Shown here: one piece after another, positions 1 through 16,315 of the stretch
Position numbering within the stretch: the stretch's first letter is position 1
How the letters are laid out: each line of letters begins with the position of its first letter
IMG/VR virus record: IMGVR_UViG_3300024265_000603
Coordinates: 1-16,315 of that record
Strand: one strand, 5' to 3'
DNA length: 16,315 nucleotides
The notes under the pieces: model-generated
Databases searched by the model: none
What the model was told of the DNA's origin: nothing
The model's input: the letters and a program-made list of their open reading frames with translations, nothing else
Made by a program: the position numbers and the translations under genes

Positions 1-315
1 CTTAAAACTGCACTTCCGAGCCCCTACTCATACCCTAACAAGACCAATCCTGAGATACTCTATGTATCGTAGTATAGGCAGAATACTTACTAAGTAAGAG
101 ATGGAGGGTTGTAAGAGGGTATGAGCAAAGAGGTACGATTATACAGAGAGTAGGTTGAGTTAAGAGTAGGGAGTGAGAGAGAATAGTTTGAGAGAGGTTG
201 TTTGGTTAAGGGTTGGTTGAGTGAGGTGGTTGTTAAAGAGGTGTAGAGAGATTGATTTAAAGAGGTGTTCTTAGAATGAGAGGTAGAAAGTGGTAAAGGG
301 GTTTTAAGAGTAGAC
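1..315 (+). repeat. Left terminal inverted repeat
   Basis: 1-291 is the exact reverse complement of 16025-16315; after a short mismatched patch, 301-315 matches 16001-16015. Confidence 0.98.
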
Positions 316-514
316 CAATGTTTAAGAAAATGAATTTGGATAGTTGATTTAGTGAGGTGTTATTAGAATAAACTTTAGGTAGAATAAGGGTGTAATATAT
401 TTGGTATAGAGAGTGTGAGAATTGAAATGTAATATTGATTGTAGACATAAAAGAAGGGATTTAAAAAATTAACTCAGGAAGGAAAATGAAAAAAGAAAAG
501 GGTTGATTAAAGAG

Positions 515-631
515 TTAAAAGAATATAAAATAAGGAATTTCTTTTGATGTTAAGACTATTATTAAACTAAATATAGCAAGGATAAGTAAAATTAAAACAA
601 TAATTAATCCTTCTAACTTTATATTATTCAT
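515..631 (-). CDS. 38-aa single-TM membrane peptide (MNNIKLEGLIIVLILLILAIFSLIIVLTSKEIPYFIFF)
   Basis: Hand-translated; ATGA overlap with the stop of the upstream ORF; hydrophobic; followed by a T-rich tract. Confidence 0.6.
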   Translation of the reverse strand: MNNIKLEGLIIVLILLILAIFSLIIVLTSKEIPYFIFF

Positions 632-813
632 AAGAAATATTCATATTCATTGTTATTATCTACACCATTACAGATACAAGTAAAATAAGTATAAACAAAA
701 TAATAAGGAAAAATAATACTTCTAAATATAAAATGTATATTTAAACTTAAAGGAAGTAAGAAGCTAACAAATAACCATAATATAAATATTATTTTTCTTG
801 TTATTATTTTCAT
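628..813 (-). CDS. Small membrane protein, 61 aa (MKIITRKIIF...)
   Basis: 3' part of track ORF 628..891; start moved to the ATG after the GTGAATAATATG junction motif. Confidence 0.55.
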   Translation of the reverse strand: MKIITRKIIFILWLFVSFLLPLSLNIHFIFRSIIFPYYFVYTYFTCICNGVDNNNEYEYFL

Positions 814-818
814 ATTAT

Positions 819-908
819 TCACATTCTTATAATGATATCTAATATTAATGTTGTAAATAAAGCTATAATTGATAATATTAATATAATACAATAATACTTT
901 TCTTTCAT
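819..908 (-). CDS. 29-aa membrane micropeptide (MKEKYYCIILILSIIALFTTLILDIIIRM), paralog of 2302..2394
   Basis: Hand-translated; junction motifs on both sides; clear similarity to 2302..2394. Confidence 0.65.
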   Translation of the reverse strand: MKEKYYCIILILSIIALFTTLILDIIIRM

Positions 909-909
909 A

Positions 910-1134
910 TCATTCACTTTTTAAGTAAGAAAAGAATTTATAGAAATCAATTATTTGATTTAAAGAATAAAGAAATTTTGTTTGATTTTGAATATATATA
1001 ATATATTTATCTCTTATTTTATTAATCTCTTTAATTTTTTGTTTGTTTGATAATTTATTATCATCTATTATTAAATAAGAATTAATAAGACAATCAAAAC
1101 CTTTTTTATAAAGTTTATATTTTTCTATACTCAT
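910..1134 (-). CDS. Hypothetical protein
   Basis: Track ORF 910..1143; ATG at 1134 preferred over GTG; ends KSE*. Confidence 0.7.
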   Translation of the reverse strand: MSIEKYKLYKKGFDCLINSYLIIDDNKLSNKQKIKEINKIRDKYIIYIQNQTKFLYSLNQIIDFYKFFSYLKSE

Positions 1135-1139
1135 ATCAT

Positions 1140-1352
1140 TCACTCTAAATAACTTATTTCTTTTACCTTATTATCTTTTAATATTTTTACTTGGTCATAA
1201 ATAAATATATCTGTAATACCTTTTAAGAAATGACTACTATTAATATATTTTCTAAATATCTTTATTGCTTTAAGAATATTTTTCGCTTTACATATTAATA
1301 CTATGCTATTATAAGATTCATTACAAATATTTTTTGTATAATAAGTTTTCAT
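1140..1352 (-). CDS. Hypothetical protein
   Basis: Track ORF 1140..1361; ATG after the junction motif. Confidence 0.7.
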   Translation of the reverse strand: MKTYYTKNICNESYNSIVLICKAKNILKAIKIFRKYINSSHFLKGITDIFIYDQVKILKDNKVKEISYLE

Positions 1353-1353
1353 A

Positions 1354-1533
1354 TTATTCACTTTTAATATGTGTAAAACTTGAAATATAAGGATAAGTAA
1401 AATATCCTTCTTTTAATGACATATTTAACCATTCTATTAAACATTTAATACATAGATTAGATGAGTTAAATATAAATCCTTTAATGTGAACATATTCATT
1501 TATTTCTTTTTTACATTCACTACATTTTGTCAT
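1354..1533 (-). CDS. Small C4 zinc-finger protein
   Basis: CSEC...CIKC; ends KSE*; track ORF 1354..1542. Confidence 0.7.
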   Translation of the reverse strand: MTKCSECKKEINEYVHIKGFIFNSSNLCIKCLIEWLNMSLKEGYFTYPYISSFTHIKSE

Positions 1534-1534
1534 A

Positions 1535-1750
1535 TCATTCACTTTTTAATTTGTTAATTCTCTTATATATTCTTTTATTAATTTGTATTAATAATAAGTC
1601 AATTAAGCCTAAAATAATTGTTGTTAAATGTATAGTTAATCCTTTAATTCCAGTTAAACTAATTATCCATAAAGGAATAATATAAATAAAAATTCCAAAA
1701 ATTAAATGATGTATTAAAAAGCTTAAAGTTTCTAATGTTTTAAGTTTCAT
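1535..1750 (-). CDS. Small two-TM membrane protein
   Basis: Two hydrophobic segments and a basic tail; ends KSE*; track ORF 1535..1759. Confidence 0.7.
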   Translation of the reverse strand: MKLKTLETLSFLIHHLIFGIFIYIIPLWIISLTGIKGLTIHLTTIILGLIDLLLIQINKRIYKRINKLKSE

Positions 1751-1755
1751 ATTAT

Positions 1756-1893
1756 TCACTTATATTCTATTTGATAACCACTAATTAAATCTTTTTTAAT
1801 TAATTCTTTACAAAATTTATCTATTTCACTATAGATTGATGTAAAAGGTTCACATTCTTTTAATTTAACAATAAAATCAACTTTATATGACAT
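1756..1893 (-). CDS. 45-aa hypothetical protein (MSYKVDFIVKLKECEP...)
   Basis: Hand-translated; exactly fills the gap between two junction motifs. Confidence 0.65.
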   Translation of the reverse strand: MSYKVDFIVKLKECEPFTSIYSEIDKFCKELIKKDLISGYQIEYK

Positions 1894-1894
1894 A

Positions 1895-2053
1895 TTATTC
1901 ACTTTTTATTAATTTCTCAAGTCTAAAAAGTACTTCTATAATAGATAAATAATAATTAGTTGATACTTTGATACTTCTAATCAAATTTTCATTTAATTTA
2001 TCTACTTTTGTTTCTATATCTTTTATTGTTTGTTCTATTCTATATATTTCCAT
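1895..2053 (-). CDS. 52-aa coiled-coil-like protein (MEIYRIEQTIKDIETKVDKLNENL...KSE)
   Basis: Hand-translated; junction motifs on both sides. Confidence 0.65.
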   Translation of the reverse strand: MEIYRIEQTIKDIETKVDKLNENLIRSIKVSTNYYLSIIEVLFRLEKLIKSE

Positions 2054-2061
2054 ATTATTCA

Positions 2062-2100
2062 CTTTTGGATAACTACGTTTTTGTAATTATCTTACAAAAG
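2062..2100 (-). promoter_or_regulatory. Bulged intergenic hairpin H1
   Basis: - strand CTTTTG-TAA-GATAATTAC-AAAAAC-GTAGTTATC-CAAAAG; one U.G wobble. Confidence 0.7.
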
Positions 2101-2110
2101 AAAAAATTAA

Positions 2111-2296
2111 TTATAATCTTATATCTACTCTTTCAATATCATTTAGATTAGTAATTAGATAAGTACCTAATTCAAAATAACTCATTTCTGATTCTTTATA
2201 ATTAATAGTATGATAATCTTTATCATATATTCTAACAAGAAACTTTTGTTCTTTACTAATCTCTAATGCTTGACCAATAATATCCTTTAATTCCAT
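2111..2296 (-). CDS. Hypothetical protein
   Basis: Track ORF 2111..2305; ATG after the junction motif. Confidence 0.7.
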   Translation of the reverse strand: MELKDIIGQALEISKEQKFLVRIYDKDYHTINYKESEMSYFELGTYLITNLNDIERVDIRL

Positions 2297-2301
2297 ATTA
2301 T

Positions 2302-2394
2302 TCACTTTCTTATGATTAAATCTATTATTATTGGTGTAAGAAAAGCAATAATTCCGTATATCAACACTAATATATAAAAGTATTTATCTTTCAT
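2302..2394 (-). CDS. 30-aa membrane micropeptide (MKDKYFYILVLIYGIIAFLTPIIIDLIIRK), paralog of 819..908
   Basis: Hand-translated; SD-like AAGGTG upstream; stop lies in the junction motif. Confidence 0.65.
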   Translation of the reverse strand: MKDKYFYILVLIYGIIAFLTPIIIDLIIRK

Positions 2395-2397
2395 ATC

Positions 2398-2670
2398 TTA
2401 CACCTTTTTATTTTCTGATTTCTTTTTATCATAGTTCAATTTAGCAATTCTTTCTATATCATAATATATTATTATAGCAGACATAATTATAATTCCACAC
2501 TTAATATAGAAAATTAAAGCTATTACAAAAATGCTTCTGAAATTCTTTACAAATAAACTTATAATAATAATATCTATAGCATTTATTATTATTATGCTAA
2601 ATAATGTTCTATGAAAAAGATTCCACCTTTCATTATTTAATTTAATTTTTTTAAATTGTAATTTTTTCAT
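2398..2670 (-). CDS. Two-TM membrane protein
   Basis: Track ORF 2398..2679; two hydrophobic stretches. Confidence 0.7.
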   Translation of the reverse strand: MKKLQFKKIKLNNERWNLFHRTLFSIIIINAIDIIIISLFVKNFRSIFVIALIFYIKCGIIIMSAIIIYYDIERIAKLNYDKKKSENKKV

Positions 2671-2678
2671 ATTATTCA

Positions 2679-2717
2679 CTTTTGGATAATTACGATTATG
2701 TAATTATCTTACAAAAG
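2679..2717 (-). promoter_or_regulatory. Bulged intergenic hairpin H2
   Basis: 6-bp lower stem, TAA bulge, perfect 9-bp GATAATTAC/GTAATTATC stem, 6-nt loop. Confidence 0.7.
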
Positions 2718-2723
2718 AAAATT

Positions 2724-3026
2724 TTAAATAATTATTGTATGATTAACTAAATTAATAGTATATATAGAATACCTTAATCTAATCAATAATGTAATTGCTT
2801 GAATTATTTCTTTATAGAATTCATCAAAATTAAGATGATTAGAAGGTATTTCTAAAGCTTCTTTACTCATTTCACCAATTTCCTCCATTATTATTACAAT
2901 CCACTTTTCAATAGTGTGAGTTTGATTAGGAAATTTTTTATCTTGAAATCTATATTCTTTCTCAATTTCTCTTAAAAATATTGATAATTTATTTTCTACA
3001 AAACTTTTCCAATTTTTATTTACCAT
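2724..3026 (-). CDS. MazG-like all-alpha nucleotide pyrophosphohydrolase
   Basis: E-x-x-x-Q-D-x-K-F, W-x-x-I-I-x-EEIGE-x-S-K-E and E-I-I-Q pattern typical of viral MazG-like proteins. Confidence 0.75.
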   Translation of the reverse strand: MVNKNWKSFVENKLSIFLREIEKEYRFQDKKFPNQTHTIEKWIVIIMEEIGEMSKEALEIPSNHLNFDEFYKEIIQAITLLIRLRYSIYTINLVNHTIII

Positions 3027-3037
3027 ATATTATTCAC

Positions 3038-3073
3038 TTTTGCTTAATCAGTAATTCTGATTAAGTATCAAAA
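3038..3073 (-). promoter_or_regulatory. Bulged intergenic hairpin H3
   Basis: TTTTG/CAAAA lower stem, 3-nt bulge, CTTAATCAG/CTGATTAAG stem, 5-nt loop. Confidence 0.7.
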
Positions 3074-3079
3074 ATAAAA

Positions 3080-3250
3080 TTATTTTCTATTGTATGGTTT
3101 AGTTCTTATTATTGTATCCACTACTAACTTAAATCTTTTACTAAATTCATAATGAATTATATCAAAATCAGAGTTATTTGGATTTGGTTTTAAATATAAG
3201 GTTAGTATTCTTTTATCTGTATTTACAATTACTTTATCAATTTCTTTCAT
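3080..3250 (-). CDS. 56-aa hypothetical protein (MKEIDKVIVNTDKRILTLYLKP...)
   Basis: Hand-translated; fills the gap between H3 and the upstream ORF. Confidence 0.6.
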   Translation of the reverse strand: MKEIDKVIVNTDKRILTLYLKPNPNNSDFDIIHYEFSKRFKLVVDTIIRTKPYNRK

Positions 3251-3252
3251 AT

Positions 3253-3519
3253 TTAATCAGTATCAGTCATTTTTATATTATTTAATTCATTATCTAAACT
3301 TTTAATTTTAATATTTGATATTGTTGTATCAATAGAAATTTGCTTTAATGTTAATTCATTAATAGCTTGTAATAATACAAGATTATTAAAACTGTGTAAT
3401 TCTCTTTTACTTAGACAATTTCTAAATTCTTGTATAAATAACTTTATAGTAGTAAAAGAAATATCTGGATAATTCATTAAAGTACTCTGAATCCAAATAA
3501 GAAATTTTTGTATTTTCAT
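3253..3519 (-). CDS. Hypothetical protein
   Basis: Track ORF; SD-like GAGGT and TAATG overlap with the upstream gene. Confidence 0.7.
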   Translation of the reverse strand: MKIQKFLIWIQSTLMNYPDISFTTIKLFIQEFRNCLSKRELHSFNNLVLLQAINELTLKQISIDTTISNIKIKSLDNELNNIKMTDTD

Positions 3520-3677
3520 TAATTTACCTCTGATTCTAATTTAAAGATTTTTACTATATAATTTCCTTTCGGTAAATTAAGTTCTTTTATATGGTTTGGA
3601 ATTCTAATTGTTAAATTTACCGGTGTATTATCTTTATATTTTTTCCAAATCCATTCAAATTTAAAGATTTCTTTCAT
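3519..3677 (-). CDS. 52-aa putative AbrB/SpoVT-like DNA-binding protein
   Basis: Hand-translated; LTIRIPNHIKELNLPKGNYIVKI resembles the AbrB swapped-hairpin pattern; junction motif upstream. Confidence 0.5.
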   Translation of the reverse strand: MKEIFKFEWIWKKYKDNTPVNLTIRIPNHIKELNLPKGNYIVKIFKLESEVN

Positions 3678-3686
3678 ATTATTCAC

Positions 3687-3722
3687 TTTTGCTTAATTAG
3701 TAATTCTAATTAAGTATCAAAA
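3687..3722 (-). promoter_or_regulatory. Bulged intergenic hairpin H4
   Basis: Same as H3 apart from a compensatory C-G to T-A change (CTTAATTAG/CTAATTAAG). Confidence 0.7.
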
Positions 3723-3728
3723 ATAAAA

Positions 3729-4160
3729 TTATTTAATTAATGAAACTATGTATACTTCAGCTTTACCTTTAAAGTTTGGTGTATCAATTTTAGCCATTGT
3801 TTTAGAAATTTGAATAATATGACCAATTAATTTTTCAAGTATTCCTTTAAAATGTTTTTGAATTAATACAGCCAATTGAAATTGAAAGCTTCTACCATTG
3901 GCATTAAATTGGTAAATGACATCATTCATTTCTAATAACATAGTATCATAAGTGTTTCCATCAGCAAATAAAGTCGGTGTAGGTAAAGAATGAACTTTTA
4001 CATTAAAAACATCAGAGACATTATCCCTTTCATTATAACTAACTTTTAATGTTGGTAATATATTAAGTTTTGAGACTTTATCCACTTTTTCCATTTCTAA
4101 ATTATCCATGAAGTTATAAACTTCTTTTTCTGTATCTTTTTCCTTTACCAAATTTTTCAC
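3729..4160 (-). CDS. Hypothetical protein, possible OB-fold ssDNA-binding protein
   Basis: 143-aa track ORF; beta-rich core ending in Y-x-V; lies near the replication genes; start uncertain (GTG 4160 or TTG 4151). Confidence 0.6.
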   Translation of the reverse strand: MKNLVKEKDTEKEVYNFMDNLEMEKVDKVSKLNILPTLKVSYNERDNVSDVFNVKVHSLPTPTLFADGNTYDTMLLEMNDVIYQFNANGRSFQFQLAVLIQKHFKGILEKLIGHIIQISKTMAKIDTPNFKGKAEVYIVSLIK

Positions 4161-4162
4161 TT

Positions 4163-4200
4163 CCTTTCACTAATTAGTTTATCTAATTAGTTTAAAAAAG
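4163..4200 (-). promoter_or_regulatory. Bulged intergenic hairpin H5
   Basis: - strand CTTTTT-TAA-ACTAATTAG-ATAAA-CTAATTAGT-GAAAGG; the lower stem pairs fully only with U.G wobbles on the - strand. Confidence 0.65.
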
Positions 4201-4218
4201 AAATTCTTAATTAGATTA

Positions 4219-4506
4219 TTAAAATTTAAATGATTCTTGTTCATTTTTACTTTTTGAGAATTTAGCTAATGTATTAGAGTAAGCTTCTGAAATAGAATCA
4301 AACATAGCTTCGACTTGTTCTGTACTGTATTCATAATTAACTCTTTTAGAACAATTACCAAGAATCCTTAAAGCTCTCAAAACATTTATTACTCTTAAGG
4401 GTGCTATTCTAAGAAAAGTTTCTGATTTTGTTTCTTTCTTTTCATTAGGCTTCTTATCTGTTTTTTTAACAGATTCCTTTTTTTCTACTTGTTTTTTATC
4501 TGGCAT
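4219..4506 (-). CDS. Conserved hypothetical helical protein (ETK...F-x-R-I-A-x-x-R...LGNCS...NYEYS-x-E-Q-V family)
   Basis: Track ORF; motif recalled from a widespread family of unknown function; first gene after the leftward TATA box. Confidence 0.8.
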   Translation of the reverse strand: MPDKKQVEKKESVKKTDKKPNEKKETKSETFLRIAPLRVINVLRALRILGNCSKRVNYEYSTEQVEAMFDSISEAYSNTLAKFSKSKNEQESFKF

Positions 4507-4540
4507 AATATTATACCTATATAATAAATGGTTTAGTTCT

Positions 4541-4553
4541 TATTTAAATCTTA
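4541..4553 (-). promoter_or_regulatory. Archaeal BRE/TATA promoter for the left-arm operon
   Basis: - strand TAAGA-TTTAAATA, ~35 nt upstream of ATG 4506; same core as the promoter at 15881. Confidence 0.6.
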
Positions 4554-4601
4554 TTTAGACAAGTAATTGGATTTGTTTAAACAATATATAAATAAATTTT
4601 G

Positions 4602-4651
4602 AAAAAGTGAAAAATGTTCATTTTAAATTAAAAAAAGTGAAAATTGTTCAT
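4602..4651. repeat. Two 20-bp direct repeats with an internal TGAA-N5-TTCA dyad (operator-like)
   Basis: AAAAAGTGAAAAATGTTCAT (4602-4621) and AAAAAGTGAAAATTGTTCAT (4632-4651), 30-bp period. Confidence 0.6.
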
Positions 4652-4705
4652 AGACCAATTTTGTTAAAAGCTTTCCATCATTTTATAGCATATCAACTTT
4701 TTAAA

Positions 4706-5188
4706 ATGAAAAATATGGTTTCTAAAGAGCAAAAAATAAAGGAAATTAAAGTAATCATAGGTAATAATCCTTCTCTTAATTCAAGTGAAACACTCAGGTT
4801 AATACAATCAGAAGGTTTAGGAATCCGTAAACAAGAATTTCAAACTTTATTTAGAGAACAGAGACAATTACCAGAACCTACAAAAGAGAAAAAAGAAAAA
4901 TCTGTACCTATAAAGTTTAGAAAGGGAATAGGAATAACCCCTATTGATAAACCAGATAAACCAAAAAAGGAGGGTCAATATGGAGTTATTGAAGTAATTG
5001 ATAATAAAGGAAATAGTTTTTGGATAAAGTATCAGAATAAAAAAGATTTTAATAGGCAATTAGAAAAAATTAAATCAAAATATTCTGTTAAAAAATTAAA
5101 ACTTGTTTCTCATGGCTTTAGAAATTATGTAGATTTCATTGATAAAGAGTTTAGGGAAATCTTAGAAACCGAGGGTATTATTTCATAA
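4706..5188 (+). CDS. Basic protein upstream of pPolB; candidate terminal protein or DNA-binding protein
   Basis: Track ORF 4607..5188, but its first 33 codons cover the regulatory repeats, so ATG 4706 or 4715 is preferred; S-x-x-x-L-R...GLGIRKQ helical motif. Confidence 0.7.
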   Translation: MKNMVSKEQKIKEIKVIIGNNPSLNSSETLRLIQSEGLGIRKQEFQTLFREQRQLPEPTKEKKEKSVPIKFRKGIGITPIDKPDKPKKEGQYGVIEVIDNKGNSFWIKYQNKKDFNRQLEKIKSKYSVKKLKLVSHGFRNYVDFIDKEFREILETEGIIS

Positions 5189-7125
5189 AAAATAATTTTC
5201 ATGAATTTAGAAAGAATAAGAAGTTAAAGATTCAATCTAATTTCATTTTTGTTGATACTGAAAGTTTCTCTAATAAGAATATTCCTAATAAAGAAATCTT
5301 AACCTTTAAAGTAGGTTGCTTAATTACATGGAATAAAGAAAGTAATGAAATAAATAAAAATACTTTTTATGATGTAAAAGATTATTGGAAAACTGTAGAA
5401 AAGTGTTTTTCTAAGGATAAAAGAAATCTTATTATGTTTGCTCACAATACTCAATTTGATTTTCTTATGTTAGATGGCTTTAACCAATTATTACATAATG
5501 GATGGCAATTAAAAAGCCATTATGTAAAAAGCAAAACTTTTATTCTTGTATTTAAAAAATTATGTATAGATAATAAATATTATACCTTACATATTTGGGA
5601 TACTATGAATTATGTACCGGAATCATTAGATAAAATTGGCATATCTGTTGGTTATCCTAAATTATCTATAGATTTTGATAAAGTTTCAGATAAAGAACTT
5701 GAAATATATTGTATGAGAGATACAGAAATTATATATGAATTTATTAAAAAATTAATTAATTTCTTAGAAGTTAATGATTTAAGTAGACTAAAAGCTACTT
5801 CTGGAAGTTTATCTTTTAATACTTTTAGACATAAATTCTATAAACCAGAAACACATAAGATTTATATTCATGATTGGAAAAGAGCAATAAAGTTAGAACG
5901 TGAAAGTTATAAAGGTGGAATTACTGATTGTTTTAAAATAGGTACTCATAAAGATTTGTATAAACTTGATATTAATTCTATGTATCCATCAATAATGAGA
6001 AAATCTTTATTACCTATAAAATTATTATTTAGTTCGCATGAATCTAATTATTCTCAAAAAGATTTATTCAAAATATATAAATTAAGTGTGAAAAAAGGTT
6101 ATGGCTGTATAATAAAAGCAACAATTAATCTTAATTATAACAATCCTTATATTCTACATAATTTTGGTACTGGTAAAGCTTTATTTAGTTATGGTACATT
6201 TAAAGTAAGTATTTGTCAACCAGAAATAGATTTTATTATGAAATATGGAAAAATATTAACTATTCATGAGATTAATGTGTATAAAATGAAAGTTATTTTT
6301 AAGGATTTTGTTGATTTCTTTTATAAAATAAAAACTGATTCTCAAAAAAATAATGATAAAATTACCACCAGATTTGCTAAACTTATGCTTAATACTCAAT
6401 ATGGTAAATGGGGTCAAAGACAACTTGACTACATGAGTTTAGATATTACACATAAATTTATGATTGAATTTCAAGAAGTAATTAAACTTATGATAATTAA
6501 AATGAAAGAAAAATTACCTAATTTCAATTTAAGTAAAGATATAGTTTATTTAGGGTCAATTATTAATGAGGGTGAACTTTATATAGTAAATGGTAAATTA
6601 TATTTACTGAAACAAACAAACAGTAATGCTAAAGATTCTTTTGTTGCCATAGCTTCTTTTATTACATCATATTCAAGAATGTTATTAATAGACTATTTAA
6701 AAATAGCTAAAAGAAAAAATGTCTTTTATGTTGATACTGATTCTTTATTTGTAAATCAATCTGGATATAATAATCTTGAAAAAGATGATTGTATTAATGA
6801 ATTTGGATTAGGAAAGTTAAAACTTGAAGAAACTGGTGTAGGAAGCTTCTACGCACCTAAATTCTATGATTTTAATGATAATCGTAAAATTAAAGGTATT
6901 AATCAAAAATCATCTATTATTCTACTTGAAAATAATAAGAAAGTAGTTTATCAAGTTCATTTATGGAAAAAATTTAAATCAAACCTTAAAGATGGATATA
7001 AACCAGAACAAGAAATCCAAACAACAACAAAAGAAAGTAAAAAATATTATGATAAGGGTAAAATAGATGATTTTAATAATGTAATACCTTTCTCTGTTAG
7101 AGAAATTGAACTTATGATTAAATAA
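5185..7125 (+). CDS. polB: Protein-primed family B DNA polymerase (~646 aa if initiated at ATA 5185)
   Basis: ExoI FVDTE (5248-5262), ExoII AHNTQFD, ExoIII YCMRD, SYKGG, PolA LDINSMYP, PolB KLMLNTQYGKWG, PolC YVDTDS, KGI; frame open from 5155; the first ATG (5434) would delete ExoI; start position is inferred. Confidence 0.95.
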   Translation: MKNNFHEFRKNKKLKIQSNFIFVDTESFSNKNIPNKEILTFKVGCLITWNKESNEINKNTFYDVKDYWKTVEKCFSKDKRNLIMFAHNTQFDFLMLDGFNQLLHNGWQLKSHYVKSKTFILVFKKLCIDNKYYTLHIWDTMNYVPESLDKIGISVGYPKLSIDFDKVSDKELEIYCMRDTEIIYEFIKKLINFLEVNDLSRLKATSGSLSFNTFRHKFYKPETHKIYIHDWKRAIKLERESYKGGITDCFKIGTHKDLYKLDINSMYPSIMRKSLLPIKLLFSSHESNYSQKDLFKIYKLSVKKGYGCIIKATINLNYNNPYILHNFGTGKALFSYGTFKVSICQPEIDFIMKYGKILTIHEINVYKMKVIFKDFVDFFYKIKTDSQKNNDKITTRFAKLMLNTQYGKWGQRQLDYMSLDITHKFMIEFQEVIKLMIIKMKEKLPNFNLSKDIVYLGSIINEGELYIVNGKLYLLKQTNSNAKDSFVAIASFITSYSRMLLIDYLKIAKRKNVFYVDTDSLFVNQSGYNNLEKDDCINEFGLGKLKLEETGVGSFYAPKFYDFNDNRKIKGINQKSSIILLENNKKVVYQVHLWKKFKSNLKDGYKPEQEIQTTTKESKKYYDKGKIDDFNNVIPFSVREIELMIK

Positions 7126-7151
7126 AAGATATTTTTTAAAAAAATTTCAGT

Positions 7152-7166
7152 AAAAAACTTTAAAAG
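7152..7166 (+). promoter_or_regulatory. Putative BRE/TATA promoter for the capsid and structural genes
   Basis: AAAAAAC-TTTAAAAG in the polB-MCP intergenic gap; SD-like AAGTTGA at 7217-7223. Confidence 0.5.
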
Positions 7167-7229
7167 TGAACATATCTTATTATTAATTAACTTTACCTAA
7201 AAATTTTTCATTTAAAAAGTTGATTTTTC

Positions 7230-7472
7230 ATGGCAAATGACATAAAAAGGGTAATTTTAATTGCTGTTGCTTTAATGGTAATTGGTGTTATTATCCCTAT
7301 TGCTGTTGGTTTAGTTGCGAATGCGGGAAATGTAGTGGTTAATTCTACGAGTGGTGAGAGATTGTCTGCTATAGCAGACCCTTCTGTTGTACTAATGATT
7401 GAAGTCTTGATTCCTATAATTGCTGTAATTGCTATTGTTTTAATGTTTTTACCAAGTAAAACTGGTACTTAA
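7230..7472 (+). CDS. Major capsid protein, spindle-shaped virus type (His1 major capsid protein/SSV1 VP1-like helical hairpin)
   Basis: 80 aa; two long hydrophobic helices (...VIGVIIPIA... and ...VLIPIIAVIAIVL) joined by a loop with an N-S-T sequon; own promoter and terminator; first gene of the structural block. Confidence 0.8.
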   Translation: MANDIKRVILIAVALMVIGVIIPIAVGLVANAGNVVVNSTSGERLSAIADPSVVLMIEVLIPIIAVIAIVLMFLPSKTGT

Positions 7473-7504
7473 TAAACCAGTATTTACTATTTTTTTATTT
7501 TTTT
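7461..7504 (+). terminator. Putative terminator after the capsid gene
   Basis: ACTGGT/ACCAGT inverted repeat followed by oligo-T tracts at about 7490-7504. Confidence 0.55.
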
Positions 7505-7510
7505 ATTAAG

Positions 7511-7681
7511 GTGGTTAAGATAACAGAAAATAAAAAACTAACACCACACCAAAAAGCTATTAAAGTAAATTCTGAAAAAGAAGCTAATTTAGTTAATAAA
7601 GAATTAATCTATATTATTAAAGCCATGTTATTATCTTTTCTATTTATGACATTCATAATTATATTGATTAGAGGTTTTTAA
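7511..7681 (+). CDS. Small protein with a C-terminal TM helix (start GTG 7511 or ATA 7520)
   Basis: Hand-translated ...ITENKKLTPHQKAIKVNSEKEANLVNKELIYIIKAMLLSFLFMTFIIILIRGF; TAATG overlap with the next gene. Confidence 0.65.
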   Translation: MVKITENKKLTPHQKAIKVNSEKEANLVNKELIYIIKAMLLSFLFMTFIIILIRGF

Positions 7682-10600
7682 TGAAAAAATTTAAAAGTTC
7701 TTTAGTTCTATTATTTGTTTTAATTGTTTTTACCTTATCAAGTATTCCTTTAAATGTAAAAGGAGTTTTACCAGATTCCATAGACTATACGTTTGCTAAT
7801 AATAATTTATATGATACAACTAAACCAATTTTCAATGAATCTACTAATGTGAATGTTAGAGATGTAAGTGAATATACTCAATTTTATAATGCCACTTTTG
7901 ATTTTAATAATGAAATAGTTGGTACAAATGGAACAAACATAGACTTTATAGATTTAGCCACTATTGGTGTAGATACTACAATTCAAATAATCTCATTATT
8001 GAACGGACATAGGAAAGTCTTAGAGTTAAATGATAATGATGTAGGGGCAGAAGTTATAGGACAAAATACATTTGATTCTACTCGATTATTTGGTACTATT
8101 GAGCTTTTTATTCGAAATACGGATACATCTCTAAGAACAGATATTTTAATTAGAAGTGGTATTACTAATGCTTTACAAGTTGCGATAGCAGGAAATACAG
8201 CAAATCAACTTCAATATTTTGATGGTATTTGGAATAATATTGTTTCAATTATAGATAATATTTGGTATCATATTAGAATAGATTTTGAGTGTGGTGCTGA
8301 TGGTTATGAAAGTCTCGCACCAGATACATTTCATATTTATGTTAATGGAATAAAGTATTCTGATTTATCTTTTAGGAATACTGTATCAACTGTTAATAAT
8401 TTAAGACTTCAAACAAATGTAGGGAATAGTGGTTATTTTACCTATTTTGATGCTATTGGTTATAGTTGGTTTAAACCAAATTATAATTTTACTAATGATG
8501 TTATTGGAAGTTTTCCAGAGTTTTGGATAAATAATGATGATTTTCCAAATATGACAACTGTTATAGCTTCTTTAGATGGTAATACTAAAGTAATGGAAAT
8601 GAATGATTTTACCAGAGACGGTACAACTTCCAGTAGTCTTTCTTTTAATAGGAATCAAGATGGCTTTATTCAATTTCTTATAGCAAAAGATAATTTATCT
8701 AATGATGCCCATGGAAGGTTTAGATTTCAAGAAGGTAATAATGAAAGAATGAGATTTAGTTTTATTGGTGCTGATTTATATTACCTTCACGCAAATACAA
8801 GTACCGAATTATTTGTTAGTAATGCTTTAAGTTTAATAAATACTTTTACTGATTTTAAATTTGTTTTAGATGATACTAATAATGAAGTGGATTTATATAT
8901 TGATGATATTCTTAAACAGTCTAATGTAAATTATTTTACTAACACAGTAGATACAATTAATAAAATAACTATTCAAACCGTAGAAGCTTCAGTACCAGAT
9001 TCAATTTATAGAATGTTTTTTGATGATTTTGATTTTAATCATTTAACCATAAATACCTCAATTAATAATATTATACCTCACATTGAAACTAATCCTTTTT
9101 TAAAAGAAGTGGATACATTTACTTTCGATTTAGTTTCTGCTAACACCCTTTATGATATAGGTACTGATAATCCTTCTGGTTGGTCTGATGTAGAAAATGG
9201 TTTTGACCATACTAATATAGCGCAAGATAATACAGATATACCTTCAGGAAGTAGAACTAATAACAGAGTAGTTCAAATTGAAGGTGTTGGTTCTGATAAT
9301 GCTATTAGTGGAATAGAAAAAGATTTTAATATTTCAAGTGGAATTTTTAATATTACAATGAAATATAATTATAGTTTAAATAATAATGATTTAGGAAGTT
9401 TTATTATTTCTATTTTTACTCAAAATTTACAATTACAAGTAAAAATTAATTGTACTTTTGTAAATGCTATATTTGGTAACCAACTTGATTATAGAAATTC
9501 AAGTTTTAAAAATGTAGAATTAATTCCATTTTTAGATTCTACTATTGCTATAAACCAAGAAGTTAGTTATAATATATACATAGATTCTTTTGTTGTATTT
9601 AGAGCAACAACAGAAGGAAGTTTAGGATTCCATTCTTATAATTTTACTTTTCCTTTAATAAATCCAGATTCTTTTGGTTTAGGTAAAATAATGATTATTT
9701 CTGACCCTACAAATGTAGGTGGTACATTTCAAACAATAGAGCTTAAAGAAGTAGGTGTTTATCATAACGGAATTTCTTTATCTGATGATTTTGGTTATTT
9801 ACCTTCAGTAATTTCTGATAATGCTTCTTTCTTTTGGCAATTTTTAGCACATAATTTAATAACAATAGAAGTTTTAGGTAATATGGCAATTCATGCCACT
9901 TCTTTTAATGAGTGGATATTAGGTGGTAATATGGAAGTTATAAGTAATATGGACACTTTTAATTTAACTCAGAGAATAATTAATGTTTATTTTCAAGATT
10001 TTGTTCATTTTGGCTTTTTAGGTATCCCTACACCTATGATTGTATTTTTTATTACTTCTCAATTTAATTTAACAAGTATAAGTATTAATGGAATAAAGTT
10101 TTCTGATGATACCCCTCACGATTTTGGTTTTCTTGCTTATGAATCTGGTGGTGTAGATAATAATGTAAGTTATTTCTTTTTAGATTCAAGTAATACATTA
10201 AAATATTTTCATACTACTGATGATAATAATGTAAATGAATTTATTCAGGCTGAGTTAGTTATTGGTGGTTTAGACACTAATAATACAGCAATACAGTTTA
10301 ATTCTAATAAAGATAATAATGCCTTTGGTTTTTTCAGAGTAAGTTATGTATCAACATCAACTATATTTAAAATACAATCAATTTTTAAAACTACTATATC
10401 TATATTACCTAATTCTAAATCTATTATTTCATATATAATTTTAATAACTGATAATAATGATAATACTGTTTCTGGTTTAACAACTGGTTTTGTTTCTAAT
10501 ATTAAATTATTATTTACTGAACAACAAATAGTTTCTGTAATTACATTTTCTTTATTATCTGTTTTAATTCCTTTAATTATTATATTAATACCAAGTTTAG

Positions 10601-10764
10601 CATTAAGAATGACAATTGGTAAATTTGCTTTTATTCCATCTTTTATATTAATGACAATTATTTCCATTATAAGTGGCTTAATACCAACTTGGTTATTTTT
10701 TGTAATTATGTTATCAAGTTCGTTATTTATATTTAATGAAAAAGATAATAGAGTTGATATATAA
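7681..10764 (+). CDS. Large membrane-anchored adhesin/receptor-binding glycoprotein with tandem lectin (LamG/ConA)-like domains
   Basis: N-terminal signal peptide; beta-rich body with WYHIRIDF...FHIYVNG; ~19 N-x-S/T sequons counted by eye; three C-terminal TM segments. Confidence 0.8.
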   Translation: MKKFKSSLVLLFVLIVFTLSSIPLNVKGVLPDSIDYTFANNNLYDTTKPIFNESTNVNVRDVSEYTQFYNATFDFNNEIVGTNGTNIDFIDLATIGVDTTIQIISLLNGHRKVLELNDNDVGAEVIGQNTFDSTRLFGTIELFIRNTDTSLRTDILIRSGITNALQVAIAGNTANQLQYFDGIWNNIVSIIDNIWYHIRIDFECGADGYESLAPDTFHIYVNGIKYSDLSFRNTVSTVNNLRLQTNVGNSGYFTYFDAIGYSWFKPNYNFTNDVIGSFPEFWINNDDFPNMTTVIASLDGNTKVMEMNDFTRDGTTSSSLSFNRNQDGFIQFLIAKDNLSNDAHGRFRFQEGNNERMRFSFIGADLYYLHANTSTELFVSNALSLINTFTDFKFVLDDTNNEVDLYIDDILKQSNVNYFTNTVDTINKITIQTVEASVPDSIYRMFFDDFDFNHLTINTSINNIIPHIETNPFLKEVDTFTFDLVSANTLYDIGTDNPSGWSDVENGFDHTNIAQDNTDIPSGSRTNNRVVQIEGVGSDNAISGIEKDFNISSGIFNITMKYNYSLNNNDLGSFIISIFTQNLQLQVKINCTFVNAIFGNQLDYRNSSFKNVELIPFLDSTIAINQEVSYNIYIDSFVVFRATTEGSLGFHSYNFTFPLINPDSFGLGKIMIISDPTNVGGTFQTIELKEVGVYHNGISLSDDFGYLPSVISDNASFFWQFLAHNLITIEVLGNMAIHATSFNEWILGGNMEVISNMDTFNLTQRIINVYFQDFVHFGFLGIPTPMIVFFITSQFNLTSISINGIKFSDDTPHDFGFLAYESGGVDNNVSYFFLDSSNTLKYFHTTDDNNVNEFIQAELVIGGLDTNNTAIQFNSNKDNNAFGFFRVSYVSTSTIFKIQSIFKTTISILPNSKSIISYIILITDNNDNTVSGLTTGFVSNIKLLFTEQQIVSVITFSLLSVLIPLIIILIPSLALRMTIGKFAFIPSFILMTIISIISGLIPTWLFFVIMLSSSLFIFNEKDNRVDI

Positions 10765-10991
10765 TTCCAACAGAAATAGATTGGTTAATAGGTTTATCTT
10801 TAATGTTTGCTTTAGCTTTATTATTAACTTCAATGACTTATCAAAATATAGAAACATTTTTTATATTTCTAAATATATTTGCTGGTTTTATGGTTTGGTC
10901 AGGTTTAATAGAGCTATGGGTATTAGTACTTACTACAATTGTTTTGGTTTTTATTATTGGTAATAATGTATATAAAAAAAGAGGTTTTTAA
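10761..10991 (+). CDS. Small multi-TM virion/morphogenesis membrane protein
   Basis: Track ORF 10803..10991; frame is open upstream to ATA 10761, which follows SD-like GAGTTGA. Confidence 0.75.
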   Translation: MIPTEIDWLIGLSLMFALALLLTSMTYQNIETFFIFLNIFAGFMVWSGLIELWVLVLTTIVLVFIIGNNVYKKRGF

Positions 10992-10994
10992 AAA

Positions 10995-11444
10995 ATGCTT
11001 ATAGGATTAAGTTTATTTGTAATAATTATATTAGGTTTTCTTTCCATTATGTTGGGAAGTGAGTATTTAGCTAATACTATAAATGTTGGAATTGATAACA
11101 CTTCACTTGTAAATGGTTCAATTACTACTTATGTTGTAGAAACAGAAACAGTTTTATTTGAAATAGATACTTCTGTTTTTATTGTTGCGGGAATTGCTTT
11201 ATTGATAACTGTTGCCATTGTTGCGGGAATTACTGGAATTCAAGTTTTGGGTTCTGGTTTAAACAGTGAAAGTGTTAAAATAATAATTATGATAACAGCT
11301 TTTACAGGAATTTGGATTACTCTGTCAATAATAGCTATTAATTTAATTTCCAGTATAGCTATTTTTGGAAGTATTATTTATATAGGATTAACACTAATGT
11401 ATGTAATTGGTGTAGTACAGAAATTAACTGGAGGTGGTGGATAA
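10995..11444 (+). CDS. Multi-TM membrane protein (putative minor virion protein)
   Basis: About four hydrophobic segments; NTS and NGS sequons; SD GAGGT. Confidence 0.85.
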   Translation: MLIGLSLFVIIILGFLSIMLGSEYLANTINVGIDNTSLVNGSITTYVVETETVLFEIDTSVFIVAGIALLITVAIVAGITGIQVLGSGLNSESVKIIIMITAFTGIWITLSIIAINLISSIAIFGSIIYIGLTLMYVIGVVQKLTGGGG

Positions 11445-11777
11445 ATGATTGATTTCTTACAAGCAGAACCATTTCCACCAACAGATATAGAAGCTGTAGC
11501 AATAACTAATATAGGTTTAATGTATGCTCATATATTTATTTTGATTTTTTTATTACTATTAATGTTATTTTTATATTTAAAATCATCAAAAGAATTAAAG
11601 GAAGGTTTACCAATATTAGTAATATATCTGTTTTCATTATTAATTGGAATAAAAAGTTTTGAGCATCCACATACACCATTTAGCCCTTTACTTGAATCAT
11701 TTTTTCTAATATTTCAAACAGTTATATTCTTATTAACAGCTTTTAATGTATATGATAATAAAATGAAAAGTAGATAA
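11445..11777 (+). CDS. Three-TM membrane protein
   Basis: Hydrophobic; SD GGAGGTGG; abuts the upstream stop. Confidence 0.85.
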   Translation: MIDFLQAEPFPPTDIEAVAITNIGLMYAHIFILIFLLLLMLFLYLKSSKELKEGLPILVIYLFSLLIGIKSFEHPHTPFSPLLESFFLIFQTVIFLLTAFNVYDNKMKSR

Positions 11778-11780
11778 ACT

Positions 11781-12182
11781 ATGTTTAATAAAAAGAAAAG
11801 ATATTTGGCAATTTTTTTAATAAAAGAACAAAATTCTTTTACCATTGTTGGAAAAAAATTATTTAATCCTAATAATCCAGAGATTAGTTATAGTGGTAAA
11901 GCTTATATTATTAAAACAGATAAATCTACTTATTCAAAAGGATTAACTCAATTTTATTTCTTAATAAAAGATACTAAACAACAACTATTATTTAGTAAAC
12001 ACGAGAAATCTGATTTAATAGATACGGCTTTAGTGGATTCTATATTATCGAAAAAGATAATCAAACAATTAACTTCAGATTTAGGTAATACAGATTATCG
12101 GTCAATTATCTTTTATTTGATAATAGGATTAACTATTGGTGGTTTAATAGGTTTTATAATTGGTAAAGGTGGTTTTGGATAA
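11781..12182 (+). CDS. Protein with a C-terminal TM anchor (morphogenesis module)
   Basis: Soluble N-terminal domain plus a Gly-rich C-terminal hydrophobic helix. Confidence 0.85.
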   Translation: MFNKKKRYLAIFLIKEQNSFTIVGKKLFNPNNPEISYSGKAYIIKTDKSTYSKGLTQFYFLIKDTKQQLLFSKHEKSDLIDTALVDSILSKKIIKQLTSDLGNTDYRSIIFYLIIGLTIGGLIGFIIGKGGFG

Positions 12183-12539
12183 ATGTCAATTGAAAATGAA
12201 CTTCCAGATTTACTTTCTAATCCTTTAAGTGAATTATCCAGAGATAAAAATATTACTTTACAACAAATATTAAATAATCTATTAGACGGAAGTAAAGACT
12301 TAGAGTTAAAGACACATATATTTAAACCTAAAGCTTTAAGTGGATTAAAGATAATTGCTGATGCTTTAATGAGTAAAGGGTATAAAACTTCCGCAAATCA
12401 TATTCTAAATTATATTGATACTTATCTTAAATACATGGTTAGTTATCAGAGAAAAAGTAGAACCGAAATAATTAAAGCTTTTACTATGTCAAGCAGAAAA
12501 GAAGTAATGGATAACGATTTTACAAAAAGTTTGGATTAA
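12183..12539 (+). CDS. Hypothetical helical protein preceding the ATPase
   Basis: Track ORF; coupled to both neighbours. Confidence 0.85.
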   Translation: MSIENELPDLLSNPLSELSRDKNITLQQILNNLLDGSKDLELKTHIFKPKALSGLKIIADALMSKGYKTSANHILNYIDTYLKYMVSYQRKSRTEIIKAFTMSSRKEVMDNDFTKSLD

Positions 12540-13231
12540 TGTTAGTAATTATACTTGGCAATTTAGGGAGCGGTAAAACTTATATTATGATGTTATTAGC
12601 TTATCAAGATAAAAGACAAATATTATCTAATTTTAATATAAAAAGAAAGAATGTAAAGGTAATTGATGTACCAGATTTACTTGATTTACCAGATGATATA
12701 GTTTTATTAATGGATGAAGCTTATAGTTGGATTGAATCCAGAAGTAGTCTTGATTCATTGAATAAATATTTATCAAGTGTTTTATTCCATATTAGAAAAA
12801 CCAATACTGATATTTATATTACTACACCAATGTATTCTACAATAGATAAAAGGTTTCGAAATCAGGCTAATTATATAATTTTTTGTAAACATAGAAATAA
12901 TTTTGAATCTGATGATTTTCATTTTTTATTCTATGATGTAAATAATAGAACTTATGGAATTAGTACACTAAAGTATTCTGAAGCTAAAAAATACTTTCAT
13001 TTATATGATACTAATGAAAAAGTAGAATCATACAAGAAAAGAGGTTTACAATTCAATATCTTAAAAAAATATCCAGAAAGAATGAAAGAATATATAAAAC
13101 AAATATCAAAATTAGCAAATAAACAATTAAATGGTAATATTACTCACGACAGAGTAAAGAAATTTCTATTTGATAATGGAATTGATTTAGGTTTTCATTC
13201 ATTTCTATATATAGATTTAAAAGGTAATTAA
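12539..13231 (+). CDS. P-loop morphogenesis/extrusion ATPase (Zot/inovirus pI-like, as in spindle-shaped viruses)
   Basis: Walker A GNLGSGKT at the N-terminus, Walker B LLMDEA, HIRK and IDKRFR motifs. Confidence 0.88.
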   Translation: MLVIILGNLGSGKTYIMMLLAYQDKRQILSNFNIKRKNVKVIDVPDLLDLPDDIVLLMDEAYSWIESRSSLDSLNKYLSSVLFHIRKTNTDIYITTPMYSTIDKRFRNQANYIIFCKHRNNFESDDFHFLFYDVNNRTYGISTLKYSEAKKYFHLYDTNEKVESYKKRGLQFNILKKYPERMKEYIKQISKLANKQLNGNITHDRVKKFLFDNGIDLGFHSFLYIDLKGN

Positions 13232-13232
13232 A

Positions 13233-13406
13233 ATGATAACAACAATAAAGATAACAAAATATATTAAATTACAACAATGTTCTAATCATGGTTTAAAGGT
13301 TTTCTTAAAATATAAGGGTAAATGGATAATGATTAAATTAACAAATTATCAAGTAGAATTATTACAATATATATTAAATATTATAAATGGTAAACATGAA
13401 AAATAA
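13233..13406 (+). CDS. 57-aa basic hypothetical protein (MITTIKITKYIKLQQCSNHG...)
   Basis: Hand-translated; SD-like AAGGT; fills the gap after the ATPase. Confidence 0.55.
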   Translation: MITTIKITKYIKLQQCSNHGLKVFLKYKGKWIMIKLTNYQVELLQYILNIINGKHEK

Positions 13407-14202
13407 ACTAAAAAGAATTTTTGCTTCGGTTAGATATTCATTAATGTTTAAAACAATGAAATATATAACACCAATAATGTATGAAAAGTTTATTATCTTA
13501 AATAATATCTGGAAAAGTAAAAATCATATTGGTGGCAAATTAGATAATGTAAATAGAATTCCAAGACCAGCAATATTATTTATAAAAAAATATTTTAAAG
13601 ATAAACTAATTACTGGATTAGAATTAGGTGTTAAATTAGGTAAAAATTCTGAAAGTATTCTAAAAGAGTTAAATATTCAAACTCTTTATCTGATTGATGC
13701 TTGGGATGATTATGTTGCGAATGAAATAACTAAAGAAGGGCAAAAAAGACATTACTTACTTACATTGAAAAAATTTAAAGATGATAATAGAGTAAAAATA
13801 ATAAAGGGTTTTTCCGAAAATATTGTTCATAGATTTGATAATGAGAGTTTGGATTTTGTATATATTGACGGAAATCATAGTTATGATTTTGTTTATCAAG
13901 ATATAACTATATGGAGTAAAAAAGTAAAACAAAATGGAATTATATCTGGTCACGATATTTTTAATTTTAATGATGTATTATCAGCTGTTAAGAAGTGGAG
14001 TATAAAAAATCAATATAATTTCTTTATAAAACCACCAGATTGGTATATTATAAAGAAAGATATTATTACTTGTAAAGAATGTAGTTATTGTAATAAAGAA
14101 TTAGATATATGTACTTATGAAAGTATTGAGAAATTATCAAATAAAAATCTTGAAATTTGTATTTGTTTTATGCCAATAATGAATTATAATATAAGAAAAT
14201 GA
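13387..14202 (+). CDS. Class I SAM-dependent methyltransferase (Methyltransf_24-like) with a Cys-rich C-terminal tail
   Basis: GLELGVKLG, LYLIDAW, LDFVYIDGNHSY and GIISGHD motifs; CKECSYC...C...CIC tail; start 13387 or 13396. Confidence 0.88.
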   Translation: MVNMKNKLKRIFASVRYSLMFKTMKYITPIMYEKFIILNNIWKSKNHIGGKLDNVNRIPRPAILFIKKYFKDKLITGLELGVKLGKNSESILKELNIQTLYLIDAWDDYVANEITKEGQKRHYLLTLKKFKDDNRVKIIKGFSENIVHRFDNESLDFVYIDGNHSYDFVYQDITIWSKKVKQNGIISGHDIFNFNDVLSAVKKWSIKNQYNFFIKPPDWYIIKKDIITCKECSYCNKELDICTYESIEKLSNKNLEICICFMPIMNYNIRK

Positions 14203-14327
14203 AAACTAATAAATTAAAAATGTGTTGGATTAAAGGGAATCCATGTTTTAACCAAACCAATGATGTAAGAAAATGTATTGAATGTAGTATATGGAGTAAA
14301 GAATATAGAAATAATAATAATAATTAA
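14199..14327 (+). CDS. 42-aa four-cysteine metal-binding peptide (CWIKGNPC...CIEC)
   Basis: Hand-translated; ATGA overlap with the methyltransferase stop. Confidence 0.6.
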   Translation: MKTNKLKMCWIKGNPCFNQTNDVRKCIECSIWSKEYRNNNNN

Positions 14328-14329
14328 CT

Positions 14330-14599
14330 ATGAAAAATAAATATAAATTCTTAATTTGTATTATAGCATTAGGAATATTAGCTTCAGTTTCTTTAATTGT
14401 ACCAAGTGAATCTAAAATGGTAATACCTTCTAAAGTAATTAATTCTACTTGTATTGGAATGTGTGGAAGTAAACCTTTACAAGATATAGAGTTTTTTATA
14501 TTTTTAACAGTATTATTACCTTTATTTGCTATAGTACTTTTTATTTTTCTATTTATGTTTGATAAGGATAAAAAGAAAAATAAGATTAATCGTGAATAA
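14330..14599 (+). CDS. Two-TM membrane protein
   Basis: Two hydrophobic helices; loop with NST and CxxxC; basic tail. Confidence 0.7.
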   Translation: MKNKYKFLICIIALGILASVSLIVPSESKMVIPSKVINSTCIGMCGSKPLQDIEFFIFLTVLLPLFAIVLFIFLFMFDKDKKKNKINRE

Positions 14600-14639
14600 T
14601 TGTTTACCATTAACAGTTTAATGATTAAATGTTTCATAA

Positions 14640-14834
14640 TTATCTTTCAATTAATATTTGTTTAATCATATCATATTTTCTAACTAATACAGTTAATTCA
14701 GAATCTAAAATATCAAATCTAACTTGATTTTTAGTGTTTATAGCTTCTGTATATTGATTAAAAACTTCAAAAATTTGCCATCCTACAAATCTATACATTG
14801 AGTATAAATTTTTAAGTTTTCTATTAATTGTCAT
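14640..14834 (-). CDS. Hypothetical protein
   Basis: Track ORF; converges on the + strand block. Confidence 0.6.
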   Translation of the reverse strand: MTINRKLKNLYSMYRFVGWQIFEVFNQYTEAINTKNQVRFDILDSELTVLVRKYDMIKQILIER

Positions 14835-14931
14835 AAATAATAATTGATTCCTTAGAATAAGAATTTACTCATTATACTAAATAAGAGAAAAAAGTTCCAT
14901 AATTTTAAAATAAAAGAAAAAGAAAAAATAT

Positions 14932-15111
14932 TTAATAGTATTTAAAAGAATTAATCAAACAAATGTTCATTCTTGAAAAATCAAATTTATCTATTAATCT
15001 TTTTGAAGGTTCTTTACCTACATTACCTTTTACAACATATTGATAATTTATTAATTCATTACCTAAATAATCTTTCATGTATAAAGTTATTAATTTTATT
15101 TTATCAAACAT
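14932..15111 (-). CDS. Hypothetical protein
   Basis: Track ORF 14932..15120; ATG after AAAAGTGAAAACT; followed by a T-rich tract. Confidence 0.6.
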   Translation of the reverse strand: MFDKIKLITLYMKDYLGNELINYQYVVKGNVGKEPSKRLIDKFDFSRMNICLINSFKYY

Positions 15112-15116
15112 AGTTT

Positions 15117-15317
15117 TCACTTTTGGTTTATTTTTATTATTATAGATTTAGGAATCCAAATATTTTGTTTAACAGAATGGTGTACAGCTATTACAGGGTG
15201 TAGTTTAAAATGAATAGCTTTATTAGTTTCTTTTATAATATTTCCATCTAAACAATTAGGATTTCTCATAAGATTATTCTTTTTTAGAAACCATTCTGGT
15301 AAATAAATACTTATCAT
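15117..15317 (-). CDS. Small beta-rich viral protein (IIKETxKA...WIPKS family)
   Basis: Motif recalled from small phage and archaeal-virus hypothetical proteins; SD-like GAGTTGA. Confidence 0.75.
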   Translation of the reverse strand: MISIYLPEWFLKKNNLMRNPNCLDGNIIKETNKAIHFKLHPVIAVHHSVKQNIWIPKSIIIKINQK

Positions 15318-15332
15318 TTTTAATCAACTCTA

Positions 15333-15367
15333 TTTGGTTATTTAGGATTATCTAAATAACTTTCAAA
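15333..15367 (-). promoter_or_regulatory. Bulged intergenic hairpin H6
   Basis: TTTG/CAAA lower stem, 3-nt bulge, GTTATTTAG/CTAAATAAC stem, 6-nt loop. Confidence 0.7.
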
Positions 15368-15375
15368 AAGAAAAA

Positions 15376-15645
15376 TTAAAATATGTAATAACCTTCTTTA
15401 AATGCTTTATCAATAGATTCTTTATTATCTTTATACACATTTTCACATTCTAAAGAACAAAAATCAGATTTAGGTAATATTTTAAAAGTACTTCCACAGG
15501 CTTTACATTCTCTATGTTCTTTACACAGTCTAATAGAAATAATACCTCTACTCTCAAGATAATTAGTAAGATTATTACATCCATAAACAGAACATAAATC
15601 ATTTTTTAGAACTTTTTTAGGTGGTATAATATTATTATATGTCAT
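15376..15645 (-). CDS. Double zinc-finger protein
   Basis: CSVYGC...CKEH followed by CKAC...FCSLEC; track ORF 15376..15654. Confidence 0.75.
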   Translation of the reverse strand: MTYNNIIPPKKVLKNDLCSVYGCNNLTNYLESRGIISIRLCKEHRECKACGSTFKILPKSDFCSLECENVYKDNKESIDKAFKEGYYIF

Positions 15646-15654
15646 AGTTTTCAC

Positions 15655-15691
15655 TTTTGGTTATTTAGGTTTGTCTAAATAACTTTCAAAA
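15655..15691 (-). promoter_or_regulatory. Bulged intergenic hairpin H7
   Basis: Same upper stem as H6 with a different loop. Confidence 0.7.
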
Positions 15692-15696
15692 AGAAA

Positions 15697-15855
15697 TTAT
15701 TGATTTAATTTTTCTAATTCTCTTTTAATAATTCTCATATAAGAATCAATTTTGTTTATATCATTAGAATCCATTATTTTTTGTTTATTTGCTTCATAAT
15801 GTTCAAACCAATTCATTATTATGTTCATTTGATTTTTTTGTTTTTTATTTAGCAT
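15697..15855 (-). CDS. 52-aa hypothetical protein (MLNKKQKNQMNIIMNWFEHY...), probably leaderless
   Basis: Hand-translated; ATG ~26 nt downstream of the TATA box. Confidence 0.65.
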   Translation of the reverse strand: MLNKKQKNQMNIIMNWFEHYEANKQKIMDSNDINKIDSYMRIIKRELEKLNQ

Positions 15856-15880
15856 TATAATATAATAATCATTTATCTAT

Positions 15881-15896
15881 TATTTAAATCTTTTCC
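15881..15896 (-). promoter_or_regulatory. Archaeal BRE/TATA promoter for the right-arm operon
   Basis: - strand GGAAAAGA-TTTAAATA. Confidence 0.7.
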
Positions 15897-16000
15897 TTAC
15901 ACCACATTTTCCCTAAAAATTATACCCTCCTTCTATTTAACTCTCATTCTATTAACCCCTCTTAAAACCAACCCTCATTTTACTCATATACTAAAAAATC

Positions 16001-16315
16001 GTCTACTCTTAAAACCCTTTCTCTACTTTCTACCTCTCATTCTAAGAACACCTCTTTAAATCAATCTCTCTACACCTCTTTAACAACCACCTCACTCAAC
16101 CAACCCTTAACCAAACAACCTCTCTCAAACTATTCTCTCTCACTCCCTACTCTTAACTCAACCTACTCTCTGTATAATCGTACCTCTTTGCTCATACCCT
16201 CTTACAACCCTCCATCTCTTACTTAGTAAGTATTCTGCCTATACTACGATACATAGAGTATCTCAGGATTGGTCTTGTTAGGGTATGAGTAGGGGCTCGG
16301 AAGTGCAGTTTTAAG
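16001..16315 (-). repeat. Right terminal inverted repeat
   Basis: Reverse complement of 1-315, compared base by base. Confidence 0.98.

What the first reader, a model, noticed from the sequence alone, without database searches (positions are those of the whole stretch)
1..16315. Apparently complete genome of a pPolB spindle-shaped archaeal virus, possibly infecting Asgard archaea
Seen: TIRs, pPolB, hairpin-type MCP, adhesin, membrane proteins, pI-like ATPase, TATA/BRE promoters, very low GC, and proteins that are not acidic overall (unlike haloarchaeal proteins). Established: His1 (Halspiviridae) and NSV1 (Thaspiviridae) are linear pPolB spindle viruses, and spindle-type viruses have been linked to Asgard archaea (wyrdviruses, Huginnvirus). 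Inference: a new member or lineage, plausibly infecting Lokiarchaeia.
Basis: partly seen in the sequence, partly recalled or inferred. Interest (0 to 1): 0.7.

Follow-up and report, generated by a model that had tools for sequence, protein, structure and literature searches.

The report
Published Asgard archaeal virus WyrdV3 genome

Summary
The window is base-for-base the JGI contig Ga0209976_10001089 (16,315 bp). Medvedeva et al. named this contig WyrdV3 and annotated it gene by gene.

- end-anchored 324-nt terminal inverted repeats
- an 80-aa two-helix capsid protein
- a 1027-aa secreted, membrane-anchored adhesin
- five conserved small genes
- a Zot/pI-like ATPase without a membrane segment
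- 23% GC and a basic proteome

The generic TATA consensus is not enriched over chance.

My own tests agree with the published reading. The whole morphogenetic module is shared with WyrdV1 and with Muninn virus. A profile of the capsid family picks His1 VP21 as the only His1 ORF. The ATPase profile matches His1 ORF16.

Spindle shape and an Asgard host remain inferences. I found no CRISPR spacer recorded for WyrdV3 itself.

Small additions:
- The pPolB has no canonical start codon upstream of its ExoI motif. It most likely starts at ATA 5185, a trait conserved in its clade, so database calls of 563 aa are truncated.
- Early genes carry a fixed ribosome-binding motif and palindromic upstream cassettes.

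Verdict: already known, low interest.

The parts
1..324 (.). Left terminal inverted repeat, G-rich on the + strand
   Evidence: 98% complementary to 15992-16315. End-anchored.
515..4506 (-). Left arm with 16 small genes, mostly without known relatives. Includes a CxxC-pair Zn-finger candidate at 1354-1533, small membrane proteins at 1535-1750 and 2398-2670, and 2724-3026, which is published as MazG-like
   Evidence: Gene calls. CxxC counts and hydrophobic segments. No Pfam hits. Published HHsearch annotation for genes 5 and 11.
4507..4705 (.). Divergent intergenic control region. Holds two copies of AAAAAGTGAAAAWTGTTCAT at about 4602-4621 and 4632-4651
   Evidence: Read directly from the sequence.
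4706..5188 (+). Lys-rich 160-aa protein (pI 10 for the full 193-aa mechanical ORF from GTG 4607), directly upstream of pPolB. Candidate terminal protein, by inference only. The mechanical ORF starts at GTG 4607; ATG 4706 gives a length like that of relatives
   Evidence: Conserved upstream of pPolB in L007, L008 and L009 at 30-38% identity. Relatives have 156-180 aa genes at this position. No family hit.
5185..7125 (+). [quoted passage not shown] The frame is open from 5155 and the ExoI motif FIFVDTES lies at 5242-5265. The only canonical start, ATG 5434, lies downstream of ExoI. The probable start is ATA 5185
7230..7472 (+). His1-like major capsid protein: 80 aa, two hydrophobic helices, N-S-T sequon in the connecting loop
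   Evidence: 46% identical to the WyrdV1 MCP. hhalign against the Muninn MCP gives 97.8%. The extended family profile hits His1 ORF21 at E 8.5e-10. Model. Published HHsearch 99.48% to His1 VP21.
7488..7507 (+). Oligo-T run (TATTTTTT x2.5) just after the MCP stop codon. Looks like an archaeal terminator
   Evidence: Function is inferred.
7511..7681 (+). 56-aa protein with one C-terminal hydrophobic segment
   Evidence: A gene of similar size sits at this position in WyrdV1 and in relatives.
7681..10764 (+). Adhesin or tip protein of 1027 aa. Has a signal peptide, two N-terminal beta-sandwich (ConA/LamG-like) domains at about residues 70-270 and 280-455, further beta domains, and three C-terminal membrane helices
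   Evidence: 26% identity over 1030 aa to the WyrdV1 adhesin, E 1e-55. Homologue P0307 (30% identity, 99% coverage) has Laminin_G_3 at residues 129-245. Model. Published HHsearch hit to neurexin 99.61%.
10803..12539 (+). Block of five conserved morphogenesis genes: 10803-10991, 10995-11444, 11445-11777, 11781-12182, 12183-12539. The first four have membrane segments
   Evidence: All five are matched in WyrdV1 at 35-49% identity and in the same order. Three are matched in Muninn virus. Hydrophobic segments.
12539..13231 (+). pI/Zot-like P-loop ATPase of 230 aa. Walker A GNLGSGKT, Walker B LLMDEA, no membrane segment
   Evidence: 39% identical to the WyrdV1 ATPase. hhalign against His1 ORF16 gives 92.6%, E 4.4e-7.
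13387..14202 (+). Methyltransferase (Methyltransf_24; published as a carbohydrate O-methyltransferase) with a Cys-rich C-terminal tail
   Evidence: Pfam E 3.9e-16. 46% identical to the WyrdV1 O-MTase. Published annotation.
13233..13406 (+). Small 57-aa ORF between the ATPase and the methyltransferase
   Evidence: Gene call only.
14199..14599 (+). Two small ORFs. 14330-14599 encodes a protein with two hydrophobic segments
14640..15855 (-). Right arm with five small genes read inward from the right end. Includes a Cys-rich treble-clef-like protein at 15376-15645
   Evidence: Weak Pfam DUF2116 hit. Published as a Zn finger, gene 35.
15992..16315 (.). Right terminal inverted repeat

Best explanation
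The window is the complete (or complete to within a few terminal bases) linear dsDNA genome of WyrdV3, a member of the wyrdviruses. These are uncultured archaeal viruses from anoxic marine sediment that carry the hallmark genes of His1-type spindle-shaped viruses.

Proposed workings:
(1) The genome is replicated from both ends by its own protein-primed family B polymerase, using a terminal protein that stays attached to the 5' ends. The polymerase and the TIRs are shown. The 160-aa gene just upstream as the primer protein is inferred from position only.
(2) The small genes of both arms are early or regulatory. Each transcription unit has a T-rich box, a palindrome and a fixed ribosome-binding motif. 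The motifs are shown; their function is inferred.
(3) The 80-aa two-helix capsid protein inserts into the host membrane. The particle is assembled and extruded without lysis with the help of the soluble pI/Zot-like ATPase and the five small, mostly membrane-bound proteins. The large lectin-domain protein, anchored by its C-terminal helices, forms the receptor-binding tip. Homologies are shown; the mechanism is inferred by analogy with His1, SSV1 and filamentous phages.
(4) The methyltransferase may modify glycans on virion or host surface proteins (inferred).
(5) The host is most likely an Asgard archaeon, probably of the Lokiarchaeia (inferred by relatedness).
For: - Identity: the pPolB gene product maps to JGI 3300024265 contig Ga0209976_10001089, which is 16,315 bp, the same length as the window, with the gene at identical coordinates (5434-7125). 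That contig is named WyrdV3 and described with TIRs and pPolB.
- TIRs.
- pPolB.
- Whole MCP-adhesin-five genes-ATPase-MTase module colinear with WyrdV1 (MZ666939): MCP 46%, adhesin 26% (E 1e-55), five genes 35-49%, ATPase 39%, MTase 46%.
- The same module is found in Muninn virus of Ca. Odinarchaeum.
- MCP family link to His1: a profile of 150 family representatives hits His1 ORF21 at E 8.5e-10, the only His1 ORF among 530 six-frame ORFs.
- ATPase profile against His1 ORF16: 92.6% probability, 136 columns. The ATPase also matches PHROG 5484 (named 'DnaA-like replication initiation protein'), the same product name that RefSeq gives His1 ORF16 and SSV1 B251; I did not check that these two proteins are members of that PHROG.
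- Asgard link: the WyrdV1 record gives a Lokiarchaeota host. Muninn is targeted by Odinarchaeum spacers. Two of the three pPolB relatives in species-representative genomes sit in Promethearchaeota and Hermodarchaeota MAGs and carry the same module.
- Spindle-shaped particles with His1-like MCPs and this ATPase type were seen on an Asgard cell in 2026.
Against: - No virion of this virus or of any wyrdvirus has been imaged, so spindle shape rests on MCP homology.
- Foldseek with the MCP model found nothing significant in BFVD or PDB.
- Single-sequence hhalign to His1 VP21 is weak, 21-23%. SSV1 VP1 is not detected.
- The pPolB is not detectably similar to the His1 pPolB by tblastn.
- In the supplementary files held, WyrdV3 appears only in the annotation table, so no spacer match is recorded for it there.
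- One relative is binned in a Thermoplasmatota MAG. Binning of 12-14 kb viral contigs is unreliable in either direction.
- The pPolB lacks a canonical start codon before ExoI.
Confidence: 0.88

Rival explanations
1. The host is not an Asgard archaeon but another sediment archaeon, for example Thermoplasmatota or a DPANN lineage. On this view wyrdvirus-like viruses span several phyla, and the WyrdV3 clade belongs to one that has not been linked.
For: No spacer match is recorded for WyrdV3 in the files held. A relative with the same module (L009, 43% pPolB identity, GC 35%) is binned in a Thermoplasmatota MAG. In the pPolB tree the WyrdV3 clade is separate from the group that holds the Loki- and Hermod-binned sequences. 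One adhesin-domain relative comes from an unclassified 'archaeon CG_4_10' bin.
Against: The only CRISPR-backed links in this virus group are to Lokiarchaeota (WyrdV1) and Odinarchaeum (Muninn). Two of three MAG-binned relatives are Asgard. A partial adhesin homologue is from a Promethearchaeota MAG. The same JGI sample holds an Asgard-targeted element. GC of 23% fits low-GC Lokiarchaeia-type hosts better than the 35% GC relative does.
Confidence: 0.15
2. It is a pleolipovirus-like pleomorphic membrane-vesicle virus, similar to the 16-kb TIR/pPolB virus His2, rather than a spindle-shaped one.
For: The gene order resembles the pleolipovirus core: a small membrane protein, a large spike with signal peptide and C-terminal anchor, multi-pass membrane proteins, then an NTPase. 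This comparison is from my own knowledge, and the source paper makes it only for replication-module plasticity.
Against: The small membrane protein belongs to the His1 VP21 family and the ATPase matches His1 ORF16. No pleolipovirus appears among the tblastn hits for pPolB, MCP or ATPase in the GenBank phage and archaeal-virus set. I did not run a direct profile comparison with pleolipovirus VP3, VP4 or VP8.
Confidence: 0.05
3. It is a defective or non-viral linear plasmid whose polymerase gene is broken, having lost its start codon.
For: There is no ATG, GTG or TTG between the frame opening at 5155 and the ExoI motif. Gene callers give a 563-aa product without ExoI.
Against: The same arrangement is found in seven relatives that share 61-83% protein identity (L010, L011, L012, L013, L014, L016 without a plausible canonical start; L015 with TTG at the same position). 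The N-terminal peptide is conserved in all, and the AGGT core lies 8-10 nt upstream in the seven whose upstream DNA was printed. The trait marks a well-supported clade. All structural genes are intact and colinear with WyrdV1.
Confidence: 0.03

Closest known systems
WyrdV3 itself (Ga0209976_10001089; Medvedeva et al., 'Viruses of Asgard archaea', bioRxiv 10.1101/2021.07.29.453957)
   Same: Same contig, same length, same gene set and same annotations.
   Different: Nothing in the sequence differs. I add the likely ATA start of pPolB, the terminal-protein candidate and the early-gene control motifs.
Lokiarchaeota virus WyrdV1 (MZ666939)
   Same: Colinear module of MCP, small gene, adhesin, five genes, ATPase and O-MTase at 26-49% identity. 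Many small Zn-finger genes.
   Different: WyrdV1 has two MCP paralogues, no pPolB and no reported TIRs. It carries TFB-like and ASCH genes and has GC 28%. It is the only one of the two with a CRISPR-based host link.
Muninn virus of Ca. Odinarchaeum yellowstonii (OM716000)
   Same: Linear genome with TIRs and pPolB (27% identity). His1-like MCP (hhalign 97.8%). Homologues of the adhesin, of three of the five-gene block and of the ATPase.
   Different: Thermophilic source, 12.7 kb, GC 35%, module inverted relative to pPolB. Its ATPase gene is not annotated in the record.
His1 virus (Halspiviridae, Salterprovirus)
   Same: Linear genome of about 14-16 kb with TIRs and pPolB. One MCP of roughly 75-80 aa with two helices, from the same family. 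Homologous ATPase. Many CxxC mini-proteins. Genes at the arms on the opposite strand.
   Different: His1 has a haloarchaeal host, whereas this proteome is basic. There is no tblastn-level similarity in any protein, including pPolB. His1 carries a glycosyltransferase rather than a methyltransferase.
Fuselloviridae (SSV1)
   Same: Predicted budding-type spindle virus with a small hydrophobic MCP, a large tip protein and a B251-type ATPase. The ATPase match is weak: hhalign 30%, E 5e-4.
   Different: SSV1 is circular, has an integrase and has no pPolB. VP1 is not detected by the MCP profile. The B277 match is only 36% probability and lies mostly in a membrane segment.

Membership tests
Wyrdviruses (Medvedeva et al.) | His1-like MCP of about 80 aa with two hydrophobic segments | tested here: met
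   80 aa with segments at 1-38 and 45-80. 46% and 40% identical to the two WyrdV1 MCPs. Helices at 2-32 and 51-73.
Wyrdviruses (Medvedeva et al.) | Large receptor-binding adhesin gene downstream of the MCP | tested here: met
   7681-10764 matches the WyrdV1 adhesin at 26% over 1030 aa, E 1e-55. LamG-type domains are present in homologues.
Wyrdviruses (Medvedeva et al.) | [quoted passage not shown] | tested here: met
   Exactly five genes lie at 10803-12539. Each is matched in WyrdV1 in the same order at 35-49% identity.
Wyrdviruses (Medvedeva et al.) | AAA+/P-loop ATPase related to the pI protein of filamentous phages, lacking a transmembrane domain | tested here: met
   Pfam Zot 31.4 bits against a cut-off of 20.3. 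PHROG families 'Zot-like' and 'protein I of M13'. No hydrophobic segment. 39% identical to the WyrdV1 ATPase.
Wyrdviruses (Medvedeva et al.) | Association with Asgard archaea through CRISPR spacers | not testable with these tools
   No spacer database or whole-genome spacer scan was available. WyrdV3 is absent from the spacer tables among the supplements held. The link is indirect, through WyrdV1 and MAG-binned relatives.
Halspiviridae (His1) | MCP homologous to His1 VP21 | tested here: met
   The extended profile hits the His1 ORF21 frame at E 8.5e-10 and 33.9 bits, and no other His1 ORF. Single-sequence hhalign is only 21-23%.
Halspiviridae (His1) | Linear genome with TIRs and a pPolB orthologous to that of His1 | tested here: not met
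   TIRs and a pPolB are present. However, tblastn of the window pPolB against the His1 genome finds nothing at E 1e-3.
Halspiviridae (His1) | Haloarchaeal host with an acidic proteome | tested here: not met
   Proteome pI 9.2, with K+R above D+E. GC is 23% and the source is marine sediment.
Fuselloviridae | VP1-type MCP, circular genome and a tyrosine integrase | tested here: not met
   SSV1 VP1 is not detected, E 2.9. The genome is linear with TIRs. No integrase appears among the Pfam hits.
Spindle-shaped archaeal viruses (morphotype) | Lemon-shaped virion built from the small hydrophobic MCP | not testable with these tools
   This needs electron microscopy. The closest experimental support is the spindle particles on an Asgard cell attributed to NMV3, which has His1-like MCPs and the same ATPase type.

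The most novel reading that the evidence does not exclude
In the WyrdV3 clade the polymerase gene is translated from a non-AUG codon: AUA in most members, GUA in one, UUG in one. This codon sits behind a normal AGGT ribosome-binding site and directly at the stop codon of the putative terminal-protein gene. The arrangement would be a conserved device that keeps polymerase output low or ties it to terminal-protein synthesis. It also means that the 563-aa polymerase entries for this clade in public protein sets lack the ExoI motif only because of gene calling. In addition, the seven early transcription units carry three kinds of palindrome between a T-rich box and a fixed ribosome-binding motif. 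This suggests a small repressor-operator circuit encoded by the many Zn-finger and mini-proteins.
Probability: 0.5. Interest if true: 0.3.

Novelty: already known. Interest (0 to 1): 0.15.

Why it matters
[quoted passage not shown] That point was made when this very genome was published.

This re-examination adds three things:
- An independent confirmation of the hallmark homologies.
- A caution that the host of WyrdV3 itself is still only inferred.
- A practical correction: the polymerase of this clade is mis-called in public databases because it lacks a canonical start codon.

The control motifs could help anyone who wants to build expression tools for Asgard archaea from such viruses.

Tried and rejected
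- Megablast of the whole window against GenBank phage and archaeal-virus records gave no match. WyrdV3 is not deposited there; identity came from the JGI contig look-up.
- Foldseek with the MCP model against BFVD and PDB gave nothing significant. A two-helix hairpin is too simple for it.
- A PDB sequence search with the MCP profile gave only chance membrane-helix hits.
- hhalign of the family profile against single His1 VP21 sequences was weak. The link only became significant with a 150-member profile.
- I considered a -1 frameshift fusing the upstream ORF to pPolB and rejected it. In L011 the upstream ORF ends 10 nt before the polymerase frame opens, and in L015 the frame opens exactly at a TTG start.
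- The SSV1 B277 match of the 11781-12182 family was inconclusive at 36%. His1 ORF18 gave no match.
- The generic TATA consensus is not enriched.
- PDB sequence searches with the ATPase and the adhesin gave nothing.
- There are no tRNA genes and no Rfam families.
- The window's terminal sequence is not conserved in relatives.

Full report
**What is in the window.**
The 16,315-bp window has 23.4% GC. It ends in inverted repeats of 324 nt that are 98% complementary and start at the very first and last base.

Genes fall into three blocks:
- Sixteen small genes on the minus strand, at 515-4506.
- A long plus-strand block, at 4607-14599.
- Five small minus-strand genes, at 14640-15855.

The plus-strand block holds, in order:
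- a 160-193-aa basic protein
- a family B polymerase of the protein-primed type (Pfam DNA_pol_B_2 E 6.9e-31; PHROG 1907 E 2.7e-48)
- an 80-aa protein with two hydrophobic helices
- a 56-aa membrane protein
- a 1027-aa protein with a signal peptide, 19 N-glycosylation sequons and three C-terminal helices
- five small genes, four of them with membrane segments
- a 230-aa P-loop ATPase that passes the Pfam Zot threshold and has no membrane segment
- a Methyltransf_24 methyltransferase

The predicted proteome is basic, with pI 9.2. There are no tRNA genes and no Rfam families. The generic archaeal TATA consensus is no more frequent than in shuffled sequence, at 20 against 27.7 expected.

**What it is.**
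The exact polymerase gene product maps to JGI metagenome 3300024265, contig Ga0209976_10001089. That contig is 16,315 bp, the same length as the window, and the gene sits at identical coordinates (5434-7125).

The contig is named in 'Viruses of Asgard archaea' (Medvedeva et al., bioRxiv 10.1101/2021.07.29.453957) as WyrdV3. It is one of two wyrdvirus contigs there with terminal inverted repeats and a pPolB.

The paper's Table S5 annotates the following:

| Gene | Published annotation | HHsearch |
|---|---|---|
| 18 | pPolB | 100% |
| 19 | His1-like MCP | 99.48% to His1 VP21 |
| 21 | adhesin | 99.61% to neurexin (LamG) |
| 25 | B277-like | 92.61% (best hit YhcB) |
| 27 | pI-like ATPase | 99.79% |
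| 29 | carbohydrate O-methyltransferase | 99.6% |
| 11 | MazG-like | 98.01% |
| 5, 35 | Zn fingers | 80.19%, 91.32% |

The finding is therefore an already published and annotated genome. It is absent from the GenBank-derived phage set, which explains the empty megablast result.

**Independent tests of the homologies.**
- *Against WyrdV1 (MZ666939).* tblastn recovers the whole module in the same order: MCP 46% and 40% (two paralogues), adhesin 26% over 1030 aa (E 1e-55), the five genes 35-49%, ATPase 39%, methyltransferase 46%.
- *Against Muninn virus of Ca. Odinarchaeum.* It shares pPolB, MCP, adhesin, three of the five genes and the ATPase.
- *MCP family.* The family profile matches the Muninn MCP at 97.8% probability. 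Against the single His1 VP21 sequence, hhalign is weak at 21-23%. A full HMMER scan of 1.84 billion representatives found 222 family members. A profile built from 150 of them then hit the His1 ORF21 frame at E 8.5e-10, and it was the only His1 ORF among 530 six-frame ORFs from five reference viruses. SSV1 VP1 was not detected.
- *MCP structure.* The AlphaFold2 model is a helix-loop-helix (helices 2-32 and 51-73, pLDDT 78.5), with a conserved N-x-S/T sequon in the loop. Foldseek found nothing significant, as expected for so simple a fold.
- *ATPase.* The family profile matches His1 ORF16 at 92.6% over 136 columns. The match to SSV1 B251 is weak.
- *Adhesin.* Its homologues carry Laminin_G_3 domains. 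P0307, which is 30% identical over 99% of the length, has one at residues 129-245. The model shows beta-sandwich domains at about residues 70-270 and 280-455.

**How it most likely works.**
- *Shown:* TIRs plus a pPolB with ExoI, ExoII, YxGG and DTDS motifs. This is the signature of protein-primed replication from both ends.
- *Inferred:* the basic 160-aa protein directly upstream is the terminal protein. It is conserved at that position in all relatives examined. This is the gene order found in phi29-, PRD1- and AP50-type phages; the AP50 terminal-protein annotation is seen.
- *Inferred by analogy with His1, SSV1 and filamentous phages, as the source paper proposed:* the hydrophobic MCP accumulates in the host membrane. 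The soluble pI-like ATPase and the small membrane proteins drive assembly and extrusion without lysis. The lectin-domain protein forms the receptor-binding tip.
- An oligo-T run directly after the MCP gene (7488-7507) would fit a short, abundant MCP transcript.

**Host.**
The only CRISPR-backed links in this virus group are WyrdV1 to a Lokiarchaeota MAG and Muninn to Odinarchaeum.

Among 185,579 species-representative genomes only three contigs encode a close pPolB relative. They come from a Promethearchaeota MAG, a Hermodarchaeota MAG and a Thermoplasmatota MAG, and all three carry the wyrdvirus module.

In the supplements held, WyrdV3 appears only in the annotation table. In a pPolB tree the WyrdV3 clade is distinct from the subtree that holds the MAG-labelled sequences. 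An Asgard host is therefore the best guess, at roughly 0.75-0.8, but it is not shown for this genome.

A 2026 preprint reports spindle-shaped particles on an Asgard cell and attributes them to a virus with His1-like MCPs and the same ATPase type. This strengthens the morphological inference for the group.

**New details.**
1. *Polymerase start.* The polymerase frame is open from 5155 and encodes ExoI (FIFVDTES, 5242-5265). The first ATG, GTG or TTG is at 5434, downstream of ExoI. Gene callers therefore report 563 aa.
   - Relatives of 61-83% protein identity conserve the N-terminal peptide (I/V/L)KHNFH(E/K)FRKNK.
   - The codon at the position of the first residue is ATA in five (the window, L010, L012, L014, L016), an Ile codon in L013 (read from the translation only), GTA in one (L011) and TTG in one (L015).
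   - An AGGT core lies 8-10 nt upstream in every sequence whose upstream DNA was printed (all but L013), like the ribosome-binding sites of the late genes.
   - A frameshift fusion with the upstream gene is excluded by L011 and L015.
   - The short gene calls cluster in one well-supported clade, where 9 of 12 calls are short.
2. *Fixed ribosome-binding motif.* Eleven early genes carry the motif AAGTGAAWRMTATG. No copy is expected by chance.
3. *Upstream cassettes.* Seven early transcription units have a T-rich box followed by one of three palindrome types and then that motif. The pattern was derived from these same sites, so its enrichment is partly circular.

**Verdict.**
The remaining uncertainty concerns host and morphology, which no sequence tool can settle. 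Interest is low. The non-AUG polymerase start and the control cassettes are modest additions.

Noticed in passing
window 5155-5434 (also L010-L016): The pPolB has no canonical start codon upstream of its ExoI motif. The probable start is ATA 5185, which overlaps the TAA stop of the upstream gene and has an AGGT core 8-10 nt upstream. The trait is conserved in a clade of relatives, and public gene calls of 552-572 aa lack ExoI.
   Followed up: yes
window 906-3688 and 15109-15656, minus strand: Eleven early genes share the exact motif AAGTGAAWRMTATG (Shine-Dalgarno-like AGTGA plus a fixed spacer plus ATG), against 0 expected from shuffles. Late genes use GAGGT or GGTGG instead.
   Followed up: partly
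window 2064-2104, 2681-2721, 3027-3085, 3676-3734, 4170-4203, 15333-15373, 15656-15696: Seven upstream cassettes each have a T-rich box followed by a palindrome. There are three main types: GATAATTAC-N6-GTAATTATC, CTTAATYAG-N5-CTRATTAAG and GTTATTTAG-N5/6-CTAAATAAC. A tandem CTAATTAG pair sits ahead of 3729-4151. These are candidate operators or 5'-UTR hairpins.
   Followed up: partly
window 4602-4621 and 4632-4651: Two copies of AAAAAGTGAAAAWTGTTCAT lie 30 nt apart in the divergent intergenic region. They overlap the mechanical GTG 4607 start, so the real start of the upstream gene is more likely ATG 4706.
   Followed up: no
window 7488-7507: An oligo-T tandem (TATTTTTT x2.5) lies immediately after the MCP stop codon and looks like an archaeal terminator.
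   Followed up: no
window 7347-7355 (MCP residues 40-42): An N-S-T sequon sits in the loop between the two MCP helices. An N-x-S/T sequon is kept in most relatives, which is consistent with a glycosylated capsid protein.
   Followed up: no
L002 (Muninn virus OM716000) 8031-8720, minus strand: This is an unannotated homologue of the wyrdvirus ATPase (28% identity, E 4e-14). Its Walker A motif follows directly, in the same frame, after the TAA stop of the upstream gene, with no canonical start codon. It overlaps the annotated 3' end of the pPolB CDS.
   Followed up: partly
L009 (JAWOGM010000025, Thermoplasmatota MAG) 7164-7600 and surroundings: A wyrdvirus-like element with 35% GC has two tandem MCP paralogues and a rearranged module, and is binned in a non-Asgard MAG. 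This is either mis-binning or a wider host range.
   Followed up: partly
L018 (ENA ERZ27271168 k141_2749251), both ends: The ends of this contig carry sequencing-adapter sequence (Nextera transposase and P7-like), so this public assembly has untrimmed adapters at the ends of a 16.6-kb wyrdvirus-like contig.
   Followed up: no
window 257-448 (-) and 14248-14637 (-): These are mechanical ORFs of 63 and 129 aa. One lies next to or inside the repeat region and the other is antisense to the plus-strand genes. Neither was called as a gene in the JGI record, and both are probably non-coding.
   Followed up: no
database-wide: The family is much larger than the nine contigs of the original paper. The word-indexed search found 328 pPolB relatives, and 222 MCP representatives at 50% clustering have E below 0.001. 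Many lie on 12-19 kb contigs.
   Followed up: partly

What the first reader, a model, noticed from the sequence alone, without database searches (positions are those of the whole stretch)
515..3690. Cassette-like microgene array joined by a fixed stop-RBS-start motif
Seen: - strand AGTGAAT(A/G)ATATG or a close variant precedes the ATGs at 813, 908, 1134, 1352, 1533, 1750, 1893, 2053, 2296, 2670, 3026 and 3677. AAAAGTGAAAACTATG precedes 15111 and 15645. The motif often supplies the upstream stop. Four unrelated proteins therefore end in KSE* (910, 1354, 1535, 1895), and others stop at its TGA (819, 1140, 1756, 2302, 15117). The apparent shared MNNM/MNDM N-termini in the ORF track come from reading the motif's GTG as a start. 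Conservation covers the spacer as well as the SD-like core. Inference: a standard translational-coupling module that may also provide microhomology for shuffling accessory (host-takeover or anti-defence) genes.
Basis: partly seen in the sequence, partly recalled or inferred. Interest (0 to 1): 0.7.

Follow-up and report, generated by a model that had tools for sequence, protein, structure and literature searches.

The report
Shuffled microgene cassettes, Asgard virus
In a published 16-kb virus of Asgard (Loki-type) archaea, a run of tiny unknown genes is joined by one fixed 13-16-base stop/ribosome-site/start junction, often preceded by a conserved hairpin, and comparison with relatives shows the genes are gained, lost and reordered exactly at these junctions.

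Summary
AGTGAATRATATG occurs 10 times exactly on the - strand (0.03 expected), with close variants at 6 more starts. It supplies the upstream stop at every internal junction of the array.

The window is contig Ga0209976_10001089, published as wyrdvirus WyrdV3. This is a complete linear Asgard-archaeal virus with 324-nt terminal repeats and a protein-primed polymerase.

The motif core is an AT-shifted form of the archaeal GGTGA Shine-Dalgarno box. Relatives grade from AGTGAA to GGTGAA to GAGGTGA at the same position. An SD overlapping a TGA stop is already known from fusellovirus SSV4 and Thermococcus.

What goes beyond an ordinary RBS:
- Only 4 bp pair with the assumed 16S tail, yet 16 positions are fixed.
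- Lokiarchaeal chromosomal contigs mostly lack SDs, and none carries this motif.
- Seven copies sit inside a ~60-nt hairpin module supported by covariation.
- In the closest relative (L102), the shared cassettes MazG, g2296 and g1352 lie in reversed order, and DNA homology starts at the motif.
- Four other relatives carry 0, 1, 1 or 2 unrelated microgenes in one slot.

Translational coupling, the recombination mechanism and the microgene functions remain inferred. I rate it a new variant of a known kind, moderately interesting.

The parts
1..324 (.). Left terminal inverted repeat of the linear genome. Its partner is 15992-16315.
   Evidence: The arms are 324 nt and 98% complementary (I1). The contig is named as complete, with TIRs, in the wyrdvirus paper.
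15992..16315 (.). Right terminal inverted repeat.
   Evidence: I1.
515..2063 (-). Longest uninterrupted microgene unit: g2053, g1893, g1750, g1533, g1352, g1134, g908, g813 and g631 (29-74 aa). All but the last junction use the motif. g813 and g631 overlap by ATGA.
   Evidence: No Pfam hit above cut-off. Only g1352 has homologs in relatives.
811..823 (-). Junction motif TGTGAATAATATG. g908 stops on its TGA and g813 starts on its ATG.
906..918 (-). Junction motif AGTGAATGATATG. g1134 ends KSE* on the TGA at -4..-2.
1132..1144 (-). Junction motif. g1352 stops on the TGA of GTGA.
1350..1362 (-). Junction motif. g1533 ends KSE*. The homology block with L102 for g1352 starts here.
1531..1543 (-). 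Junction motif. g1750 ends KSE*.
1748..1760 (-). Junction motif. g1893 stops on the TGA of GTGA.
1891..1903 (-). Junction motif. g2053 ends KSE*.
2044..2105 (-). Hairpin module: pyrimidine run CTTTTG, 3-nt bulge, 9-bp stem, loop, purine run CAAAAG. It ends in the motif and the ATG of g2053 (13-mer at 2051-2063).
   Evidence: Fold -12.8 kcal/mol, z -3.6. CM hit of 63.6 bits. Covariation.
2294..2306 (-). Junction motif. g2394 stops on the TGA of GTGA and g2296 starts. The homology block with L102 for g2296 starts here.
2392..2404 (-). Variant junction GGTGTAAGATATG. The upstream ORF g2670 is in the same frame as the ATG, and the variant creates an in-frame TAA. The SD is stronger (-6.5 kcal/mol).
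2667..2722 (-). Hairpin module ending in the motif and the ATG of g2670 (13-mer at 2668-2680).
   Evidence: 64.7 bits.
2724..3026 (-). g3026, a 100-aa protein called a MazG homolog in the wyrdvirus paper. This cassette is shared with L102 at a different array position.
   Evidence: Paper. tblastn 45%, E 7e-23. The block 3037-2667 corresponds to L102 6763-7118.
3019..3079 (-). Hairpin module ending in the motif variant AGTGAATAATATATG before g3026.
   Evidence: z -6.1; 68 bits. It shows a compensatory C-G to T-A change relative to the copy at 3668-3728 (D5).
3668..3728 (-). Hairpin module ending in the motif and the ATG of g3677 (13-mer at 3675-3687).
   Evidence: 66 bits.
4142..4205 (-). Hairpin module before g4160, with probable start TTG at 4149-4151 preceded by AAGTGAAAAAT. 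Relatives L064, L078 and L102 have a module at the orthologous position.
   Evidence: (69.8 bits).
15109..15121 (-). Right-arm junction AGTGAAAACTATG. g15317 stops on its TGA and g15111 starts.
15315..15374 (-). Right-arm hairpin module before g15317. Its 3' part is the degenerate motif CCAAATAGAGTTGATTAAAAATG.
   Evidence: 56.3 bits.
15636..15697 (-). Right-arm hairpin module ending in AAAAGTGAAAACTATG before g15645, a Zn-finger-like protein.
   Evidence: (69.1 bits).
804..922 (-). Duplicated cassette unit (motif + 29-aa membrane microgene g908 + motif). Its paralog is 2287-2408 (g2394).
   Evidence: Protein identity 55%, E 5e-8. DNA alignment A3 shows similarity fading just outside the flanking motifs.

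Best explanation
Identity. The window is the complete linear genome of wyrdvirus WyrdV3, a spindle-type virus assigned to Asgard (Loki/Thor) archaea. Both arms carry - strand arrays of mostly orphan microgenes.

The junction A-AAA-GTG-AAT-RAT-ATG works as a portable translation adaptor with four parts:
1. GUGA is the 3' half of the archaeal SD (GGAGGUGA) and pairs with UCAC of the 16S tail. The A/U-rich flanks keep the site unstructured.
2. The two frames that are not the downstream frame both hit a stop. One is the TGA inside GTGA. The other is TAA or TGA at -4..-2, which explains why the only variable base is a purine.
3. An upstream ORF in the third frame is stopped by a small edit: GTG-TAA at 2394, and TAA-GTG in L102.
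4. A ribosome therefore terminates 1 or 5 nt before the next ATG and can reinitiate. This is termination-reinitiation coupling, so promoterless microgenes are expressed in series.

At the head of each unit the same junction forms the 3' end of a ~60-nt hairpin module. Its pyrimidine run pairs with the CAAAAG(TG) of the junction.

Because these 16-60-nt sequences recur at every cassette border, recombination or template switching between copies can insert, delete, duplicate and reorder cassettes while always regenerating a working junction.

Shown: the motif statistics, the frame logic, the SD gradient in relatives, hairpin covariation, and cassette reordering and indels with breakpoints at the motif.
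Inferred: ribosome pairing, coupling, what the hairpin does, the recombination mechanism, and the roles of the microgenes.
For: Motif: 10 exact copies against 0.03 expected. Sixteen positions are conserved.

Frame logic:
- 4 ORFs end KSE* and 5 end on the GTGA TGA.
- The frame-1 exception at 2394 creates GTG TAA.
- L102 has AGT TAA GTG AAT AAT ATG at its frame-1 junction.

SD identity:
- Relatives have GGTGAA, GGTGAT or GAGGTGA at the same distance from the ATG.
- In the window itself the + strand structural genes use GAGG or GGTGG.
- The GGTGA-with-TGA overlap is known in SSV4 and T. kodakarensis (PMC2784483).

Coupling geometry: experiments show reinitiation needs overlaps or very short gaps, and about 20 nt abolishes it (PMC10666635).

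Hairpin:
- z scores of -3.3 to -6.1.
- 7 of 8 inner pairs show compensatory changes.
- 96.9% of cells are paired against 40-50% when the partners are slid, and 0 of 500 shuffles reach this.
- The model finds 6 new copies in the independent relative L102.

Shuffling:
- One slot holds 0, 1, 1 or 2 genes in L070, L089, L078 and L064.
- L089's cassette is flanked by direct repeats of the junction.
- The window order is MazG > g2296 > g1352, while the L102 order is g1352 > g2296 > MazG.
- Homology begins at the motif.
- The g2296 family lies in the left arm of WyrdV3 and WyrdV6 but in the right arm of WyrdV2.
- The g908/g2394 duplication is bounded by motifs.
Against: - The predicted SD pairing is only 4 bp, at -3.9 kcal/mol. 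Background is -1.95 +/- 1.95. The 16S tail used was a generic archaeal one taken from general knowledge, not the host's.
- SDs are reported as rare in Lokiarchaea (PMC7531240, PMC12993045). They are also rare in the Loki contigs examined here, so SD use by the host ribosome is not certain.
- No transcript or translation data exist.
- Breakpoints at gene borders are also what selection alone would leave.
- The relatives are divergent (50-90% protein identity), so individual recombination events cannot be reconstructed.
- T5 runs are common everywhere in this genome, so a terminator role for the module's T-run is not supported by enrichment.
Confidence: 0.6

Rival explanations
1. The motif is just the family's ordinary SD-type RBS. 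Its uniformity comes from extreme AT-richness and shared descent. The cassette mosaicism arises from illegitimate recombination at random sites, filtered by selection for intact genes, so the motif plays no part in recombination.
For: - The core grades into the canonical GGTGA or GAGGTGA in relatives.
- At about 77% A+T the spacer has few alternatives.
- Mosaic borders at gene ends are common in viruses (general knowledge).
Against: - The same 13-mer, including a spacer that is not needed as a stop at 8 of the sites, is fixed in two genomes whose shared cassette proteins are only 42-59% identical.
- Fifteen other relatives show no 12-mer repeated more than twice at gene starts.
- DNA identity begins within a few bases of the motif in three independent blocks.
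- One cassette is flanked by direct repeats of the junction.
Confidence: 0.25
2. The motif is mainly a transcription element. The TG of GTGA is the initiator, lying 26-27 nt downstream of a TATA-like box (the left hairpin arm, or AT-rich coding sequence). Each microgene would then be transcribed on its own as a nearly leaderless mRNA, in the same way most host genes appear to be.
For: - The centres of the left hairpin arms lie 33-39 nt before the ATG, which puts a predicted start at -6 to -13. The arms (TAATTA, TATATA, TTATTTA) resemble the TATA-like boxes seen at about -25 to -33 in Loki contigs (distances counted by hand).
- Host genes mostly lack SDs.
Against: - In relatives the motif becomes a better complement of the 16S tail (GGTGA, GAGGTGA), not a better initiator.
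- No conserved box lies 26 nt upstream of the internal copies. Information content at -20..-14 is 0.06-0.4 bits.
- TATA-like strings are unavoidable at about 77% A+T.
- The stop-codon logic has no role in this model.
Confidence: 0.1
3. The 16-mer is the operator of a sequence-specific RNA-binding protein or nuclease that switches the whole accessory gene set on or off together, in the manner of T4 RegA (repressor at early-gene initiation regions) or RegB (cleaves early SDs).
For: - Conservation far exceeds the 4 bp that can pair with rRNA.
- The motif is confined to the - strand arm genes, whereas the structural genes use GAGG or GGTGG.
- Several Zn-finger microproteins are encoded in the arms (paper).
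Against: - No candidate regulator was identified. There are no Pfam hits.
- Relatives tolerate variable spacers after AAAAGTGAA.
- The RegA and RegB analogy rests on general knowledge and was not tested.
Confidence: 0.05

Closest known systems
GGTGA Shine-Dalgarno boxes overlapping a TGA stop in compact archaeal genomes (fusellovirus SSV4; Thermococcus kodakarensis), as summarised in PMC2784483
   Same: [quoted passage not shown]
- The setting is an archaeal spindle-type virus with tightly packed small genes.
- GUGA pairs with the UCAC of the 16S tail.
   Different: - Here the first G is A (AGTGA), so only 4 bp can pair.
- The conserved unit is 16 nt including the spacer.
- A second stop in another frame is built into the spacer.
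- The same string also marks recombination breakpoints.
Termination-reinitiation translational coupling of closely spaced gene pairs (Huber et al. 2019, PMC6728339; 2023, PMC10666635)
   Same: The genes are co-directional, the stop-to-start distances are within the range that supports reinitiation, and an SD lies in the 3' end of the upstream gene.
   Different: - The commonest natural geometry is a -4 or -1 overlap. Here the gaps are +1 and +5 nt.
- Nothing was measured in this system or in any Asgard archaeon.
PeSL (promoter-early stem-loop) mobile regulatory cassettes of T4-type phages (PMC2839356, PMC4122927)
   Same: - Short conserved regulatory modules with a stem-loop flank small orphan genes in hyperplastic regions.
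- Insertions, deletions and replacements between relatives are bounded by the modules.
   Different: - PeSLs are sigma-70 promoters plus terminators in bacterial myoviruses, and they have experimental proof (mini-circles).
- Here the host is archaeal, and promoter and terminator functions are not established.
- The element ends in a translation junction.
- The genome is a 16-kb protein-primed linear DNA.
Integron gene cassettes
   Same: The ORFs are promoterless and unrelated, arranged in series, each bounded by a recurring site. Cassette content and order vary.
   Different: - No integrase or other recombinase was detected in the window.
- The recurring site is a translation junction, not an attC recombination site.
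- Hairpins occur only at unit heads.

Membership tests
Shine-Dalgarno-type ribosome binding site | Complementarity to the 3' tail of the small-subunit rRNA | tested here: inconclusive
   There are 4 bp (GUGA:UCAC) at -3.9 kcal/mol against a generic archaeal tail, with background at -1.95 +/- 1.95. Relatives extend the same box to GGTGA and GAGGTGA.
Shine-Dalgarno-type ribosome binding site | Position about 5-10 nt upstream of the start codon | tested here: met
   GTGA ends 5 nt before the ATG at all canonical sites, and 4-9 nt before it in relatives.
Shine-Dalgarno-type ribosome binding site | The host translation system uses SD-led initiation | tested here: inconclusive
   On Lokiarchaeal contigs L098 and L099, most of about 33 starts lack an SD, and about 7-8 have GAGG or GGTGA-type boxes. 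Reviews describe SDs as not prevalent in Lokiarchaea.
Termination-reinitiation coupling junction | Co-directional genes with an overlap or a very short stop-to-start distance | tested here: met
   The gaps are 1 nt (TAA/TGA-T-ATG) or 5 nt (TGA-ATRAT-ATG) at 9 internal junctions. Coupling is lost at about 20 nt in model organisms.
Termination-reinitiation coupling junction | Downstream translation depends on upstream translation | not testable with these tools
   This needs reporter assays.
PeSL-like mobile regulatory cassette | A conserved module with a stem-loop that recurs between small variable genes | tested here: met
   There are 7 modules in the window, 9 in five relatives and 6 in L102. 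Covariation is shown.
PeSL-like mobile regulatory cassette | Insertions, deletions or replacements between relatives are bounded by the module | tested here: met
PeSL-like mobile regulatory cassette | Promoter and terminator activity of the module | tested here: inconclusive
   The stem arms are TATA-like and a T-run precedes them. However, T5 runs are not enriched at the modules, and the bacterial consensus scans are uninformative. No transcript data exist.
PeSL-like mobile regulatory cassette | Physical recombination products between modules (mini-circles, variants) | not testable with these tools
   This needs the reads of the source metagenomes or a culture.
Integron | An integrase adjacent to the array | tested here: not met
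   No recombinase family was found in any window ORF scanned.
Wyrdviruses (Asgard archaeal spindle-type viruses) | The contig is one of the described genomes and carries the shared morphogenetic module, pI-like ATPase, pPolB and TIRs | tested here: met
   - The contig name Ga0209976_10001089 equals WyrdV3 in 10.1101/2021.07.29.453957.
- pPolB matches PF03175 and the ATPase has a Zot/pI-like domain.
- TIRs are shown.
- The MCP, adhesin and the 5-gene block are conserved in WyrdV2 and WyrdV6.
Any Rfam RNA family | A match to a curated covariance model | tested here: not met
   The only match is a sub-threshold snoRNA hit elsewhere in the window.

The most novel reading that the evidence does not exclude
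The hairpin module together with the 16-nt junction is a dedicated gene-cassette capture and expression system of Asgard-archaeal viruses, an archaeal counterpart of PeSLs or integron cassettes that works without a recombinase. Copy-choice by the protein-primed polymerase, or short-homology recombination between junction copies, would move promoterless microgenes within and between genomes. The hairpin, by pairing with the SD-proximal CAAAAG(TG), would gate translation or mark unit boundaries. If so, these would be the first defined cis-acting expression and recombination elements for Asgard viruses, and ready-made parts for Asgard genetic tools.
Probability: 0.25. Interest if true: 0.7.

Novelty: new variant of a known kind. 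Interest (0 to 1): 0.5.

Why it matters
[quoted passage not shown] Reviews say SD sequences are rare in them.

This virus family carries strongly conserved SD-type junctions. In this lineage the junction takes one fixed form that stops any incoming reading frame and restarts the next gene. That gives a concrete, testable prediction that Asgard ribosomes use SD-assisted reinitiation on polycistronic mRNAs.

The junction and the covariation-supported hairpin are also candidate portable expression parts for the first Asgard virus-host cultures.

On the evolutionary side, the reversed cassette order and the motif-bounded indels show how a 16-kb virus turns over orphan genes, which are the usual suspects for anti-defence functions.

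Tried and rejected
- Megablast of the whole window against the phage collection gave no match.
- Genetic code 4 or 25 (TGA read as sense) was considered and rejected. The long ORFs are intact under table 11 and TGG is used for Trp.
- GTG of the motif as the true start (MNNM N-termini) was rejected.
- The exact 16-mer was searched across IMG/VR. 58 contigs match, but only this one has more than one copy, so no further relatives came from that search.
- The bacterial promoter and terminator scan was uninformative: 58 found against 50 expected, and 0 terminators.
- Rfam gave nothing.
- Pfam on 20 arm ORFs gave nothing above cut-off. PHROGs and Pfam on the large ORFs returned only the polymerase, ATPase and methyltransferase.
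- A T-run terminator role is not supported, because T5 runs occur throughout the genome.
- L091, a 321-kb contig carrying a methyltransferase homolog at 42.6% GC, could not be tied to Asgard archaea and was not used as host.
- The covariance model found no hairpin modules in distant wyrdviruses or in the Loki chromosomal contigs.
- A Kozak-like reading of the -3 purine was considered. It cannot be separated from the stop-codon explanation, so it was not pursued.
- No structure prediction was attempted. The microproteins have no alignments deep enough to give reliable models.

Full report
**What the window is**

The 16,315-bp window carries 324-nt terminal inverted repeats that are 98% complementary. 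It encodes:
- a protein-primed family-B polymerase at 5434-7125 (PF03175);
- a Zot/pI-like P-loop ATPase at 12539-13231;
- a methyltransferase at 13387-14202.

G+C is about 17-28% along the window.

Collection scans identify it as IMGVR_UViG_3300024265_000603, which is the same as Ga0209976_10001089. Medvedeva et al. (bioRxiv 10.1101/2021.07.29.453957) name this contig WyrdV3. They describe it as a (nearly) complete linear genome of the wyrdviruses, spindle-type viruses assigned to Asgard archaea. L067 is WyrdV2 and L066 is WyrdV6. A relative, L090, sits in a Promethearchaeota MAG. That paper's text contains none of the words promoter, Shine-Dalgarno or ribosome binding, so the motif appears not to have been described.

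AGTGAATRATATG occurs 10 times exactly, always on the - strand and always ending in a start codon. Shuffles give 0.03 expected. Near-variants occur at 813, 3026, 4149, 15111 and 15645.

For 11 canonical sites, conservation runs from -13 to +3. The single variable base is -3, which is A or G.

The stop claims are correct. Four proteins end KSE*, and five ORFs end on the TGA of GTGA.

ATG is the start, not GTG. At 3026 a 2-nt longer spacer puts GTG out of frame. In relatives the spacer length varies.

**Frame logic (read directly from the sequence)**

Written as A-AAA-GTG-AAT-RAT-ATG, the frame of the downstream gene is open. A second frame meets TGA inside GTGA. The third frame meets TAA or TGA at -4..-2, and this is the codon that contains the only variable base, so either purine keeps the stop.

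Where an upstream ORF happens to be in the downstream frame, the motif is minimally edited:
- GG-TG-TAA-GAT-ATG at 2394;
- AGT-TAA-GTG-AAT-AAT-ATG in the relative L102.

The stop-to-start distances are therefore 1 or 5 nt. Experiments in Haloferax and E. coli show that reinitiation needs overlaps or very short gaps and is almost abolished at about 20 nt (PMC10666635; PMC6728339).

**What the core is**

More distant wyrdviruses have GGTGAA, GGTGAT, GAGGTGA or GGAGG at the same distance from their start codons. These are complements of the archaeal 16S tail, whose sequence I take from general knowledge as GAUCACCUCCU.

Within the window the + strand structural genes use GAGG or GGTGG, at -7 to -16 kcal/mol. 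The junction offers only GUGA:UCAC, at -3.9 kcal/mol, against a background of -1.95 +/- 1.95.

The core is therefore an AT-shifted, weak form of the family's SD. An SD GGTGA whose TGA is the upstream stop has been reported for fusellovirus SSV4 and Thermococcus kodakarensis (PMC2784483). That part is not new.

**Is it simply the host RBS?**

Reviews state that SDs are not prevalent in Lokiarchaea (PMC7531240, PMC12993045).

I reached chromosomal Lokiarchaeal contigs through a viral ThyX. L098, L099 and L100 carry a ThyX that is 84% identical to a protein named Candidatus Lokiarchaeota archaeon, in the same synteny and among ordinary cellular genes.

Of about 33 gene starts on these contigs, most have no SD. 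They show TATA-like boxes at roughly -25 to -33. A minority has GAGGT or GGTGA, and none has the 16-nt motif.

The sample is small, and the true host of WyrdV3 is unknown. On this evidence, though, the full motif is a viral signal and not the host consensus.

Seven junction copies are the 3' end of a ~60-nt module: those at 2053, 2670, 3026, 3677, 4149, 15317 and 15645. The module consists of:
- a pyrimidine run (CTTTTG or TTTATTTTTG);
- a 3-nt bulge;
- an 8-9-bp AT-rich stem and a 5-6-nt loop;
- the purine run CAAAAG(TGAA), which pairs back to the pyrimidine run.

In the folded strand, part of the SD region is therefore sequestered. Fold z-scores are -3.3 to -6.1.

Relatives L064, L066, L070, L075, L078 and L089 have the same architecture with different stem sequences, partly at orthologous positions (before the g4506 and g4160 homologs).

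Evidence from 16 copies:
- RNAalifold finds compensatory changes at 7 of 8 inner pairs.
- For my 12-pair structure, 96.9% of cells pair, against 40-50% when the partners are slid.
- There are 39 double-change cells against 13 in shuffles, and 0 of 500 shuffles reach this.
- A covariance model built from these copies finds six further copies, at 52-69 bits, in L102, which was not in the training set.
- The model finds none in distant wyrdviruses or in the Loki chromosomal contigs.
- No Rfam family matches.

What the hairpin does is open. Possibilities are a unit boundary, a promoter with palindromic TATA-like arms, a 5' stabiliser, translational gating, or a recombination substrate.

**Are the microgenes cassettes?**

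Within the window only one pair is paralogous: g908 and g2394, at 55% identity. The duplicated unit is motif-ORF-motif.

Against 30 relatives first fetched, only the following have homologs:
- g3519, g4160, g4506 and the ORF upstream of the polymerase;
- the structural block and the methyltransferase;
- g2296.

All other arm ORFs are orphans. g1134 has no homolog among 5.8 billion proteins.

Comparative evidence for cassette turnover:

(a) One slot lies downstream of a conserved promoter-like block plus junction. In it, L070 has no cassette, L089 has one, L078 has a different one, and L064 has two others, all before the same Zn-finger gene. Homology breaks at the junction ATG and resumes at the next SD. 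L089's cassette is flanked by direct repeats of the junction.

(b) A second slot, between the Zn-finger gene and the g4506 homolog, holds different genes in L070 and L064. The L070 gene ends in KSE*.

(c) The g2296 family lies in the left arm on the - strand in WyrdV3, in an inverted left arm in WyrdV6, and in the right arm in WyrdV2. Each copy sits directly behind an (A/G)GTGAA box.

(d) L102 was found through a weak homolog of g1352. It is the closest relative that has an arm: its MCP is 89% identical and its g4160 homolog 59%. It shares:
- the exact 13-mer, with 5 exact and 2 near copies against 1.2 expected;
- the KSE* endings;
- the hairpin modules.

Its shared cassettes, however, run g3519 > g1352 > g2296 > MazG, whereas the window has g3519 > MazG > g2296 > g1352. 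The non-shared genes between them also differ.

In all three shared blocks, DNA similarity begins within a few bases of the junction, while the sequence upstream is unrelated.

(e) In L101 the g1352 family sits between two methyltransferase genes.

Gene order is therefore not invariant, and the breakpoints coincide with the junction or hairpin.

**How unusual is the uniformity?**

In 15 relatives no 12-mer recurs at more than two gene starts. The window has GTGAATAATATG at eight, and L102 shares this property.

The TAA or TGA at -4..-2 is kept even at the eight sites where it is not used as a stop. Local need therefore cannot explain it. Propagation or homogenisation of one junction sequence is the simpler account.

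**Interpretation**

I commit to the following. The junction is a weak SD-type reinitiation adaptor that stops any incoming frame and restarts the next gene. Together with the hairpin module, it is the recurring short homology at which cassettes are exchanged. My confidence is about 0.6.

Three rivals are scored in the report:
- an ordinary SD, with selection alone explaining the breakpoints;
- an initiator of per-gene promoters;
- an operator for an RNA-binding regulator.

The closest known systems are:
- the SSV4 and Thermococcus GGTGA-with-TGA overlap;
- termination-reinitiation coupling;
- the PeSL mobile regulatory cassettes of T4-type phages (PMC2839356).

It is not an integron, because no recombinase was found.

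**Verdict**

This is a new variant of known kinds in a published genome. It is of moderate interest, mainly because of the Asgard context and because it yields testable predictions about Asgard translation and viral gene turnover.

Noticed in passing
window 2044-2105, 2667-2722, 3019-3079, 3668-3728, 4142-4205, 15315-15374, 15636-15697 (- strand): A ~60-nt hairpin module supported by covariation sits at the head of each transcription-unit-like block. It consists of a pyrimidine run, a bulge, an AT-rich stem-loop and a purine run, and its outer stem pairs with the 5' part of the junction motif. Its function is unknown and no Rfam family matches.
   Followed up: yes
L102 1907-3961 (-) compared with window 5434-7125 (+): The closest relative by capsid protein (89% aa) has, at the same genome position, a polymerase-sized ORF only 24% identical to the window's pPolB and without a Pfam hit. 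The neighbouring upstream ORF is 47% identical. The replication gene seems to have been exchanged between otherwise close viruses.
   Followed up: partly
L066 (WyrdV6) 1650-2830 compared with window 2100-4200: The early module (g4160, g3519 and g2296 homologs) lies on the polymerase strand in WyrdV6 but on the opposite strand in WyrdV3. A whole arm module is therefore inverted between relatives.
   Followed up: partly
window 4602-4650 (+ strand): A direct repeat, AAAAAGTGAAAA(A)T(G/T)GTTCAT, occurs twice, 30 nt apart, at the start of the 193-aa ORF upstream of the polymerase. It lies in the divergent region between the two gene sets. The true start codon of that ORF is unclear (GTG at 4607 or 4637).
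   Followed up: no
window 14248-14637 (-) and 14330-14599 (+): Two ORFs overlap on opposite strands at the point where GC skew changes sign. The + strand 89-aa membrane-like ORF looks real. The 129-aa - strand ORF is probably an antisense artefact.
   Followed up: no
L076 2690-2782 (- strand): Three tandem 31-nt copies of CTTATAAAATATAAGTGAAACATGAATTTTA lie at a contig end. Each copy is a small palindrome followed by GTGAA and ATG, so the hairpin-plus-junction unit is itself tandemly repeated.
   Followed up: no
window 15930-15971 and 16023-16064, mirrored near 252-290: Diverged ~42-nt direct repeats, spaced 93 nt apart, lie at the inner ends of the terminal inverted repeats, in the G-richer terminal regions.
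   Followed up: no
L098, L099, L100 (Lokiarchaeal chromosomal contigs): Most gene starts have no SD but do have TATA-like boxes about 25-33 nt upstream, which suggests leaderless or very short-leader mRNAs. A minority, mainly closely spaced genes, has GAGGT or GGTGA.
   Followed up: partly
(protein hits on 12-18-kb contigs): Dozens of further 12-18-kb contigs encode close homologs of the wyrdvirus ThyX or methyltransferase. The family looks much larger than the nine genomes described in 2021.
   Followed up: no
window 10179-10231 and 10269-10321 (+ strand): A 53-nt direct repeat at 74% identity lies inside the 1027-aa adhesin gene.
   Followed up: no

What the first reader, a model, noticed from the sequence alone, without database searches (positions are those of the whole stretch)
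2062..15691. Seven structurally conserved bulged hairpins at gene junctions in both arms
Seen: hairpins at 2062-2100, 2679-2717, 3038-3073, 3687-3722, 4163-4200, 15333-15367 and 15655-15691. On the - (coding) strand each reads: upstream stop, U-rich 5' arm, exactly 3-nt bulge (UAA/AUA/AAA), 9-bp stem, 5-6 nt loop, then a 3' arm running into the next gene's RBS (usually AAAAGUGA). The upper-stem sequence varies (GATAATTAC, CTTAATCAG, CTTAATTAG, ACTAATTAG, GTTATTTAG) while the geometry is fixed. H3 and H4 differ by a compensatory base pair. The mismatches in H1 and H5 are G.U wobbles only on the - strand. Inference: selection acts on a single-stranded structure. It could be an mRNA element (processing site, protein-binding site, or RBS-occluding switch opened by the ribosome terminating a few nt upstream) or an attC-like ssDNA recombination site formed on the displaced strand during protein-primed replication. 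I know of no described element like this in spindle-shaped viruses.
Basis: partly seen in the sequence, partly recalled or inferred. Interest (0 to 1): 0.85.

Follow-up and report, generated by a model that had tools for sequence, protein, structure and literature searches.

The report
Bulged RNA hairpins between early genes
Small hairpins of one fixed shape sit between the early genes of WyrdV3, a spindle-shaped virus of Asgard archaea, and of its relatives. Compensating base changes show that the shape is selected on the messenger RNA, probably to control translation of the next gene, and I found no earlier description of it.

Summary
The window is the complete linear genome of wyrdvirus WyrdV3. 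All seven hairpins are at the stated coordinates, all on the coding (-) strand. Each has a basal stem of 4-10 bp, a 3-nt bulge on the 5' side, a 9-bp upper stem and a 5-6-nt loop. A descriptor of this shape finds exactly these seven; shuffled sequence gives 0.5.

With covariance models and by folding intergenic gaps I found 31 such elements in 13 related genomes, always on the strand of the flanking genes. A sequence-only alignment gives the same structure from RNAalifold. 12 of 15 pairs show compensatory changes, and 22 different upper-stem sequences share one geometry. Mismatches are G.U on the sense strand about 9:1. The selected object is therefore an RNA, or at least a sense-strand, structure.

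The element fills the gap between one gene's stop codon and the next gene's ribosome-binding site. My best mechanistic guess is that it couples translation of the two genes, and that the upper hairpin is also recognised by a protein. Nearly identical copies flank unrelated genes, and synteny breaks at them, as at the PeSL cassettes of T4-type phages. An attC-like role in ssDNA is not supported. No Rfam family matches, and the Asgard-virus papers I read do not mention the element.

The parts
2062..2100 (-). H1: bulged hairpin between gene 2111-2305 and gene 1895-2054. The basal stem is CUUUUG/CAAAAG, the bulge UAA, the upper stem 9 bp with one U.G, the loop 6 nt.
   Evidence: Folds; descriptor; CM R1 scores 75.5 bits.
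2679..2717 (-). H2: near copy of H1 (92% identical) between gene 2724-3026 and gene 2398-2670.
3033..3078 (-). H3: bulge AUA, upper stem CUUAAUCAG/CUGAUUAAG, loop 5 nt. The 10-bp basal stem covers the whole GUGA SD of gene 2724-3026.
3682..3727 (-). H4: differs from H3 by one compensatory pair. The whole 59-nt intergenic cassette is 97% identical to that of H3 although the flanking genes are unrelated. Homology with relative L093 ends at its downstream edge.
   Evidence: repeat family D5.
4159..4204 (-). H5: leader hairpin of the conserved ~140-aa early gene F1. A hairpin holds this position in all 13 genomes that carry F1.
15333..15367 (-). H6: right-arm copy, bulge AAA, upper stem GUUAUUUAG/CUAAAUAAC, upstream of gene 15117-15317.
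15654..15692 (-). H7: right-arm copy, 95% identical to H6 over 41 nt, upstream of the Zn-finger gene 15376-15645.
   Evidence: repeat family D4.
4203..4215 (-). Conserved stop-codon-rich motif UCUAAUUAAGAAU just 5' of H5. The same motif precedes the 'ACUUUUUU...' type of hairpin in L022, L061, L016, L087 and L088, where it can form a small 5-bp stem-loop.
   Evidence: Sequences. The upstream stop codon falls at different places within the motif in different copies.
2052..2062 (-). Example of the SD and start (GUGAAUAAUAUG) that follows each hairpin. The same junction motif joins at least 10 early genes that have no hairpin.
   Evidence: repeat families D2, D3, D10 and D12; distances.
3729..4160 (-). 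F1, a conserved early gene always preceded by the hairpin; predicted OB-fold protein resembling single-stranded-DNA-binding proteins (SSBs). The inference is weak.
   Evidence: AlphaFold2 model with pLDDT 77. The 50 best PDB matches are all SSBs, but with E-values of 7e-3 to 5e-2 and TM-scores of 0.2-0.47.
4219..4506 (-). F2, a conserved early gene with a Lys-rich tail and two long helices. In 7 relatives (L087, L088, L022, L016, L061, L093...) it is itself preceded by a hairpin; in the window it is the first gene of the arm and has none.
1895..1938 (-). Possible relic: basal-stem arms ACUUUUU/AAAAAGU without an upper stem, inside a coding region.
   Evidence: Weak match to CM R2, 27.3 bits, E = 0.04. 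Not followed up.

Best explanation
The hairpins are cis-acting structures in the sense-strand RNA of the polycistronic early transcripts of WyrdV3 and its close relatives. Each is a two-part module.

(1) The invariant upper part is a 9-position helix closed by an A-rich 5-6-nt loop, set off by a 3-nt 5' bulge. It is a stable clamp and probably a handle for a protein.

(2) The basal stem pairs the U-tract that follows the upstream stop codon with the A-rich leader, and often the GUGA SD, of the next gene.

Where the upstream stop codon lies within a few nucleotides of the stem, a terminating ribosome must melt the basal stem. That frees the downstream ribosome-binding site, so translation of the downstream gene is coupled to that of the upstream gene (the 'RNA unfolding' model). 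Where the element follows a long T-rich spacer, the SD is left outside the stem, and the hairpin would act only as a leader structure.

Because the whole stop-to-start cassette is repeated almost identically within a genome, it also serves as a joint for homologous exchange of early ORFan genes.

Shown: the structure, its selection, its strand and its position. Inferred: translational coupling, protein recognition and the recombination role.
For: Structure and selection:
- 27 CM matches in 9 genomes, all on the strand of the early genes.
- Four more elements of the same architecture but unrelated sequence in L096, L002 (same as L019) and L018, found by folding intergenic gaps.
- A MAFFT alignment of 31 elements, made from sequence alone, gives the same consensus structure from RNAalifold, with 12 of 15 pairs compensatory.
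- 93-98% of cells are paired, against 36-61% when the 3' partner is slid. No shuffle out of 500 reaches the observed values.
- 27 of 31 folds have a (3,0) bulge, and the 5' arm of the upper helix has 9 positions in nearly all.

RNA and sense strand:
- 28 G.U cells against 4 A.C cells; about 9 independent G.U events against 1 A.C in the upper stem (binomial P = 0.011).
- 23 of 186 co-directional intergenic gaps carry the motif in sense and 0 in antisense.
- The orientation flips with the genes in L002, L018 and L019.
- RNA folds are much stronger than ssDNA folds.

Coupling:
[quoted passage not shown] From the stem end to the start codon the median is 8 nt, range 3-24.
- The SD starts inside the stem in 14 of 15 elements whose stop codon is 6 nt away or less, against 5 of 13 where it is further (Fisher P = 0.004).
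- Early genes without a gap use an overlapping SD-stop-start junction.
- The RNA-unfolding model and its spaced examples (rpmI-rplT, f1 genes VII/IX) are reviewed in PMC12548453.

Cassette exchange:
- H3 and H4 are 97% identical over 59 nt between unrelated genes. Paralogous copies within a genome are 92-100% identical.
- Homology between the window and L093 stops at the downstream edge of H4. L087 has an insertion of four genes and one hairpin, relative to L088, at the F1 hairpin.
Against: There are no transcript or ribosome data, so every functional step is inferred.
- The SD is only partly covered in many copies, the start codon is never covered, and in 9 of 28 scored elements the SD is outside the stem.
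- The basal stem is short and A-U rich.
- Translational coupling does not explain why the 3-nt bulge and the 9-position helix are held so exactly, also in copies that follow a long T-rich spacer where no terminating ribosome is near.
- The link between stop-codon distance and SD position was noticed after the fact, and many copies are related by descent.
- The U-tract of the 5' arm could itself be an archaeal termination signal or part of a TATA-like box (see rivals).
- Breakpoints are expected in intergenic DNA anyway.
Confidence: 0.45

Rival explanations
1. Processing or stability site. The fixed bulge-helix geometry is recognised by a host or viral endoribonuclease, or simply blocks exonucleases. 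The polycistronic early RNA would then be cut into, or protected as, monocistronic units with hairpin ends, as at the RNase III sites between T7 early genes.
For: The geometry is conserved regardless of whether the SD is in the stem. The elements sit between early cistrons of a small linear genome. The copies after T-rich spacers look like 5'-terminal leader hairpins. Total helix length is 15-19 bp with one asymmetric interruption.
Against: Archaea are reported to lack RNase III (PMC11404451). The archaeal splicing endonuclease needs two bulges 4 bp apart, which is not the case here. No nuclease gene was recognised in the genome. There are no RNA-end data.
Confidence: 0.2
2. Translational operator for an RNA-binding regulator. 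A viral protein (for instance the SSB-like F1 or the basic F2, both of whose genes carry the hairpin) or a host protein binds the bulge and loop, and represses or activates the adjacent ribosome-binding site. This would give a timed shut-off of early genes, in the manner of T4 gp32 or RegA.
For: The bulge size, helix length and A-rich loop closed by G-C are invariant while the helix sequence is free, which suggests recognition of shape. F1 and F2 are the two conserved genes that keep the hairpin in nearly every genome. The F1 model resembles OB-fold SSBs.
Against: No RNA-binding domain was detected. The SSB-like fold match is weak. The F2 model has low confidence. Nothing links any protein to the element.
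Confidence: 0.15
3. Composite DNA-level regulatory cassette, an archaeal counterpart of T4 PeSLs. The T-run is an oligo-T terminator, or together with the A-rich 'bulge' a TATA-like box. The fixed 9+5/6+9 = 23-24 nt sets the TATA-to-start spacing, so that each downstream gene gets its own short SD-bearing leader. The palindrome would then be an attenuator or incidental.
For: Every element has T3-6 followed by an A-rich triplet. From there to the 3' basal arm is a constant 23-24 nt, close to the archaeal TATA-to-start distance (own knowledge). PeSLs likewise span stop codon to ATG and hold a stem-loop between promoter boxes (PMC2839356). The cassettes are repeated next to ORFans, and synteny breaks at them.
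Against: A promoter alone needs neither compensatory changes in both helices nor a sense-strand G.U bias. The covarying G/C positions inside the T-run and the A-run show that the two arms must pair. If transcription started at the 3' arm, no RNA would hold the hairpin. Archaeal promoters cannot be scored with the tools at hand (one search covers sigma-70 only).
Confidence: 0.12
4. attC-like, or otherwise ssDNA, recombination or replication signal folded on the strand displaced during protein-primed replication.
For: Bulged hairpins lie between small gene 'cassettes', gene content breaks at them, and the genome replicates by strand displacement (pPolB, 324-bp TIRs).
Against: No tyrosine recombinase or other integrase was found among the ORFs of 190 aa or more. 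There are no RYYYAAC/GTTRRRY cores (sequences). The left-arm and right-arm copies are on the same strand, and the orientation follows gene direction in relatives with inverted early genes. ssDNA folds are only -5.8 to -7.2 kcal/mol, with z-scores of -1.5 to -3.3, and are equal on both strands.
Confidence: 0.03
5. Double-stranded palindromic operator bound by a dimeric transcription factor.
For: Many upper stems approximate CTAATTAG-N5-CTAATTAG, a pair of palindromic half-sites. The virus encodes several small Zn-finger proteins.
Against: 22 different arm sequences, four types within the window alone, keep symmetry through compensatory change. There is a G.U bias on one strand. The second, basal helix and the one-sided bulge have no meaning in duplex DNA.
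Confidence: 0.03

Closest known systems
PeSL (promoter-early stem-loop) cassettes of T4-type phages (Arbiol et al. 2010, PMC2839356; Comeau et al. 2014, PMC4122927)
   Same: [quoted passage not shown] Both hold an AT-rich tract, a stem-loop and the SD, and both are concentrated in the early, ORFan-rich, plastic part of the genome. Near-identical copies flank unrelated genes, and gene insertions and replacements between relatives break at them.
   Different: There is no sequence or evolutionary relation (bacterial myoviruses versus an archaeal spindle-shaped virus). PeSL stem-loops are G/C-rich terminators placed variably among sigma-70 promoter boxes. Here the hairpin is A-U rich, has one fixed bulged geometry, is not terminator-like, and shows RNA-type covariation. 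Promoter activity is untested here, and mini-circles are unknown.
RNase III processing hairpins between the early genes of phage T7 (own knowledge)
   Same: Both are repeated intercistronic hairpins in the early region of a small linear virus genome. Both have upper and lower helices separated by an asymmetric interruption, with geometry conserved more than sequence, and both affect or could affect the stability and translation of neighbouring cistrons.
   Different: T7 sites have an internal loop and about 20 bp or more of helix, and a known enzyme cuts them. Here there is a one-sided 3-nt bulge and 15-19 bp of helix, and the hosts are archaea, which are reported to lack RNase III. Cleavage is not shown.
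Translational-coupling structures that work by RNA unfolding (rpmI-rplT, f1 genes VII/IX, MS2 coat-lysis; review PMC12548453)
   Same: An inhibitory helix involves the downstream ribosome-binding site, and its other arm lies within reach of the ribosome finishing the upstream gene.
   Different: The known cases are single, idiosyncratic structures. Here one stereotyped module is reused at many junctions in many genomes and carries an extra invariant upper hairpin. Coupling is inferred, not measured, and has hardly been studied in archaea.
Integron attC sites
   Same: Both are imperfect hairpins with extrahelical bases between small gene cassettes, conserved in structure more than in sequence.
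   Different: attC sites act as folded ssDNA with an IntI tyrosine recombinase, have R/L core boxes and a variable central part, and lie 3' of promoterless cassettes. None of these features was found here.
Archaeal bulge-helix-bulge (BHB) and bulge-helix-loop motifs cut by the splicing endonuclease; kink-turns bound by L7Ae (own knowledge)
   Same: Both have a 3-nt bulge flanked by helices in archaeal RNA.
   Different: BHB needs two 3-nt bulges on opposite strands 4 bp apart (or a loop 4 bp from the bulge). Here there is one bulge, 9 positions from the loop. A kink-turn needs tandem sheared G.A pairs after the bulge. Here the pairs next to the bulge are Watson-Crick or G.U.

Membership tests
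Rfam families (any described RNA family) | Match to a curated covariance model | tested here: not met
   A cmscan of the whole window at E <= 1 gave one unrelated sub-threshold snoRNA match at 11423-11521 and nothing at the hairpins.
PeSL-type regulatory cassette | Repeated intergenic cassette from stop codon to start codon, containing a stem-loop and the SD, next to ORFans | tested here: met
   The cassettes fill the gap (median 4 nt from the stop codon, 8 nt to the start codon), and paralogous copies are 92-100% identical between unrelated small genes.
PeSL-type regulatory cassette | Contains a functional early promoter | not testable with these tools
   Only a sigma-70 scan is available. 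A T-run plus A-rich triplet at a fixed 23-24 nt from the 3' arm is TATA-like, but the genome is about 78% A+T.
PeSL-type regulatory cassette | Stem-loop acts as a transcription terminator | tested here: not met
   The hairpins are A-U rich, and an A-run rather than a T-run follows them on either strand. None is listed by the terminator scan. The test is bacterial-type only; archaeal oligo-T termination at the 5' arm remains possible.
PeSL-type regulatory cassette | Gene insertions and replacements between relatives break at the cassettes | tested here: met
   Collinearity between the window and L093 ends at the H4/L093:156 hairpin. The extra block in L087, relative to L088, abuts the F1 hairpin. 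Only two comparisons were made.
Translational coupling by RNA unfolding | The downstream ribosome-binding site is sequestered in a helix | tested here: inconclusive
   The SD starts inside the stem in 19 of 28 elements, fully covered only in those with 9-10-bp basal stems. The start codon is never paired.
Translational coupling by RNA unfolding | The other arm of the helix is within reach of the ribosome translating or terminating the upstream gene | tested here: met
   The stop codon is 6 nt or less from the stem base in 17 of 31 elements. The SD is inside the stem in 14 of 15 scored elements of that group, against 5 of 13 otherwise (P = 0.004).
Translational coupling by RNA unfolding | Downstream expression depends on upstream translation | not testable with these tools
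   This needs reporter or ribosome-profiling data.
Integron attC site | An integron integrase (tyrosine recombinase) is associated | tested here: not met
   Pfam and PHROG scans of all ORFs of 190 aa or more found a pPolB, a Zot-like ATPase, a methyltransferase and three proteins with no match, but no recombinase.
Integron attC site | R''/L'' and L'/R' core boxes (RYYYAAC ... GTTRRRY) | tested here: not met
   The arms are U-run/A-run with no such cores (alignment).
Integron attC site | Functions as a folded single DNA strand | tested here: inconclusive
   The strand follows transcription rather than replication polarity, and the ssDNA folds are weak. There is no direct test.
Bulge-helix-bulge / bulge-helix-loop motif | Two 3-nt bulges (or a bulge and a loop) separated by a 4-bp helix | tested here: not met
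   There is a single 5' bulge and 9 positions to the loop in 27-31 of 31 elements.
Kink-turn | 3-nt bulge followed by tandem sheared G.A pairs | tested here: not met
   The two pairs after the bulge are standard pairs that covary (columns 11/34 and 12/33).
RNase III substrate (T7 R-site type) | About two turns of dsRNA cut by a host RNase III | not testable with these tools
   Helix length is 15-19 bp. Archaea are reported to lack RNase III. The host genome is not at hand.
Wyrdviruses (genome context) | Identity of the contig, and the module of pPolB, small MCP-sized ORF, large adhesin-sized ORF and Zot-like ATPase | tested here: met
   The window is Ga0209976_10001089, named WyrdV3 in bioRxiv 10.1101/2021.07.29.453957. 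pPolB and the ATPase were found; the 80-aa and 1027-aa ORFs gave no family match. polB relatives are named Lokiarchaeota, Hermodarchaeota or Promethearchaeota MAGs.

The most novel reading that the evidence does not exclude
The invariant bulge-helix-loop geometry is the recognition module of a protein that nobody has yet identified, either an Asgard host factor or a wyrdvirus early protein. That protein would cut or bind polycistronic mRNA between cistrons. This would be an archaeal intercistronic mRNA processing or control system that does the job of the RNase III sites of T7 in a domain that lacks RNase III. The same module might then be used in host operons too.
Probability: 0.2. Interest if true: 0.8.

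Novelty: new variant of a known kind. Interest (0 to 1): 0.58.

Why it matters
Almost nothing is known about how genes are expressed in Asgard archaea or in their viruses, because the viruses are known almost only from metagenomes.

This element would be the first cis-regulatory RNA structure defined for them. There are enough natural variants (31 copies, 22 different helices) to design clean tests.

If it couples translation, it is a reusable natural 'junction part' for archaeal operons, and it opens a view on how Asgard ribosomes handle structured intercistronic RNA. If a protein reads the bulge, it points to an unknown RNA-binding or RNA-cutting activity.

The cassette-like spread also suggests how these small viruses swap early ORFan genes, in parallel with the PeSLs of T4-type phages. 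That would be convergent evolution of a mechanism across domains.

The covariance model can also serve as a marker for this wyrdvirus lineage in metagenomes.

Tried and rejected
- Exact-pattern scans of IMG/VR. The SD junction 17-mer gave only chance matches apart from the window itself. A structured pattern for the 'ACTTTTTT' hairpin type gave nothing.
- Sliding-window MFE scans were too unspecific in this A+T-rich DNA, because coding regions reach similar energies. A plain stem scan likewise finds many 8-10-bp hairpins by chance. The bulge and the basal stem are what make the family specific.
- The covariance models R1 and R2 do not reach relatives below about 60% polB identity. The divergent members had to be found by folding intergenic gaps.
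- Pfam and PHROG scans of ten early proteins gave nothing above threshold.
- The F2 structure model is of low confidence (pLDDT 68), so I did not search with it.
- The sigma-70 and intrinsic-terminator scan does not apply to archaea and flags none of the hairpins.
- I considered and rejected these readings, for the reasons given under membership: bacterial-type terminator, K-turn, BHB motif, attC site, dsDNA operator. [quoted passage not shown]

Full report
WHAT THE WINDOW IS. The 16,315-bp window is a complete linear genome with 324-bp terminal inverted repeats that are 98% complementary. It has about 22% G+C. [quoted passage not shown] It also holds a 1027-aa ORF and an 80-aa ORF at 7230-7472 of the size expected for a spindle-virus capsid protein; neither gave a family match. 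The window is identical to IMG/VR contig UViG_3300024265_000603 and to JGI contig Ga0209976_10001089. Medvedeva et al. named that contig WyrdV3, a wyrdvirus of Asgard archaea (bioRxiv 10.1101/2021.07.29.453957). Homologues of the polymerase carry names such as Lokiarchaeota, Hermodarchaeota and Promethearchaeota MAG.

THE OBSERVATION. Small early genes lie on the - strand in a left arm (about 4506 down to 540) and in a short right arm (15855 down to 14932). Each has a basal stem of 4-10 bp, a 3-nt bulge on the 5' side only, a 9-bp upper stem and a loop of 5-6 nt. Free energies are -11.8 to -15.4 kcal/mol, with z-scores of -3.6 to -5.1 against dinucleotide shuffles. A mechanical descriptor of this shape returns exactly these seven, all on the - strand; 0.5 are expected in shuffled sequence, with a maximum of 3 in 200. 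I wrote the descriptor after seeing the seven, so it shows that they form a discrete family rather than giving an unbiased probability. Plain 8-10-bp hairpins are common in this A+T-rich DNA. The bulge, the second helix and the position are what make the family. Seven of the eight gaps of 30 nt or more between co-directional - strand genes hold the element, and the late + strand module holds none. The + strand versions fold less well for H1 and H5 because their non-Watson-Crick pairs are G.U only on the - strand.

RELATIVES. A covariance model built from the seven copies (R1) was run over 75 metagenome loci that encode related polymerases and over contigs fetched through polymerase homologues. 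It found 27 full matches in nine genomes (window, L016, L022, L061, L087, L088, L093, L094, L095) and a truncated one at the end of L089. Every match lies on the strand of the early genes and inside an intergenic gap. A second model built from the 27 copies (R2) added nothing further. By sequence, then, the family stops at about 60% polymerase identity.

Folding the intergenic gaps of more distant relatives showed the same architecture with unrelated sequence. L096 has two such elements, with upper helices such as CAUUCAAGC/GCUGAAUG and GUGUUAGGG/CCCUAACCG. L002, which equals WyrdV2 (L019) at this site, has one, and L018 has one. In L002, L018 and L019 the early genes lie on the same strand as polB, and the hairpin has switched strand with them.

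A census covered all 186 co-directional intergenic gaps of 30-140 nt in the related loci. It found the 5'-bulged motif 23 times in the sense orientation and never in antisense.

SELECTION ON STRUCTURE. I cut 31 elements out at the base of the stem. They are 36-41 nt long, mostly 38-39. I aligned them by sequence alone with MAFFT. RNAalifold then returned exactly the proposed structure, and 12 of the 15 pairs have compensatory double changes. On this alignment 93% of cells are paired, against 36-61% when the 3' partner is slid by 1-3 columns. None of 500 column shuffles reaches the observed pairing, covariation score or number of compensatory cells. The model-fitted alignment gives 98%.

All nine pairs of the upper stem covary. 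So do three basal pairs, including the G or C positions embedded in the U-run and the A-run (CUUUUG/CAAAAG, UGUUUG/CAAACA, UUUGUUUUU/GAAAACAAA). The basal stem is therefore not a by-product of a U-tract lying near an A-rich leader.

The set contains 22 different 5' arms of the upper helix. Even so, 27 of 31 folds have a (3,0) bulge, and the 5' arm has 9 positions in nearly all, also where one position is a mismatch or a 1-nt bulge. The copies are related by descent, so these counts are not independent events. The shuffle control is known to be exceeded by related sequences, but the slid-partner control and the number of pair types are robust to that.

WHICH STRAND, WHICH MOLECULE. Non-Watson-Crick cells are G.U on the sense strand in 28 cases and A.C in 4, and some of the latter are artefacts of alignment. 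Counting independent events in the upper stem gives about 9 G.U to 1 A.C (binomial P = 0.011). Duplex DNA, or a structure on the other strand, would show no such bias.

Orientation follows the flanking genes in all 31 elements and 13 genomes. In the window, the left-arm and right-arm copies lie on the same strand. Protein-primed replication starting at the two ends would first displace opposite strands there. In L002, L018 and L019 the orientation relative to the genome end is reversed, but relative to the genes it is not. As ssDNA the folds are weak (-5.8 to -7.2 kcal/mol, z-scores -1.5 to -3.3) and alike on both strands. I therefore take the selected object to be the sense RNA, with a confidence of about 0.85-0.9.

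POSITION. The 3' end of the whole stem lies a median of 8 nt (range 3-24) from the start codon of the next gene. The GUGA Shine-Dalgarno sequence begins between 7 nt inside the stem and 11 nt beyond it. The upstream stop codon lies a median of 4 nt from the 5' base of the stem, but up to 58 nt away where a long T-rich spacer intervenes. The element is thus tied to the downstream gene.

The SD starts inside the stem in 14 of 15 scored elements whose upstream stop codon is 6 nt away or less. It does so in 5 of 13 where the stop codon is further off (Fisher P = 0.004; I noticed this after the fact). Early genes with no gap are joined by an overlapping SD-stop-start junction, GUGAAUAAUAUG.

This is what the RNA-unfolding model of translational coupling predicts (review PMC12548453). 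A ribosome with the stop codon in its A site covers and unwinds the next 6-9 nt or so (own knowledge). That stretch is the 5' arm of the basal stem, so the SD on the other arm is released while the upper hairpin stays folded.

Coupling alone does not explain why the bulge size and the upper helix length are held so exactly. It explains this least for the copies that follow T-rich spacers. Some protein probably reads that geometry.

CONSERVED PARTNERS. Clustering the early proteins gives a conserved core: F3 ... hairpin - F2 - hairpin - F1 ... F4. The hairpin upstream of F1 (about 140 aa; window 3729-4160) is present in all 13 genomes that have F1. Its sequence turns over completely between lineages. 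An AlphaFold2 model of F1 (pLDDT 77) has single-stranded-DNA-binding proteins as its 50 best PDB matches. The scores are weak, with E-values of 7e-3 to 5e-2 and TM-scores of 0.2-0.47. An SSB would be expected in a strand-displacement replicon. F2 has a Lys-rich tail and two long helices (low confidence). No early protein matches a Pfam or PHROG family above threshold. Autoregulation by one of these proteins is possible but unsupported.

CASSETTE BEHAVIOUR. Within a genome, copies are 92-100% identical (H3/H4, H1/H2, H6/H7, three copies in L087, two in L022). The identity covers the whole stop-to-start spacer (59 nt at 97% for H3/H4) while the genes on either side are unrelated.

Two comparisons between genomes show breaks at the hairpins. 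The window and L093 are collinear at 75% identity from polB down to the downstream edge of H4, which corresponds to L093:156-208, and are unrelated beyond it. L087 carries four extra genes and one extra hairpin between the F2 spacer and the F1 hairpin, relative to L088.

This is the behaviour described for the PeSL cassettes of T4-type phages. Those also run from stop codon to start codon, hold an AT-rich tract, a stem-loop and the SD, cluster among early ORFans, and mediate modular exchange by homologous recombination (PMC2839356; PMC4122927). Two comparisons are few, and breakpoints are expected between genes anyway. I rate this role as plausible, not shown.

A DNA-LEVEL RIVAL WORTH KEEPING. 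Every element has a T-run followed by an A-rich triplet. From there to the 3' basal arm is a constant 23-24 nt, which is close to the archaeal TATA-to-start distance. PeSLs also carry a stem-loop between promoter boxes. A composite terminator-promoter cassette is therefore conceivable. It cannot by itself explain the covariation in both helices or the G.U bias, and it cannot be tested with the tools at hand. Mapping of RNA ends would settle it.

WHAT IT IS NOT.
- It is not a member of any Rfam family.
- It is not a bacterial-type terminator.
- It is not a kink-turn: there are no G.A pairs after the bulge, and those pairs covary as standard pairs.
- It is not a bulge-helix-bulge or bulge-helix-loop motif: there is one bulge, 9 positions from the loop.
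- It is not an attC site: there is no recombinase, there are no core boxes, and the strand logic is wrong.
- It is not a duplex operator, given the many arm variants and the one-strand G.U bias.

NOVELTY. The paper that described WyrdV3 does not contain the words hairpin, stem-loop or promoter. Two 2026 papers on Asgard viruses do not mention such an element either. It is a new RNA motif family of a familiar general kind, the intercistronic regulatory hairpin or regulatory cassette. It stands out for its strict geometry and for its host domain. So far it is seen only in one wyrdvirus lineage. One further candidate lies in a more distant relative (L038).

VERDICT. The reading as a single-stranded structure is supported, as RNA. 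The attC-like alternative is not supported. The mechanism, translational coupling together with a protein-recognised clamp and with cassette exchange as a side effect, is a reasoned guess at about 0.45.

Noticed in passing
window 5155-5433 (+): The ExoI motif of the polymerase (FIFVDTES) is encoded in the polB reading frame upstream of the first ATG/GTG/TTG at 5434. The frame is open from about 5155 and overlaps the end of ORF 4607-5188. Relatives have a polB of about 640 aa that includes this part. This suggests a non-canonical start, a frameshift, or a fusion with the upstream (terminal-protein?) ORF in WyrdV3 and in its closest relatives, whose polB is annotated at about 560 aa.
   Followed up: partly
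window 7157-7175 (+) and 4603-4650 (+); L096 gap 4992-5107: The motif UUUAAAAGUGAAC, which resembles the early-gene SD, occurs about 60 nt upstream of the capsid-protein-sized ORF (7230-7472). It occurs twice in the divergent intergenic region, each time followed by a mini-ORF of 5-7 codons. L096 has two copies upstream of the ORF at the same position in its genome. It could be a promoter element, a standby site or a leader-peptide signal.
   Followed up: no
window 7461-7505 (+): A short G/C-containing hairpin (ACUGGU...ACCAGU) followed by two long T-runs lies directly after the 80-aa ORF (7230-7472, the likely capsid gene). It is the only terminator-like arrangement I saw, and it differs in kind from the early-gene hairpins.
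   Followed up: no
window, - strand junctions at about 813-824, 1134-1145, 1352-1363, 1533-1544, 1750-1761, 1893-1904, 2296-2307: A stereotyped SD-stop-start junction, (AAAA)GUGAAUAAUAUG, joins early genes that have no hairpin. The upstream stop codon UAA lies between the SD and the AUG. This suggests termination-reinitiation along the whole operon.
   Followed up: partly
window 819-906 and 2309-2396 (-): Two paralogous hydrophobic peptides of about 29 aa (MKEKYY.../MKDKYF...), 78% identical at the DNA level (repeat family D8), too short for the ORF list.
   Followed up: no
window 1-324 and 15992-16315; 15930-15971 / 16023-16064: The 324-bp terminal inverted repeats are G-rich on one strand. 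Inside them and just beyond them are subterminal direct repeats of about 42 nt (repeat families D17 and I4). These may be origin or terminal-protein binding repeats.
   Followed up: no
window 3729-4160 (-): The conserved early protein F1 is modelled as an OB-fold protein. Its 50 best PDB matches are all single-stranded-DNA-binding proteins, with weak scores. It is probably the SSB of this strand-displacement replicon.
   Followed up: partly
L038 about 10040-10085 (-): A hairpin with the same architecture (8-bp basal stem, 3-nt 5' bulge, 9-position upper helix, 5-nt loop) lies in a relative with only 49% polB identity, about 80 nt upstream of a gene start and not next to an SD. It may be chance or a distant family member.
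   Followed up: no
L018 3501-3545, L092 879-923, L096 3054-3179: A separate conserved hairpin (GAGUUUAGAA...UUCUAAACUU) lies just upstream of the polB start in several relatives. The window has a diverged version at about 5201-5240.
   Followed up: no

What the first reader, a model, noticed from the sequence alone, without database searches (positions are those of the whole stretch)
5155..5433. pPolB needs a non-canonical start, probably ATA in an ATAA stop/start overlap
Seen: the polymerase frame is open from 5155 and contains ExoI (FVDTE, 5248-5262), but has no ATG, GTG or TTG before 5434. An in-frame ATA at 5185 overlaps the TAA of the upstream gene, like the usual ATGA coupling, and sits 8 nt after SD-like GAGGGT. 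Established: ExoI is required for proofreading in family B polymerases. Inference: AUA initiation, perhaps lowering polymerase output relative to the upstream protein. Alternatives are a -1 frameshift fusing the upstream protein to the polymerase, or an assembly indel.
Basis: partly seen in the sequence, partly recalled or inferred. Interest (0 to 1): 0.75.

Follow-up and report, generated by a model that had tools for sequence, protein, structure and literature searches.

The report
Conserved AUA start of viral polymerase
In this Asgard-archaeal virus (WyrdV3) and at least 17 related metagenomic contigs, the DNA polymerase gene has no ATG, GTG or TTG before its proofreading motif and instead has a conserved ATA overlapping the stop codon of the gene in front, so it most likely starts at that weak codon, and gene callers have cut the gene short in public databases.

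Summary
The window is the complete 16,315-bp linear genome of wyrdvirus WyrdV3, which has 324-bp inverted terminal repeats. Its protein-primed family B polymerase (pPolB) frame opens at 5155 and carries ExoI at 5248-5262. It has no ATG, GTG or TTG before 5434. ATA 5185-5187 overlaps the TAA (5186-5188) of the upstream gene.

This is not an error. The same ATA in an ATAA overlap (once ATAG) occurs at the homologous position in 18 contigs from about 15 datasets, with polymerases 50-88% identical. One of these contigs has 44x coverage. Relatives such as WyrdV2 have ATGA or TTGA exactly there.

- The 83 codons after the ATA are under purifying selection, like the rest of the gene.
- In several relatives the polymerase frame is closed one codon before the ATA. 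There is no slippery site and no RNA structure.
- Internal ATA codons align with Ile, Leu and Val, so the code is standard.
- An SD-like GGT sits at a fixed -11 to -9.

Best explanation: AUA initiation coupled to termination of the upstream gene, giving little polymerase relative to the upstream protein, which may be the terminal protein. The state arose or reverted at least twice. The mechanism is inferred and has not been measured. Public gene calls for this polymerase lack ExoI.

The parts
4715..5188 (+). Upstream gene of 157 aa, conserved in wyrdviruses. It may be the terminal protein or a DNA-binding partner of the polymerase. It ends in TAA 5186-5188.
   Evidence: Start ATG 4715 was chosen by alignment with relatives and by the upstream ATGAAAAAT motif. 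There is no Pfam or PHROG hit. The AF2 model has pLDDT 83, and the best PDB fold match reaches only E = 0.17. Y89 and K105 are invariant in 18 homologues. The terminal-protein role is inferred from position only.
5152..5154 (+). In-frame TAG that closes the polymerase frame upstream.
5171..5176 (+). SD-like GAGGGT. Its GGT (5174-5176) is also the conserved Gly codon of the upstream protein.
   Evidence: GG at -11/-10 in 16 of 16 distinct ATA junctions and T at -9 in 15 of 16, at fixed spacing. Predicted pairing to a generic anti-SD is -3.9 to -8.5 kcal/mol against a background of -2.1 +/- 1.9. Other genes of the window carry GAGGT, GGTG or GTGA motifs before their ATG.
5185..5187 (+). ATA, the proposed initiation codon of pPolB, overlapping the upstream stop to give ATAA.
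   Evidence: It aligns with the ATG of ATGA in WyrdV2. A-T-A is invariant in 16 distinct junction sequences from 18 contigs, while neighbouring wobble positions vary.
5186..5188 (+). TAA stop of the upstream gene.
   Evidence: The stop is TAG in L091 while the ATA is kept.
5185..7125 (+). [quoted passage not shown]
   Evidence: Pfam PF03175 E = 1.2e-30. PHROG 1907 E = 7.5e-51 over residues 21-634 of the 5155 translation. Exo and Pol motifs are invariant in alignment A1.
5248..5262 (+). ExoI motif FVDTE.
5434..5436 (+). First ATG in the frame, used as the start by public gene calls. The resulting 563-aa product lacks ExoI.
   Evidence: P0001 begins MFAHNTQFDF.
1..324 (.). Left inverted terminal repeat, showing that this is a complete linear genome.
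   Evidence: 324 nt, 98% complementary to 15992-16315.
15992..16315 (.). Right inverted terminal repeat.

Best explanation
The polymerase of WyrdV3 is translated from AUA 5185, a near-cognate start codon that replaced the AUG of an ancestral AUGA stop/start overlap by a single G-to-A change. That change also turned the upstream stop from TGA into TAA.

Proposed mechanism: ribosomes finishing the upstream gene terminate at UAA and re-initiate one nucleotade back on AUA. They are helped by an SD-like GGU 9-11 nt upstream. Initiator Met-tRNA is expected to put Met at position 1.

Expected consequence: because AUA is a poor start, the polymerase is made in small amounts relative to the upstream protein.

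What is shown and what is inferred:
- Shown: the ATA is real, conserved and positionally homologous to ATG.
- Shown: the codons after it are translated.
- Shown: no canonical start, frameshift signal or code change is present.
- Inferred: termination-reinitiation, the use of Met, and the reduced output.
For: 1. WyrdV2 (L002/L014) and L009 have ATGA, and L021 has TTGA, at the aligned position.
2. ATA plus an overlapping stop occurs in 18 contigs (16 distinct junctions) from JGI, ENA and Logan assemblies, with polymerases 50-88% identical. L093 has 44x coverage. L091 has ATAG.
3. Position +1 A is the wobble base of the last upstream sense codon (TCA, TTA, CTA, ACA, GTA or ATA). It is A in 16 of 16 junctions, while other wobble sites nearby vary.
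4. pN/pS of the 83-codon extension is 0.19-0.62, like the rest of the gene, with synonymous divergence of 0.23-0.75 in all but one pair. For the 22 codons from the ATA to the ExoI Asp, pN/pS is 0.23 over 8 disjoint pairs.
5. The polymerase frame is closed 1-10 codons upstream of the ATA. ATA is the only near-cognate codon shared by all. The window, L086 and L007 have no other near-cognate there.
6. In a tree built without the N-terminal columns, the window sits in a 13-member clade (support 99/98) with 11 ATA, 1 CTG, 1 GTA and no canonical start. The trait needs at least 4 changes, and a single clade is rejected (AU p = 9e-5).
7. The SD-like GGT has fixed spacing.
8. Termination-reinitiation is the demonstrated coupling mechanism for 4-nt overlaps in an archaeon and in E. 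coli (PMC6728339, PMC10666635). In E. coli, AUA initiates at about 1-2% of AUG (bioRxiv 10.1101/063800).
Against: - There is no direct evidence: no N-terminal peptide, ribosome profiling or reporter data.
- The GGT is also a conserved Gly codon and the commonest Gly codon in this genome (88 of 157), so its SD role is confounded.
- Strong AT mutation pressure (23% GC) could keep A rather than G without positive selection for a weak start.
- Two clade members (L011 with CTG, L087 with GTA) do not have ATA. GUA would be a very poor start. Both are short contigs (L087 is 3x coverage) and may contain errors.
- The host's start-codon stringency is unknown.
Confidence: 0.72

Rival explanations
1. AUA (or a neighbouring near-cognate codon) is used by independent, SD-directed initiation. 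The overlap with the upstream stop is only a leftover of the ancestral ATGA and plays no part.
For: SD-like GGT at fixed spacing. In H. volcanii the contribution of the SD to reinitiation varies widely (PMC6728339).
Against: The 4-nt overlap is kept in all 16 distinct junctions, including one with TAG. A poor start codon would gain most from ribosomes delivered by termination. Sequence alone cannot separate this from coupling.
Confidence: 0.15
2. Recoding: a -1 frameshift or hop at the end of the upstream gene makes an upstream-protein-polymerase fusion, as in the terminal protein-polymerase fusions of linear plasmids.
For: The polymerase frame is -1 relative to the upstream frame. Natural fusions of terminal protein and pPolB are known from linear plasmids (own knowledge).
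Against: No X XXY YYZ heptamer is present. The last upstream codons differ between relatives (TCA, TTA, CTA, ACA, GTA, ATA), so P-site re-pairing is not conserved. Only one open codon precedes the ATA in L003/L005, L007 and L015. The fold of 5120-5260 is no better than shuffles (z = 0.13). The two long homologues (P0006, P0087) have C-terminal extensions, not N-terminal fusions.
Confidence: 0.05
3. Sequencing or assembly error, or a defective genome. The true sequence is ATGA, or the gene is a decaying pseudogene.
For: It is a single-base difference from ATGA. The genome comes from a metagenome assembly.
Against: The same ATA appears in 18 contigs from about 15 datasets and different assemblers, one at 44x coverage. 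Purifying selection acts on the extension and on the rest of the gene.
Confidence: 0.02
4. Translation starts at ATG 5434, giving a 563-aa polymerase without ExoI, as annotated in databases.
For: It is the first canonical start and the one chosen by gene callers (P0001).
Against: The 83 upstream codons are conserved at the protein level with many synonymous changes. They contain the invariant D and E of ExoI. No SD-like motif precedes 5434.
Confidence: 0.03
5. AUA is read as Met in the host (a code change), so ATA is an ordinary start.
For: AUA is Met and a start codon in several mitochondrial codes (own knowledge).
Against: The 25 internal ATA codons of the polymerase align with I 43%, L 14% and V 13% in 72 homologues, with Met not among the seven commonest residues, much like ATT codons. 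ATG codons align with M 36%. No tRNA gene is present in the genome.
Confidence: 0.01

Closest known systems
AUGA four-nucleotide stop/start overlaps with termination-reinitiation coupling (Huber et al. 2019, PMC6728339; 2023, PMC10666635)
   Same: Co-directional gene pair, 4-nt overlap, an SD-like motif inside the upstream gene at the usual distance, and direct positional homology to ATGA in WyrdV2.
   Different: The restart codon is AUA, which is outside the NTG set those surveys consider. Coupling has not been measured here.
Conserved weak near-cognate start codons that limit expression, for example AUU of infC and pcnB in E. coli (own knowledge). AUA, AUC, AUU and CUG give about 1-2% of AUG (bioRxiv 10.1101/063800)
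   Same: A conserved near-cognate codon at the position where orthologues have AUG. A plausible role in keeping an enzyme at low level.
   Different: The codon is AUA rather than AUU. The setting is an archaeal virus. The codon is embedded in a stop/start overlap. No autoregulatory factor is known.
Terminal protein-polymerase gene pairs of protein-primed replicons such as phi29 genes 3 and 2, PRD1 genes VIII and I, and Bam35/AP50
   Same: A small gene sits immediately upstream of pPolB in a linear genome with inverted terminal repeats. In AP50 the terminal protein and polymerase genes are annotated together under the match.
   Different: The upstream protein here has no detectable sequence or fold similarity to any terminal protein. 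Its role is a guess from position.
Wyrdviruses WyrdV2, WyrdV3 and WyrdV6 (Medvedeva et al., bioRxiv 10.1101/2021.07.29.453957)
   Same: The window is contig Ga0209976_10001089, named WyrdV3 in that paper. It has the same genome plan: pPolB, a His1-like capsid protein, an adhesin and a pI-like ATPase.
   Different: Word searches found no mention of a start codon in the two papers searched for that term: this preprint and the 2026 virome paper.

Membership tests
[quoted passage not shown] | Significant match to the family profile | tested here: met
   PF03175 E = 1.2e-30, 107 bits against a cut-off of 25.8. PHROG 1907 E = 7.5e-51.
[quoted passage not shown] | Exonuclease motifs ExoI (DxE), ExoII (Nx2-3F/YD) and ExoIII (Yx3D) | tested here: met
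   D24/E26, N88/F91/D92 and Y175/D179 are invariant in alignment A1. ExoI lies only in the extension before the first ATG.
[quoted passage not shown] | Polymerase motifs A (Dx2SxYP), B (Kx3NSxYG) and C (YxDTDS) | tested here: met
   D262/N264/S265/Y267, K399/N403/Y406/G407 and Y515/D517/T518/D519/S520 are invariant.
[quoted passage not shown] | Linear genome with inverted terminal repeats and a covalently bound terminal protein | tested here: inconclusive
   324-bp inverted terminal repeats are present. A terminal protein has not been identified, and the upstream gene is only a positional candidate.
4-nt overlap gene pair coupled by termination-reinitiation | Co-directional genes whose stop and start share 4 nt | tested here: met
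   ATAA at 5185-5188. The overlap is conserved in 16 distinct junctions.
4-nt overlap gene pair coupled by termination-reinitiation | Downstream start is a canonical NTG codon | tested here: not met
   The codon is ATA. Relatives have ATG or TTG there.
4-nt overlap gene pair coupled by termination-reinitiation | Downstream translation depends on translation of the upstream gene | not testable with these tools
   This needs reporter assays with a premature stop in the upstream gene.
Natural near-cognate (non-NTG) initiation codon | A near-cognate codon conserved at the position homologous to AUG of orthologues, with a translated and selected sequence directly downstream | tested here: met
Natural near-cognate (non-NTG) initiation codon | Initiator tRNA places Met at residue 1, and expression is reduced relative to AUG | not testable with these tools
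   This needs N-terminal proteomics and reporter measurements.
Programmed -1 ribosomal frameshift | Slippery heptamer in the overlap and a downstream stimulatory structure | tested here: not met
   No heptamer is present. One open codon precedes the ATA in three lineages. Fold z = 0.13. No Rfam match.
Wyrdviruses (Asgard archaeal spindle-shaped-virus relatives) | Identity with a named member, and the shared gene set | tested here: met
   Contig Ga0209976_10001089 (L006, 100% identical, 16,315 bp) is called WyrdV3. The pI/Zot-like ATPase is at 12539-13231 and the methyltransferase at 13387-14202. Capsid protein and adhesin homology was not re-tested here.

The most novel reading that the evidence does not exclude
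AUA initiation in an AUAA overlap is a selected, recurrent device of Asgard-archaeal wyrdviruses for setting a low polymerase-to-upstream-protein (terminal protein?) ratio. It works because the ribosomes of the Asgard hosts tolerate near-cognate restart codons, either after termination or in general, more than those of model prokaryotes. [quoted passage not shown]
Probability: 0.2. Interest if true: 0.8.

Novelty: new variant of a known kind. Interest (0 to 1): 0.55.

Why it matters
1. Public gene calls for this polymerase are wrong. Eleven 90%-identity protein clusters in the searched collection start at the window's first Met (5434) or 11 codons later and so lack the ExoI proofreading motif: P0001-3, P0007-8, P0022, P0027, P0037, P0040, P0059 and P0077. 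Others start at an internal TTG or ATG just before ExoI: shown from DNA for P0004, P0006 and P0019, and by near-identity to L007 for P0009. Anyone modelling or expressing wyrdvirus polymerases from these entries would get an incomplete enzyme.

2. Few natural AUA start codons outside organelles are known to me. In this case comparative data fix both the codon and its ATGA ancestry.

3. It offers a concrete reporter-testable question about start-codon stringency and termination-reinitiation in Asgard archaea.

4. It suggests that expression of the replication module is tuned by start-codon strength, and that this state arose or reverted more than once.

Tried and rejected
- **Out-of-frame ATG at 5201 plus an indel.** Rejected. 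It is a by-product of the His-Glu codons (CAT GAA). It reads CAC GAA in L003/L004 and is out of frame in WyrdV2 too, where an in-frame ATGA exists.
- **Fusion ORFs.** The long homologues P0006 (836 aa) and P0087 (865 aa) have C-terminal extensions, not upstream-protein fusions.
- **Identity of the upstream protein.** No Pfam or PHROG hit. The AF2 model (pLDDT 83) gave no significant PDB fold match, best E = 0.17.
- **GenBank phage collection.** No record matches the window at DNA level, so the deposited annotation could not be inspected.
- **Virus-encoded tRNA or known RNA element.** None found.
- **GGT conservation as proof of an SD.** Weak, because GGT is the commonest Gly codon here.
- **First tree.** It labelled some gene-caller products as canonical when they actually start at internal TTG or ATG. 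This was corrected after fetching their DNA.
- One script printed a long stretch for L020 because of a negative coordinate. That output was ignored.
Full report
**What the window is.** The 16,315-bp window is a complete linear genome with 324-bp inverted terminal repeats that are 98% complementary and 23% GC. It is identical to IMG/VR UViG_3300024265_000603 and to JGI contig Ga0209976_10001089 (L006). Medvedeva et al. name that contig WyrdV3, a wyrdvirus of Asgard archaea related to spindle-shaped viruses (bioRxiv 10.1101/2021.07.29.453957). Polymerase relatives are binned in Promethearchaeota (Loki) and Hermodarchaeota MAGs.

The + strand carries these genes:
- the upstream gene, 4715-5188
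- pPolB
- small hydrophobic proteins
- a 1,027-aa protein at 7681-10764
- a pI/Zot-like ATPase at 12539-13231
- a methyltransferase at 13387-14202

**The observation.** All elements are present as described.
- TAG 5152-5154 closes the polymerase frame.
- The frame is open from 5155.
- The first ATG, GTG or TTG is at 5434.
- ATA 5185-5187 overlaps TAA 5186-5188.
- GAGGGT lies at 5171-5176.
- FVDTE lies at 5248-5262.

The extension is real polymerase sequence. PHROG 1907 aligns from its position 9. The ExoI D and E are invariant in relatives. Most of the 120 homologues begin M-K-x-N-F-H-x-F-R-K at the codon that aligns with the ATA.

**Relatives decide between the readings.** WyrdV2 (L002/L014, polymerase 58% identical) has ATGA exactly where WyrdV3 has ATAA. 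L009 also has ATGA and L021 has TTGA. WyrdV6 (L010) has TAA followed directly by TTG. One G-to-A change therefore converts ATG/TGA into ATA/TAA.

I then fetched the DNA behind protein clusters that gene callers had truncated like the window's, and the best 80 JGI loci. The ATA overlapping a stop is present in 18 contigs, giving 16 distinct junction sequences. The 18 contigs are the window, L003, L004/5, L007, L008, L012, L013, L015, L029, L085, L086, L088, L089, L090, L091 (ATAG), L092, L093 (44x coverage) and L094, with L095 as an identical second copy from a separate dataset. They come from about 15 datasets (JGI, ENA, Logan) and several assemblers. An assembly error is excluded.

**The extension is translated.** Between the window and its closest relatives, 42% of synonymous sites differ, yet pN/pS of the 83-codon extension is 0.25. 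Across all computable pairs it is 0.19-0.62, the same range as the rest of the gene. For the 22 codons between the ATA and the ExoI Asp alone, eight disjoint pairs give pS 0.37, pN 0.08 and pN/pS 0.23. In the L013/L015/L094 group an ATG lies 16-19 codons downstream of the ATA. Even so, the stretch from the ATA to ExoI shows about five synonymous differences and one replacement between L013 and L015, so initiation is upstream of that ATG.

**Where initiation can be.** The polymerase frame is closed by a stop 1 to 10 codons before the ATA. It is one codon before in L003/5, L007 and L015. The window, L086 and L007 have no other near-cognate codon in the open stretch, and ATA is the only candidate common to all. 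A-T-A is invariant. The first A is the wobble base of the last upstream sense codon, which is TCA, TTA, CTA, ACA, GTA or ATA in different lineages. It is A in 16 of 16 junctions, while neighbouring wobble positions vary. That pattern is what selection on an AUA codon predicts.

**Alternatives tested.**
- Frameshift: there is no slippery heptamer and no conserved P-site re-pairing. The fold of 5120-5260 is no better than shuffles (z = 0.13). There is no Rfam match.
- Fusion: the long homologues have C-terminal extensions, not N-terminal fusions.
- ATG 5201 plus an indel: this ATG is an out-of-frame by-product of conserved His-Glu codons and is absent in L003/4.
- Code change: internal ATA codons align with I, L and V, not M, and no tRNA gene is present.
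- Truncated enzyme from 5434: contradicted by selection on the extension and by the invariant ExoI.

**Context of initiation signals.**
- Eleven minus-strand small genes are preceded by GTGAAWAMTWTG, against 0.03 expected by chance.
- Plus-strand genes are preceded by GAGGT or GGTGG. All of these are parts of the usual AGGAGGUGAUC Shine-Dalgarno complement, so the host evidently uses SD pairing.
- Upstream of the ATA, GG is invariant at -11/-10 and T is nearly so at -9, at fixed spacing in all 16 junctions. Predicted pairing is stronger than background.
- The ATGA relatives have GGA at the same place.
- This fits an SD. The GGT is also a conserved Gly codon and the commonest Gly codon here, so the point is suggestive only.

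**Evolution of the trait.** In a maximum-likelihood tree built without the N-terminal columns, the window lies in a 13-member clade (support 99/98). That clade has 11 ATA, one CTG (L011), one GTA (L087) and no canonical start. ATA also occurs in L090+L091 (sister to L019, which has ATG), in L007, and in L013/L015/L094, the sister group of the ATGA clade that holds WyrdV2. At least four changes are needed, and holding all non-canonical rows together is rejected (AU p = 9e-5). The AUA state has therefore arisen or reverted several times and persists through long divergence. ATA and canonical forms co-occur in the same samples. WyrdV3 and WyrdV6 are both from Ga0209976, and Ga0114925 holds both types. 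A host that cannot use ATG is therefore not the reason.

**Mechanism proposed.** Termination-reinitiation is the experimentally shown coupling mechanism for 4-nt overlaps in Haloferax volcanii and E. coli, with a variable SD contribution (PMC6728339; PMC10666635). In E. coli, AUA, AUC, AUU and CUG give about 1-2% of AUG (bioRxiv 10.1101/063800).

I infer the following:
- Ribosomes terminating at UAA restart on the overlapping AUA with initiator tRNA.
- This yields a small, fixed fraction of polymerase per upstream protein.
- The upstream protein may be the terminal protein. This rests only on its position directly before pPolB in a genome with inverted terminal repeats.

The upstream protein is conserved across wyrdviruses and has a helical N-terminal domain, a linker with an LPEP(S/T)xEK motif, an alpha/beta C-terminal domain, and invariant Tyr89 and Lys105. 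It has no family or fold match.

**Comparison with what is known.** This works like an AUGA-coupled pair and like the conserved weak starts of infC and pcnB. It fails the canonical-start criterion of the former. It is an archaeal-virus case that uses AUA rather than AUU. Word searches of the wyrdvirus preprint and the 2026 Asgard virome paper found no mention of a start codon. I rate it a new variant of a known kind.

**Limits.** There are no read data and no expression data. L011 (CTG) and L087 (GTA, 3x coverage, with an apparent frame break near the end of its upstream gene) remain unexplained. AT mutation pressure could maintain A over G without positive selection for weakness.

Noticed in passing
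window minus strand: 811-822, 1350-1361, 1748-1759, 1891-1902, 2051-2062, 2294-2305, 2668-2679, 3675-3686, 4149-4160, 15109-15120, 15643-15654: A 12-nt motif GTGAAWAMTWTG (mostly GTGAATAATATG) ends in the start codon of eleven small minus-strand ORFs, against 0.03 matches expected by chance. It is probably a shared SD-plus-spacer leader of the early genes. It makes ORF lists report false GTG starts 9 nt upstream of the real ATG. One copy (4149-4160) ends in TTG.
   Followed up: partly
L003 and L004/L005, first ~250 nt of the polymerase gene and the upstream gene end: These two relatives have 0 synonymous differences in the first 83 polymerase codons but pS 0.43 in the rest of the gene. This indicates a recent recombination break inside the polymerase gene.
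   Followed up: no
L011:311-330 and L087:1480-1510: Two members of the window's clade have neither ATA nor a canonical start. L011 has CTG at the aligned codon and its upstream ORF ends 8 nt later. L087 has GTA in a GTAA context and an apparent frame break near the end of its upstream gene. Both are short contigs, and L087 has 3x coverage.
   Followed up: partly
window 4715-5188: The upstream protein is conserved in wyrdviruses. It has an invariant Tyr89 (in the KKEGQYG motif), an invariant Lys105 and an LPEP(S/T)xEK linker motif. The AF2 model is confident (pLDDT 83) but matches no solved fold. It is a candidate terminal protein, with Tyr89 as a possible priming residue.
   Followed up: partly
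window 4966-4998: A strong SD-like AAGGAGGGT followed by ATG at 4981 lies inside the upstream gene in another frame and opens only a 5-codon ORF. It coincides with the conserved KKEGQYG codons, so it is probably a by-product of coding.
   Followed up: no
L085:6540-9050: This relative, on an 18,956-bp contig, has a polymerase ORF about 200 aa longer at the C-terminus (836 aa as called) than the 646-aa norm. P0087 (865 aa) is similar.
   Followed up: no
window 1-324 and 15992-16315: The inverted terminal repeats are 98% complementary rather than 100%. Weaker inverted similarity continues inward (252-290 against 15933-15971).
   Followed up: no
window 7460-7681: A small ORF just before the 1,027-aa gene has GTG (7511) as its first canonical start and no ATG until codon 55. 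It ends by overlapping the ATG at 7681 by one base. Its true start was not examined.
   Followed up: no

What the first reader, a model, noticed from the sequence alone, without database searches (positions are those of the whole stretch)
10751..10803. Second ATAA overlap suggests recurrent AUA initiation
Seen: the adhesin stop TAA (10762-10764) overlaps an ATA at 10761 that is in frame with the 10803 ORF and follows GAGTTGA. The same SD-like word precedes the ATG at 15317, and AAGTTGA precedes the capsid ATG. The extension IIPTEIDWLIGLSL completes the first TM helix and removes a 38-nt gap in an otherwise tightly coupled operon. A third candidate is ATA 7520 behind AGGTGG. Inference: this virus or its host may tolerate AUA starts routinely, which gene callers would miss.
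Basis: partly seen in the sequence, partly recalled or inferred. Interest (0 to 1): 0.6.

Follow-up and report, generated by a model that had tools for sequence, protein, structure and literature searches.

The report
Hidden AUA starts in Asgard virus
In this spindle-shaped virus of Asgard archaea, at least three genes (including the DNA polymerase) have no normal start codon in front of conserved coding sequence and most likely begin at AUA, so gene callers truncate them; that is an unusual relaxation of start-codon choice in the archaea closest to eukaryotes.

Summary
Adhesin stop TAA is at 10762-10764, ATA 10761 is in frame with ATG 10803, and GAGTTGA is at 10751-10757. The 38-nt gap is the only large one in the operon.

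The window is the complete wyrdvirus WyrdV3 (Ga0209976_10001089).

Across 14 related junctions the 14-codon "gap" evolves as coding sequence. Among the seven lineages with no ATG/GTG/TTG there, pN/pS is 0.23, against 0.45 for the gene body. It supplies 8 of the 19 residues of transmembrane helix 1.

At the aligned start column, relatives carry ATG or TTG in 5 lineages, ATA in 6 (window included), and CTA and TTA in one each. A GAGGT-type Shine-Dalgarno sits 5-8 nt upstream.

The adhesin frame relative to this gene is -1, +1 or 0 depending on lineage, so a frameshift or readthrough fusion is excluded.

The pattern recurs in two other window genes:
- pPolB: 83 conserved codons, including the ExoI motif, lie upstream of its first canonical start. 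ATA 5185 overlaps the upstream TAA and aligns with TTG/ATG(A) in homologs.
- ATA 7520 aligns with ATG in three relatives at the same SD spacing.

Best reading: SD-guided, termination-coupled initiation at AUA-type codons. The exact codon (ATA 10761 or ATT 10764) and any host-wide tolerance remain untested.

The parts
7681..10764 (+). Adhesin gene (1027 aa, C-terminal TM segments). Its last codons carry the SD for the next gene.
   Evidence: ORF list. Syntenic in L001, L009, L016, L017 and L022. The wyrdvirus gene map is described in the paper read.
10751..10757 (+). SD-like word GAGTTGA. It is a degenerate copy of the GAGGT(T/G)GA, AAGGTGA or GAGGTA found at this place in relatives.
   Evidence: A GAGGT-type motif 5-8 nt before the start column is kept in the relatives even though the adhesin residues it encodes differ between lineages (EV, GV, RG).
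10762..10764 (+). Adhesin stop codon TAA.
10761..10763 (+). ATA, the candidate non-canonical start. It overlaps the adhesin stop as ATAA.
   Evidence: Aligns with TTG in L006, L019 and L021 and with ATG in L016. It is ATA in L004, L009, L008, L010 and L011.
10764..10766 (+). ATT, the alternative candidate start one codon downstream.
   Evidence: It lies 6 nt after GAGTTGA, the same spacing as at the ATGs of 15317 and 7230. This column is ATT, ATC or ATA in all seven IIPT-clade lineages.
10761..10991 (+). Re-drawn gene for a 76-aa three-helix membrane protein, the first of the five conserved genes between adhesin and ATPase.
   Evidence: pN/pS of the extension is 0.23. Family alignment A4. AF2 model with pLDDT 86.6 and helices at 7-25, 30-47 and 52-73. 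Hydropathy.
10803..10805 (+). ATG currently called as the start. It is more likely an internal, invariant Met of TM helix 1.
   Evidence: The Met is invariant even in L006, L016, L017, L019, L021 and L022, whose canonical start lies upstream.
5171..5176 (+). GAGGGT, an SD-like motif 8 nt before ATA 5185.
   Evidence: The equivalent AAGGT or GAGGGTG lies 7-8 nt before the start column in L012-L015.
5185..5187 (+). ATA at the pPolB start column. It overlaps TAA 5186-5188 of the upstream (terminal-protein-like) gene, giving ATAA.
   Evidence: Homologs begin M-K-N-N-F-H-E-F-R-K where the window reads I-K-N-N-F-H-E-F-R-K. The column is TTG in L016 and L017, ATGA in L024, ATA in L012, L013, L015 and L022, and GTA in L014.
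5185..7125 (+). [quoted passage not shown]
   Evidence: Pfam PF03175. The ExoI motif FVDTES lies upstream of the first canonical start. Upstream 82 codons have pN/pS 0.37, against 0.33 for the next 200 codons.
7508..7514 (+). AAGGTGG SD. It contains the GTG (7511) that ORF finders take as the start.
7520..7681 (+). Small TM-protein gene between capsid and adhesin, with candidate start ATA 7520.
   Evidence: ATA-ACA-GAA-AAT aligns with ATG-ACA-GAA-AAT in L009, ATG-ACT-GAA-AAT in L016 and ATG-ATT-GAG-AAT in L014. SD spacing is 6 nt in both the window and L009.

Best explanation
The gene after the adhesin does not start at ATG 10803. It starts about 42 nt upstream, at ATA 10761 or the adjacent ATT 10764.

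Proposed mechanism: a ribosome is positioned by the Shine-Dalgarno-like word inside the adhesin's last codons, and most likely is the same ribosome that has just terminated at the overlapping TAA (termination-reinitiation). The product is a 76-aa three-helix membrane protein.

The same arrangement operates at two other genes of this genome:
- the protein-primed DNA polymerase (ATA 5185, overlapping the upstream TAA);
- the small gene at ATA 7520.

Likely origin: under strong A+T pressure (23% G+C), ATGA or NTG-type start/stop junctions mutated G to A. That leaves the stop intact (TGA to TAA) and turns ATG into ATA, and the host's initiation machinery tolerates the change.

Shown: the extensions are conserved as coding sequence, canonical starts are absent, the ATA codons align with ATG/TTG of homologs, SD motif and spacing are kept, and a uniform fusion mechanism is excluded.

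Inferred: that initiation occurs at AUA, that it is coupled to termination, and which amino acid is incorporated first.
For: (1) Related junctions. Fourteen were recovered: L001/L003, L004-L006, L008-L011, L016, L017, L019, L021 and L022. All keep the extension in frame and as protein.

(2) Selection. Among the seven lineages with no ATG/GTG/TTG in the extension, pN/pS is 0.23. The gene body gives 0.445, and the two control frames give 0.65 and 1.65. Serine switches between TCT, AGC and AGT.

(3) Start-column codons:
- ATG in L016/L020, and ATG two codons later in L022;
- TTG in L006, L019 and L021, and TTG five codons earlier in L017;
- ATA in the window, L004, L008, L009, L010 and L011;
- CTA in L001;
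- TTA in L005.

(4) A GAGGT-type SD lies 5-8 nt before that column in the relatives, while the adhesin residues it encodes vary.

(5) The frame relative to the adhesin is -1 in six lineages, +1 in L008 and L010, and 0 in L006. No single frameshift or readthrough can explain translation.

(6) Helix 1 needs the extension:
- Kyte-Doolittle 19-residue peak is 1.95 with it and 1.14 without.
- The uncharged run is 20 aa with it and 13 aa without.
- AF2 helix 7-25 spans the join.

(7) pPolB:
- The frame is open from 5155, the first canonical start is 5434, and the ExoI motif lies between them.
- Six lineages have ATA (GTA in one of them) at the column where homologs have TTG or ATGA.
- Upstream codons have pN/pS 0.37 at pS 0.57.

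(8) ATA 7520 aligns with ATG in three relatives at the same SD spacing.

(9) In L015 a capsid-protein copy has ATC at the start column, 7 nt after GAGGT.

(10) Gene callers in public databases truncate these proteins to 62 aa and 563 aa.
Against: There is no direct evidence of translation.

The initiating codon is ambiguous:
- ATT 10764 fits the 6-nt spacing seen at other GAGTTGA/AAGTTGA sites.
- The aligned column is CTA in L001 and TTA in L005.
- The pPolB column is GTA in L014.

The window's own SD, GAGTTGA, is the weakest in the family.

The first Ile of a conserved I-I-P-T motif would be ATA 43% of the time anyway. In four lineages its last two bases are fixed by the overlapping TAA.

Bacterial precedent is discouraging. 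In E. coli, changing AUGA to aUAA at a coupled junction abolished downstream translation (PMC9955659). AUA starts give only 1-2% of AUG (10.1101/063800).

The internal Met is invariant, so some initiation at 10803 cannot be excluded. At 7520 an in-frame GTG lies three codons upstream.
Confidence: 0.7

Rival explanations
1. Restart without a true start codon. After termination at UAA the ribosome, or its small subunit, stays on the mRNA, slips back one base and resumes at whatever codon sits there (NUA) or at the next one. What matters is the position of the stop, not AUA as a near-cognate of AUG.
For: The codon overlapping the stop varies: ATA, CTA (L001), TTA (L005, overlapping TAG) and GTA (L014 pPolB). 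Any -1-frame codon overlapping TAA must read NTA. Archaea lack the bacterial recycling factor RRF (own knowledge), and inactivating RRF in E. coli lets ribosomes resume downstream reading in all frames (PMC9955659).
Against: ATA 7520 and the ATC of the L015 capsid gene lie in intergenic DNA, behind an SD and with no stop codon to restart from. In L008 and L010 the ATA lies 17 nt upstream of the adhesin stop. The conserved SD at fixed spacing argues for start-site selection by the small subunit.
Confidence: 0.15
2. The annotation is right. Translation starts at ATG 10803 (and 5434, and GTG 7511), and the upstream conservation reflects an RNA or DNA element such as a ribosome standby site or a structure.
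For: The Met at 10803 is invariant in all 14 lineages. A weak AGGT lies 9 nt upstream of it. Canonical codons are what archaeal ribosomes are known to use (own knowledge).
Against: - The substitution pattern is frame-specific and protein-like: pN/pS 0.23, against 0.65 and 1.65 in the other frames.
- Five or more lineages have canonical starts upstream that include the extension.
- Helix 1 would be an 11-13 residue stub.
- A polymerase starting at 5434 would lack its conserved ExoI motif, which is under purifying selection.
- The Met is just as invariant where it cannot be the start.
Confidence: 0.07
3. Programmed frameshift or stop-codon readthrough fuses the adhesin to the small membrane protein, and the upstream protein to the polymerase.
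For: In the window the downstream frame is -1 relative to the upstream gene at both ATAA junctions. Terminal protein-polymerase fusions exist in other protein-primed systems (own knowledge).
Against: - The frame relation differs between lineages: -1, +1 or 0.
- The permissive window is only 1-2 codons in several lineages.
- The last sense codons vary (TCA, ATA, CTG, TTA) and cannot re-pair after a -1 slip.
- No slippery heptamer is present.
Confidence: 0.03
4. The ATA sites are assembly or sequencing errors, or the genomes are defective variants with dead start codons.
For: All data are metagenome assemblies, some at low coverage (L010, L011 and L014 at 2.5-4x).
Against: The same state recurs in independent assemblies from different projects (JGI, ENA, Logan, IMG/VR), including a 44x contig, L022. 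It persists across synonymous divergence of about 0.5-0.6 under purifying selection.
Confidence: 0.03

Closest known systems
Translational coupling by termination-reinitiation at overlapping stop/start codons (ATGA, TGATG) in archaea and bacteria (Huber et al. 2019, PMC6728339)
   Same: - A co-directional gene pair whose stop and start share bases.
- An SD motif embedded in the end of the upstream gene.
- A tightly packed operon. The window also has ordinary ATGA and TAATG junctions at 14199, 7681 and 12539.
- The relative L024 has a plain ATGA at the polymerase junction.
   Different: The restart codon here is ATA (CTA, TTA or GTA in relatives), not ATG, GTG or TTG. This class of junction is not counted in such surveys, because they look only for canonical starts.
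Rare near-cognate start codons in prokaryotes: AUU of E. coli infC and pcnB; AUA/AUC/AUU/CUG at 1-2% of AUG in E. coli reporters (bioRxiv 10.1101/063800); near-cognate candidate sites in Haloferax volcanii ribosome profiling (PMC7261190)
   Same: An AUH codon behind an SD at normal spacing. Gene callers miss it. It is plausibly a way to keep expression low.
   Different: Here it recurs in several genes of one small genome, including an essential replication enzyme, and is maintained over deep divergence. The host is an Asgard archaeon, for which no start-codon data were found in the literature searched.
E. coli coupled-junction reporter in which AUGA was changed to aUAA (PMC9955659)
   Same: Exactly the same four-base junction, ATAA.
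   Different: In E. coli, with no SD for the downstream ORF, it gave no downstream translation. If the wyrdvirus junctions work, the archaeal host behaves differently, or the SD rescues initiation.
AUA as an initiation codon in animal mitochondria (own knowledge; modified C34 in tRNA-Met)
   Same: AUA is used as a start in a very A+T-rich genome. The tolerance is at the third codon position.
   Different: In mitochondria AUA is also reassigned to Met in elongation. Here AUA is clearly Ile inside genes: it makes up 5% of codons and aligns with Ile in homologs.
Wyrdviruses, spindle-shaped viruses of Asgard archaea (Medvedeva et al., bioRxiv 10.1101/2021.07.29.453957)
   Same: The window is their WyrdV3, contig Ga0209976_10001089. 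It has TIRs, pPolB, a His1-like capsid protein, an adhesin, a five-gene block and a pI/Zot-like ATPase.
   Different: That paper does not discuss start codons (0 occurrences). The re-drawn gene starts are new annotation.

Membership tests
Wyrdvirus (WyrdV3) | Identity of the contig with a published wyrdvirus genome | tested here: met
   The window matches itself at 100% as Ga0209976_10001089, 16315 nt. The paper names that contig WyrdV3.
Wyrdvirus (WyrdV3) | Linear genome with terminal inverted repeats and a protein-primed PolB | tested here: met
   324-nt inverted termini, 98% complementary. PF03175 hit with E 7e-31.
Wyrdvirus (WyrdV3) | His1-like ~80-aa capsid protein with two hydrophobic segments, large adhesin, five-gene block, pI/Zot-like ATPase | tested here: met
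   ORFs 7230-7472, 7681-10764, 10761-12539 and 12539-13231. Zot PF05707 hit with E 1.6e-7.
Termination-reinitiation coupled gene pair | Stop of the upstream gene overlaps or abuts the start of the downstream gene | tested here: met
   ATAA at 10761-10764 and at 5185-5188. The overlap is not met at 7520, which is intergenic, nor in L008 and L010, where the stop is 17 nt downstream.
Termination-reinitiation coupled gene pair | SD motif inside the upstream gene at initiation distance | tested here: met
   GAGGT-type motif 5-8 nt upstream in the relatives. The window has the degenerate GAGTTGA.
Termination-reinitiation coupled gene pair | Canonical restart codon (ATG/GTG/TTG) | tested here: not met
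   There is no ATG, GTG or TTG between the frame opening and 10803, or between 5155 and 5434.
Termination-reinitiation coupled gene pair | Downstream translation depends on upstream translation | not testable with these tools
   Needs reporter constructs with a premature stop in the upstream gene.
Near-cognate (AUA) initiation | The near-cognate codon occupies the column of canonical starts in homologs | tested here: met
   - 10761 aligns with TTG/ATG.
- 5185 aligns with TTG/ATGA.
- 7520 aligns with ATG.
Near-cognate (AUA) initiation | Sequence between the near-cognate codon and the first canonical start is under protein-level selection | tested here: met
   pN/pS 0.23 for the small gene and 0.37 for pPolB.
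Near-cognate (AUA) initiation | The near-cognate codon itself is conserved as the initiator | tested here: inconclusive
   At the small gene the column is ATA in 6 lineages, but CTA in L001 and TTA in L005. At pPolB it is GTA in L014. An adjacent ATT, ATC or ATA is always present.
Near-cognate (AUA) initiation | Protein N-terminus or ribosome footprint at the codon | not testable with these tools
   No proteomic or ribosome-profiling data were available.
Programmed -1 frameshift fusion | Conserved frame relation and a slippery site at the junction | tested here: not met
   Frames are -1, +1 or 0 in different lineages. The last sense codons vary and cannot re-pair after a slip.

The most novel reading that the evidence does not exclude
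The Asgard (Lokiarchaeia-like) hosts of wyrdviruses have a relaxed start-codon rule. Behind an SD, or after termination, their small subunit and initiator tRNA accept A at the third position of the start codon, so NUA is read like NUG. This lets A+T pressure convert ATGA/TTG starts to ATAA/TTA without loss of essential genes. If general, many Asgard genes are mis-annotated at their 5' ends. [quoted passage not shown]
Probability: 0.3. Interest if true: 0.85.

Novelty: new variant of a known kind. Interest (0 to 1): 0.7.

Why it matters
- Annotation. It corrects a published Asgard virus genome and its relatives. The DNA polymerase regains its ExoI motif (646 aa instead of 563). A conserved morphogenesis-module protein regains its first transmembrane helix. 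Public databases currently hold the truncated versions.

- Mechanism. [quoted passage not shown] Here the pattern recurs in several genes and lineages and is evolutionarily stable. That suggests start-codon selection, or post-termination ribosome handling, differs in Asgard archaea, whose translation apparatus bears on the origin of the eukaryotic one.

- Testability. It gives concrete sites to test now that Lokiarchaeial cultures, and a first cultured Lokiarchaeon virus, exist.

- Gene calling. Gene callers applied to very A+T-rich archaeal and viral metagenomes may systematically truncate genes at such junctions.

Tried and rejected
Searches that gave nothing:
- The search for related loci with the 62-aa protein alone found nothing in viral contigs.
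- The related metagenome contigs could not be reached through the genome search handles.
- The GenBank phage collection has no match.
- No tRNA gene is in the window, so a virus-encoded initiator is excluded.

Alternative ORFs at the junction, rejected:
- The overlapping +2-frame ORF 10736-10963 carries stops in relatives.
- Antisense ORFs at the junction (10723-10857) are interrupted in most lineages.

The all-against-all screen for conserved sequence upstream of the first canonical start gave mostly artefacts:
- alternative frames of conserved DNA;
- the 118-aa gene in L004 and L006, where the signal is overlap with the upstream gene's end;
- the region upstream of the TP-like gene, which is a conserved non-coding element, with the gene starting at ATG.

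Other points:
- A suspected frameshift near 908 is simply two short genes, each behind its own SD motif.
- The GTG starts that the ORF listing gives for the minus-strand genes are part of the SD, not starts.
- The tree of the neighbouring 149-aa protein is too poorly resolved to count origins of the ATA state. It shows only that L005's TTA arose separately from TTG.
Full report
**What the window is.**
The 16,315-nt window is a complete linear genome. It has 324-nt inverted termini and 23% G+C. Its genes include:
- an 80-aa capsid protein with two hydrophobic segments;
- a 1027-aa adhesin;
- a run of small membrane-protein genes;
- a Zot/pI-like ATPase.

A metagenome scan returned the window itself as contig Ga0209976_10001089. 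'Viruses of Asgard archaea' (bioRxiv 10.1101/2021.07.29.453957) names that contig WyrdV3, a spindle-shaped virus assigned to Asgard archaea. The gene in question is the first of the paper's "block of five genes" between adhesin and ATPase. That paper never mentions start codons.

**The observation.**
- adhesin stop TAA at 10762-10764;
- ATA at 10761-10763, in frame with ATG 10803 and 14 codons upstream of it;
- frame opening after TGA 10755-10757;
- GAGTTGA at 10751-10757;
- no ATG, GTG or TTG in between.

The 38-nt gap is the only large one in an operon whose other junctions range from -20 to +3 nt. GAGTTGA and AAGTTGA do precede the ATGs at 15317 and 7230, each by 6 nt.

On its own the pattern is chance-level. 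Eight of 15 plus-strand genes end in ATAA, and a random 14-codon stretch of this composition stays open with p about 0.26.

**Relatives.**
I recovered thirteen further junctions from independent assemblies (IMG/VR, JGI, ENA, Logan). They came from searches with the neighbouring 149-aa protein, the extended protein and the polymerase.

In every one the stretch upstream of the internal Met is open and conserved as protein. The W-x-I-G-L-S-L core is nearly invariant.

Among the seven lineages with no canonical start there, the last nine codons of the extension give pS 0.53 and pN/pS 0.23. The gene body gives 0.445, and the two other frames give 0.65 and 1.65. Serine is encoded by TCT, AGC or AGT. 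The other-frame ORF and the antisense ORFs are broken in relatives. The "gap" is therefore coding sequence under purifying selection.

**Where the family starts.**
In alignment A4, extended with L019, L021 and L022, the start column reads:
- ATG in L016/L020;
- TTG in L006, L019 and L021;
- ATA in the window, L004, L008, L009, L010 and L011;
- CTA in L001/L003;
- TTA in L005.

L022 has ATG two codons later and L017 has TTG five codons earlier. L008 has an accidental in-frame ATG inside the SD. In L010 the same ATG is followed by TGA.

A GAGGT-type motif lies 5-8 nt before the column in the relatives, although the adhesin residues it encodes differ between lineages. The window's GAGTTGA is its weakest version.

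The internal Met is invariant even where the start is certainly upstream, so its conservation says nothing about initiation. L005 (TTA) is sister to the TTG-bearing L006 and L019 with full support, so it lost its canonical start independently.

**Excluding a fusion.**
The small gene lies in frame -1 relative to the adhesin in six lineages. It lies in frame +1 in L008 and L010, where the adhesin stop is 17 nt downstream of the ATA, and in frame 0 in L006. No single frameshift or readthrough mechanism fits all of these. Independent initiation or reinitiation does.

**Structure.**
- With the extension, the N-terminal 19-residue hydropathy window peaks at 1.95 and the uncharged run is 20 residues.
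- Without it, the values are 1.14 and 13 residues.
- AlphaFold2 on the family alignment gives three helices at 7-25, 30-47 and 52-73, with pLDDT 86.6. Helix 1 takes eight residues from the extension.

**The pattern recurs: the polymerase.**
The polymerase frame is open from 5155, but its first ATG/GTG/TTG is at 5434. The 83 codons between ATA 5185 and that Met include the ExoI motif FVDTES. ATA 5185-5187 overlaps TAA 5186-5188 of the upstream gene, with GAGGGT 8 nt before it.

Most of 334 homologs are 635-660 aa. They begin M-K-N-N-F-H-E-F-R-K exactly where the window reads I-K-N-N-F-H-E-F-R-K.

| Lineage | Polymerase start junction |
|---|---|
| L016, L017 | TTG |
| L024 | ordinary ATGA overlap |
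| Window, L012, L013, L015, L022 | ATAA |
| L014 | GTAA |

The six window-clade lineages (63-100% identical) have no usable canonical start before the ExoI motif, apart from a Leu-TTG 13 codons in, in L022. Their upstream codons show pN/pS 0.37 at pS 0.57, like the next 200 codons at 0.33.

The last sense codons before the stop (TCA, ATA, CTG, TTA) cannot re-pair after a slip, so a fusion is again unlikely. ATGA to ATAA is one G-to-A change that keeps the stop.

**The pattern recurs: ATA 7520.**
The window reads AAGGTG, then 6 nt, then ATA-ACA-GAA-AAT. L009 reads TAGGAG, then 6 nt, then ATG-ACA-GAA-AAT. L016 and L014 also have ATG there.

The GTG at 7511 that ORF finders choose is part of the SD. 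The same is true of the "GTG starts" of the minus-strand genes, which all carry GTGA, then 5 nt, then ATG.

A blind screen added one more case. A capsid-gene copy in L015 has ATC at the start column, 7 nt after GAGGT. The other hits of that screen were artefacts.

**Mechanism.**
The most economical reading is SD-guided initiation at AUA-type codons. At the ATAA junctions this would be done by the ribosome that has just terminated, as in termination-reinitiation (PMC6728339). The junctions probably arose from ATGA and TTG starts by G-to-A drift in a 23% G+C genome. A weak start may also serve to keep these products scarce.

What I cannot settle:
- ATA 10761 versus ATT 10764, since both fall within the 5-9 nt SD spacing range.
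- Whether CTA, TTA and GTA in relatives mean that any NUA codon is accepted, or that restart is defined by the stop rather than the codon.
- Which residue comes first.

Bacterial precedent argues against ease. In E. coli, aUAA in place of AUGA abolished coupled translation (PMC9955659), and AUA starts give 1-2% of AUG (10.1101/063800). In Haloferax, near-cognate initiation sites were seen by ribosome profiling but not pursued (PMC7261190). I found nothing on Asgard start codons.

**Limits.**
All evidence is comparative. 

**Verdict.**
The genome itself is already published. The start-codon behaviour is a new variant of known phenomena (near-cognate initiation and termination-reinitiation).

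Noticed in passing
L015:3360-3629 (JGI 3300028835, Ga0310069_106654): The first of two capsid-protein copies has no canonical start before TM1. ATC at 3384, 7 nt after GAGGT, sits where the paralog has TTG and the window has ATG. The gene caller truncated it to 67 aa.
   Followed up: partly
window 800-4160 and 14930-15660, minus strand: Nearly all the small leftward genes share the motif AAAAGTGAATAATATG (GTGA, 5 nt, ATG). The in-frame GTG that ORF finders report as the start is the SD. The gene ending at 3729 has TTG (4151) in the ATG position of this motif.
   Followed up: partly
window 4646-4687: A non-coding element of about 40 nt (starting GTTCATAGACC) upstream of the terminal-protein-like gene is conserved in L013, L014 and L022. 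It is probably a promoter or operator. That gene starts at ATG 4715 (or 4706), not at GTG 4607.
   Followed up: partly
window 10782-10799 and 10998-11015: The extension contains LIGLSL, and the next gene (10995) begins M-LIGLSL. The two neighbouring membrane proteins may have paralogous N-terminal helices. In the downstream one the motif directly follows the ATG.
   Followed up: no
L022:6846-9311 (ENA ERZ25073594 NODE_1782): Here the homolog of the small 7520 gene (K-T-E-N motif) appears fused to the front of the adhesin, which is called from TTG 6852. There is no separate small gene between capsid and adhesin.
   Followed up: no
L021 (JAFCEM010000071.1): A more G+C-rich relative of this gene block sits on a 2.9-kb contig binned into a Candidatus Aenigmatarchaeota MAG. 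Some polymerase homologs are labelled Lokiarchaeota, Hermodarchaeota or Thermoplasmatota MAGs. Host range, or binning, of this virus group is broader than Lokiarchaeia.
   Followed up: no
window 628-908, minus strand: The 87-aa TTG ORF reported at 628-891 is really two short genes: ATG 908, 31 aa; and ATG 813, 61 aa. Each sits behind its own GTGAAT(G/A)ATATG motif, and the first gene's TGA stop lies inside the second gene's motif (ATGTGAATAATATG).
   Followed up: yes
window 5155-5434 and equivalents in L012-L015: The 83-93 codons at the front of the polymerase contain no in-frame ATG, GTG or TTG in five lineages. For one sequence p is about 0.08-0.1. This might reflect avoidance of internal starts downstream of a weak start codon.
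   Followed up: no
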